Shown here piece by piece: positions 1 through 64,000 of a stretch of 64,000 nucleotides of DNA. Position 1 is the first letter of the stretch; the number at the start of each line of letters is the position of its first letter. A program made the position numbers and the translations under genes. The stretch is from Paecilomyces variotii (lineage: Eukaryota), in NCBI GenBank assembly GCA_004022145.1, contig RCNU01000003.1. One strand, 5' to 3'. The notes below the pieces were generated by a model. It saw nothing but the letters and a program-made list of their open reading frames with translations. It made no database searches and had not been told where the DNA came from.

Positions 1-309
1 CGGTGCTCGCAGCAGTTTTAAAAGATCAGCGAGGACGGAGCGTGTTCGGACCAGCATCCCACGCACGGGGTCTGGTTGTACCACACATTGGAGGAGTAAA
101 TTAAAAGGCTCGTCGCCTATCTTCATCTACTTTTACCCGACACTACTACTCCACATGGGGCAGGTGAACTTTCTGTGACTTTCGCTGACCGGAGGCTTTT
201 TTTTTGGGCGGGATGGACCGTCCCAAAGGAACAAGGACAGTCCGTTTCCTCGCAGGCTTTGGCTTTGGCTTGTTCACGATGCCGAGTTCAGTTAGTGTCG
301 ATAGAAGAT

Positions 310-360
310 CTTATCTCAGTTGGCCCAAGAGTGTGCACGGTGGAGCTACTATTATCTGAT
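310..360 (-). promoter_or_regulatory. GATA sites including an ATCAGATAA (SreA-type iron-repression) motif upstream of the ferroxidase
   Basis: TTATCTGAT at 352-360 is ATCAGATAA on the minus strand, matching the ATCWGATAA consensus known for Aspergillus SreA. There is also CTTATCT (AGATAAG) at 310-316 and a variant ATCAGATTA at 991-999. Confidence 0.55.
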
Positions 361-1321
361 TCCGCATATCTGATTGATATGATTGATAGGATCGAACAGC
401 CCGACATCCACTTAGTCTCTGTCTCGCCCATCACCCATTCCAAGGACAACTCCCTCCACGTTCGAGCTAAACCGACGCCTCAACAGCCGTTATGATTGAT
501 TTTTTTTCCCATGGTCGTATGATCCGGCCATGAGCGGAGGATCGGTCCAGATGTGCCATTGTGCAGCAAAAAAGAAAAAGAAACGGTGCACATGCCCTCG
601 TTGTTTTCTGGCCATTTTCTGATGATTCTGCTAGTCTGCTCTGCCCAAGAGACCGTGGACCACCAAGAAACCTTGTCCCCCCCGCTGAGGAGGCTTAGGA
701 AAAGCTTAGAAAGGCTTGTCCGAGACGGAATTTTTTCTGATATGGGGTAATTTAATATTAGCATCTGCCATGTGTTTCCCGAATACGTGCTGATCTCGAT
801 CCAGCATGTACCAACCCCTCCTGAAACAAGTCTGACCCATATTAATAATGATTATCGTGCTGTTAGCCTCCTTCTTAGTGCCCATCGAGGGGGATGGTTT
901 GATAGCGTCTCCGGTCCGTGCGAGGAAGCAACATGGACGCTCCCAATCTACGAGTGATTATAATATGTCTCCGGTGGCGCACACTCACGGATCAGATTAG
1001 ATGGTCACACCAAATCCCGATGCCTTTCCGCTCGTAATTGTCCCACAGCAGGTGGTTTGGATTATTGACTAGAGCCTTGGTAAGTTCAGCCGAGAATCGG
1101 ACCTCCGCGCAAAAGCAAAGATCTTTTTGCCGCCGCGCATTATCTCGCAGCAGTCGCAAGCTCTTTAACAAGATCAAAACGCCGGTCAACTTGCCAACTC
1201 ACGGTTCTCCCCTTTCTCACGGCCAGCGTCCGTGTCTGAAATTGTCGCAGGACCCGTGCGCAATTGCGGTTTTCGCTGTCCTTGTGGTCTGCGATATCAT
1301 TTTTTCTCCAGTGTTTCCAGC

Positions 1322-3220
1322 ATGCGGTTCACGGTGTCAACGCTGCTGCTTCTGGCCAGCTCGTGTCTGGCTAAAACCGTCACCTATGATTGGAATGTCA
1401 CCTGGGTCACCGCAAATCCAGATGGCCTTGCCGAGCGCAAGGTCGTTGGCATCAATGGTCAGTGGCCGCTGCCGATGGTCGAGGTCGATAGGGGCGATCG
1501 TCTAGTCGTCAACATGTACAACGGCCTGGGAGACAAAAACACATCCATCCATTGGCACGGCATGTATCAGAATGGCACCAACTACATGGACGGAGCCTCC
1601 ATGGTCACTCAATGTCCTGTCCCGCCGGGTGCCAGCATCACCTACAACTTCACCGTCGACCAGAATGGCACGTATTGGTACCACTGCCATACGGACTCCT
1701 GCTATCCAGATGGCTACCGGCAAGCGCTGATTGTCCGTGACCAGGATTCCTTCTTCCATGATGACTATGAAGAGGAGTTCGTTATCACCTTGTCCGACTG
1801 GTACCACCATATGACAGAGGGTCTCAAAGAAAAATACTTGGCGCTATACAATCCCACGGGTGCGGAGCCCATCCCGGATTCCTTCCTCTTCAATGATACG
1901 TTGAATACAAGCCTTCCTGTGAAGCCTAACACGACCTATCTGCTACGGTTGATCAATACCGGGGCCTTTGTCGCCCAGTACTTCTACATAGAAGGCCACA
2001 ACTTCAAGATAGTCGAGATCGACGGTGTCTATACGGAACCTACCGAGGCAGACACCCTCTATATCGCTATTGCACAGCGCTATTCGATCCTGCTCACCAC
2101 CAAGAACGAAACTGACACGAACTACGCCATTGTCACGGTGGCAGATTCGAACCTGCTCGATACTATCCCAGAGACGCTACAGCTCAACAACACCAACTGG
2201 CTGGAATATAACAAAGATGCGCCCCATGACCGGGCGGTAGTCCCTGTTGCCCTGTCTCAAGATCTCAACCCATTCGATGATATCACTCTGGTCCCTTATG
2301 ACCACATGCCCTTGCTCCCAGAGCCGGACGTCGAAGTCAACTTGACCGTCATCATGAACAACCTTAATAATGGGTTCAATTATGCCTTCTTCAACAACAT
2401 CACCTATACTACACCTAAAGTACCTTCGCTGTTCACAGCGCTGTCGTCGGGCGATCTCACGACGAATCCGACGGTCTATGGCACAAACACAAACCCCTTT
2501 GTTTTTGAGCATAACGACGTTGTCCAGGTCATCGTCAACAACGGTGATACGGGATCACATCCATTCCACCTCCACGGCCACAATTTCCAGGTGATCACCC
2601 GTGCTCCTGGATACGGTCCCGACTTCAACAGCTATCTCGACGGCGATCCAGTCCCATATGACCCCAGCAATCACACAGCCTTTCCCAAGACGCCTGCACG
2701 CCGGGACACCTTTGTCCTGCCGCCGCAAGGTTACATAGTCTTGCGATTTGTCGCTGACAATCCAGGTGTCTGGTTCTTTCATTGCCACATTGATTGGCAC
2801 TTGTCTGCAGGTCTGGCCTCGATCTTTATCGAGGCTCCCACCCAGATGCAGGAACGTCTGACGATTCCTGCGGACCACCTGGAGGTATGCAGACTTAGCG
2901 GTGTCTCCTCAGAGGGCAATGCTGCTGCCAACACGGAAGATCTGCTGGACCTCAGCGGCCAAAACGTGCAGCCGGGTTGGCTGCCTGCTGGTTTCACGGC
3001 CCGTGGTATTGTTGCCCTTGTCTTCTCATGTATCAGTGCCGTCATGGGTATGATTGCCATCTTTGTCTACGGAATGAGTGATATCAAGTTCAAGAACCAG
3101 TACGGTAGCACCGAGGCGGACATCAGCCAGCCTGGAGAGGAAACCCCTACTTCTGTGACGGCTACTGGGGCTGAGGCAGAACCGAAGACGATCGTGGAGC
3201 AGCCTAGTAAGACGTCATGA
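1322..3220 (+). CDS. fet3: Fet3/FetC-type multicopper ferroxidase (reductive iron assimilation), intronless
   Basis: Signal peptide MRFTVSTLLLLASSCLA. Cu motifs HWHG, WYHCH, HPFHLHGH and HCHIDWHLSAGL (Leu axial). Fet3-type motifs NPTGAEPIP, NYAFFN and DTGSHPF. C-terminal TM segment GIVALVFSCISAVMGMIAIFVYG. ATG at 1322 preferred over the GTG at 1232. Confidence 0.95.
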   Translation: MRFTVSTLLLLASSCLAKTVTYDWNVTWVTANPDGLAERKVVGINGQWPLPMVEVDRGDRLVVNMYNGLGDKNTSIHWHGMYQNGTNYMDGASMVTQCPVPPGASITYNFTVDQNGTYWYHCHTDSCYPDGYRQALIVRDQDSFFHDDYEEEFVITLSDWYHHMTEGLKEKYLALYNPTGAEPIPDSFLFNDTLNTSLPVKPNTTYLLRLINTGAFVAQYFYIEGHNFKIVEIDGVYTEPTEADTLYIAIAQRYSILLTTKNETDTNYAIVTVADSNLLDTIPETLQLNNTNWLEYNKDAPHDRAVVPVALSQDLNPFDDITLVPYDHMPLLPEPDVEVNLTVIMNNLNNGFNYAFFNNITYTTPKVPSLFTALSSGDLTTNPTVYGTNTNPFVFEHNDVVQVIVNNGDTGSHPFHLHGHNFQVITRAPGYGPDFNSYLDGDPVPYDPSNHTAFPKTPARRDTFVLPPQGYIVLRFVADNPGVWFFHCHIDWHLSAGLASIFIEAPTQMQERLTIPADHLEVCRLSGVSSEGNAAANTEDLLDLSGQNVQPGWLPAGFTARGIVALVFSCISAVMGMIAIFVYGMSDIKFKNQYGSTEADISQPGEETPTSVTATGAEAEPKTIVEQPSKTS

Positions 3221-5889
3221 GTTGTCGTTTTGTTCCTACGAAGGATATACTATTTTCACGTTATTTATGAGAGAAAAGAAAAAACAATATACATGTATTG
3301 ATTCTATTACAGCACACATGGCATGACTGGGTTATGGCTCCCTCTGAGGGAGAAATGAACTTTCGGTATCCACCCCATTCTATATAGATATGAGCGTTAT
3401 TTATTCGTCGTTTAGTATGAATACCACTATTCAAGATACTCCAGCTGTTTGCAGATTCAGATAATACTTCTACTAGCAATTACACCAGGCGTGTTATGAA
3501 TATATAAGATACACAAGGATGTGTCGGTAAAGCTTCGCTATCTCTATCGACCTTGAATGTAATGGAAGATAAATATTAAGCGAAAATACAATCTATTCAT
3601 CACATATTAGCTATTTCACTATGTCGGTAAACCTATTTGCTAATTCTATATACCGAGGTGTAGGTCGTCCTCGAATATTCGCAGTCTCTGAACAAAGATA
3701 ATACAAAACAGACCTGCATTTATAGAATAACAAACAGAATCAATTAACTGCATCGGTGATAATACATCGCTCATTTCTCATCTCATAGTTTGTCTTTTCT
3801 TTATGGAAACCGATTCCTCGAGCAATATCAATCGGTAATTCATTCTTTCCCGTGACATCCTTAGGATGCATGCGACAGATATCTATCCAGGGGCGAGTTG
3901 CATAAATACTCCAACCACTTTCTGGGGCACCAGACCATCCACGTGCTAATTTATTATAAGCCTTGTAAAGTCCTTCCGGGCAGATGCCCACGAAACTTGA
4001 AGTCAAAAGGACTGCTGATTAAGGGGCAGTCTCGTAGAACTAGCAATTGTTTATTCATTGTCTATATCGAGTTCAGGGCAATAAGTTTGGGTTTGTTGGG
4101 TAAGTGCGAAATACCAATAAATACCAATAAGTAGCCCCCATCGTCAATCGGCATGGGTCATTAAGCGTCCCTTTTAAACTCGATAAGCAGATGTGGCGTA
4201 AAGAAATACCATCTCCGGTCTAGAGCAGGAGGGAAAACTGACTCGAATTCCACACATATTTGTTATCAATATGTAGACTGAGATTCGGTTAATTCTGTAG
4301 CATTCGGGAAATCTGCTGCGGAATGAAATTTAATGGTCGCCTATACAGGTAACCTACGTGTTGACACTCACTATTCTCCTATTACCCTTTCTCTTCTTAA
4401 CATGTAAGTACCGGTTTTCCCGGTGTAGTACGTTATAAGCTATGCAATTCTTCTGTGATGTTAATTTAGAACATGGCAACTAATTATTCACCCTGACCTT
4501 CTTAGCATTACTTGTGGTGGGTATACTTTCCAGTAGTAAGCCGTGGTGGGCAGAGATGTCTGCTCTGGTTTGTAGGTAGAGAGCTTCCGATAGAGTAACC
4601 AATATCAACCAGGTTTTAATTGATTGTGTACATTTCTGGTGACTCGAGTGATCATAATATACCAGGTGCAGGTCCCCGTCTCTCATAAGCTATGACGTCC
4701 AGGATTAGTATATGTAAGCTGAATATATGTTTCTCCTCCACTATGTTGCCATCAAGGCCAACTGGAATTTCGTATGTGATATGTGGGATCTTAAGTGACC
4801 AGTTAACATGTCTGTGTGTTCTATACGATCCTCGTCGTCCCATATTCGGCTTATGTGCTTGAATATGGTGGGGAGCCTGGTTATATTGCTCCACGGTGTT
4901 GGGAGGATCCAATCTAAGGGCTTCTTCCTAACCAGCAGTAACTCGTATACCTGCGACATGTGTGTGCCATTCTGGCCTTTCTCTATTGCAATAATTTGAC
5001 TTATCTCAGGACAATATTGACGAGTTGATGCGAATATTGAAGTCTGCATTGGGTCATCTCGGGTCCTTTATCGAATCCCCACACCAGTCCTGGATTGAAT
5101 GGATCACAGAGTCAACATCCACGGGAGCATATGCAGAACGAAGGGGGCATATTTGAAAGCCGATAAAGACAGTGGGGGGTAATCTGCATGTTCCACTTGA
5201 AAGTCGTGATGTCAACATGCTGCGTGTGTTGTTCTGGTTATCTCTGCTTCCTCTCTTTGACTTTCCGTGCGGGGTGAGGGGAAGACAAAGTTGTCGAGAA
5301 CCCCAGCAGTCCATACCGAAATTGTATATCCATCTCACCTACGGACCATGTTAGCATCTCTAGCTAGCTAAGTATAGATGGCAATAAGGTTAATCCATAA
5401 TTCGAATACGATATCGAAGTGTGGAATCCGCCGTCCTTGCTGCGCTGGAAGTAGGCTGGAGTGCGTGAATTTTTGGGGTCTGCTATTCGTTCTGTGGACC
5501 CCTAGTGATTTTTCCATTGTCCTTTGGAGTGTGGAGGATTTTTAAGAGCCTGAGATTTGATATGAGGCTTTCGCAAGGACTGCTAAGGTTCGGATACAAT
5601 CACAGATGGTGATGATATATAATCATCGGTGTATTCGCTCCGCATCCCCATTATCGGCTCATTATTGCACATTATTCCTCGCAAAACCGACGAATCATCA
5701 GATTCAGATCGGGTTAGATTAAGACTCAGAGTACCCAATTTCTGGGCATCTCCGTGTCAGTGTATCGAGTTGCATGCAGACTTGCAGATTCATTATCGTC
5801 ACCTCGATGAGGCCAACGGCTAGTTATCTGAAAGTTTGAAAGACTGTCGATCAATAGAACAAAAGGACGAAGCTTTCTTTCAACAAGAC

Positions 5890-5983
5890 GCCCTGGTGGT
5901 CTAGTGGTATGATTCGCGCTTAGGGTCAACCCTTTGCTTAGCTATATTGCGCGAGGTCCCGCGTTCGATCCGCGGCTAGGGCC
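5890..5983 (+). tRNA. tRNA-Pro(AGG) with 22-nt intron (5926-5947)
   Basis: Acceptor stem GCCCTGG/CTAGGGC, D arm TGGTCTAGTGGTATGA, anticodon stem CGCGC/GCGCG with loop TT-AGG-G|intron|T, T arm CCGCG-TTCGATC-CGCGG, T-rich tract downstream. Confidence 0.95.
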
Positions 5984-7366
5984 GTCCTCTTTCTATATCT
6001 TTTGATATATATTTTTTGCTCTTTCTCCATATTGTCCCCAATGGCGCCCGTTTTTATTATTTTGTCTGTATATTGTTATCACCCTTCCCATAGTCAACTT
6101 AACCAGAATGTAGAACATGAGTCTGACATTTCTGTTTGACCTGGAATAATCATTATTTGTCTCCCCGCTCTTCCGGCACGAGGCCGCACAACAGGCGCCT
6201 GGCAACCACCCTGTCAAGTTGAGATGTCAACCTTAAGTGGAGCGATCACAACAAATTAAAAGATGCACCTCTTGGGAATATCTGAAATGATTCTTCGGAT
6301 AGAATAACCGATGACGTGCGCCCAAATGCGGGCATACAGAGAGCAGTAAACCAATCGAATCCAATGACACTTTGTCCGAGTAAACAGCGAGACATCTATC
6401 GATGCAAAACACCCAATCATATCAAGACAGAGTCAAAGAACGTCCTGCTAATCCATTAGATGCGCTCCTGCCCCCTCGTAAAACCGAATCTGTAAAAGAA
6501 GCTACTACTAAACGGCTCAAAGGACGCTCAAGCCTAGTTTGGTTACAAGACAGAGCATGCATCCATGGAGTGGGCTGTTTCTTTTTACTGTCCAACTAAC
6601 TAGCTAGTATTATTATTACTTTGAAGCGAATAGATAGCGCAGAATGAAATGGAAAGTCGTCGAAAGGAAAATCGGCAAAACAGATACTGAGCATATGCCA
6701 TGTGTACTCCGTGTTGACTGTTCTATATCTCCATATCTCCGTGGGAAATGTATGCATCTGACAGTAGCAGTTTCCGCTCATAAAGTACCACCACGTTCCT
6801 TGTTCGAACCACGTAGCGAAATCCTCTCGAATCATTCTTTATTTATCAATTACTTCCTCTGAACCTATTGTCACCTATACTAGAATACGCGTACGTAACC
6901 AAGCGGGCTATCCTCCATAAGTCTATACTAACTGGGGTAAGGAGATAAGTTAGACCACGTCAAGTCAACTACAAGCTTGCGCCCTAACCTGGCGGGGCAA
7001 AAAGCTTGACAGTGTACCACTGTACCATAATAATTATTGCATATGCTCCGTAGAGCTAATCGAATACCGTAGATAATTGGTTTTTCTAACGACATGAATC
7101 CTCCAACGAGGACAGTAACCCTCTTCTGTCCCACTTTCTCTCAGTCCTCACCGGTATTTCTCCCCCCACTATAATATACTTAGAATCTCAACTAACAGTT
7201 GAGATGAAACAATCCGTTTCTATCGGCCCCTCCCTTGCTAAGAGTCTTGACATGTCCGGACTTCGTGGCAATAAGTTAGTCAACTACGGAGTAGTTAGTG
7301 GAAAGTTCGATCTCGTCCTAACTCGAGCACGGACATGAAGATGGGGAATCACATCTAGTTACCGTA

Positions 7367-7440
7367 ATCGGCCCCTAGTTTCGGACACCGCGCGCAGCGC
7401 GGGTCTGCCACCTCAACATAAATACCCAGCTTAATGTAAA
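7367..7440 (+). repeat. Left terminal inverted repeat (74 bp) of the Fot1-like element
   Basis: ATCGGCCCCTAGTTTCGGACACCGCGCGCAGCGCGGGTCTG...AATGTAAA is the reverse complement of 30698-30771, differing only by transitions. Confidence 0.95.
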
Positions 7441-7948
7441 TCCATATAAAATCTATTACTTTTTGAAGCTTTTAAACCTATTAAATCTAATTAATTGCCT
7501 AATTAAATATAGTGCTATATAGAATAGGATCCCCTTTAGTTAGTCTATATCTTTAAAGCTATCTTCTACAGCTTTATTATCTATTTAAGCTTAATTATTA
7601 CCCGCTTCTATTTAAACTTTAACTTTTATAATATTTCTCTATTACTATCCTTAAAAATTTATAATTAAATATAGTCTATATTATATTTTATTATAATACC
7701 TCTGCGTTATAGAACCTTTTTAAATACTCTAATATAGACTTAATAGGCTAGCTGTACCCTAGCTAAGGCCTTAAACTTCCTCTATATTTAATCTATAATA
7801 TAGGACTAAGCAATACTATTTTTTAATAGTTTTTAAAGCCTATTAATAAAGTAAGCTAAATTAAATTTAAGCTCTAATAAATAATATTAAAACTATTTAA
7901 ATTATTAAGCAATATTTAATATATTATCTAAGATAAATAACCTATTAA

Positions 7949-8248
7949 TATTAAGGTGCAGGCTTAAGAAGCAGGTCAGAATAAATAGAATAAAGTAGTT
8001 AATACTAGGACTAGCTACAGGATCTCTATTTAGCTAATTTAGACTAAAATAGGCTATTATAGGCAGGCTTAGTAAATAAGATATAGTTTAAAAAGCTTAA
8101 ATTTAGATTAAGCTATATATTAAAAATATCTTTATAAGATTATATAATTCCTTATATAATTTAAAAGGATTTAAACCTTACTCTTTTAAATTAAGTAAGT
8201 ATTAGCTAATAGGTTAATTATTCTATTCTCTATACTAATATTATAATA
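7949..8248 (-). repeat. 3' LTR of element A (300 bp)
   Basis: Direct repeat of 13685-13984 with transition-type differences. Confidence 0.92.
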
Positions 8249-9834
8249 ATACTCCCCTTTTTAAGATTAAGCTCTATTAAAATTATTCTTAGGCTTTAGC
8301 TTATTTAAATAGTAGTAATAAAAGTTTATAATAATCTCTTAAATATACTATAAATAATATATAGGCTTTTTAATTAAATTATTATAACTTAATTACTTAA
8401 TAATATATTATAGTTAAGAGCCTTTATACTTATAATATTTTTATTAAGAATTTAAGATATTTTTAATAATCTATTCTTTAAGGCTATTAACTTCTATAGG
8501 CAATAATAAAAATTATCTCTATCTAGATATAGGGTCTTTAGTAATAAGATAGAATAAGCTAATATTAAATATAAGATAGATATATATTAAGGCAGATAGG
8601 TTAAGCTAATAAATATATAGGCTAATAATCTTAATAATATAGAATAAGCTAAGATTCTTCTAATTAAGTTTCTTCTAAAGGCACTAAATATAAATATTCT
8701 AAGTATTTAATTAAATAGACTATTTTATATAATAATAGTAAACTAAGATTTAATAATAATTAATCTACTCTTTATAATAGGCTTAAATAGCGCAGATCTA
8801 GATATAGATATAATCTATAATATCTTATATCTTCCTAATAAAAGCTTTAGTATCTCTAATAATAGGCTAGTTTATAGATTAAATAGGCTTAAATCCTATA
8901 TATAAATAGAACCTATAATTAATAAAAAAAGGTAATACTTTAATAATCTTAGAATAATAAGAGTTTAATATAAACTTAGCTAAAGATAGCTAGTTAATCT
9001 AATTATCTTATAAATAGTTAATATAAACATATAAATATTATTTTAAGATAGCATTTATTTTTTTAATCTAGCTATTAATTTTAGAATAATAGATAATAAA
9101 TAATAGATTTATAATATCTAGATATTAGATTAAGTATTTCTAAAAAGTAATAATAAACTAAGAGCCTTAATTAAATACTATAATCTTTAATAGTCTATAA
9201 AGCTTCTATATATAGTAGATATATAATTATATTATTCTTTTAATATTATAAATAGCCTAATAAAAAATAAAATACTTTATCTTTATAAGTTAATCTATAA
9301 TAATTAATATAATATTATAACCTTAATAAGATATAAGTTTAATAATAAAATTTATTAAAATATCTTATTAAAAATATTTAAGAATAAGAAGCTAATATAA
9401 GACTTTTTAATAGCCTTTATTTAAGGGTATAATATAGCAGTAGATATAGTAATTCTAGGTCTAATAATCTATATATTAATATATATTTAGCTAGTAATAC
9501 TCTTATAAGATTAGATTATAAAGCTTATATTTTCTAAGATATTTAAATATATACTTATTATAGTATTTTTATAATAAATAGGCTCTTAACTTATTATAAT
9601 TAAGAATATATAAGTAGTCTCTATAATATAAATATCTTTCTCTTTATTAGTAATTAGCTAGTATAATCTTAAAATAATAATTAGCTTTATAATCTAAAGC
9701 TTATAGAATAGACTATATTAAGTTATTAAATAAATAAGCTATATCTAATAAATCTTTAATACTAAATAAATACTTTAGTTTATTAAGTATAGTAAGAGAA
9801 TTTAATTAGTTTTATTTAATAGGCTAAGCTACTT

Positions 9835-9897
9835 CTTTAATAAGCTAAATAATCTCTTTAATAGACTAAATTATCTCCTTAATAGGTTAAATAATTT
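9835..9897. repeat. 21-bp tandem repeat x3 in pol of element A (between RNase H and integrase)
   Basis: CTTTAATAAGCTAAATAATCT / CTTTAATAGACTAAATTATCT / CCTTAATAGGTTAAATAATTT. Confidence 0.6.
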
Positions 9898-12800
9898 CAA
9901 CAGATTAATTAGATAATAAGATAAATTAAATAAGATCTCTAAACTAAATAAATTAACTTTTTAGAATAAATTAGGTAAATATTCCTATAGGTTTAATAAG
10001 ATTTTTAATCTCTTAAGCTATTAGATTAATAAAGTAAATATACCTTATTATTTAACTTCTAGTAATAGCTTCTAGTTTTAAAGATCTCTAAATTTATAGA
10101 TTAAGGTTCTTCTTCTTTAAGACTATCTAGCTCTAATATTATAGCTATTTATCTCTCTCTTTAAAAAAATCTTCTAATCTCTTAATTAAGGTATTAGGCT
10201 TTATTTCTTATTTTTTAGGTTAATATATAATTTAGAAGTTAAACTAAGATAAAAACTTAAACTAATAGGCCTATTACTAGTTTAATAGCTTAATTAATAT
10301 AAAATATTTTAAATTATAATAGTCTATAATAACTTTAATTAATAATAATATATCTTTAAGCTTAAGGCGCTACTCCTTAAAACAGCAGATAATTACTAAT
10401 AATTTTTTATTATAAATCTTATAATTATACTTTATAATAGAGAGCTTCTTTAAAAAAAATATAATAAAATATAGGATTTCTCTATTATTATACTAAGATA
10501 TAACTCTAGCTAATATATAATTAAATAAGTTAGTTTTAACTATAATCTTATAGATCTAATTAAATAGCTTTAAGATTAAGGCTTAAATAAATACTTCTTT
10601 TAAGGCTTTAAAACTAGATTAATAAGTAAATATTTAATTAAAGGAAACTCTCTTCTAGATTAAATTTATAAATAATATAATTATTTTAAAAAAGTTATAA
10701 ATAAACTAATAATAAAAATTACTAAATCTAATAAAGGCTTATATATTAATTATATAGATTAAGGTCCTTTAATTAGTAATTATTTTTATCTTATTTAAAT
10801 CTATCTTAATATAGTCTTAGCTAATAATAATACCTAAGAACTTAATCTTAGAGATAATAAACTTATACTTCTAGATCTTTATATATAGGCCTACTTTATA
10901 TAACTTTTATAAGATAATATAAATATATTAAATATATTTAAAATAGATTATACTATATATTAAAATATTATTAAGATATATAATATAAAAAATATTAAAA
11001 TAATCTTATAAGATATTATTAATAAACTATTAAAATATTGCAAATATTTCTATTAAGCTAAATAATATTATTAATAATTTAAATAGGCTAAATTAAGTAT
11101 AGAAGGCAGTTAAGTATTTTTATCTCTTCTTAATATAAAGGTTATTAAATATAGAAATAATATTAATCTTTATAAAATACTTTATTCTTTTTAAATTATT
11201 TAGGGTCTTCTTAATTAAAGGTAAGAGATATTAATCTTTAATAATTATTATATTTAAGGCTTAATAATCTATATAGATCTATATCTCTCTATTAAACTTC
11301 TTAATAAATAGAATTAGAGATATAATAAGTAATAAACTTAGATAAATAAATCTCTTTCTTAAGTTTTCTTTAATTTATTTTTTTAAGACCTTTAATTTAT
11401 TTTAAGATATAATATATAAAGATTTAAAGGAAAGTAACTTTTCTTCTAATAACTTAATATTATAATTATAAAAATAATATAATAATAAGCACTTAGCCTC
11501 TTTAAGAGAAAAAATATTAATATAATCCTTAAACTTTTTAAGTAATAGGCAAGTAAGGTCTTTTTTTTAAACTTATTTAATCTTTAAAGCAATATCTAGA
11601 TTCTCTAGAATAATTATAAATATTTAAATATTTCTTTAAGTATAAGCAGAATAGGCGGCTAAAGAAATAAAGGCTATATTTCTCTCTTTTAGTCCTCTAG
11701 GTCTTAAGGATAAATATTAGGGTAAAGCCTTTAAAGGAATATTATATAAGACAGGTATTTTAATTAGTTTTAGAAGTATATTATAATTCTTTTAATAATA
11801 ATTACTATTAAAAGTAATATTATAAATAGTAAATTATAAATATAGATTATAATACTTTAATTAGGGAAGTCTTAAAATAATAAGATAATATACTAATTAA
11901 ATAATATAAAACTTAGTATTTTTCTTAAAATAATTCTTAATTCTTATATTTATCTAAATATAATATATAATCTTCTTATTTTCTAGTTCTTTTCTATTAA
12001 ATATATATAGAGTAATTAGGCTCTTTAAAGAGATAGGCTTTAACTTCTAATTCTTAGCTTATTCTTAATTTATAAATCTTTATCTTTTAGCTTTAATATT
12101 AAATAGAATATAAATTAATAAATAAATCTTCTTTTTCTTCTTTTTTAATATTATAGGCAATATTATTAATTTTAATTATTATAGATATTTTTTAAGATTA
12201 ATTTTATAAATAGTAGCAGTAGAGATTTAAATAATATATAATTCTTAAGCCTAGCTATAATTTACTCTAGGCTTACTTCTTTTATTAAAGATTAACTAGA
12301 GGATAGATTATATAAATCTAAGAACTAAATTACTTAAAGAGTCTAGGGGCAAGGTTTATATATAGCTATAATCTAGATCTTCTAATAGTTATTTAAATAT
12401 AGATAATCTCTAATATAATATTCTAAAGAGCTATATTAAAAGTAAGTGCTAGTTTTATAATATAATAGGCTATATTTTCTCTTACTCAGGTATTTAAAAA
12501 TATTTAAATCTATTAGGTTATATAGTTATACTAAGGCTAGTTTACTTTTTTATATAGGGCTTCTCTAAGGCTAGCTATTATATCTTACAGCTAGAGCAGG
12601 ACTTAGAATAAGTAAAAAAGATTAAATATATTAAATAAATCTTAAAATAGTAATATAAGTCTTTATAATAAAGAGCTAGTTTATAATATATTAATAATAG
12701 CAGTTTTTAAGATCTTATAAGAATTTAATAAATTAATAATATTTATAACTTAGAGGCTAGCTATATAATAATATTTCTTAAAATTTTTAGCTAATAGCTT

Positions 12801-13684
12801 ACTTTAATAGAGTAAATAATATTTTTTTAAGTATTTCTCTTTTTAATACTAAGTACTAGAACTTAATAAAAAAGATTTTAAATTCTTTATTAATTTAATA
12901 GAGATTAAATAATTTATTATATATATTATTTATATAATTAGGGTTATTAAATATATACTTTAAAATATCTAGAATCTTTTAATAATTATTAAGAGTATAA
13001 ATCCTATCTCTAATATATAGTAATATTTAAATATAGAGTATATTCTTTAAGCAATTAATTATATAAGTTATATAGCTTTAAGGAGTTAAAAATCTATTTT
13101 AATTAATTATTATCTTCTCTTAAATCTAGGCTATAAAGTGCTAAAGGTTCTTTTAATTACCTTTAAACTTATCTAGATTAAAGAGTTTCTTTAAAAATCT
13201 AAGGGTAAAGAAAGATATAATAATAAATATTTTAAATATTCTTATTAAAGTAGCTATAGGCCTCTTAATATTAGGCTTAAATTTAAATATAAATAGAAGT
13301 ATATTTATAGTAGATATAACTATATAATAGGCCTAGTCCCTTTTAAAGATAGTTTAAATATACTGCTATTCTTTTTTTTAGAGCTAAATCTTTTAATATT
13401 ACTAAATAGCCTTAAGTTTAATAATTTCTTATTTAAGTCTCTATTAAATAATAGTAAATTTTTATTAAAGCTCTTAAAAATATATTTTAATCTAATAGCT
13501 TATCTTATTTATAATAGTCTTAGCTTTATTAATATATTTATATATTAAGTAATAATACTTATATTATTCTAGCTTATAGCTAATAATAATATATTTAATA
13601 AACTTATCTAGGGCAGTTAGTAAGAATAAGGAGATTAAGGCAGATATTATTAATAGTATTAACTCCTAGATAAAAGCTATATAA

Positions 13685-13984
13685 TATTAAGATATAGGCT
13701 TAAAAAGCGGGTTAAAATAAATAAAATAAAATAGTTAATATTAGGACTAGCTATAAAATCTCTATTTAATTAATTTAGACTAAAATAAGCTATTATAAGT
13801 AAGCTTAATAAATAAGATATAGCTTAAAAAGCTTAAATTTAGATTAAGCTATGCGCTAAAGATATCTTTATAAGATTATATAACTCCTTATATAATCTAA
13901 AAGGGTTTAAACCTTACTCTTCTAGATTAAGTAAGTATTAGCTAGCGGGTTAGTTATTTTATCCCCTATACTAGCATTATAATA
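13685..13984 (-). repeat. 5' LTR of element A (300 bp)
   Basis: Direct repeat of 7949-8248. Confidence 0.92.
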
Positions 13985-14159
13985 ATTAATAGATTAAAAA
14001 ATAGCAGGTTTATTATCTATTTCCTAAAGCTTTTCTAATATAATATTTAGATTATATAGATAAAGCCTAATCTTTATAAATATATATTTAATAATAGAAG
14101 ATTTAAAGATCTTTCTTTATATAGATTTAAGCATTTAGAGGAACTTATACTTACTAAAC

Positions 14160-14303
14160 TAATAGGGGTTTATATTGAAGATATTCTTATTAAAGAGTTA
14201 AAGGAGATTTTAAGATCTTAAGAGTCTAAGTATAGGAAATCATATAATATATTATATAACCTATAGGTTATATAACCTATTAAAGGGGTATTTCTCTATA
14301 ATA
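14160..14303 (-). repeat. 3' LTR of element B (144 bp)
   Basis: TAATAGGGGTTTATATT...ATTTCTCTATAATA, repeated at 29475-29614. Confidence 0.9.
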
Positions 14304-17300
14304 TTTACCTCCTCTCTTAAAGAAACTTATGCCTATATAGGGTCTTAAGAGTTAAAATAGAAATTATAAATTATTATCCCCTATTATAGAGAACTATAAT
14401 ATACTATTAAAGGTTATAGCTTATAATAAAAAGATAAAATAAATAAGATATCTTAAAAATATATTATAAAGTTAACTATTTATAATATAAGTAAGTATTA
14501 ATAAGTATAAGCAGATATACTAATATAAGTTGCTAATTATAAATTAAAAAAATAAGCTAAAAGAATAAAAAGAATAGAATATTAATTTAATACTTTATAA
14601 AGCTATTAAGTATTAAAATAATATTATATCTATTAATACCTTTAAGTTTAATTACCTTTTAATAAAGTTTATTAAGAGAAATTATTATATTAAATATTAT
14701 AGCCTCTCTTTTAACTAGAGTTTTATTTATAAGATTAATTAATAGAGTTATAATATTATTAAAATCTTTAATCTTCTCCATTTATTTATATTTAGTAATT
14801 ATATTATTAATAATATTATCTCCTAATATTAAATTAATAATTAGAGGCTAAGGTCTATTATAATAATAAATTACTAATTAAAAATCTATAGCAGTAATAA
14901 TAATATCTAGTTAAAAGGTCTATTCTAGCTTAATATCTATATTATTAGCGTTAATATAGTCTCCTATTATAATTATTAAATTATTCTCTAATATATTTAG
15001 TAAGATAATATTATTTCTTACTATAATTATTAAATTATTTTTTAATCCTAGCGAATTATTCTCTTAAATATAGACCTATAAATTAGGGTAATTATCTTAA
15101 AGTTTAGTATAATAATCTAGTATTATATTTCCCTTATTATTTAATAATATAGCGTTAATATAATTTTAAGCTAGTTATTTAATATTAGATTAATTACCTA
15201 ATCTTTTAAATATAGCCTAAATAAAGGTTAATATATTTAATACTTTAATATTAAAGATAATAAATTATAAGTTGCTTTTTTCTCTATTTATACCCCCTGC
15301 AATTATATAAAGCCTAATTTTAATAGTATAAGCCTATCTTTCTAGATTATAGGCAGTTATCTACTAGAGCTTCTTATTATTATTAGTTAATATAAGTTCT
15401 ACTATAATATTTATAATATTTACTTTTTTTATTATATTAGCTAAGGGTATAATTTACTCTTACTTATCTATAAACTAATATATATATAGTTTTAGCGCGC
15501 CTCTTATAATATAGAGATATATATTACTTCTTTCCTTATAATATACTAGTGTTTTTAATTTTAAAGGAATTAGATTATTTCTTTAAATTATTATATCTTT
15601 TTATTTATATTAAGATTTTAGTCTTTCTAGGCTAATTAAATAGTCCTTTTAAATATAACTTACCTATATTCTATAATAAGACTCTAATTTCTTTAATAGT
15701 ATTAGTTCTATAAAGTATATCTATAGATTCTATCTGCTATTAATAAATATCTCTATATTTCTCTTTATAATTACATAATTAATATTCTAAGATTCCCGCT
15801 GCCTATTTATATATATATAGAATATTATTAATAAGGTAAATATCTTTAAAAGAGTTTTAGAGATAGTAATATTATTAAATAGCTCTTTAACTAAATATTT
15901 TATTTCTTTCCTTATATTATTAGAGAACTTATCTACTAAATAGAAAAATACTCTTTTTTCTATAAATAAGTTATTATTCTTAGATTCTTATATACTATTA
16001 TTATCTATTTTAACTAATTATTAATAAGATATAGTAATTAGATTAAGATAATATTAAATAAGGTTAAGTTAGATATTTAGCAGAGAATAAATATAAGTAT
16101 TAATACTATTTATTTATATAATTAATCCTTATATTTAACCTTATTAATTAATCTCCTAGTAAGGTTTAATTATTAAATATAAGAGAATTTAAGGCATTAG
16201 TAAATTTAATAGATATAAAAGAATTAAGGTATTAGCGGCTTAGCCCTAAATAAAAACTATATATAGATTATATATAACTATTATTATAAATAGCAGCTTT
16301 AGCTTAGCTTAATAATAATAGCTCTAAATAATATAATTTGCTTAGCTAATTATTTATATTCTAAATAATACTATTATTATACTTAGCTTATATAATTATA
16401 CTCTTTTATCTTTTATAGACCTGCGATTAAAGGCTATAATACTTATTATCTTAAATAATACCTACTATATTTAATAGTTATCTTTATACTAATTCTATAC
16501 TCTAATACTTTAAATAATATAGACTATACTTAGTAATATCTTTAATCCTATACTTATATAGATTTAATTATTAAATAGATTAAGTATAAAGAGATATTTT
16601 TATAGAATTTTTTAATAGCCTCTAGTATATATATTAACTTTTTTACTAATACCTAGTATTAGCAGATAGCCTCTAAGGCATATTATAAATAGTATACTAA
16701 TTTCTATATATTTTCCTAGTTATTATAGCCTCTTTATTTAATTAAATATTTTAGTATTTTATTATAATCCTTTATATTAAAGATTCTCTTAACTTCTTAT
16801 TTATTATATTACTTAATATTATCTAATACTTATACTAGCGGCTCTAGTTATAGTTCTAGGTATATATTACTTATTTTCTAAGGAAATAGTAATAAGATAT
16901 AGAAAATAAGATAAATTTAATAAAAGCTAGAAAATTTAAGTCTATAAGCTTAGGAACTAACCTTTAATATAATTTTAAATAGATCTCTTCTCTTACTATC
17001 TAGTTTCTTGCTTAGTCTATTTATTTAAAGATACTTAATATTTAATAGTACTTTATCGCTTACCTTAAATTATATGGAAAAATTTAATTAGCGCTTTAAA
17101 GTATAATCTTATAAGAATAGTAAATAGTTAATAAGATCCTTATATAATATATTTATATTCTCTATAAATTTCTATATATTTAAGTCTCTGTTTATTAAGA
17201 CTTCTATTAAAAATAGCGGTTTAAAATAATATCTATAGTAAATAAAGAATAGAGATAGGTTTATTATTACTCTTCTAATATTATTATATATATATTCTGC

Positions 17301-18924
17301 TATTAGCAGTAAGTAAGCCTAGTTATCTTGCTTCTAACTAGTAAATATATATAAATATTATTCTAGTATCTAATTAAATCTTTCTATTACTCTATTTATC
17401 TATAGATAAAAAGCTATAGACAGATAATAATTAATATTTAACACTTAAAATAATATCTTCTAGAATAGCAATATAAAAAGAAAGCTCTAATTAGATATAA
17501 TAGATATTTAAAGGCTATATAACTTATAAATAGTATTAATATAGAAATAAGTAAATATCTCTAAGTTTACCTTCCTAGAGTAAGTAGTAAAGTATACTAT
17601 ATAGCTAAAATAATTAATAAATACTAATATAATTAAGCATTTAAGCCTATAAATATTAATGCTTTTTAATAGACCTATTATAAAGTTTACTGCTATATAA
17701 TCTTATAGTCTATTAAAGATTAAGAGTATTATAAGCTCCTTATAAATAAGTTTAGCTGCTTTTAATCTTTAACATATTAAATAGCCCTATATAGTCTTTA
17801 ACTATTAACGCTAGCTTTAGCTAAAATACCTATCTATAAATTTTATCTATTATTACTTTCTTATTAAAATAGCCTCTTATATAAGAATTATAAAATTACT
17901 TTAATACTTTAACCTATAGCTTAATTATTAATATATAAACTTTTATTCTATTATAATAATAAATTTAATCTATCTCCTTTTAATAAACCCCTAGCTATAA
18001 ATTTATAACTGCTTTAGTATTATTATTATAACTTTATCTAATCTTATTTTATAAGAATAAGTTATTTATAGAACTTATATAAATATCCTCTTATAATTCT
18101 TATATTATTGCTTATATATAATAATAGCCTTCTTAATATTATATTGCCTCTAAGCGCAGTAATTATATTAGGGTATTATTTAATATCTGCTATAATTTAT
18201 AGTTATTCTGTTTAAATAAATTATTTACTAAATTCCTCTTTTTTAATTAATATCTAATATAGAAATAAAATTATACTAAATATTTTACTTATTTTACTTA
18301 TTTTTATATTAAGATCTTTATTATTAAGAAATATTTAAGATTATTATAGTTAGTTAGTACTTTAACTAGCTTACTTATACTAATTAGAAAGTATTATTAA
18401 ACTTTAAATATATTAACTATAGTAAATAATTCTTATTTATATATTAGCTAGTATAATTCTATATTAATAAATTTTATATTATAAAAGGCAATTAAATACT
18501 AGATATTATCTTTAAATACTTAGTTAAAGATTACTAATTATATAAATCTATTAGTATTTATTTCTAAAATTTATAGTCTAATAGCCTTAAAGTACTATAA
18601 AAGCAATATTTTAATAAAATATTCTTTAAATTTTTAGAAACTCTTATCTATATCTTTATTCTATATAAAGAATATATTCTGTTTAGTAAATCTTATTATT
18701 AGCAAAATAATTTAATTATAATATTAAATAAAACACTTATAAAAGTTATAGAATCTTAAAAAGTAAACTAATATTAATATAGAGATAGGTATAGGCTAAC
18801 TAGTAATTATCTTTAAATAATAGCTATTTATTACTACTTCCTCTAGTATTATAATAAATCTTAAAAATTTAATTCTTATTATTAAGAACTTATATTTTTC
18901 TAGCTTATAAAATAGTTAATTTTT

Positions 18925-19347
18925 TATTATGCCCCTAGCTTCCCGCTAGAGTATAAGCTCGCAGGACTATAGTAAAGCCCTAAATCTAAATGTAATACTA
19001 AGGTAATTAGTTAAACCTCGCTCTCCCTGCTTTTAGGATTTATATAAGATAAAGCTAAGAAATGCTTAAGATTTAGAATATAAATAAGCTTTAGATTACT
19101 ATCTTGCTAGAAGTTAGTAATCTATTCTAATATTATATATACTTTATTATTTCCTTACTTATATAGACTCTTTATTACTAAACCCCTTTAACATAGACTT
19201 TTCTCTATATTAATTAGACCCTTTATTATAATAATTAACCCTTTATCTTATTAATAGATCTTTCTTTAAGCTAAATATATAAAGTAACTATTTCTTTTAT
19301 TATAATTACTAGCAAAATAATTTACTAGTAATCTCTAAGAACCCTTA
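18925..19347 (+). repeat. 5' LTR of element C (423 bp)
   Basis: Direct repeat of 26013-26435. Confidence 0.92.
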
Positions 19348-22300
19348 TTTTTTATAGTTTAAATTACTTAACCTAGTAATATAAGTAGCTATATTAATAT
19401 ACCCTATAATTTAAGAGATAAGGGTCTTAACTTTTAGCCTATAATATATATTCTAAAGGGTTTAAAGATTATTAAATCTAGCTTATAATAACTAATTACT
19501 AAAGCTAGCTTATAAACCTTAAGAGATACTCTAATAGATCTAGAGAAAGATTAACCCTAAATAGAAAATAATCTATTAATAAAGAGAGACCTTTTATAAC
19601 TTCTTACTACTACTTATATTAGTAAGTAATTAAGGCTTAAGCTGCCTAAACTATAGAGGTATAAAGCTACTATACTTAATATCTATTATTAGTAGTATTA
19701 GTATATAGATAAATATCTAGCCTATAATACTTTATTATTTAAAATAGAAGATAAGAAGGTTATTTATACTGCAGCCTTATTAGATAAGGAATTAGCTTAA
19801 TCTTAAATCTATTAGTAAAAGGATTTTAATTTTTAAATATTAATCTAGAATAGATTTAAAAGTTAATTATTAGATTTATTTAATAATCTATATTACTAAG
19901 GATAAAATATAATAAATTACTTTTATACCCTAACTTAATATTTAAACTAAATTATTAGAGCTTTTCTATACTATTTTAAATAAGCTTATATAGAGCTAAA
20001 CTAGGATAAAGGATTTAATAATAATAAGATTATTTAATCTTATATTTTCTATATAAAACTATAACTTAAAGTTTAGATAAGCTTACTGAATTATTAAGAT
20101 TTTTTAACTAACTTTAATTAATTAGTATCTTTAGCTACTAATTAGGAAATAAACTAAAAGAAGAATAAACTTTTAAACCTTTTTATTATATTAAATATAA
20201 GTAGATTAATATAGAGTATACTAAAAGACTCTATCTTAAGATAAAAGAGAAAAAAGATTAATAATTAATATAAGGGGATAAATAAATTTTAAAAAAAGAA
20301 GTTTAGATTATTAATAAAATAAGATTAGCTTAAAAAAAAAGGCTATTATTTTAATTATAGTAAAAGAGGCTATATATAAAGATTTAAATTATATTTAAAA
20401 AAGAAAAATCCTTTTAAAAAAAGAAAGCTTAAGATTATTATAGCCTTTTATAATAAAGGGTTTAAAATAAATAAAAAGTCTTTATATACTCTAATATAAC
20501 TCTACTTACTAAATAGTATATTTAAAGATAAGGCTTTTATTAATTTAGGTTTAGCTTAATACTATATTAGCTTAGATATAGCTATATAATATAGAATTCT
20601 TCTAGATTTCTAGCAGTATATAAATATTAAATCTATTAATAGATATAAGATTTAAAAATATAGATTTTTTAAAGTAAAGATTTATATTACTAACTCTAAA
20701 AGAATTATAAAGAAGGTAAATATATATTTTTATATTATCTTAATACCTAGATTATTTATTATTTTTAGAAAATTATAGCTATATACTATAAATCTTATTA
20801 TAGATTAGAAGTTAATAATTTAAAGATATTATATTCTATAATAGCTATAGATAAAGATTAAAAATACTTAATAATTCTTTAAGATAGTAAGAAAAAAGAT
20901 AATTTATATATTTTATAGGGATTAAATTAACCTTATTATTTTAAAAAATCTGCCCCTAAAATATAAAAAGTATATAAAGGTTTTCTTAAAGGAGAGAGTA
21001 AATATATTACTTACTAAAATAGATAAATATAAGATTAAACTCTTAGATAGTATAGCGCCTCTATAAGAGAAATTTTATAATCTTTTTATTAAAAAACTTA
21101 ATATTTTATATAAATATCTTAAAGATATATAATAAAAAGAATAAATATAACTATTAATAAGTTCTATAAGGGTATTTATTCTATTTATTCTTAAAGCAAA
21201 TAATATACTAAGGCTTTATATTAATTATTAAGCCTTAAACAGTATTACTATAAAGAATAGATATTCTTTATCTAGGGTAAATAAAATGCTTAATTAATTA
21301 ATTAGCTCTAAGATCTTTATTAAGCTTAATCTTAAGAATATCTATTATTAGATTAGAATCTGCTATAGAGATAAATAAAAGATAGCTTTTTAAACTTATT
21401 ATAAGTATTTTAAGTATTTAGTTATATTATTTAGCCTATATAATATTTCTGCTATTTTTTAAGCTTATATTAATTAGGTATTATAGAGATTATTAGATAT
21501 TTATTATATTATATATTTAGATAATATCTTAATTTTCTCTAACTTTATTAAAAAGTATAAAAGATATATAATATAGGTCTTAGAGAGATTATAAGAATAT
21601 AAATTATATATAAAGTTATCTAAATATAAATTCTATAAAAAGAGAATTAAATTTCTTAGTTTTTTTATAAGAAAAGATAGAATAAAAATAGATCTTAGTA
21701 AAATAGAAACTATTAGAAATTAACCGGAGCTTAAATTTTTTAAAGAAGTCTAAGTCTTCTTAGGATTTACTAGTTTCTTTAGAAGATTTATTTATAACTA
21801 CTTTATAAAGACAGCTTCTTTAACTAGTCTACTAAAAGGAAGCATCTAAGGGAAGAAAATTAAAATATTTATCTAAATTAAAGAAGCCGCAAAAATATTT
21901 AATAAGCTAAAATTAGCTTTTATAACTCTGCTAGTATTAAGGCATTTTAATCTAGAGAAGCTAATAATATTAGCAACTAATATTTTAAGATTTACCCTTA
22001 CTACTATACTCCTTTAAGAAGATAATAATAAGATAGCTCTAGGTATTAAAATAGAGATAGGTCTAAGAATTAGAATCTAAATAGATTAATAAATTATATC
22101 TAAGAACTGGCATTTTATAATATATTATGCCTAAAAGTTTATTAAAATAGAGATATATTATAAGGTTTATAATTAAAAACTCCTAGCTATTATTAATACT
22201 TTTAAATATTAATATTATTATCTAGAAGGTAATAAATACTTTATATAAGTATAGAGTAATTATATAAACTTATACTATTTCTTTATTATAAAGATATTAA

Positions 22301-25300
22301 ATAATAAGTAAGCTTAATAAGTAGAACTATTAGCAGTATATAACTTTTAAATTAAATATAAGCTAAAATAGCTTAATACTATAAATACCCTATTTAGAAG
22401 AGTAGATTTTAAACTATTTAAATTTAAATCTTAGATAGAATTATTTCTAACCCTCTAGAAAAAGCTTTAATATAAAGCTTAAGATAAGTATATATAAAAA
22501 GGCAGTCTAAAATATAAACCTATTAAAGTGGGCAATATAGATAGTCTAGAATATTTAATATAAAGAATACTAGTTATTAGAATAATTAAAAAAGAGTCTA
22601 TTTAGGATATTATAATCTCTAGCCTATTCTTTATATTAAAGCAGCTTTAAGTAAAGAATACTTTTATTTTAGAAAAAATTAGGGAACTAAAAGTATATAT
22701 TTCTAAAGATAGCTTAAAGATAATATAAAAAATAAATAATAAAAGACTATTATAAAAGAATAATACTATATTTATATTAAATATACCTACTATAAAGTAA
22801 GAGCTTCTTTAAATATATTATAATAATCTTTATATAAAGCATTAAGATATTAAGAAGACTAAAGAACTATTTTAAAAAAGATTTAACTAGCCTAAAATAG
22901 CACAGGATATATAAAAGTATATATCTATATATAATATCTGCCAGAGAAACTAAACTCTATAGTATAAGCTATATAAAGAGCTAAAATCTTTGCTAATCTT
23001 AATATAGCTATAATAGAATATCTTAATAGATTTTATAATAAGACTACTGCTATTAGAGAAATAAAGAGTTACCTATAATTTAATATTAATAATTATAGAC
23101 TACTATTTAAAGATAATATTCTATATCTCTATTTATAAAATATTAAAGGCAGATAAGATAACTAACCTTATTATAGATTATATCTATAACTGTTTTAAAC
23201 CTCTATAGTTAATTATATTAAATAAAGATACACTATTTATTAGTAAATATTAAATAAAACTTTATTACTATATTTAAATTATTAGACTTCTAAATACTAT
23301 ATTTTACCCTTAAATTAATAGCTAAACTAAAAGATAGAACTAGACGCTAAAATATTATCTTTAGGTCTATTTAAATTATAAGTAAGATAATTAGGTATTT
23401 TTATTAATTATAGTAGAATTTATATATAATAATTTAATCTATACTTCTATAGATATAACTCCCTTCTATATTATTTATAAATTTAATTCTAGGAGTTAGA
23501 ATAAATATAATTTTAGGGAGTAAATAGATATACTAGTAATTAATAATTAATTAAAGGAACTTACTAAAATATATACCTAATTAGAAGAATTTTTCTAAAA
23601 GGCTATTATTATATAATAGAAATATTATAATAAGAAGTATAAGTCTAGATTTTATATAATAGAAGACTAAGTCTACCTTTTAATAAAGAACTTAAAGACA
23701 GATTAATTAATTAAAAAACTAGATATAAAATACTTAGGACTCTATAAAATTATAGAGAGAATTAGAATTTAAGCCTATTAGCTTAAGCTCTTAAAGAGCC
23801 TAGATAGAATATATCTAGTCTTCTATATCTCTCTATTAGAGCCCTATTATTAGAGACTTAGGGCTAAACCTAAATATCTAGACCTAATTTTAATAGATAA
23901 TAAATTAGAATAGGAGATTAAGGCCATTCTAAATAAATAGATAATATAGAGGAAGAAGTAATATTTAATTAAATAAAAAGACTATTTAGATTATAAAAAT
24001 TTATAGCAGCCTAAAGAAGATTTTAAATATATTTAAAATATATTAGCTAAATTTAAGGCAATAATATAAGCTATTAATAAAATCTCTTTAAAAAAGGCTT
24101 TAAGAAGCTTTAGAAAAAGGAGCCAATAAAATTAGTAAGATTTCTCTTTTTTTTTATTAGGTTTTTAAGTTTTATTTAACTATTTTATTGTTAAATCTAT
24201 ATTACTCTTTCTTTATTTATTTATTTATAAAGGTTTAAGAATTTTAATAAAGATATAAGAAGCTAATCTATTTAAAAATAAATTTATTTTAACTAAGCTA
24301 CCCCCAGTAAAAATTAAAAATATAGGCCTAAGATTAATTCCTTTACTTATCTACTTTACTATTATAAAACTCTATTAGCATAGATTTATTTTTTTCCTTA
24401 TTAGAGAAAGAAAGAATATTATAAATAATATATATAATTTTTTATATATACTATAGATCTAATACTATTAAATAAAATAATCTAAATAACTTCTATTAAA
24501 GCTATATTATAAACTATTTATATAAAAATAAGGTTAATAAAATAATAAATATAAGCTTATCTATATCTGTTTTAATAAGCGCTTTATATAAGTATATCTT
24601 TATAAAGGATTTATATTTATTATAGGCCTTTTTAAAAGACCTATAGTTATCTAAGAGATAGGCCTCTTAACTAAGGCTCTATAAATAAATAAGCTTATCC
24701 TTATAAATTAATAAGACTAAAATATAGGGCTTATATTTATAATTATAATAGTTACACTTAATATTAATATTAATATAAGTGCATTAAAATACTAGATTCT
24801 TAATTAGCCCCTTTAAATAGTAAAGATATATCTTTTAAAATATTAAAAAAAACTCTTTATTTAGCCTAAAAGTAATAGGGCTATTTTTATTATTATATCT
24901 GTAATAATAATAATAATAGTCTTAACTAATATCTTAATAACAGCTAGTTTAGTTTAGGTCCTTATATTAATAATCTTTTTATACCTAATACTTTATTTTT
25001 AGGGCCTTTTAATAATATAAGTAAAAGTTATTTTTAACTTATCTATAGCAGCTAGCCTAGTAATAAAATAGGTTTTTTTCCTTTTAAATAGGCTTTTTAA
25101 TATTATTATTAAAAAAGAAAGATTTATTTATATAATTATTAGGACTATAGTAAGAGATTAACTTAATAAAAATATAAACTAAGTATGCCTTAATTCTAGC
25201 GCAATATTTATCTTATCTAATAAATCTTTTATAAGAGAATCTTTACTAATAAATAAAGATATTAATCTATTAATAGCTATAAAAGAAGTAATACTTATCT

Positions 25301-26012
25301 AAGAAAATATTCTCTCTAGTATTATAATAGCAGCTAAAGTTCCTAATATCTTAATAATAATTAGGGGATTATTTTCTAATATTATAATAATAACTAGATT
25401 TAGCTATATTATAATAGCAGCAGCTATATCTTTTATCTTAAAGGCAGAAGGAGGGAATAGCTCCCTAGAAGAGGAGGTAATATCTTTAAACTATTAATAC
25501 TATAGAAATTAGCATATAATATAAAATCTTATACTAAAATACTTACTTAAGAAGTCTTTTTATACTACTTAAATATAAAACAAATTTAAGGCGGTATTAT
25601 TTAAATTAAATTAGCTTATATTAATATAATTAATTAAAATAACTTACTCCTAGAGCAGGAAGCTTTAAAAACTAATAAAAAAATAACTGATTTCTTAAGT
25701 TTAATAAACTACTATATTATTAGCATTATTACAATCTTAAAAATATATTTAAATCTTTATTTAAATATATTTAAGACTAGGAGCTATATATAATAAAAGG
25801 TAAGAAGATAATTACTAGGGGTTAGAATTCTAACCTTATAATATTATATAAATAATACTTTTAGCTTATATAATTTTTTAATCCTTTACTATAAAAGTAG
25901 TAAAAAGCTTTTTTATTTATTATACTATAACTCTCTATAAAACTATATTCTATATTTAATATAATAACTTTATAATAGCTCAAGGATAAGCCTTTAAAAA
26001 GAGGGAGAATAC

Positions 26013-26435
26013 TATTATACCCTTAGCTCCCTACTAAGATATAAGCTTATAAAACTATAATAAAGCCCTAAATCTAAATATAATACTAAGGTAATTAATT
26101 AAACCCCGCTCTTCCTACTTTTAGGATTTATATAAAATAAAGCTAAGAAATGCTTAAGATTTAGAATATAAATAGGCTCTAGATTGCTATCTTACTAGAA
26201 GCCAGCAATTTATTTTAATATTATATATACTCTACTATTTCCTTACTTATATAGACTCTTTACTATTAGACCCCTCTAATATAAACCCTTCTTTATACTA
26301 GTTAGACCCTTTATTATAATAGTTAACCCTTTATCTTGCCGGTAGACCCTTCTCTAAGCTAGGTACACAAAGCGACTACTCCTTTTATTATAATCGCTAG
26401 CGGAGTAATTTACTAATAACCTCTAGAAACTTCTA
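26013..26435 (+). repeat. 3' LTR of element C (423 bp)
   Basis: Direct repeat of 18925-19347, preceded by a polypurine tract. Confidence 0.92.
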
Positions 26436-27290
26436 TTCCTTATATTTTTAAGGAAACTTTTTAAGACTGCCCTAATATATTCTATATACTCCTATTTATT
26501 CTTGCTAAAGATTAATATATTATTTAAATAAACTATATAATACTTATTAATATACTATTAGAGTATACTATTAATAAAAGCTTAAAAAATTACTAATATA
26601 TTATAAAGTCTAAATAATATTATTAGCTATTTAAATAGGCCTCTTCTAATATAAAATACTATCTTTTACTTATAACCTTTAGCTATATAGATTAAATAGT
26701 ATACTAAATATAAATTTAACCTTATAAATATCTTAGCTCCCTTAATATAGAGGAAGAGATTATCTATTATAGGGACTAGATACTTATTTTTTAAAATATG
26801 CTTATTAAATACTCTATAGTTTATATAAAGTTATAAATTTAATTTTTCTAATTCTAAGGGTATTATATTTATTCTTTTAATATTTACTGCTTTTATATTA
26901 GTACTATTAATATTATTATATTTAAAAATAAATAATAAAGGTAAACTATAGAGAGCTATAAATAGTTAAATAATTCTATAATATAAGCTATTATTAAGAA
27001 AACTATTAAATATTTCTAACTCTTATTCTAATAGGTAATAATATAGTCTATATAATATCTTTACCTTATCTATTAGATTAATTTTATAATTAATACTTAG
27101 TTTCTATAAAGATAGAGCCTATGCTTTCTCTTTACTAAAGACTTAAGCTAAGTCTATATATTATATTAGTATTTCTATAGTTTTAGTATTTTCTTTATTC
27201 TATAGGTTTATTACCGCTAAAAGTAATTTAATCCTTTATAATAAAATAAAACCTTCTCTAGGGTTATTCTCTATAATCTAATTAAAATCT

Positions 27291-27410
27291 TCCTCTAGAT
27301 ATTATTTCTTTAAATTAGAATTCTCCTTTAAATGCTATTTTTTTAAATTAAGATTTTCCTCTAGATATTATTTTTTTAAATTAGGATTCTCCTCTAGATA
27401 CTATTTCTTA
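27291..27410. repeat. 33-bp tandem repeat (~3.6 copies) in pol of element B between protease and RT
   Basis: Units start at 27291, 27324, 27357 and 27390 (TCCTCTAGATATTATTTCTTTAAATTAGAATTC-like). Confidence 0.85.
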
Positions 27411-29474
27411 ACTAATTATTAAGTAATATAACCTTATTCTTAATCTATTATTAGGTTTATCGCTATTAGCTATAAAAGACCTAGAATTAAATTAAATAAT
27501 ATTAAAATTATATAAAATATATAGAGCTCTATCTTATTACTTAATATAATATAGTAGAGTTTATAATAATATTTAGTTACTAGTATTAATTATATATTAT
27601 TTATATTAGAAATGCTAAGAAATAATATAGGACTTAGGCTTAATTATATTCCTTAAATTCTACCTATTACTATAGTATTTATATAATTAATATTAGCACT
27701 GCTATTAATAAGGGCTATTAATATTATTATATTATCTATATAAAATAAAGCTATAATTAATATTATAACTATTATTTATTTAAAAGGTAATATATATAAG
27801 AATAAGGTATTAATTATATTAATCTTAATATTACTAATAACTACTAGTAATAATATTTACTAATTTATATTAAGCCTATTAAAGGGGGAATAGGCCTATT
27901 TCCTTATCTTCTCTTTTAATTTTTTAAGGAAGAAGTTTCTACTGCTTAAAAAGCCTTAAAGTAATATTTTTTTAATAGCCTTTTTTATTACAGTATAAAT
28001 ATAATCCTTTATTTTAATATCTTTTTTATTTATTATTAAGGAGTAAATACTTCTTATTCCTTTTAGAAGGCTAAAAGGAGTAATATTAATCTTATCTATA
28101 GCTTTAATCTTATCTATAGCCTTATTATAATATATCCTATAGCTCTTATTATAGTAACTAGCTATAATCTTATTATCTACTTATTTAATTCTATTTATAT
28201 TATTCTTATAGAGATAATTCTAAGTATCTTCTATTTTCTTATATATAGAGCTCTGCTTATTATATTGCCTATTTTTATTCTATATATAATATTAATAAAT
28301 AAGTAAAATATCTCTAATAGATTTCCTAAGCAATATATAGTATTAATTTTTAGCTAAATATATTACTAAAAGCAGTATTATTTTAATTTAAGTTAGCTAT
28401 AATTATTTTAAAATTATTTATAAAGTTTTAGAGAGATTAATTATATTATTAATAAAGCTTAAATATTTTTTATACTGCTATAATATTTATATTAGCTAGC
28501 CTATAATAATTAAGTAGTTATTATTATAGCAAGGTATAGTTTATAAAAATTAACTCTTTAAGATTATTAATTTTAAGCATTATAAGTCTTTATTTAATTT
28601 ATCTTTTTAAGTATAAATATAAGTATAATGCGCGTTCTTTTATATTATATAAGCCTTTATTATCTAGCTATTTATTAAATTTAATTATTTAATAATATAG
28701 TTCTTCAGAAGAACTATTAAATAGTTTAAGATATTAGAGCTTAGATTTCCTTAATAATATAGAGGTTAAGATTATACTTAATCTACTAGATATATAGCTG
28801 CTAGTCTATTCTAACTAATTTAAGAAACTCTAGGCTTATTAATTTTATATAATAATATCTAGCTATCTTTAAAGTTCTTATATTAAATTTCTCTACTATT
28901 AGAGTTATTTTATTATATTTATTATTGCTAAGTCTGCAGTTTATCTTATTAAAACTTTACTCTCTTATAATTATCTTATTAATTTAAATATTCTTACTAT
29001 AATAATATAGAATATTAATAGCTTTTATATACCTACTAATTATTTATTATTAGCGTTACTATTATTATCTATTATAGGCCCTTATATTATTTTAGATTAT
29101 TAAGTATTTTATTACTATTAAGTATACTAATTCTATAGTACTATTTTACCTCTATAAGTATAGGTTTAGCTTAAGTCCTAGATTACTATCTTACCTAACC
29201 TTATAATAACTATTAATTAGTCTTAATAAAGTCTTATTATCTATAGCTAAGGGCTAACTCTATTATTATATAATTTATTACTATTTATAAGTTATTATAA
29301 TAGCTAGTTTTACTTATAAAAATCTCTCTCTATAATTAATTATAGCCCTCTATTATATAATATAATTTCTTATAATAAAATATAATTATTTATAATTTTT
29401 AAATTAAGTTCTAAGAGTTCTCTAATAAGACTATTATAATTAATAAAAAAAAATTAATAAGAATAAGAATATAA

Positions 29475-29614
29475 TAATAGGGGTTTATATTAAAGATATT
29501 CTTATTAAAGGATTAAAGAAGATCTTAAGATCTTAAGAGTCTAAGTATAAGAAATTAATATATTATATAACCTGTAGGTTATATAACCTGTTAAAGAGGT
29601 ATTTCTCTATAATA
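29475..29614 (-). repeat. 5' LTR of element B (140 bp)
   Basis: Direct repeat of 14160-14303 with a small indel. Confidence 0.9.
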
Positions 29615-30697
29615 TAAACTTAGAATTACCTATTTTTATATTAAGATTAATAGCTTTATTATAGTAGTATTTAAATGCTTAAAAAATACTAATATCTAAT
29701 AGTTAGATTAAATAACTAGTATAAGGCATTAATATAAAAAAGAGAATCTTCTTTTTTTTATAATAGTTAAGTACTTTATATATTAAATAAGAGCTATATT
29801 TATTATATAAAAAGAGGCAATAAGTCTCTTACTAATAATAAGCTAACTAGTAATTAAAGTATTATATCTACTAATAGACTAAATAGTTATTTATATATCT
29901 AGAGTTAAATACTTTAATTACGGCATTAATATCTAAGAGCTTAAATTATTCTGCCTAGATATACTTACTAACTAGAATAATAAAGAGAGAAAGCATTAAT
30001 CTATTAATACTAATTATTTTAACTATAATAACTTTTTAAGAATTAGTATAATTATTTATATATAGCTTTTTTTTCCGCTCTAGGGTAATAATTTAATAAT
30101 CCTTTTCTTTTTCTATTTAAAAGCCTATCTTATCTATATTATAGAGATTTGCAGGTTATATATATAGATTAATTAGTATTTATTTATAGCGGTAATACTA
30201 GTCTTATATATTATTTAAATAATAAGCCCTTTTTCTATCTATATTAAGTGCTTATTGTTTTTATATAAATATCTTAAGATATTAAAAAAGGAACTATTTA
30301 AATTAATATTAGCTAATTCTTTATAAAGGTATTAAGGGATTTTAATAAGCTTAAGCTAGGATTATATTTATATAACTAGCTATTATTTTTTATATTAGAG
30401 ATAATCTAACTATATCTAAGCATTTAATATATTTATAGATAATAAGCTCTTAAGTTAGGGAAAATAGTTAATTTATTAGAGATCTATTAAATTATAAAAT
30501 ATAACTAAGATAGTAAGATTAAAGATATAAATAAGGCATATTAAACTAATGCGCAGCTTATATAAGATTAAGATTTAACTGATTAGATAATATAGATAGG
30601 GCATATTAAATCCTATTTTTAATATTATTATAGGATTTAGATATTATAGTAGACTATAAATAATATTAGAAGTTAAAATTTAATAAATCTTAATGAT

Positions 30698-30771
30698 TTT
30701 ACATTGAGCTAAGTGTTTGCGTTAAGGTAGCAGACCCGCGCTGCGCGCGGTGTCTAAAACTAGGGGCCGAT
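30698..30771 (-). repeat. Right terminal inverted repeat (74 bp) of the Fot1-like element
   Basis: TTTACATTGAGC...CAGACCCGCGCTGCGCGCGGTGTCTAAAACTAGGGGCCGAT followed by TA. Confidence 0.95.
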
Positions 30772-30794
30772 TAGTTAACCGATAACACTATCTA

Positions 30795-31400
30795 CGGAGT
30801 AGCGTGTTAAAAATTCTGGCGCGCACTAGTAAATTTGGCTGTAATACCCTAATACTCTAGCTGCTAATTATTTCCTTTTATAGGGTAATTAAAGCTATTC
30901 CCATTCATCATCTGTAACATCCTTAATATCCTTATATTCCTCCTACTCAGCAGTTAAACCAGCTAAGCCAGCTAAGCCGGCTATACTATTATTGTAAGGC
31001 GCAGGCCTTAGCAGTGCCCTGTAAACCCCCGGGAACTCTAGCTATTAGGCTATATAGTTCAGTGCTGGCTTAACTACGCTTAGGCATAGTTATTGTGGTC
31101 TTTTTAGCTGAGTGGTTAAAGGATCCAATTTACATAACCTAGAGCCAGTTAGGTCCTTAACAGCTAATACAGTCGCTGGCATAGTTGCTGGCAGTAGTGT
31201 TTGTATAGACTATAGAGTAGTTAGGAAGGTCTAGGATATAGAATATTAATCCAAATAGCTTTATATTTAATAAAAATAGTAGAAATAACAGTTAAAAGCA
31301 ACTATCAGCGGTATAGTTGTAGATAAAACAAATGATGAGTTGTAATCGGAATACAACGCTAGTGCTGGCGATCCGCCAGGATTTTTGACACGCTACTCCG
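30795..31400. mobile_element. 606-bp non-autonomous TIR element (MITE/deletion derivative, Tc1-mariner-like), lightly RIP-mutated
   Basis: 27-bp TIRs CGGAGTAGCGTGT(T/C)AAAAAT(T/C)CTGGCG at 30795-30821 and 31374-31400 (2 transitions). TA on both sides (30793-30794, 31401-31402). Confidence 0.85.
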
Positions 31401-32364
31401 TACACTACTAACTATTCTCGACGGATGAAAATGGAGAAGACGGGAAACTTGATCAGACATAGACTCATTTCCCGAAAGATTCCCGGAGTAAGAGATACTG
31501 TTAAGCGAACATTTCCGATATTGTTTTCGTGATCAGTGCTTGTCGGATTGGTCGGTTAGGAAATGCGGGGACGGTTGGAGATGGTCTGAGATGATTGACA
31601 TCTGCTACGCCATCATCGTTGAGATCTGGCTTACACCGCCAGGAACGATTGGTCCCATCCGTAGGTTAATCTGCTGGTGCGCCGGGGCAACGGAAGCTAA
31701 GGGTCAGATAGACTGTTGATAACCCCTATCAGGGGAGGGGGGTCATACTATCATCTATCGCGGTCTCGACGCCTCGGCTGGGCTTGCGTTAAGACGCAAC
31801 GGTCAGACAACTACGTAGTCTTTTGGAGAAAGATGGCTACTCTTACATCAGCACCTGAAGGAAAAATGGTTGTTTGATATGGCATCTTTCATATGCTATC
31901 ATCTATTCTGCATTCCTAATAGCATCATAAAACACATAGTTGCGTGATCGCCTGACGCTCCATCCAATAATAGCAATGCTGGGCAAGTATGATATTGACG
32001 GCTTAGCGTTCAGAATGAGGGTTGCTTGCCCAAAGCACAGAACTGAAATTGCTTGCAACCGAAGGCAGTAAAAGTCATGCCCCAAACTCCTCTAATTCCG
32101 TGATTGCCCGTACAGTACTCCGAACATGAAGCATTGATCAATAGGAACCGTCCTCAACCGAGACGGCAGCGCAGGTGCTAGAAATGTGATAATTTGGAAT
32201 GGCGTAACCGCCGAGATGTTTGTACCCAGAGACTCGTACGACATGCTGCCGAACCTGGAGTATTGTCTTTCGTAGAGCGTTCATCGATTGGTACCTGGTG
32301 TTTGTGGCCGGGCGGTACCGAGGCGGGATATTGATAGATTTGATAGGAATCGATCGCCAGCAGT

Positions 32365-32565
32365 TCATTTCAGGGCTGGCTGAGAAGGAGCGTCATAGCC
32401 AAGCTTGAGGAACCCATCTGTGAAAGCCCCCGTGGATTTGCCCTGAGAATCGGTGGAAGCAGTGGACGAAGCACTGTTGGAGCGAGTGGTCCGGTGAACA
32501 GTCTCCTGAGTAGACTCGGAAGGCAGGAGGACGAGGAACTTGTTGGTTGCAGTGTAGGTATACAT
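32365..32565 (-). CDS. Small 66-aa Ser/Thr-rich hypothetical protein (MYTYTATNKFLVLLP...GFLKLGYDAPSQPALK)
   Basis: C-terminal part of track ORF 32365..32901. ATG in TCAAAATG context, TATATAAG ~130 bp upstream (32696-32703, minus). Two FL-x-L motifs flank an RSNSASSTAS tract, a layout I associate with small conserved Pezizomycotina proteins. Confidence 0.6.
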   Translation of the reverse strand: MYTYTATNKFLVLLPSESTQETVHRTTRSNSASSTASTDSQGKSTGAFTDGFLKLGYDAPSQPALK

Positions 32566-35500
32566 TTTGAGGCTGGATAAAATACAAGTGAATACAAGTG
32601 ATATTACTAAGACTTCGAGAGCTTTGTAAATGAAGGAGACTGTGTTAATGATTTGAGTTGATGAAGGAAGAGGATAGATGGCGGATTGTTGACTGCTTAT
32701 ATACTGTAGATACTTGTGAAGGGCCACCTGGGAAGGAGCAGACGGAGGACTGCGGGCATTGGAATCGCCGATCCTATGCGCGTCCAGCCCCAGAACTCGA
32801 GATAAGAAAGACAGGGAGCGAGATGGTATTCCCCAGAGTGGGTGGATCGACTGACAACTGTTCTCCAAAGAAGTGGACAGACAAGAAATCCAAGAAGCCA
32901 AGCCGTGCCGTTTGCGAGCACTCCTTGTTGCCTATCTCCGCCATCAACGCTGCCTAGGACGCAGGATCGCCAAAGACAAGAGCACATGCCTGTCGCTTAT
33001 TATTTTTATGCGCATCGTCCTTTTTGGCCATAATCTCACCGTGTGTCGCAATAAGCGTCCCGGTGTCCATCTGTGCCACTGTGGACGATGCTATTGACGA
33101 CCGACAAATATAGACCGAAGTAGCCGCGGATGATCAGCACCGGACCGGAAAGCTAAGATAGGTCTCCAATTCGCCTGCCAGTTGACGTGATTCTGGCTGA
33201 GAGGTCGGCTGGTAAAAGGGGACCTCGGCTCGTTTCTTTTGGGACCTTGAGGCTTGGGGTCTATGTAGCGCGGGGCAAGATTCTTGGACCATCTAGTTAC
33301 GGAGTAGATCAGTGATTGCGACCACGCAGAACACAAAGAATAACTTCCTGCAGCAATAGTTATTGCACTGTACCACATTACTGCCTCGCAAGCATAGGGC
33401 CTGAGCTTCATTCCTCCAGATGCTCTCGACACAGATTCACTTGGCATGGCTTCGATCCTCGATAACCATCTTCTCGGCGCGTAACATGCCCCTCGACGCC
33501 GAGCCTTGGCGGTACGTATCGTGAATCTGGAGCCTTCGAGACCGATAGACCTGGACACATTCGTCGCTGATCGCCATGACACCGCGTTTATCCAAGAAAG
33601 GGAGACGACAACCATAGCTCTGGGCGAGAATGTAACGGCCGAACTGAAGCACGGGTGGTAGTTTCGATCGTGACGCCAGGCATTCACGGTGTGAGTAGAG
33701 CAGCGCCACGGCGGGACAGAGCTTGGGGGCTCAGGCTTGTCGAGATGATAGTGGAATCGTCCTCCCAGGGGTTCCAGAGATCCATGTAGATGATTCTCGA
33801 ATACGGTAAGCGTGAGGGTCTGTAGTATTATAACTGGTTAAGCTGAAGGAATCAAGCTTAGCAATCACCTGCCATGAGAGCGTACTCAGTGGGCTCGATA
33901 TTTGTTTACAGCGCTGTCTGCGCAGCCACAGATTTACCGCTGGACTTTCACAGCCCTCTTTGAACAAACGTCTTCAGCTTATAGGATGTTGACAACATCA
34001 CCACCGGACCGCAGTCTGCGCCCATGACAACTCTCTCGTCTGCTTTCTGCCAGTAGAATTTCATCCCGCCTGGACGCAGTAAGGCGCTTCAGATTCTTTC
34101 AACAGTGTTCCGTAGCCCGATCTGCGTCGTAAGATTCTCTAATGATTTGGTCCAAAGGTAGATGAGAATTAAGGGCGTGAATTTGTGTCTGGTAGGGAAG
34201 TGACGGGGTTCTGCTGGCACGTCTCAGAGTTCGTTTTGGATTTCCCAGTCGAGACAGACAACCTCCAGACACGAAGAAAGATAATGTGACGTGGGAGTCA
34301 TCTGGCACCTTTGATGCCGCACCAGAAGTTATGCCATGGCTGAAAGTTCTCCTGAACTTCATGTCGATTTAGACTTAGACCAGCTTCTGCTCTTGCGCCG
34401 CTGTCCGACAAGTCATCAACATGCAGAGCGTCACTGAATATGTCCGCGCAGCTCGATTCTTTAGCCATGAAATGATCAACCTCAATCTTGGAAACTTCCT
34501 ACCTGAATTACAATCGGCACTGCTTCTGCCATGTTGTGTCTTCGAAGAGTCTGATCTCCTGATATTAGATCACTCATATTGTGTCTGAAGAACCGAGATA
34601 TTTTTCTTTCATTGAATATATGCCCCTCATCCTGACCACAATCGGGTCACAAAGCTGGAAATATCTCACACCCTAATGCAGATGCGGCAGTGTGTCAAGA
34701 GCATTCCCATCTTTGTAATTTTTTAGCGGAATTCATTCAAGGCAATCGAATGGTAAGGTCAGGCTTACATGGAAGTAAGTGAGCTGTTCCCATTGTCTTG
34801 TAGACTCCCATCCTTACAGTTGGGAAAGTCTCCTTCGTATCCCATACTATTATTCGTTGGACAAGGGTAATATGTTTATGTCTCACATCTGAATGCCCGA
34901 GCAGCTCCGGCCATGGTAGATTGGAGCGCTCACGGAGTTGTGACTGCAACTGGCCGATGCTATTTTTGTCTCAACAGATGAACCTGTCGGAGTCGGACAG
35001 TCTGTTGGGAGGTAAGAATCATCAACATAACAAACCTTTCAGGATGATGATTGTCTAGAAACAATGCAGATGCTGAAAATTAAGAGTGGACAAGGTCGAC
35101 AACTTCTGCCGAACATAACAATGCAATTTATCATTCGCTCTCGGCACGGGCCACTCCTTGAAGAGTACCTAGTCAACCACACCAAGGCCAAATTGGACGC
35201 CACACGCAGTTGTTATTAGCAGGGTCTTTCGCCAACAGCAGATTTGGCGCCTGCGCAATCGTTGGTGGTTAAGAAATCCTCGACTCTGGTTGGTCCGATG
35301 CATTTTCTGTCACCAACATCATCGAAAGCTACCGGATGGTTGTTCGACCTGTGATGCTGTGAGGATTCTTGTCAGGTTCTATTTCTTCATGTTTTCCTGG
35401 TCAGACACCCAACTCTGATGGTTTCACTGCCATTGAATTGTTATGTTATATTATATTCCACTGTTTCTTTTGCTGTTTTGCCCTTGCAATGAGGCATATA

Positions 35501-35888
35501 TGTCATGTCAGTTGCGGCTCAATGTGTGCGGCACAGCTGCGTGACAACTTACCTCCACTTTTTCCCTTTGGGCGAGGCCGCAAGAGTGTGCGTGCGCCGC
35601 ATACTGAAAGTGGGTATAAGAAGGCCTAGGTCGACTGGAGATCGGACTTATTCGTATTGCTCTTTTTGAGTTTATCTATATCGCAATATATATGATTGTC
35701 CTATTGGCCCTTCAAGACTGTCTTGACTGAAGGCTTTCTGAGTTTCCACTGATTATTTGTTGAATGTGTCCACGAAGAAGTTGAGCTAGAAGTCTGTTCT
35801 TTGTCAGTTCATTTGACTTGCGCGCTCTTTCCTATATTAGGAACCAGAGACGCCGAATTTCCTCCTTTTCCAACAATAACGAGCAAAG

Positions 35889-36044
35889 ATGTGTTCAATG
35901 TACTTCTACGAATATGACTGCGGCTGCGTCATTCAGGAGACTAGCGTGGTTCCTTGCCCAAAGGTAGGAACTAAGGATTGCGAGGGAGTCAAGAAGAAAG
36001 TCACCAGAAGGGAGGGATATAACTGCCCTGCACATGGTGGCTAA
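35889..36044 (+). CDS. 51-aa Cys/His-rich microprotein MCSMYFYEYDCGCVIQETSVVPCPKVGTKDCEGVKKKVTRREGYNCPAHGG
   Basis: Manual translation (below the ORF-track cutoff). AAAGATG start context. MC-x8-CGC...C...C...CxxH layout like small fungal MC..CGH proteins. Confidence 0.65.
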   Translation: MCSMYFYEYDCGCVIQETSVVPCPKVGTKDCEGVKKKVTRREGYNCPAHGG

Positions 36045-39000
36045 ACGGTGAAGGGGAAAAAGAACCTCCAGAAAGGTATAGTGGGATTTTCCTTGCGTAC
36101 CCAACATCAAGTATCCCCGTTTCATTTGCTGAGAAGCGGAAGCAAAGGCCCGAAGGCGCTCGTGTTACGAAATATCACCGACGAAATGACTTTTTTTTTG
36201 ACGATTTTGCCCTCGTTTCTCATGAAAAGCAACATCCTTCATGATGTCTTTTCTCAGTCAGCAAGTCATGCAGTATTTGCCTGACCGTGTACTGGTGATA
36301 GGTGGATCGATTTGATGGCCTTTCGGGACCAGTACGACCAGTTTCCCTTTTCTTCCATAACGATCTCTTCTCCGGGGTCTGGATTCGAGTTCATGCTACA
36401 GTTCTGGGGTCCACAAAAAGGATGGCGGGGGGTGTTTGGCTGATTCGAACTCTTCTCTGACATTTCATTTCTGTTCTGAACCCACTTGACGTATTTCTCT
36501 TATACACGCACTCTAATAATATAGGCTCTGCACTCGCTGCATTTAGCATGCAGCAGCGTCCATATCAAAATGATCAATCACGAACCTTCAAAAGAAGGGC
36601 AGAAAATATAGGACAGAAGCAGCTATCAGTCAAGCGGTACTGCACCGGGGAACTGTAGCCTTGCAGATGAGCTACGTTGCGCATCATTTCTTGCATTTGG
36701 TCCCTGCATGGGGTTGACATGCATATCGGCCAGTACTCCCCGTTGAGCAAGGTCTGAATAGTAAGAAATGTGGGACTTAGCCTTGTGACTTATCTGCGTA
36801 TGACTTCTTACCGGCGTACAAGTGCCCATGGCAAAGATTAGGCAGTGCTCACTTCATGAGATAATAACATCTCCCCTACCTGATGTGAGGATAACGTATA
36901 CAACAAGTCTGTGATGGTCTCACGCGCGCTGACGAAACATCATCTTGATAGCAGGCGAGACTCGGAACGAACGAGGCCGGGACAGTGGTCTACTTCCTCT
37001 GACTATGTCTAGAGTTTCTCCAGAGACCTGCGGAAAGATATGTTTGCTGCATGTCAGAGGGACCGGCTACCTGACGTCGATCAAGGGGTTGCATCGACCA
37101 GGCGGTTATATTGTTATTGCCATGATTCCGAAAGAAGGTCCATGCCCTGGCTCCAGAATAGGGACTGACCGGCTTGAGACGCATAACAATGCTCGGCCAA
37201 CGTGAACCTGCCCCCTCACATCATGCCGGAAGAGTAGTACGAGTGGATACACGGACAAGAGAGATGGCACGGCAGGAAGTCTTCTGTGTGGCGCGGATGT
37301 ATCTGTCTCGTCAACCCGACAGGCGCGAAATGGCCCTTAAGATATGAAGAATAACCTATCGGGCCACGCCCGGATGCGAGCCCTAGGATGCACCCCGGAA
37401 GTTGAGCCGGGAGGGCCGACGTATATTTCGTTTTGAAGGGCCACATTACTTCAGCAAATCGTTGCATTTTCAATTGACAGGACAAGAACATTCAGGGTAA
37501 GATTGGACCGTGTAGACTGAGGAAAGTCTAGACCATTGAAGGGACGTTGCGGTATGGGACCCAACTGGGGAATATTGGTGGCGAAATATAACTTGTCGCT
37601 CACGAACATGATGCAAGACGACGAACATCATCACCACTTATGCACCTGCAATCTGGAGTAATGTGTTGCCCGTGTATGTACCACTCAAGAGTTTGCCAGC
37701 TGGTGTTTACTGCCCCCGTCAACGAGTATAACCTGAGAACGAATTTCCGTCAACAATTAGCACTAGATAGCTGTTTCTTCGAGTCTGGCTTGGTGGAGAA
37801 AGCCTTACCCGACCTGTGGACATGGAGCACGAGGGGCACGGCACATGCTCTTGGTATAACGGAGGCAAAGAACCGCGCTCAAAGCCTTTTAGCAAAAGGG
37901 CGGGCCTCTTGATAATTCCCACGCTGCTAATTATCCAGACAAGATGCATAGTCGACAACCAGAGGACGGTCGAGACGGGTAGACGTTTATCACATCCGAC
38001 CTACTTGCATGAGGTCCACACCACTATGCAGTCACCTGGTACCCGATTTGTAGCCCATAAGCGAAACACAGCATGATAGAGGCAATCCAAAGCACTAGGT
38101 GTATAATAGGTAAGAATAGCCGTGAAAATGGGAAATGTTGGTTCATCCGGGAATCTCATTCGCCCATGATCAACAGCGAGCATGACACCAAAACGTAACG
38201 TAACTAGAGACTCGAGGATAGTGTGACGAACACAGAACGAATTTTGTTTTAGTGGCTTCAAACGATAAACGCCGCAGGCAGCGGATTCGACAATATTCTC
38301 CCTATGGTAGGTTGCTAAGTGTTGCCAGCATTGCCTGGCCTTTTGGCGCAGATCGTTTGCACCTCAGATAGGCTGGTCTGGGAACCATATCCGCGCCGTC
38401 AATGTCTTCCAAAATTCATGCATAGCAGAGGTGGAGCCTCGCATCACGCTGATCGATTAGATGTTGCCTAAACATGCATAGTATTTCCATCCGGCAATGT
38501 ATGGTGGCGGGATTCGCAACCGCAGTTCCGCGTCTTAGTATTACACCATAATCGTACCTGGGTACTTCAGTATGGGCATTAAATCAGTCTTGAAAGGGCT
38601 TTAGGAAGCTATCAAGCCTTTTATTTCTTATTTTTAGCCTCCGACTGTTACTCTGAGGCTAGTAGCGTGGTGAAAGATTAGACGTAGCTTTCCGTATAGC
38701 CATAGTGAGGGGAGAAGCGCCAGTGGGGACGCTAGCCTCGAGATTATGACCAGAGATCTCAGATGCACGGGTACGCACGTTCAGATCTCCGCGAAGCCAT
38801 TACCGGAATTAAATTGGTAAATTGGAGAGCCTCTGGCCTGATGATGGACGCCTATGGAATCTATTCCGCCGGTGGATCAATTATTGAAACAGACGGGATA
38901 AATCCCGACTGGCAAGCGAGATGCATGAAAGATGCTATGATATAAGGAGCCAGAGACAGACGAAAGCCTTGAAAGAGGTTCAATAGACGCCAGCGGTATC

Positions 39001-39211
39001 CATTTTGAAGAGGCGCTGATGGTCTTGGGATGTCGACGCCAGGGATACACGTGACGCGCTCGGACCAGGTGAGCGTCTTCCAGGCAATTAACTAGTAGTT
39101 AATCACTCCAAGCTTTCTGCTCCGCCAGGATTTCGAAGTGGCACCATAACTCGCTTCCTTGCGAGTTGAGCTTGAATCTGTCAGCAAATAGAAAGTTGCA
39201 ATGCACATGTG

Positions 39212-40534
39212 ATGTCCATTGACGTTAACTGGGAGAGAGCCACTTCTGGTCCTGATGGTGAGGCGCTTGCGGAGCGCATCCGCTCCTTCATCCATGACAA
39301 GTTCCAGCAAGTGGCTCTTCCTCGATTCATCCGCTCAGTCCAGGTCCACTCCTTTGACTTTGGCACTGTAGCTCCAGAACTTGAGATCAAGGACTTTTGT
39401 GACCCGTTTAGCGATTTCTACGAGGAAGACGAGGATGGAGAGATATCAGACGAGGAGGAGCTCTCCCCGGAACAATGGCATGGCGGCCCCCCAGACCTTC
39501 ACGAACGCAGCTTTGCAGACGAGACGAGGACGAATCAGCAATATCGGCTTGGTGCAGACAATGAACCGCATCCTCATGTCCGCTCTCCTTTTGGGGAGCA
39601 TCTAAACCCTCCATTTCTTCAGCGATCCGGCACCCCCGTCATACCAGGAGGGACGTCAAACTTGGGCTACCATTTGATGCTTGGTGGTCTTTCTGGCACA
39701 CAGACTCCGCTTGCGGCAGTAGCAGGTGGTTCTCCATTTGCCAATGCCTGGTCAGATCCTTCGAGAGATCGAACTGCCTCCCGTCTGAATAGACCACAGG
39801 GGACCGCCGAGGCACAGAGAATCTCCGAAGGCGATGTTGATACTGGCTCACCGTCTCGCCCATCTACTGCAAACACAGTCCCTTCTCGACCTTCTGTACC
39901 TCACAGCGGTGGCAGTTCCTCCAACAATACTAGCGGCGACCCTGCAATCTCCAATGGCAGTGACCACCACCCTGCATCTCTCCGCCCTCACCCCCAGGAT
40001 GAAGAGCACCTGGACCCGTCTGATACCCACCTTCATCCCCTGCCGCCACGCATGCGGGAGCGCCGTCCGGAGGATTTTCAGGTTATCTGCCGCGTCAAAT
40101 ATGCAGGGGACATAAAGCTGTGCCTGACAGCGGAGATCCTCCTGGATTACCCAATGCCTAGTTTTGTCGGCTTACCACTCAAACTGAACATCACCGGCGT
40201 CACCTTCGATGGGGTTGCTGTTGTCGCCTACATACGGAAGAGAACTCATTTCTGTTTCCTCTCTCCGGAAGATGCGGATGCTCTAATCGGGGCGGAACAA
40301 GAAAAGGAGTCTAATGACGGACGACCACGTTCGAGTGGCGGCGGGGCTTCATCAGGACGCCGTGTCGGTGGCTTGCTACAAGAGATTCGAGTCGACAGCG
40401 AAATTGGCCGCAAGGAAGATGGGAAACAAGTCCTGAAGAATGTAGGCAAGGTCGAGCGGTTCGTACTCGAACAAGTCCGCCGTATCTTCGAGGAGGAATT
40501 CGTCTTCCCGAGCTTTTGGACTTTCTTGATCTGA
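39212..40534 (+). CDS. mdm12: Mitochondrial distribution and morphology protein 12 (ERMES SMP-domain subunit)
   Basis: MSIDVNW..RIRSFIHDKFQQVALPRFIRSVQVHSFDFG, LLDYPMPSFVGLPLKLNITG, VLKNVGKVERFVLEQVRRIFEEEFVFPSFWTFLI. Confidence 0.95.
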   Translation: MSIDVNWERATSGPDGEALAERIRSFIHDKFQQVALPRFIRSVQVHSFDFGTVAPELEIKDFCDPFSDFYEEDEDGEISDEEELSPEQWHGGPPDLHERSFADETRTNQQYRLGADNEPHPHVRSPFGEHLNPPFLQRSGTPVIPGGTSNLGYHLMLGGLSGTQTPLAAVAGGSPFANAWSDPSRDRTASRLNRPQGTAEAQRISEGDVDTGSPSRPSTANTVPSRPSVPHSGGSSSNNTSGDPAISNGSDHHPASLRPHPQDEEHLDPSDTHLHPLPPRMRERRPEDFQVICRVKYAGDIKLCLTAEILLDYPMPSFVGLPLKLNITGVTFDGVAVVAYIRKRTHFCFLSPEDADALIGAEQEKESNDGRPRSSGGGASSGRRVGGLLQEIRVDSEIGRKEDGKQVLKNVGKVERFVLEQVRRIFEEEFVFPSFWTFLI

Positions 40535-41129
40535 CCTCGTCCTCGAGACGACACGTGATTGATTGTATACTAACGTTGACGCGTTTACGAAGTAATGTGC
40601 AATGTATGCTTGTAGATATATAACAAACAACATAGTGAGAAGAATGATGGTGCGAAGAATATTGCGGTTTACAGGATTGTCCTTACCGAAGCGACCGAGT
40701 GTACATATCTAATCCACTGAGGATCCACTGCATTTATGTATTTTTCGAATAAGATACAACTGTCAATTGGTGCAGCGTGCACATAATGGAAATAGGATGT
40801 GTTGCTCACGTAGACTCTGGCGTTGGCTAGATACATACATGCATGCTTAAGATACATTTTAAGAGATGACAAAGTTATCGCTCTGGAAGTTTGAATCGGA
40901 TCATTTGACATGGAGCGGATATACTAGCGGCCTACTTTTCGTAGACTAGTATTCTCCAAAGGAACGAGACGGGAGATCAAATGGCACCGGGAGCCGCGTG
41001 GAGGGGCGACGGCCCCGAAGACGATATCTGGGCTAGTCACGGCTGTAGCGAAGCATGGCGAGACGACCCCCAAGGCTCAATGCTTCTGGTATGCGGGCAG
41101 AATAGCATCTTTGCCCTTCATTGTCGCGT

Positions 41130-42085
41130 TTATCGGTCCTTCTTTGGAGTGTTGTCGGCAGGGGAGACCTGATCGCCCAGGTTGTGGTACTCGCGGGATA
41201 GTCCCTCAGCCTGCTTCTTCAGAGTCTCGATGTCACGGTCCTTGGCCTCAAGCTCCTTCTTGAGACGGCCGATCTCGCCAATGCCGCCAGCCTGAGCCAA
41301 ACGGGCAGAGTCCTTGCCGCCGGCCTTGCCATCACCTTCGAGCTGCTTGACCTTGTCCTCGAGACGGAGAACATCAAGGATCATGATGTAGGTACGGTTG
41401 AGAATCAGAGAAAGGAAGAGAGTAAAGCCGCACAGGTACATGTTGCGCTGGGAGTAGAACTTGCGGGCCTGAACCTCCATGCGTTCGGAACCGAGGGCAG
41501 CAGCTCTGCTAAGATTATGGTTAGTCTATTTCCATAACCACAGATCCAATTTCTTCGCATCAGAGGTATCATTGAACACTAACCCGAGGCTGCTACCATC
41601 CTTAGCGAAGGCAGCCAACTCAATCTGCACACGGTAGACGCGGTTGACACTGTCAATGAAGAGGATAAGGATGAAGATGAAGGTAATCTGCATGAATGTC
41701 ATTAGCATATTGGCTGTAAGGAAAACCTGGCAGATTTTAGCCTTTGCATACCTTCAGCCCATACTGCAACTTAGCTATCACTGGACTTTCCGATATGAAA
41801 GTGAAGATCTTCCGCTTGACGGTGAAGGGAAGCGGGACGATGAGGGCCATAAAGACGGCCATCTCGAAGACGAGAAGGAGGAAAACCTGAACAAATAAGA
41901 TCATTGATTAGCTTCCATCCGTACTGACCCATCGGCATTGAGCTGGATGCTCTGGGGTAAAGACGTCCCCAACAGCTGAGCCGCGCCCATAAGAGCTATC
42001 GTAGCTGCAATGTACGAGACACAGAGAGCAAAAACACAGAAGAAAGCAACTCAGTAGTACTCACGAGACTGTAATAGAGCGTCAT
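41130..42085 (-). CDS. yet3: BAP31/Bap29 (Yet3-like) ER membrane protein, 4 exons (42065-42085, 41752-41886, 41584-41687, 41130-41505; 211 aa)
   Basis: MTLYYSL|VFLLLVFEM..., ARKFYSQRNMYLCGFTLFLSLILNR, coiled coil, C-terminal KKDR (KKxx ER retrieval). GT-AG introns with branch sites keep the frame. Confidence 0.9.
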
Positions 42086-42626
42086 TCTGGCAAGACTCGA
42101 TTGCAAAAGAGTCTAGAGAGAGTAATGAGTCTGTTTATGGAGGCGTGTGGCCTAATCGAGAAGAGCAGCAACGCCGTTGAATTTTTCGTGATTTTCAAGG
42201 AGTGAATCCCATCCAAAGCACCCAGCGGGGTTAACTGAATGCAATTATGGAAACAGGAGATGACCAGGTGTGTCGTTGAAGATGTTAGAAGACGAGAGTC
42301 GAGTGGCCGAGGACAAGGTGAGGTGGTCTCAACAGCTCCGTTGCGTGGGCAGCACTTTCCAAGACGTCATCCATCCACGGTTGCGGATCAGGGAACGGCA
42401 CGTGATCTACCCGTTTGAGCATGCGGGTCAGATCTCCCGATCAGGGAAGTTTACTAACTACTCCAAGTTCTAGATACGAGCCCTAGACAAAAACAAAAAT
42501 ACAGCAAGAGTTTCACAAGCTTGAGATTAGTTTTTGGTTTCACTGTATTCTATTGCCATGAACTTTTATATATACATTGCAGAAATAGCCGCTCATCTAT
42601 CTATGCGTGTGCAAAAATCTTTATTT

Positions 42627-44971
42627 TTAACCCTGCGCCTCGACATCATAGGCATTGGACTTGTGCTTAGGCTGGAAATCAAATTCCTTGTGGACAGGAC
42701 CAAGGAACATCTCACTGGAGGAATCTAGGTCAGTAGAGAATAACGACACTGGAGAGATGATGTGAACTTACGTGATCTTGACCCAGTCCTTGTAGTTGTC
42801 ACTACCCAAGAGAGTCTCCAATTCGTTTCTGCCCCTCCATCTTGGAGGTCGGTCCTGAATGCTGGGGGGCAGGTACTCCAGCAGACCAACCGGGATATAA
42901 CGGTGAGTGAAGTTTAGGAATTCGAGTAAGAATTTTCGGGTGATACCAACTCCGTACTCGTCAGCGCCCCACGCTTCGAGACCGTATCTGGCGAACTTCT
43001 CGACGTATGTCAACCGCTCCGAGGCTGACTTGTCGAGATACTGTCCTTTCTGGATCTCCTCGAAAAGCCACGGCTTGATGAGCGCTCCACGACCAATCAT
43101 GACGGAGTCGACACCGGCATTCTGTATGTGGTTGTTGTAATCTTCGTATGAGTAGCAATCTCCATTGCCGAGGAAGTACACTTTGCCGCCAGCCGGCTGA
43201 GTTCTTTCATCCGCCTCACGGATTGTGTCCGCTGCAGCGTCAGACTGCTCGTTCAGTCTCTTTATGAGCGCTGAACACTCGGAAATATAGCCCCAGTCGG
43301 CCTTGCGTGTGTATCGTTGTTCCCTGCTTCGTCCATGCAGTGTGACCGCGGCAATACCAGGAGGTCCGAGGCCCGCCACTTGCGATTCATATCCTCCGTG
43401 AAGAAGTCTTTCGGCGAGCTTCAAGGCGGTAGGATTATTATCCTTGGTGCCCATGCGGATCTTCACCGTAATGGGAATGTCCTGTGAAACGGCATTCATA
43501 CCTCGCAGGATTTTCTCCAGCTTTGCGGGATGATCAAGAAGGGCAGAACCAGCTCCCTCCCGGTATACAAGATCGATGGGACAACCGCAATTGAGATCAA
43601 TGACACGCAGATGAGGGCAAAGAGCCGATATAACCTCAGTAGCCTTCAAGGCTTGCCATGGCTTATTGGCCGCGATCTGGGCACCGAACTTGAAGTCCTT
43701 AGAGTTATCATACCCCTTCACCACACTGGCATCTGGGGAGATAGTGGGGGGTAGCATCTCTGTTTCGTGGGCCTTCATCAGCGCCCACTCTGATTTAGAA
43801 CCTTGAATAAGTGGCATGCTCATAGCCATTTCTGAATAGGTGAACTGTGCTCCCAGCTCAACGCACAGTCTCCTGAAAGGCAGGTTTCCCTGCGTGGTCA
43901 AAGGTGCCAGGGTAGGAGTCTCGGGGCCAAAGTAAATCCGTCTCTTCTCTGAAGGGAGGAATGGAGGCTCAGTATATTGTGCTCTGTTCTCCTCCTTCTC
44001 CTCCTTTTCCTCTTTCATTTCCCGATTGGCTTCATTCTCATTGGGTGCGGACTCTGTTCTCTCAGGTCTCTCGCGCCCGTGGAGGGCCTTCTCCAGCTCT
44101 CTGGTTGACTTCTCAATCCAATTGGTGAAGGCATCTGCTCGTGGCGTCTTTGTCTTCTTCCTGGTGAGGGCAACCTTATCAGCAATGGGGACGGAGTTGG
44201 CAAATCCATCCTCGGCAAAAGGAACCAGAGGTTTCGCATTCTGCTTCCTTTCCTCGTCCTCAACAAGGACCAGCTCCTGTCTGCCGTCCTCAGTCGTCCG
44301 CTCCGTCATGTGGGAGCCCACGAATCGGCATTTCCAGCCAACGGGGCATTTCCCTCTCGCGTCCCAGACAGGACAGATGCCATTGAACGTGGTGAGATCC
44401 TCACGCTTATGCTCCTTCAAGTACTTGCGGAGATCGTGTTCAAATCTGCACCCGTCGCCAAAGGGACATTCTAGAGGAGAGAACGCCGGCTGGAACATGC
44501 GAGACTGGCAAAGTCCCTTCTCATCCTGAGCAATTTTAAATTTCCGGTGTGTGTTTTGTCCCTTCTCCTTCTTTCCCTTCTTCTTGCTGCCGCCGTCGCG
44601 ATCCTCATGAGAGGCCGCTTCAGCAGCGTCATCATCCTGCGTTTCCTGTACGGTTGTTTGTCCACCGATGGGATAGATCAGGTATCTAGAAAAGAATCAT
44701 TAATAATAAGAAGATGGATCCAACATGATCGTAGAAAATGCGAGACATACTCTGCTTTGACAGGCGCAGTACCCCGCGGCCGCTGAGGACGACCATCGGA
44801 CGCCTGCTTCTCTGTAGATGAGGTGTCCTCCAACTTAACCTTTTTTGCGGGAGGTTCCTCAGCCCCGTCTCCATCAGAAATGGCATCAGAGCCATTCTTT
44901 CCGGGGACAGTCGTTTCCTTTGGGGTGACCATTGGTTGCGGAGTGTCCGCTTCAGTCGCCGCGGGAGCCAT
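42627..44971 (-). CDS. dus3: tRNA-dihydrouridine(47) synthase Dus3, 3 exons
   Basis: CCCH fingers ([20 protein letters not shown]), [46 protein letters not shown]. Short last exon [16 protein letters not shown]. Introns near 44690-44750 and 42716-42771. Confidence 0.95.
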
Positions 44972-47900
44972 GATAAGGACAGCGCTGACCTGTTCGTTAT
45001 AACGAACAAAAAAAGGAAAAGTAGATGCACGTCCCTTGTGAGACCTATCCGATCACTCTTTGTCCCTGATCTGGTGTTCTTGTAAACCTGACCGCGCGTA
45101 AACTAGCCCTCAGATTGCTATCATTGCGTCGACTCTCCGCACAAAATTCGAACCGTGCCCGCAAGAACCCACAGACCAATAAGAGGGGCAGATCGCAAGA
45201 AGCTTGTTTGCAGTGTTTGAGAAAGGGGCGTGACCGCTTTGGCAGAAAGAACTACTCAGTCTCCAAGTCTCCAACTACGGAGTACTATTATCTACCATAG
45301 ACCTCATCGCGGGACAACTGTTCTGGGTAATAATGAATCCGACAGGATACTTGTAAAATTACCCTCGCGCGAGTACGTTACAGAGCTCCCCGTAAGTACA
45401 AGACTCACCGTTCTGCGCCCAGGCCTCCCAACGCTCTGGAGAACTTCGAATTCGAGGACCGGCGAGCCGAACCGGCCAGTCACGCGAAAGCCCACAAATG
45501 GAACCGAGCTAGAAGCGATGGAAAACCTTCTGGAAACTCTCTTTTTTCTGCTCTTGGGCCTCATGGGAAAAGGGTTGATGCGCCACGACTGCTCTCCCAC
45601 TCCGCTGGCCGACGTCCCGACGAGTCTCGGTGAGTAGCCGACAAGAATAATGGTGGCGGGTAATTACTTAACTCGAGCTAATCACACGTTTCCTGTCGTC
45701 TCGAGAGGCGGCGCCAGCTATGGGAGCCAGCATCCACCATCCACGTTCTCATGTCGATCTGGTACAGACGATTGACGGGTGCCGGGTCACAACTACTGTC
45801 CGTCCCCTTGGGTCCTGTTTCACGCATCTAATAGGAAACGTCGCCTTGGTCCACCGTCAAGCCATCATCCAGCGGTGTGCGCTCCGTATTATTAATCCTC
45901 GATCTATCAGTTATTTCTCCTTGTTGGCCTTCGACATATCACAGCCGAGGATCCGGTTCTCGCGTTCTGTAAGAAGTGCCGAGAAACTGAGTTGAAAGTC
46001 TCCGTGACTCTGGAATCTGGACAGTGTTGGTTTGCATGGAGTGTGTTCTCTGAGCGTGTAGCTAACTACTCTTCGCCTTCCAACATCTGAGACAGTGGTA
46101 AGACTGTTCCAGTCCAGCCTCAGTGGAGAAAGTATGCGCAATAATTACTCTAGAGCGTATAAACCCTGGGTCTGGAGATGGCTCAGTCGCGTGCCCATAT
46201 GCCCTCCTCAGATCCGTCAATTTACTCCAAAAATATTATTGCAATAATAATTGGAATCTGAGACAACAACGCCTGTATTCATGGTAAGTGTTGTCCCACT
46301 CTCTAACCGCAGTAAACAAAGCTCAATAATAAACCACAAAACGATAGTACGAAGGAGCTACTCAGCCCTGTGTGCTTAGCCGTGGTGTCTCGCAATGATG
46401 TCGAAGGCTTTCGAGGGTTGGCATTGACAAGAGCCGCTGCCACTTTACGGTGGCGGCTGACGAAGTCTTCGGTATGCCGGTTGCTGATCATCTGTCCACA
46501 CTGAAGTGTGGTCAGCTTGGTAGGGGCATTCAGAAATAGTTCAAGTATTTTTTAATCGGTTCTGCGTTGAGCGTAAGAATACATAATAATAATAATAATG
46601 AATGGAAGACGTCAGCATCTGCCATCCATGCTGTTAAAGATCTAAATCGCTGCGGTTATGGAGAGCAGACCAACGGAGATCTGCCCGGGCCACGAGCTGC
46701 TCCCGGGAACAAAGTCCTAGCCCCCGCAACCTGGATTTCTGGTGGCAGACCACATGAACACTTGTGATCTATAGACTAATTAGTTTACACCGCACAGGGA
46801 ATATCCTGGATCTGCTCTGCCGCCGTTTCATTCAGGACGCTCCCCGGAATGGGGATCGAAAGCGATTGCCATCGATCCGAAAGACGACATACGGAAAACA
46901 TAGTCCTGTCTGCCTTTGAATTATTATTGCAGGATCAACTACTCCGTAGTCTGCAGTGTATTATTTCAAGTCGGCATTTGAACTTGCCAGGCGGCGTCAT
47001 CTAGAAAGGACGTTAGCGCCATCAGTCTCGGCGTGGAATCCACTTGTACCCACCGTCTGACTGAATTTTGCCTCTGTACCTGAGTTGGAACGCTTCGGGG
47101 ACCGGACCTCGGGGCGGGAAATCAACGAATGATATGTCAAATGCAAGAACAAATAGACAGCGTCTTCGTGGATGCCACCATGGAGTCCCTGGACCCTGCG
47201 GTAAGTTTCACGCTGAACTTTGAAGGGACCGTACAACTCTGTCCTCCCAGAGCCGGGTCACCTGCGACAGCCACCATCGAATGGGAAGCTATGGATGACC
47301 CTAGTCGATATGCGTGTGTAAATTGACCGGGCAGAAGGAGGATCGATGGTGTCCCTGCCGGCCTTTCTTTCTAGCCGGATTCGAATAGTATTTCCAAGGC
47401 GGTGACGGTGGGAGAGTATCCCTTCCAGGAAAGTCTGTCCGATAACCGGTAAGATCTGAAATAGACCGAGGTATGGTTGTTCAACAGTAATAATAATAAG
47501 GATGAACACGCTAGGTTGACCTTGATATCCAACATGCTTTGGTAGTGGCAGATTTAGTTATAGCTAAGGTGGGGAAAAGCAGGGGCACATCTGGTGGAAA
47601 TGATCTTTCAGATTCCATCCGACTTAAGTCGTCGAATCTCCATGCTTTTTGGCACCATACGGTTGTGCGCCCTGGGGAGACCGACGGTCCCTGATGGAGA
47701 TGCGAAGGGATCCATATTTAGTGGTAGCTCGAACCTATGTATCCTGTTCTTGCTCTCAAACGTGCCACATACGAAGATTCACGGAAATGGCGGGTCTTGA
47801 GCCAACGAGAAATAGACATCTTTGAAGATCCCGAACGGGAACCAGCACCAGACGTGCGGATCCGTATCAATAGGGTCGTCCCCGCAGGACGAGGCAGGAT

Positions 47901-49330
47901 CATCCATCATTATTATTGGCGCTTAAGGGGTGTTGCAACGCAGAACAATGGGTGAAGCGAAACTGCCAGGAAACTTCGGAACTCCGATGCGTTACTGCAG
48001 GGGCTGTGCACACATTTTCCACGGGGCAAGAAGAATGTCGAATGAGGCTTGAGTTTGCATTCGAAGGGCTACCGTTTATAGAGTAGTTAGATAGGTAGAC
48101 TCTCGAGTCTCCGGAGACATAGTTCGAATAGTTAGTTAAGGCGAACGCTGAGAAAGCATTATCTCCAATTGACCCGGGAGTGAGGACTGGCGGCACCGAT
48201 CAACGAAGCCGTCCTTGCCAGGCTGAAGCGGTGCGGACTGGTCTGTGTGTCTAGTTACATCGGATCCATGGGTCGACAGAGTAATAACGGTCGACTACTG
48301 TAGTAGTTAGTACGGTGGCAGGTGGGTTTGGTCCGTATGGCGGTTGGCCATGCTGCTTCAGACAGGAGAGCGCGGCAGAGCCCAAAGGCCGCCGAGGTCA
48401 GTGCAACTTGACGGCGTCAGTAGGTTTCCTCGAGAGCCCGATCGTCCGGGGAGATACCTCGAGAGTCGATTTCCTTGGGTCCTGTTTGGTGGCTGACAGT
48501 GTCCTACACGAGCGCAACGAACATTCTCGTGTTCCTACCACCAGTCCAACAATCCAGGGGGGGCTTTCTGTCTCCCAGCAGGGGGGCTCTGGTTGGATCT
48601 GATAGATGATAGATCTAACCAGACCAGAAAAGAGAATGCTTCGTGGTACCGATCGACTTGTTCTACCATAAGTTGCCCAGCAGCAACTGGCCCGGGCTCA
48701 ATCATGGTCAGGCAAAGTATACTACTAACTACTACATAGTTAGCATAGCAGAAAGTAAATTATCCTGGCGGTATAGACGCGGTAAAGACCGGTAATGGCG
48801 CGTGTATTGTAATTACGGGAATCCCGCCGGCGTCATCTCTGCCATCATCGACTGTGGCCGCTAGGCTGCAAGCGGTCTGCTGGTCTGCTCGCCCGGAAGT
48901 CCATGGATCGCCTAATTGCCTCCCTTGGCGCCTCCAGCCTCAAGGCTGCTCCCGGGCGCCAGTGACGAGCGTATCACGCCGTTTCCCCTCCTGGCGTATC
49001 GGCGTTACCAGGGAGTATTATTACCGTGCCCTTACGCGGACTGCCAGACCATATCATTATCCCATCTCCTCGGACTGTCGCTTGTTTTCATCATCCTGAT
49101 CCGTCCTGTCTCCGGACATCTATCGAGAGGCTGAGTAGCGGAGGGTTGTCTGTCGTTGCAACGTCAAAACGTTGTGGTTGTTGCTGCTGTCGCTTCTTGT
49201 TGTTCGTCTCATCTCTCCGCCACAGAAGGTCGCAACATCTCTCTCGGACTACCCCAAAGCGGGAACTGGACGTCGAGTGTGGACTCGCTGTGTAATAATC
49301 CCGCCCCAACCGCCATCGACCGTCATCTTC

Positions 49331-51484
49331 ATGCGCGAGTCCGCAGAGATTCAGACACCTCCTCCCCTTCACTACTCGCCCTCCATCAGCGACCGTGATC
49401 CGTCGTCAACTAGAGAATCGACTCCCGTCGACACTCCATTCGGTGTTGGCGTACCCTCTTCGCGCAGGCCCGAGAGGGAGAGAGATCATTATTTCGGCAG
49501 ATTCACTGGTGCTGATAAATCCGCCTCCTATATCGACCACGAACTCCTCGAGCCCGATTTTGAAGGAGACAGCAACCTTATACTCTTCCCGCTGTCTCCT
49601 CCCGAACATTCCAAGATGACCGGCCCGGCGGCTCCTCTCGACATCTCTGGGCGTCAGACGTCGGTGTCGCCGCCTGGACAGCAAGCGTCGAACCTGACGT
49701 CCGCCTTGCAGAAGGCTGGTAATGGAGAAAGGTTGGGCAGCTTCTCCAATGCGGCAGGAAACAACTTCAATTCATTCAAAGCCAATGTCGCCCGCAAAGA
49801 CTCGATCACCGCCACCATGGCACAGTGGGGAAATGGCACTAAGCCCATCTCCGTCTCCGGATCAAATCGCGATAAGCAGCAGCCTCGTCGCGAGTCGCTG
49901 GCAGGCAGCTTGGTTGGAGGGATGAGCTGGGGTGGTATTTCAGTTGGCAGCTGGATTCGAGATGAGTATGTATCCCGAGGAGAAGCTGCATGCATGTGGC
50001 ACTGACGAGACTTGCAGTATTATCATGACGGGCACATCTCCCTTTACCTTTCAGTCGCCCTCTTTCCACTCGTCCTCGTATCTACCTAAGCTTGAAGCAA
50101 ACTTCATGCGCGATTTTTCCTGCTGTGGTGTGACTCTTCCGTCGCTGCATGACTTACTGCAACACTACGAAGAGGCCCATGCCCAGAAATCCCCCCAGCC
50201 GGGAGGCCAGCGCCCAAGTCACAATGATCACAGAGCTGCCATGGCAGCCGCCATGTCAGCTGCACAGCAGAGTAACCAACAACAGGGCCTGGGGAACCGG
50301 GGAATGCAGTCTGAGCGGTCGTTCGACCAGCAGCGGAAACTGACGCCAAACCACTCTGCTCACAACCACCAGAACCATCTGGTTTCGGATGTGGATACGA
50401 TTGACGATATGGAACTGGACGACGCAATGGGTATGGATACTGGCTCCTCGCAGATGTTTTCCTCACAATCTCAGGACAACAACCAAGGTGGATTTGGCCA
50501 GCAGAACCAGAGAGTGCCGCCTCTCAATCTCAGTATGCTCCAAGGTCACCAGGGCCTGCGGGGTTCACAGCCAGGCACGCCGGTCGCCTCTGGCCGCAGC
50601 CTTCCTTTACAGAACAACCCAACTGTTTCTTCCGTCAATACACCTACACTCATGGCCAACCCTCTTCAGAACCAATTCAGAAATACACCCGACTCTTCGG
50701 GCCCCGGAACCCCTGCAGAACTAGACGAGAGCATGGTTGGCGGTTTCGGTGATTTGTCGATGCAGAATAACAACATGATGGGGAGTCAGTCTCAATTTTC
50801 TGGGTTCGGTGGCAACAACAATAACAATGATATGGTGGATCTTTGCATCGATGAGCCGGCGAAGCGGTTATTCAGCCCTAATGGCGGCTACAGTAATAAT
50901 TCCCAGCAGAGTGCCCACTTCCGACTCGGACAGGCTCAGTACGGTCCGAACAGCGATATCGCCCGGCGCATTCGCGAGCAGCAGCTGTTGGCAGGCGTCC
51001 CAGACACGATGGCTCTGTTGCCAAATGAAGAGCCAAAGCCGTTCAGATGTCCTGTCATTGGATGTGAAAAAGCATACAAGAACCAGAATGGTCTCAAGTA
51101 CCACAAAGCGGTAAGTACCCATCGGTTATTGGTTATTATCCCATATGGTATGACTGACTGATATGGGTACAGCATGGTCACAACAATCAACAATTACATG
51201 ATAATGCTGATGGTACATTCTCCATTGTCAACCCTGAGACATCTACTCCTTACCCAGGCACGTTAGGTATGGAGAAAGAGAAGCCCTACCGGTGTGAGGT
51301 TTGCGGCAAGCGCTACAAGAACCTTAACGGTCTCAAGTATCACAAATCTCACTCTCCTCCCTGCAACCCTGACCTCCAACTGGCCGCTGGTCGAAGCTTG
51401 AATGTCGGTGGAGTCATGCAAGGTCAGAACATCAACGTGGCTGGAGCTGGTCTCCCCGGTATCGGTGAGGAGGGACTGATGTGA
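49331..51484 (+). CDS. sfp1: Sfp1-like split C2H2 zinc-finger transcription factor, 3 exons (introns 49966-50017, 51111-51172); start may instead be 49616
   Basis: [99 protein letters not shown]. Confidence 0.92.
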
Positions 51485-53692
51485 ATCCATCTCTCTCTCC
51501 GTTCTTAAAATTCTTCCTTCTTGCTCGGCTTCAGTATCTCGATGAAAATGTGCTGTTTTCCACGATTTGAACGGCCTGTTTCCCTTACACGATTTAATGA
51601 CCAGACTGGTGGATTGGAGTTGGTTGGGGTTCCGATCATGGCACTCGGTATTTCTTAACGAGCGACGGCGTGGTACCCCGGTTGATAGACCTGCTATCTG
51701 TGGAGTTGTGGCCTACTCCTCGGAAGACGCTTGTGATACACAGATTTCCTTAATAGTTCCTATTTGCTTTTTGCTTCTTGAATTGTTTATGGGTGCTATC
51801 CACGGGATTGTCTCTCCGAGCGCCTTGCTTGATATCCATTTTTTGGGAAGGACGTTGTTTGCGTTTTCGTCTCTGCAACTGCGGCAGACTGGATTTTCTC
51901 GATCGCGGAGCCTGTTCTATGAACCGGATTCTCCAAGGGTGAGGACGATGTCCCGTGGTCGAACAAAAAGAAAAAGAAAAAAACAAGATATATTGGGAAA
52001 AGATTGGAAAAGGGAACAAAAAGAAAAGCGAAAAATATTGGATTGGTACAGTGCAGTGCAGGCCTCGTCTCATGGCTTTCTCACTCTGCACTATTGTTTG
52101 GGTTCGGTGTTCATCGTTTTCAGACGGATCTCTATCCCGGGACTTGGAAAAATAAAACTGGGGGAAATGGTGCTCTGGCGCGTGTGCTGTAGAAAGTTTT
52201 CCCGCTTGATATTTGGCTTTTGTTCTCTTTTCTTTAGCACTCATACCACATGTTTTTGTTGCACTCCACGCTAACTTGAATTATGCTTGAAAGATCTGCC
52301 CTAATGTTCATTTCCTGTTTCATATACTGTTTGAATTGTGATAATAGAACTCCTGTCTGTTGCTTGACATCTCTCCACGGTAGCCGATACTCCATCGATA
52401 ACGAGGCTACTAGTTAATATCTCCCGGCCGCAACTACGCTGGAGCTTGGTGGCAATTCGATCTGCTGTTATCCCAGCAGTCACCCGGCTACTGATGCACG
52501 ATTATCTCGACTTGGTAGTTCGCTGATCTGTCTGGTTCGTCCATCAAGTTCGATACAGAGCGTTTGTAACTTGTATTTTGGTCCTCATAGCCGGCTTGTG
52601 GCGACATTCCCCCGATACGATACTTGGGTCTCTAGTCAGCTTGCTGCGCCTTGAAGCTTGTTCCTCATCCAACGTATAGCGTTGTCCTCTGCGCCTTCTG
52701 TCCGGTGTCGCGAAAAGCGTATCAAGAGTTATCCAGACACCTTACGCGATATTAGCCTAAAAACTGAACTTGGAGAATTCATGATAGCTGAAAGAGATAA
52801 AAAAAGCTTCCTTGCGTATTCTTCGCTATTATTTTCCAGAATTATACCGACGTAGAATCTGTTTCTGCGGGGGGGTAAAAGAAACGATTCTCGATGGAAC
52901 TTTCGAGGATATTAATTAATATGTGGTCGTTCAATGAGGGATGCCAGGGATGTTGTAGATGTTTTAACTGGATCTCGTGGTTCGGGGGAAAGAGAACCGC
53001 TTAGCCTAGGAAGCTGTTTTGTGGGCAGGAAAAAAGTAATTAAAGGATCTAGAATTATTTTCAAGTCCAGGACTTGAAGAAGTGTAAGATCGCAGAAATA
53101 AAATAATAAAGGGACCTTTGGACGGGATAAGTTACGGATGGATTCACGAAGTGTCGATCGGCGAGCACTTGATGAAAACGAGTCAAAAAGGGTATCCAGC
53201 AAGCGAACTTGAAGCTCCAAGACGTAGCGAGCTGAGCAGACCGCTCCATCAAGGTCGGGGAAATAATATGGGGAGGGCAGACAGACAGACAGGGGGGAAG
53301 TCGATTGCTATTTGTCCCGCTGAGAACATTCACACAGTCTAAGAAGTGAGTTGCGCGACGTGTCCGGGAGCAGCCGACTTGGTTCTCACCCATCATCATC
53401 TTCTTCTTTTCCGAGCTGGAGATGTCCCAGAGCGCGTTGTTGCGCCTCGAATTTGCTACATCGGGCTTGTCGACCTCGAAGCGTCCGTTGCGTCATTCCG
53501 CCTCTCTGTTGCCGTTGCTCCTTTTCGCACGCGTTGCTCGTCTCACGCCACGGTCCCCGTTCTCGCGACCTTTCTCCACAACTTCACTTCCATCGACCAC
53601 CATCTCCCCATTGAAAAGGCGCGGCCGTTCTACCCACCCGCATCTCAATCTCTTCTACCTTTCGCTTCCAGACGAGCCCTTCGTCGCGCATC

Positions 53693-55797
53693 ATGGCTGA
53701 AGAGAACTCTGCCGCGTCGACCGCAGCTGAGCCCGTCGTCGGACGCGGTCCTGCCGAAGAGCCCGAGAAGAAGGAAGAGGCGACGGAAGAGCCTACTGGT
53801 GAGGCTGCCAAGGACGACGAGAAGCCAGCTGGTAAGCAGTCGATTCCTCTAGCACCCTCGTTGAAGCTTTGAGCAGACAGCTAACTCTCGTTGTCGCGTT
53901 CCCAGCCGAGGGCGAGAGCACTACAAAGGCCGAGGAGCCCAGCGCGCCCGCGGAATCGAAGGAGGAGGACGGCGATGCTGACTCCAAGGCCGCTGCTGAG
54001 CCGGAGGCCAACGGAGCTCCCGCGTCGGCGAAGAAGGCTGCGAACGGGAAGCGCAAGTCGACTGGCGGTAACCAGAAGCTCAGCAGGAAGAAGTCTCAGC
54101 ACCGCGTCACGCACCTGGACGCGAAGCCGGGAGAGTACTACCTGGCGCGTCTGAAGAGCTACCCGCCATGGCCGGCCATCATCTGCGACGAAGAGATGCT
54201 TCCTCAGACGCTGCTGAACACGCGGCCTGTGACGACCAAACAGGCAGACGGTACCTACAAGGAGCCCTACGCCGATGGCGGAAAGCGCATGCACGAGCGA
54301 ACGTTCCCCATCATGTTTTTGGAGACGAACGAATTGTGAGTTGAACTTGTCTGCTACGATGTCTACTGAGTTCTCGGTCTCTTGGAGAGCTTGGACTAAC
54401 GAGATGCTTCATTACAGCGCCTGGATTCCTAACACCGACCTGACCCCCCTTGACCCAGAGAGTTGCAAGGATGTGTCGGAGAAGGGCAAACAGAAGCAAT
54501 TGATTGCCGCGTACAAGGTGGCTGCTGAGAACCACGACCTACAATACTTCAAAGACCTTCTCGCGGATCACCAGCGCGCAATCCAGCAGGAGGCTGAAGA
54601 TCGTGAAGCGAAAGAAGCTGCCAAGGCGGCTGCTAAAGCCGAAAAGGAGCAGAAAAAGAAGAAGCGGAAGAGCGCAGAGGTGGCCGAGGAGCCTGAAGAC
54701 GTCGAAATGGCCGAGGCAGGCGAAGAAGAGGGAAAGAAAGCGACCAAGGCTACCAAGAAGCGCAAGAAGGACGCAGAGAGCGAGGCTGAGGCTGAGAAGG
54801 TGAGCGTTTCCACAGGCGCCGCGCGTGGCAGTTGTATCCGTACCGTGGTAATTGCTAACGTTGAACACCAAAACAGCCTGCAAAGACCCCCAAGACGACC
54901 ACCAAGCTCAAGCTCACCACGCCAAAGACCCCAGCAAGTGAGACGAAGAAGCCAGCTGGCAAAGCCAAGGAAGCGAAGGGCAAGGCCGCAGATACCAAGA
55001 AGGCTGCCAAGGCTGCCACCAGCGACGAGGACACCGCGGCCGAGACGCCCAAGGAGCCTGAGAAGGTGATTGATCCGGAGGAAGCTAGAAAAAAGAAGGA
55101 GAAAGAGAGTGAGTCCTGGAATTCTCTGCAAGCCTCCGTATGCAGGCAGATCTAACTTGTATTATTAGTTTTGTTCATCCGCCACAAGCTGCAGAAGGGA
55201 TTCATCTCCCGCGAATATCCTCCAAAGGAAGAAGAAATGGAAGCGATGGCGACCTTCATCACGAAGCTGGAGGGTCATGATGATCTCGAGGTGTCGATAA
55301 TCCGGTCGACCAAGATCCACAGAGTGCTTAGGATGATTGCCAAGCTGAACTCGATCCCGAAGGATGAGGAATACAACTTCCGTCGTCGCTCCATCGACCT
55401 ATTGGCCAAGTGGAAGAATCTCCTCGACAGCGATCTACCTGCAGATGAGAAGGAGAAGGAAAAGGAGTCCGAGCCGACAACCAACGGTGTACACAAAGAG
55501 ACCGAGGAAGCCTCGGAGGCCACGGAGAAGATCGAAAAGGCCGCCGACAAGGAGCCTGAGGAGAACAAGAAGGCCGAGGAAACCGCCGAGAAGGCTGAGA
55601 AGGAGGTCACTTCTGAGCTGAAGGATGAAGAGATGCCCGACGTCGAGGCTGAGGAGAAGAAACAAGACGAAGAGCCAGCCAAGGAAGCTTCTAAGGAGGA
55701 CGGAGCTGAGGAGCCGACTGAAAAGACCGATGAGAAGGCCGACGAGAAGGCCGATGACAAGGCTGCTGAGAAGCCGGCCGAGGAGACCGCAGCTTGA
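53693..55797 (+). CDS. PWWP-domain chromatin protein (Pdp3/Ioc4-like) with C-terminal TFIIS-N-like helical domain, 5 exons
   Basis: YYLARLKSYPPWPAIICDEEMLP...FPIMFLETNE|FAWIPNTDL, and LFIRHKLQKGF...DLEVSIIRSTKIHRVLRMIAKL. Introns 53832-53905, 54336-54417, 54800-54876 and 55109-55168. Confidence 0.88.
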
Positions 55798-57210
55798 GCG
55801 GATGGGCGCCATCATTCGATGGCTTTAACCGTTGCAAAAAATAATCTGCAGCAGTCTCCGAAGCCGCAGTTAAAAAAGCGTGATGGCTAACTGCATCCTC
55901 TTCACCGTGTGTCATCTCCCGTCTGTTTCACTCTTATTTTCATATTGGACTGTGCAGTTAGGCTGGGAAAGAAAGGCCTTAGTTTTGGTCTAGGACTTAT
56001 CTATGGGTGGATGGAGTGCCGCGTGCTTCTATGTGTCCGTGTCCAGAGAGACTGGCGAGAGATGCAGACTGGGGAGAGAAGGGTACGTGGAGGGAGGGGA
56101 TTAGAGAAGGCTGGACTCGAGTATCTCTATCTCTGCTGATTGAAATTTCACGGCGACTGGTTGTTTTCCAGCAAACCATATTCCCCCTGTTTTCGCGGTG
56201 CCAAATTTCCACCCCTTTTATCCTTATGTATCTGTTTTTCTCTTCTACTATCTCCTGTGTGTTTTTAGTCGTTTCTGTCCTTTTGACCGGTTGACGTCGG
56301 AGGACACTTTTCCTTTTCACGATATCGAGATCACGGATCCGTTGGTATGGTTAGTTAATTTGTGCTCGCCCTTTGCGGGCTAGCAAAGGGTAAAAAGAAT
56401 GATGCGATTTTATATTCAATTTAGGATTTAACTGAATAGTAAAACGTAATACTCTTAGTGTAGGAGCACGGCAAAGAAAGCTTAATGATGGGTCCATCTA
56501 GATATTTTCACCCCATTTCATAGCTCGTCGCTATATCATTTTATCTCCATCTAGATACTCAACTCATCTCTTCTTGACAACGTCGCTGTGGCTTTGTGTA
56601 TTTTTGCATTGGCATTATATTGGGGCTAGACTACTTATTTGGAAGCTGACATTATTCGAGACGATATCAAGAAGGACCATGCACGTGATGGCTGGTTTCA
56701 GAAAGAAGACCTGCACACGGGAACTGCTTCGAAACGACACGACGAGTGCAAGAACAGGGTTTAAATCTAGAAGTCCGTATTTCTAGGAGCTTATCACTAC
56801 TCGACGCTGTCCATGTAGGGATGATTTAGGAAACCTACATTAGCCACGAGATGCAAAGACGAGAACGACAACAAAAGGGGTAATGTCAGACGCCCCAGAA
56901 TTGCGGTCTGGGCAAGAAAAAGCAAAGAAGAAGAAACACAAATGGCAAGGATCTAATCATGAAATGTGCTAAAATGGCCTCGACCAATAAGCTGACACGT
57001 CCGGATCGAGTGTTGGCGCTACGTTCGCAGCTGTTATTCGTTGAGACCAGAAAGAGCGCATAGCGAGACAAGGCTGCGAGCTGCCAGAAAGGCAATCTCG
57101 ACATTCTAGCAGCATTATCCAACACACGGGGGAAGCCTGATGCGATATAAAAGGCACCATGGACAGCCGAACCCGAAAGGAGAAGAATCATCAAATGAAC
57201 AGGAGAGCTC

Positions 57211-59695
57211 ATGGCTCGAACCAAGGGGAACGAGGCCGAATGGCAGAAACACCATGATGAGCTCAAGTTCTTATGGCTAGAGCAGCGATGGACTGCGGAA
57301 CGCATACGAGACTATATGTCCCAGAAGCACGGTTTCCACCAAAAGTCAGTTTTGTTGCCCCCGGAAAGTTGTTCATCCCATTCTAAACTAAATTATGTTG
57401 TCTCAGCAAGTATCAGTATGGTCGGCAATTCAAACAGTGGGGGTTCAAAAAGAACTCGAGTGATGAAAGGTGGAAATTTATTGCACATCGTCGCGAGAAG
57501 CGAAAACGAGATGGGAAAGATCCCGGCCCAGTTTCGCTAGATGGCAGACTGGTCCCTGAATCGAAGGTCAGAAAGGAGACATCTCGTCATGTTACATTGA
57601 CGTCGCAGTATGTGGGGATAGAGGGTTCTGGTTTGTATTCATTGTGACTCCCTTCTTGATACTCTGGTTTATATGCTCACCCGTTATTCATTCAGATCCA
57701 AAGACGCCAGAGGGGGTCATCGTGGGTACGCCACCATCAGGAATACCTGGTGCAGTTTCCAATGATTCCTCCGATGTTATCGCGATGGACTGGCTCCGGG
57801 CTCCGAGCATGGATATATTGAACCTTGACGCGTCAACTCTGTTCCAGCCGGCCATTGGGGACAGTCACGCATTCCAGTTCGAACTTCCAGAATTAAGTTC
57901 ATCGGTGCACTGTTACCCAGGGGGTGAGGCGCCAGCTGCACCATCTTTCGATCTTGGGCATGCCACTTTGGAACATCGTTTTCCTGAACTAGCGTCTGCT
58001 GGTACGCCAACATCTGCCGATGGGGACAGCCATATTCAGCATATCTCCAGTTCTATGAGCGAAGAAATTGCCGAAGAGCCCCGCTTTACCTTAGAACGGC
58101 TTCATGGATGGTGGGAATATGAAGATTATGAGCGTGCTCTCGTAGAACAATTTTGCGGGCTATGTCTTGATCTACTTGATGCTGTACGCCTTTTCAATTT
58201 AGAGCTCAGAGCTTATGTTAATCTAGCGCAAGGGTCTGCTCGACTGACGCTTCTGCAACTTGCTGCGCTTGGTACACTCCTTCTTGACTCAAAGGCGAAT
58301 CCGGACTCTTTTACAACCAACAGTTAAGGTTCAGCTCTACAAATAGCATGCAGTGACCCCCAAAACGCCAAGATAGTCGAGCTTCCTGTAACTAGCTGCG
58401 GGCGCGGATATTGATTCTCTCCCGGGCTATCAGCCTGATAAGCGAAATCCTGATTACCTTGTGGACAGATATATGAATCCAAACCAGACGATGTCGAAGG
58501 GGTTTTGCGCTCGCACAAAACGCACACCTCTCCTACGGGCTTCGTTCCAATACGGCAGTGAAGGCCTGGTGCAATTATTGTTAAACTACGGAGCAGACGT
58601 CAATGGCAAACCTCATCCGTCTGGAGGACGCACTGCCTTGCAGGCGGCAACTGAATACGGCCGCAAGTCTGTGGTTAAGACACTATGGACGTTTGGAGCA
58701 AAAATCAAGGCCGAACGAGCCAGTAAGGATGGAATCTCGGCAGTTGAAGCTGCAGCCTCGATATCTGATCAAGAGATTCTCCAGCTTTTTCGCGACAAAG
58801 AACCTGAGATCATATCATCAGATCCCATCGCGAAAAGTCGGGTCATTATGCTAGCCTTGAAAAGCGGGAGATGCGACGTGCCTTTTCTGGAACTTTTGCT
58901 CAAAGCAGGAGCAGCTGTTGAACGTATCCCACCCTCTCCATCGGAGATATCAGTCCTTCAATCTGCAGTCCAAAATTATAGCTACAACTACAGAGCGTTT
59001 CAGTGTTTACTTTCTGCAGGCGCTACCGAATCACCGCTGGGAAACCAATCATCCTTTGTGCCTTACGGGTCACAGCATTAGGGGTCGCAGCGTTACAGCC
59101 CTTCAAACTGCGGTTTGCAAGCGGGATATTGATGTCGTCCAGTTGCTGCTCGAAAATGACGCCGATATCAATGCACCGGCGGCCAAGAATGGAAGAAGAA
59201 CCGCGTTGCAGGTGGCTGTGTCAAAGAACCATTTGGCTATGACAAAACTCTTGGTGCATCACGGCGCTACCTAATGCCAATGGCTTGCCGAGCCCACTGC
59301 GAGGCCGAACAGCTCTCCAACAGGCTGCGAGCTCAGGTTTCGCGCAGCTCACCGAATTCCTGCTCTCTCATGGTGCCGATGTCAACGCGCCAGCCGCACA
59401 TTTTGGCGGAGTCACTGCCTTGCAAGGGGCCGCGCTCCAGGGCAATGTTCGCATTATAATGGTGCTGCTTCAAGCTGGAGCAGACATCAATGGAGCGCCT
59501 GCCATCGAGCAGGAACGAAACGCCATCGAAGGCGCCGCTGAAAACGGCAGGCTCGATACTTTACATCTCCTTTTAATTTATCATCCAAACACGGAAGAGT
59601 TTGAGGTCAAGAAAAAACGAGCAGCGGAATTGGCACTGGCAAATGGCCACCTAGCCATAGGAAGATTTCTGCTGGCCTATCGTAAAAGTGGTTGA
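57211..59695 (+). pseudogene. Clr5-domain / ankyrin-repeat protein, disrupted
   Basis: N-terminal EWQKHHDELKFLW...IRDYMSQKHGF|KYQYGRQFKQWGFKKN (Clr5-like). Many ankyrin repeats (GRTALQAA, GGVTALQGAA, AIEGAAENGRLD). The repeat region is spread over different frames with stops at 58325, 59079 and 59272 that no evident intron removes. Confidence 0.75.
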
Positions 59696-61768
59696 AGGAG
59701 ATAACCGGTATTTCCCGTCATTCCAATATGTCTCTGGAGACATAGGCGACATGGAGATCTTTATTCTTGTTCTTTATATGCTTGTTTGCTAGTCCCTAAT
59801 AGTTTAAACCACGAGATGTTTCCACAATTGTTAATTTTTCACAATGGGTTGAGAGAAGAAAGGACAGTCGAAACACAGTAACCAATTTCCAAAACAACAT
59901 TCTTTTCCTCGTATCCATAAGATCCAAACGTCCCTCGTAAATCAAAACCGAACTTTCTCTGAATATATGCCTGAAGGAGTGTATCTATATCTCGGAAAAT
60001 GTTTGTAGAGATCGGAGTCTAAGGATGGAGTTAAAAAGGACGATCTTATGTTCAACACGCAAGCAGATGGAAGGAAGAATAGCAGCGCGGAAATACTTGC
60101 GGCCGGAGAACATGCTAGCGAAGGAGAGGGCCCAAACCAGCCTTCTCCTGAAGTCTGGATGTCTATACTGACGAGGAGAAACAAATTTGAACTAGCCTCG
60201 GAATTAGATAGTCTCCGTAAATACGGCCGTAGAAGTAGCCATTTTCGGCCGCCTATTAACCGTCACCTTGTGAAATGGAGGTTATTAACCTGTGCTCAGT
60301 GGATCGGGCAGCTTACTTGCTAGAGATAATTGCAGAGATCAGTTGAATAGAGACGTGCTTTGACGAGTGGCTTTCGTACCTCATCTAAGAGAGGCTTGTT
60401 GTTGATATTTAATTGATAATGTTACAGTAATGACTATCACTAGCCTCATCTCTTTTCTTTCACATATTGTTCTATATATGTAATATAATGATGGTTCCTG
60501 GATCGCAGGATACCGTACCACTAGCGTGCTTCTACAACAATAACAGTCGTAAATAGCAGGTATGTCACCTCCAAAATGGGAGACAGGGCAGTACTGCAGA
60601 TGAAGCTGCATGGAGGACGGCACGTTTCTGGTTCCATGTAATTCAGTTTTGAGATTGTCATGTGGAAAAGGAAAGAAGAAGCGGCTGGCTTGGACTTGGG
60701 GATCGGAGCCGATCTTAAGCGCAATCAAAGTAATAGTATTATTATCCCGCATCCCATGTCCGACGTCCGAACGGCCGAATCCAGTATGCCCGAGAGGTCG
60801 ACGGCGAGGAACCGATCCTTGTCCTCGGATCCTCTTCAGTGTAGATCTTTAAGCCAACGCTACTGTAACGATGTTTTCTTCTGAGTTAACTACATATATC
60901 GACGATGCTGCTGGTTCTCCGATGTGCAGGTTTCAATGACTCACCAGTTCCGTGTCTGGATCTCACTAGCGGTGCGACATTATGGTATTTCTCCAGGCTG
61001 CAGCGTTCTATGTCGTAATCACAGCTGGACGATCAGATAAGGAAACAAATAGAACAGCGGCAGGGATGCTGCAAATCAGCCTTGTCAGTTAGCGCTATGA
61101 GGAATCGGGGAAGAGGAAGAGAATATTACTGTATGAGTGTATTAATATTGCAAGTCCGATACTACTATTCTAGAGCAAAACTCGTTTGGGTTTTACTCGA
61201 CGTCAGCGGTCGAAGCTTGCCGATGCGGTGGATGGCTCAGATTCAACATGTTCTGGCCCCAAGGTTAGGGCATCCCATGGCCAACAGGCAGTTTGATTCT
61301 TTGATTCCTGCAAGTGGCGTTCGCGAAACAGATTACGAGTAGACGTTAAATGGGTTAAATGGCGGAAACTGAAGGGCACAACACCAACTTCAGAGCTCGA
61401 CGCAGAGTGATCGACCGGACGTTTGACTCAACCGACAGCGCTAGAAGCTTTTACCAGCTTCTAAAGGGATCGCTCGAAGCCGCTTCTCGAGTATTAATTA
61501 ATATTAAATACTCTCCTTCGTTACTCGTATCGCTTTCGGACCCCACTGGAACCATAATTATTATCCCCGAGTTCTTGGCTTTTTCAGCCGCCGCATTGGA
61601 CCCAGATCTCCGTCGTCAAAAAAAAACTATTAACTAGTTATATACCTTGCCGATGACACACAGGCAGAGCTGTTGATCTTCCTGACTGCTGATCCGGTGT
61701 CTGTTCTTCGATGCGGTTGGGTGAACAATGTTTCGCACGGACGCGTCGAGCTTGAATTCTGATCTGCC

Positions 61769-64000
61769 ATGGCATCCAGCACCGCGAGTTCCAGTCTGAA
61801 TTCTCCGTTAAACCAGTCTCCCCAGACTACCAACCGGGCTCCTGGAGATCGACAGTCGCAAAGTAGCTCCTTGCCTCGAATCAACAGCAATGCGGCCGGC
61901 GCATCTGCCCAGCAAGCTCATTTCCCCTCACCGACCACTGACACCCAGGCGCAGCCGTCGCCACATGGTGAGCATGCCCAGCTCAACCAGCGCAGCTGCA
62001 TCACTTGTCGTCGAAGAAAGGTACGATGCAGCAAGAGAGACCCGTGCTCGAATTGTGTGAAAGCAGGCATCGAATGTGTCTTCCCCGGACCGGGACGTGC
62101 GCCTCGAAAACCAAAGCGCCCCCAAGATGCGGAGCTGTTGGCGCGCCTGAGACGTCTAGAAGGCGTAGTGGAAAGCCTAGGAGCAAGTACCGCAGAGCAG
62201 GCCAGTGCACCGATATCCTTCAAGGATCCTCCAGTCCCGACTAGCGATGGCCAGAAAAAAGAAACTCCGTCCAGAGAAGGCAGGCTGGGGACTTGTCCAC
62301 CCTTCTTGGATAGAGATCCCAAATCTCTATTACCTCATAACACAGAACATGAGCTGGGTCGCCTCGTGATAGATGAAGGAAAGAGTCGATATGTCAGCAA
62401 TAGGTTTTGGGCCAGCCTGGGAGATGAGGTAGGTAACATGATACGTTATCTGATTGCCCTTGCTCGACCATACCTTGAGTCCAAGGGAATTTCCCTGCAA
62501 CCCGGATGTTGAGTCGCTGACCTTGTCAGATCGAGGAAATGCAGGACATACTCGACCCATCGTCCGGTGAGGAGGAAGACTATCCATCGCCGCAAGACTC
62601 TATGAATTCAGGTGCTCATGACGGCTTTCTATTCGGCTATGCCTCTCTGGCGCATACTCTTCGCAACTACTACCCGACCCCAACGCAGCTTTTTGTGCTG
62701 TGGAGATTCTATCAGGAGAATGTAGCCCCATTGATCACGATACTACATCAACCAAGCCTTCGCGCGATTGTCATCGAGGCATCGACTAACGCAGAATTAC
62801 TCGATAAGAATACGGAAGCTCTTCTCTTCTCGATCTATTTTTCAGCTGTCATCAGCATGACCCCGCAGCAGTGCAGCTCGCAGCTGGGAGAAGACCGGGA
62901 TACTCTCCTCCATCGATATCGATTTGCTGTTGAGCAGTCGTTGGCAAGGGCGGGTCTTGTGAATTCTCAGAACCTGATGCTCCTCCAAGCTGCAGTCCTC
63001 TTTTTGATCTGCGTGCGGAGGCACGACGATACGAGATTTGTCTGGACTATGACTGCAGTTGTTCTGCGGCTGGCTCAAGGGTTGGGCCTGCACCGTGATG
63101 GTACTAATTTCGGCCTGAAGCCCTTTGAGACAGAGATGCGCCGGCGACTCTGGTGGCACATCGTCCTCTTGGATGTACGCTCATCTGAGGACCATGGCAC
63201 AGATCCTCAGGTGCATGAGGCCTTCTTTGACACTCGACTTCCGTTGAATATCAATGATGACGATATTTTCCCCGACATGAAAGATCCCCCCGAAGAACGC
63301 GTTGGTGGCACCGAAATGACCTTCACTCTCGTGCGTTGTGAAGTGAACGCCACCGTTCGCCGATTGAGTTACGTACCGCCTGGCGCACGTTGTCGGGCAG
63401 GGGAACTGAGTGTCGAGCAGCGTGAGGCTCTGGTCGAGGGACTCAGCAAACGCCTTGAAGAACGCTATATTCGCCACTGCGACATGAATGTTCCTCTGTT
63501 CTGGGTATGTGCGACGATTTCAAGGCTCATTATAGCAAAGCTGTGGCTGGTTGTTTACCACCCTCTCTCCAAACACGACAATAGGCACAGCTTACCGATG
63601 GAGACCAGAGACCGTCTCTTCGTCACTTCCATCGAGGTCATCGAATTCGCTCATTTGTTGGAGAACAACGAAAATACGTCCAAGTGGAGCTGGTTATTCC
63701 GGACGTACATTCAGTGGCACGCCATTGCCTTTCTTCTGGCAGAGTTGTGCGTCCGTCCACTGTGTCCAGGCGTTGACCGGGCATGGATGGCGGTAAACTC
63801 CGTTTACAGAGAGTGGGAGGCCGAAGCTACGTTAAAGAAGGGGATGCTGTGGCGGCCCCTCTCGAGATTAATGAGACGCGCAACCGCCTTCAGGGCTCAG
63901 CAACAAGAGCAGCTTCGAGCCCAATACGGTCCCCATCCGCCCATCATCCAACCTGCCTCTACCGTCAGACAGGGTCCTGGTTTTGGTGAGCTTCCCGATA
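61769..64000 (+). CDS. Zn(II)2Cys6 transcription factor with fungal-specific TF (MHR) domain, 3'-partial; intron 62429-62529
   Basis: SCITCRRRKVRCSKRDPCSNCVKAGIECVFP, GRLVIDEGKSRYVSNRFW, LAQGLGLHRDG...FETEMRRRLWWHI. Frame is open to the window end. Confidence 0.92.

Follow-up and report, generated by a model that had tools for sequence, protein, structure and literature searches.

The analysed window, a stretch of 64,000 nt from Paecilomyces variotii, contains an AT-rich block at 7367-30771 with a GC content of 18%. In the window-wide profile, the GC fraction is ~0.16-0.23 at 8-30 kb compared to ~0.41-0.57 outside the block, and the flanks consist of gene-dense, GC-normal DNA. As claimed in the first-pass annotation, the block is enclosed by a single pair of inverted repeats, whose arms (7365-7445 and 30693-30773) comprise 81 nt with 85% complementarity. 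The outer 46 nt of the arms match at 43 of 46 positions and are present in the window at these two ends only, with a chance expectation of 0. Using a purine/pyrimidine code, which is blind to transitions, the arms extend to 92 nt (7367-7458 and 30771-30681; 97.8%). We assign the left terminal inverted repeat of a host DNA transposon to 7367-7458 (plus strand), with an outer part of ~46 nt that is GC-rich and hardly mutated, and the right one to 30681-30771 (minus strand), based on repeat searches including the transition-blind one. Both are flanked by a TA target-site duplication that can be read directly (7365-7366 and 30772-30773), so that the host element shows the terminal repeats and flanking TA duplication by which pogo/Fot1 transposons are recognized. 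A second small element bounded by terminal inverted repeats is located 21 bp from the right end of the block, and the host is therefore not the sole transposon at this site.

Three LTR retrotransposons, A, B and C, fill the interior. Their removal in silico leaves three host pieces of 582, 170 and 1152 bp, which confirms the expected remainder of ~1.9 kb with a precise sum of 1,904 bp, and the combined length of all parts is 23,405 bp. The locus is notably clean: there is no truncation, all eight ends and four duplications are kept, and the reading frames close upon excision. With all ends and duplications found, the initial view of a small transposon inflated by three nested LTR elements with readable junctions holds.

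Element A (7949-13984, minus strand) is a Ty3/Gypsy LTR retrotransposon of 6,036 bp with LTRs at 7949-8248 and 13685-13984. Its pol gene runs in one frame from 12124 to 8243, ends in a chromodomain-like segment (8491-8294) and contains a Pfam match to RT_RNaseH_2 (E 4e-9). In a RIP-aware alignment to aa 22-1018 of P0002 it scores 1084 compared to 44-48 in the other frames. Both copies of the predicted target duplication ATTAA can be read directly at 7944-7948 and 13985-13989. The same holds true for the duplication TAAAC of element B (14155-14159 and 29615-29619), a Ty3/Gypsy element on the minus strand (14160-29614; LTRs at 14160-14303 and 29475-29614) that is split by C. The 3' part of B (14160-18924) comprises the 3' LTR, ~2.3 kb of extra sequence located after the chromodomain (14304-16595), the chromodomain itself (16823-16629), and then integrase, RNase H and the end of the reverse transcriptase (RT); it shows a Pfam match to SH3_Tf2-1 (E 0.0011) and aligns to P0002 aa 424-1016 over 18326 to 16596. 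The 5' part (26450-29614) contains the 5' LTR, the gag/protease region and the RT up to the insertion site of C. After excision of C, B aligns to P0002 aa 3-636 from 27262 to 17737 in one frame, and the RT motifs continue over the junction; the whole-length pol alignment needs two frames with one frameshift.

Element C (18925-26444, plus strand), a Ty3/Gypsy LTR retrotransposon of 7,520 bp, is nested in the RT of B and has LTRs at 18925-19356 and 26013-26444. Pol is located at 20584-24135 with a chromodomain at 23890-24099, followed by ~1.9 kb of extra sequence (24136-26012). Pfam detects RVT_1 (6.7e-12), SH3_Tf2-1 (1.3e-9), RT_RNaseH_2 and Integrase_H2C2, and the best relative is the Chromo-bearing P0002 (E 7.6e-96). 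One junction had to be corrected: instead of the imperfect duplication TTTTT/TTCCT reported before, we read a perfect TTTTT at 18920-18924 and 26445-26449. The transition-blind LTR match stops exactly at 19356 and 26444, and the imperfect copy resulted from setting the end of C ~9 nt too early.

Judged by their sequence, all three are Ty3/Gypsy elements. Each has an LTR pair, a 5-bp target duplication and a purine run adjoining the 3' LTR on its own strand, and the pol order RT, RNase H, integrase is given by the Pfam matches in C and by alignments of A and C with P0002 and P0003 that extend over the full length in a single frame. Apart from one RT stretch of 137 nt (77%), they have no mutual nucleotide similarity even in the transition-blind comparison and thus represent three families. 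With a threshold as lenient as E <= 10, Pfam Chromo still matched none of the three elements. RIP-aware alignments to the chromodomain segments of P0002, P0004 and P0003 gave scores of 86, 90 and 67 for C, 82, 81 and 41 for B, and 48 and 49 with no top hit for the third probe for A, against a background with a median of 28-30 and a maximum of 38-52; with one probe the score of A falls within the background range, and with another it is absent. The Tyr-Trp-Tyr chromodomain positions are kept in all three elements, with the Trp codon now being TAA, two G-to-A steps from TGG. Consequently, the designation as three chromodomain retrotransposons stands for B and C, which score above background with at least two of the three probes and clearly appear to encode an integrase chromodomain, while A is a borderline case.

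Identification of the host transposase was less direct. Pfam recognized no family in 18 stop-masked frames of the host pieces, a phmmer search against 1.84 billion representatives gave no match with a query frame that later proved to be from the wrong strand, and word-indexed searches with host frames of either strand were likewise without a match. The identity of the transposase therefore rests on alignments to 25 metagenome ORFs, which were derived from a degenerate motif scan of metagenome contigs (117 loci, 25 with ORFs of at least 450 aa) using a pattern that was drawn in part from known motifs of the family and in part from the relic itself. Pfam DDE_1 was detected in all five of these ORFs that were tested (E 5e-18 to 2e-34), and four of the five also contain HTH_psq and/or HTH_Tnp_Tc5. 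Using tblastn with the unedited window, query L062 matched at 30155-29616 with aa 153-334 (E 1e-11) and again at 14158-14027 with aa 334-377. On the excised host, these merged into a single match over aa 153-377 (80 bits, E 6e-20) spanning the insertion site of B. Twelve of the 25 queries reached E <= 0.001 on the excised host, all 12 crossing the B junction, and moving this junction one or two nucleotides to either side lowered the score for 24 of 25. RIP-aware alignments with six queries gave 254-420 in minus frame 1 compared to 39-56 in the other five frames, and in a control, shuffled versions of two queries (30 per query) averaged 44, with an sd of 7 and a maximum of 73.

The interior of the largest host piece, H3 (29620-30680, minus strand), harbours the DDE_1 catalytic core preceded by the N-terminal DNA-binding region, based on both alignments and motifs. 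The DNA-binding region (CENP-B/psq-type HTH) lies upstream of the core in the same frame and scored 84-105 for four of four queries, compared to 29-55 in other frames. The catalytic motifs DETG, DGHSSH and H..QPLD can be recovered via RIP-compatible codon changes: the first is now DKIG (30134-30123), the second NKYSSY (29804-29787) and the third YLI*LLD (29714-29694), with 35 residues between the second and the third acidic residue. H2 (13990-14159, minus strand; 170 bp) carries the part of the relic just past the catalytic domain, to which L062 aa 334-377 aligns and which single alignments enter from 29620 after excision. The interior of H1 (7459-7948, minus strand) presumably contains the C-terminal tail of the transposase together with untranslated DNA; one alignment (L079) extends to 7596, with a modest in-frame gain. 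At the A site, the in-frame join gave a summed score of 6129, compared to 5927-6030 when the join was shifted and 5887 when H1 was left out; it was outscored by shifted joins for 3-9 of the 25 queries, and the C-terminal tails of four queries scored 36-51 against a background of 24-43. The continuous DDE_1 relic postulated initially is therefore well founded across B, where it runs in one frame on the minus strand and is not visible to Pfam, but continuity across A has modest support and is weakly suggested by these scores. Taken together, the sequence data support a single dead pogo/Fot1-type element as the host, 1,904 bp long, flanked by a TA duplication and interrupted by A and B, and we assign it at the pogo/Fot1-type level.

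These alignments also bear on a different view of the outer repeats, namely that they stem from two elements, or from another superfamily, for instance a Mutator-like one with a 9-10 bp duplication (TAGTTACCG / TAGTTAACCG), and that the block is not one inflated element. The flanks adjoining the TA are indeed alike, with ...TAGTTACCG-TA at the left end of the block and TA-GTTAACCG... at its right end. However, the similar flanks are positioned asymmetrically to the repeat ends, unlike a 9-bp duplication, and the TA duplication suits the family. Moreover, the host pieces totalling 1,904 bp align collinearly with single DDE_1 transposases from ~aa 9 to ~aa 508, with no change of frame or strand, which makes two elements or a Mutator-like origin very improbable.

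The block also displays the signature of RIP, i.e. C-to-T and G-to-A changes, depletion of CpA/TpG, enrichment of TpA and a GC content that falls sharply. In the block, TpA/ApT is 1.2-1.4 (flanks: 0.70-0.77) and (CpA+TpG)/(ApC+GpT) is 0.16-0.5 (flanks: 1.17-1.24). Experiments described in PMC6300479 have demonstrated CpA-biased RIP in P. variotii. Transitions account for 40 of 40 differences between the LTRs of A, 9 of 11 in B, whose LTR pair also has one 4-nt indel, and 73 of 77 in C, where the aligned segment was slightly too long; in the purine/pyrimidine code, the two LTRs match with 100% identity in A (305 nt) as well as in C (433 nt). This divergence proves only that RIP acted after each insertion. 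CpA plus TpG amount to 134 per kb in the flanks, 93 in the repeat tips, 15.1 in the host interior and 6.6-10.4 in A, B and C, and depletion of the host interior is uniform to ~100 nt from the ends without a gradient away from B.

From the nested anatomy, with the frame of B running across C and the transposase frame across B closing exactly, it follows that the host was in place before A and B, and that C came after B. The order suggested earlier, a Fot1-like element first, A and B ~170 bp apart and C after B, is thus borne out by nesting and frame closure on excision. With high confidence, we regard the locus as one dead pogo/Fot1-type transposon that was invaded by A and B, with C inserting into B, before RIP acted on all four elements. 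A and B, both Ty3/Gypsy chromodomain elements, each entered the host transposase gene with 5-bp duplications, 170 bp apart, and C was later inserted within the RT of B. RIP then turned nearly all CpA/TpG into TpA across all four elements; since it makes transitions only, element order, junctions and frames survived. The process halted ~90 nt before both host ends, which accounts for the AT-rich block terminating at the inverted repeats.

All three insertions hit transposon DNA, and this most likely reflects a mixture of chromodomain steering and tolerance: the integrase chromodomains may direct insertion to H3K9-methylated chromatin on already-mutated repeats, and insertions into dead DNA may simply be tolerated. 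Taken alone, tolerance would imply near-random integration with selection purging genic insertions, so that the nest represents survivorship and not targeting. We consider this quite conceivable, though short of an even chance. It agrees with the gene-dense, GC-normal flanks and with the AT-blocks of Leptosphaeria maculans, described as commonly nested (PMC3105345), a pattern for which no special targeting is required. On the other hand, two independent insertions at a distance of 170 bp in a target of 1.9 kb, together with a third in one of the inserts, form a tight cluster, the intergenic DNA of the window received no LTR insertion, and the chromodomains favour some targeting.

A targeting-based scenario, which takes up the view of the first-pass annotation that one small element seeded the heterochromatic island, assumes that the host was RIP-mutated first and acquired H3K9-methylated heterochromatin, to which the chromodomain integrases of A, B and C homed in, so that positive feedback enlarged a relic of 1.9 kb to an island of 23 kb. 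This scenario is tentative and, in our view, rather unlikely. RIP relics are said to direct heterochromatin in Neurospora, as reported by Lewis and colleagues in 2009. The uniform mutation of the host, without a gradient from B, marks it as a RIP target in its own right; all three LTR insertions of the window lie in transposon DNA, and the GC-normal DNA around the block (~40 kb) showed none; and all three elements have a chromodomain-like end with the Tyr-Trp-Tyr positions, the aromatic cage of group I chromodomains being described as a reader of H3K9me (PMC3605345). However, nothing at the locus orders RIP before insertion, the host interior is slightly less depleted in CpA/TpG than A, B and C, and no insertion went into the second TIR-bounded element, located at a distance of 21 bp. 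The duplicated target sites give no information here because they may have been AT-rich from the outset. It is a tentative and somewhat doubtful generalization that one RIP-mutated DNA transposon of 1.9 kb suffices to nucleate H3K9-methylated chromatin, that chromodomain integrases are then drawn to it, and that AT-rich islands in P. variotii thus grow by feedback from very small seeds. If it is true, the locus would provide a recent, datable test case with all junctions readable and LTRs that lack transversions.

Compared to known systems, the host shares with the Fot1/pogo group of the Tc1/mariner superfamily (e.g. Fot1 of Fusarium oxysporum) the ~1.9 kb single-ORF layout, the TIRs and the TA duplication as well as the succession of an N-terminal CENP-B/psq-type DNA-binding region and a DDE_1 core, whose three acidic residues include a second and a third separated by 35 residues. 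Fot1 itself is ~1.9 kb long and has TIRs of 44 bp. In contrast, the inverted repeats of the host are long (~81-92 nt), and this copy is mutated past Pfam recognition. DTF_Elwe of L. maculans, listed as Fot1-Pogo, has 2,173 bp and TIRs of 57 bp (PMC3105345). A, B and C resemble fungal chromoviruses, Ty3/Gypsy elements with a group I chromodomain, such as MAGGY of Magnaporthe and, likened by its description, the Tf2-type Tn123 of P. variotii (PMC6300479) in their LTRs, 5-bp duplications, polypurine tract and the order of protease, RT, RNase H, integrase, SH3 and chromodomain, the last being borderline in A; they differ by the extra 2.3 kb in B and 1.9 kb in C after the chromodomain, which A lacks. 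Tn123 copies are described as the known source of RIP-mutated AT-rich regions of ~20% GC in P. variotii (PMC6300479). Nests of this kind are already described in RIP-affected fungal genomes: the AT-blocks of L. maculans are reported to be mosaics of RIP-mutated transposons with common nesting. For DNA transposons there, the share of cases in which they are invaded is 23.3%, and that in which they are the invading element is 3.5% (Rouxel et al., 2011; PMC3105345). The P. variotii locus is alike in its RIP-mutated nesting, but belongs to a mould of the Eurotiales and is unusually clean.

Within the window, GC falls to ~18% from ~7.4 to 30.8 kb, versus roughly 41-57% in the surrounding DNA, and this AT-rich block is bounded exactly, as the first-pass annotation had claimed, by a single pair of inverted repeats (7365-7445 and 30693-30773; 81 nt, 85% complementary), whose outer 46 nt agree at 43 positions. 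The outer repeat sequence has no other occurrence in the window, with 0 matches expected in shuffles, and the ends of the bounded element, ATCGGCCCC...GGGGCCGAT, have TA on both sides. This element, a pogo/Fot1-type DNA transposon, is the host of two Ty3/Gypsy LTR retrotransposons, A (7949-13984, minus strand) and B (14160-29614, minus strand), and a third one, C (18925-26444, plus strand), is nested in the reverse transcriptase of B. Self-comparison of the window showed three pairs of direct repeats and otherwise nothing notable. The junctions could be read on both sides of each insertion, with the anticipated duplications of ATTAA for A and TAAAC for B, and with TTTTT for C. An imperfect TTTTT/TTCCT duplication had been proposed for C, which is wrong: TTTTT recurs at 26445-26449 after the LTR end at 26444, and the imperfect pair was seen because the right end of C had been placed ~9 nt too early. 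The match between the C LTRs in purine/pyrimidine coding stops exactly at 19356/26444. Removal of A, B and C leaves 1,904 bp of host, in agreement with the expected ~1.9 kb, and together with 6,041, 7,935 and 7,525 bp for the three insertions this adds up to 23,405 bp.

The empty site of the host is predicted from these ends and should read ...CTAGTTACCG-TA-GTTAACCGATAAC... with a single TA. The two host flanks (7350-7366 and 30772-30790) resemble each other (left TAGTTACCG-TA, right TA-GTTAACCG), so that the empty site would consist of two imperfect tandem copies of a short sequence, TAGTTACCG TAGTTAACCG; this resemblance may be due to chance or to target preference. The shares of words from 30000-34000 present in sequencing runs were 0.98, 0.97, 0.88, 0.57 (three runs), 0.51 and lower, and are uninformative on the empty site.

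For the transposase of the host, standard searches were of little use. The three pieces of the host were scanned in all their 18 stop-masked frames with Pfam, for which stops were read as X here and throughout, and no relevant family was matched at E <= 1. A frame of the third piece chosen by its fewest stops was rejected as lying on the wrong strand, since the relic reads in a minus frame, and phmmer with this wrong-strand frame gave 0 hits among 1.84 billion representatives. Word-indexed protein searches with the plus frame and then with the minus (correct) frame returned none at E <= 10, and no match to the 25-nt core of the inverted repeat turned up in a metagenome scan. To find the relic frame, we scanned the excised host in six frames, with ancestors compatible with repeat-induced point mutation (RIP) allowed, for the pogo/Fot1 transposase motifs DETG, DGHSSH and H..QPLD: all three occur in one minus-strand frame and in the correct order, as DKIG, NKYSSY and YLI*LLD, respectively. 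When metagenome contigs were searched with a degenerate pattern built on the second and third motifs, 117 loci matched, 25 of them with an ORF of at least 450 aa around the match. Pfam DDE_1 is present in each of the five ORFs scanned (E 5e-18 to 2e-34), accompanied in four of them by HTH_psq and/or HTH_Tnp_Tc5.

In tblastn against the unedited window, one of these ORFs (L062) matches 30155-29616 with aa 153-334 (E 1e-11) and 14158-14027 with aa 334-377, the latter in the 170-bp host piece beyond B and C, and in the excised host both matches merge into a single alignment (80 bits, E 6e-20). Twelve of the 25 queries match the excised host at E <= 0.001, and the B junction is crossed by all twelve. 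We also used a RIP-aware alignment, in which codons are scored by their possible pre-RIP ancestors with a probability-weighted odds score that keeps chance scores low. With six queries, the relic frame scored 254-420 versus 39-56 in the other five frames, and shuffled queries reached 44 ± 7 (maximum 73). When the B junction is displaced by one or two bases, 24 of 25 queries score lower. The N-terminal DNA-binding part matches ahead of the core and in this frame as well, with four of four queries (84-105 versus 29-55). At the A junction, the summed score is highest with the correct join: it is 6129 there, 5927-6030 when the join is shifted and 5887 when the left piece is omitted. A shifted join is nevertheless preferred by 3-9 of 25 queries, and scores of the poorly conserved C-terminal tails barely exceed background. 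The continuous DDE_1 relic of the first-pass annotation is thus upheld across the B junction and more weakly so across the A junction, and it is mainly the inverted repeat, the total length and the clean duplication of A that suggest the left piece to be part of the same element. Several transposase queries also gave low-complexity tblastn hits, from their C-terminal tails, in 54400-55900, where the sequence is coding-like and strongly A-rich (AT skew 0.26-0.36); this stretch is unrelated to the nest.

Among the retrotransposons, Pfam recognised RT_RNaseH_2 in A (minus strand, E 4e-9), RVT_1 (E 6.7e-12), RT_RNaseH_2, Integrase_H2C2 and SH3_Tf2-1 (1.3e-9) in C (plus strand) and, as the sole match in B (minus strand), a weak SH3_Tf2-1 (E 0.0011); Pfam matched neither the plus frames of A nor the minus frames of the 5' part of B. 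Intact relatives were found with the pol of C (top P0002, E 7.6e-96, 97% query coverage), and Pfam Chromo follows the integrase SH3 domain in all three of P0002, P0003 and P0004. In RIP-aware alignments of A, B and C, run against P0002 and P0003, A follows aa 22-1018 of P0002 in one frame from 11608 to 8243 (score 1084; other frames 44-48) and C follows aa 11-1014 from 20890 to 24135 (1242; other frames 52-55). With C excised, B matches aa 3-636 in one frame from 27262 to 17737, across the C site, and, past one frameshift, aa 424-1016 from 18326 to 16596. By eye, the reverse transcriptase of B reads ...AVLKSFL up to the excised C and KNXLFYKLEKYKF... beyond it, and this reading on over the site indicates that C entered an intact B. 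No frame-breaking change other than this frameshift (17737-18326), which lies between RNase H and the zinc-binding region of the integrase, was seen in the three pol genes. A purine-rich tract adjoins the 3' LTR of A, B and C, each on its own strand. Outside one 137-nt RT stretch at 77%, no mutual nucleotide similarity was found among A, B and C, even when transitions were ignored, so that they are three families. B also has a tandem repeat in its gag/protease region (27280-27409), with three to four copies of a 33-nt unit that are 77-88% alike.

Pfam Chromo had no match at E <= 10 when the short integrase ends of A, B and C were scanned. Using chromodomain probes from the three intact proteins in the RIP-aware alignment, the best matches fall just behind the integrase, with scores of 86, 90 and 67 in C, 82, 81 and 41 in B, and 48 and 49 in A, where the third probe had no top hit; the background over 39 other frame-segments has a median of 28-30 and a maximum of 38-52. 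The Tyr...Trp...Tyr positions are kept in A, B and C, with Trp now TAA. On these scores and positions, B and C are to be classed as chromoviruses, and A probably is one as well. Between chromodomain and 3' LTR, extra sequence is present in B (2.3 kb, 14304-16595, minus strand) and C (1.9 kb, 24136-26012, plus strand), and A has none. There, the sense frame has the fewest stops (65/763 in B and 54/625 in C, ~8.5%, as in the known coding frames) and first codon positions are purine-rich, which suggests a third ORF in both elements; a comparison of the two extra regions gave no signal exceeding that of other frame pairs.

According to the account of Urquhart et al. (2018, PMC6300479), RIP is demonstrated experimentally in P. 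variotii, and AT-rich regions of this fungus (~20% GC) are ascribed to mutated Tf2-type retrotransposons. In the block, TpA/ApT is 1.2-1.4 versus 0.70-0.77 in the flanks and (CpA+TpG)/(ApC+GpT) is 0.16-0.5 versus 1.17-1.24. Transitions make up 40/40 of the differences between LTR copies in A, 73/77 in C and 9/11 in B; the four transversions in C arose because the alignment ran 8 nt beyond the true LTR end, and the B pair additionally has one 4-nt indel. With transitions ignored by purine/pyrimidine coding, the LTRs of A (305 nt) and C (433 nt, zero differences) are 100% identical, those of B 97.2% (the indel) and the outer inverted repeats 97.8% over 92 nt, and the shuffled control had zero matches of at least 80 nt. 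CpA/TpG density is 15.1 per kb in the host interior and 6.6-10.4 in A, B and C, versus 134 in the flanks. There is no gradient along the 1 kb separating B from the right end of the host, and the outer ~90 nt at the two host ends retain 93 per kb. The depleted interior, the missing gradient and the preserved tips argue that the host itself was recognised as a repeat and that the AT-rich block ends with it.

By the nesting, A and B arrived after the host and C arrived after B, an order already proposed and borne out by the junctions. Raw identity of the LTR pairs falls from 92% in B to 87% in A and 83% in C, which runs opposite to this order, as expected if RIP and not time made the LTR differences, and we infer that the 144-nt LTRs of B may have been poorer RIP targets than the 432-nt LTRs of C. 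An indel in the B LTRs, with only transitions in A and C, fits B being the oldest insert. It was further proposed that one small element had started the heterochromatic island; this scenario, in which RIP of the host would have preceded the arrival of A and B, we regard as rather doubtful, and we attach a similar weight to the alternative that insertions in dead DNA simply persist.

A second element bounded by terminal inverted repeats (30793-31402, ~610 bp) lies 21 bp from the right end of the host. Its 29-nt repeats (93% complementary, 552 nt apart) each end in TA, and it has no long ORF and no retrotransposon insertion. With its moderate AT-richness (GC 0.34-0.49) and excess TpA, it may be a partly RIP-mutated, MITE-like relic of Tc1/mariner type. 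The 9-mer TACGGAGTA occurs six times in the window (7285, 30793, 33298 and 45276, and on the minus strand 31394 and 46940), where we estimate that a random 9-mer would turn up ~0.5 times with both strands counted. Two copies are the tips of this second element, one lies 73 nt outside the left end of the host, and the remaining ones may be isolated ends from the family of the second element. To the left of the nest, a tRNA-Pro lies at 5890-5983; on its right, where a putative mdm12 had been placed, the ORFs of the flank matched no Pfam family.

The main practical lesson is that RIP can hide a full-length transposase from standard profile searches, and that discounting transitions recovers both frame and homology. 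For annotation this is a warning, as the full-length relic was missed by Pfam and by a word-indexed search in the correct frame. Biologically the locus is ordinary, though exceptionally easy to read: the nest is complete, records four layers of history and lies in a fungus with experimentally active RIP, and it is a clean place for asking if chromodomain retrotransposons seek RIP-mutated DNA. Nests of this sort are already described, and ours is a new, very tidy example. In the description by Rouxel et al. (2011, PMC3105345), the RIP-mutated AT-blocks of Leptosphaeria maculans are mosaics of nested transposons, in which DNA transposons, including a 2.2-kb Fot1-Pogo family, were invaded far more often than they invaded other elements. 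As far as that description goes, the P. variotii nest and the L. maculans AT-blocks are alike in consisting of nested transposons in RIP-mutated AT-rich DNA.
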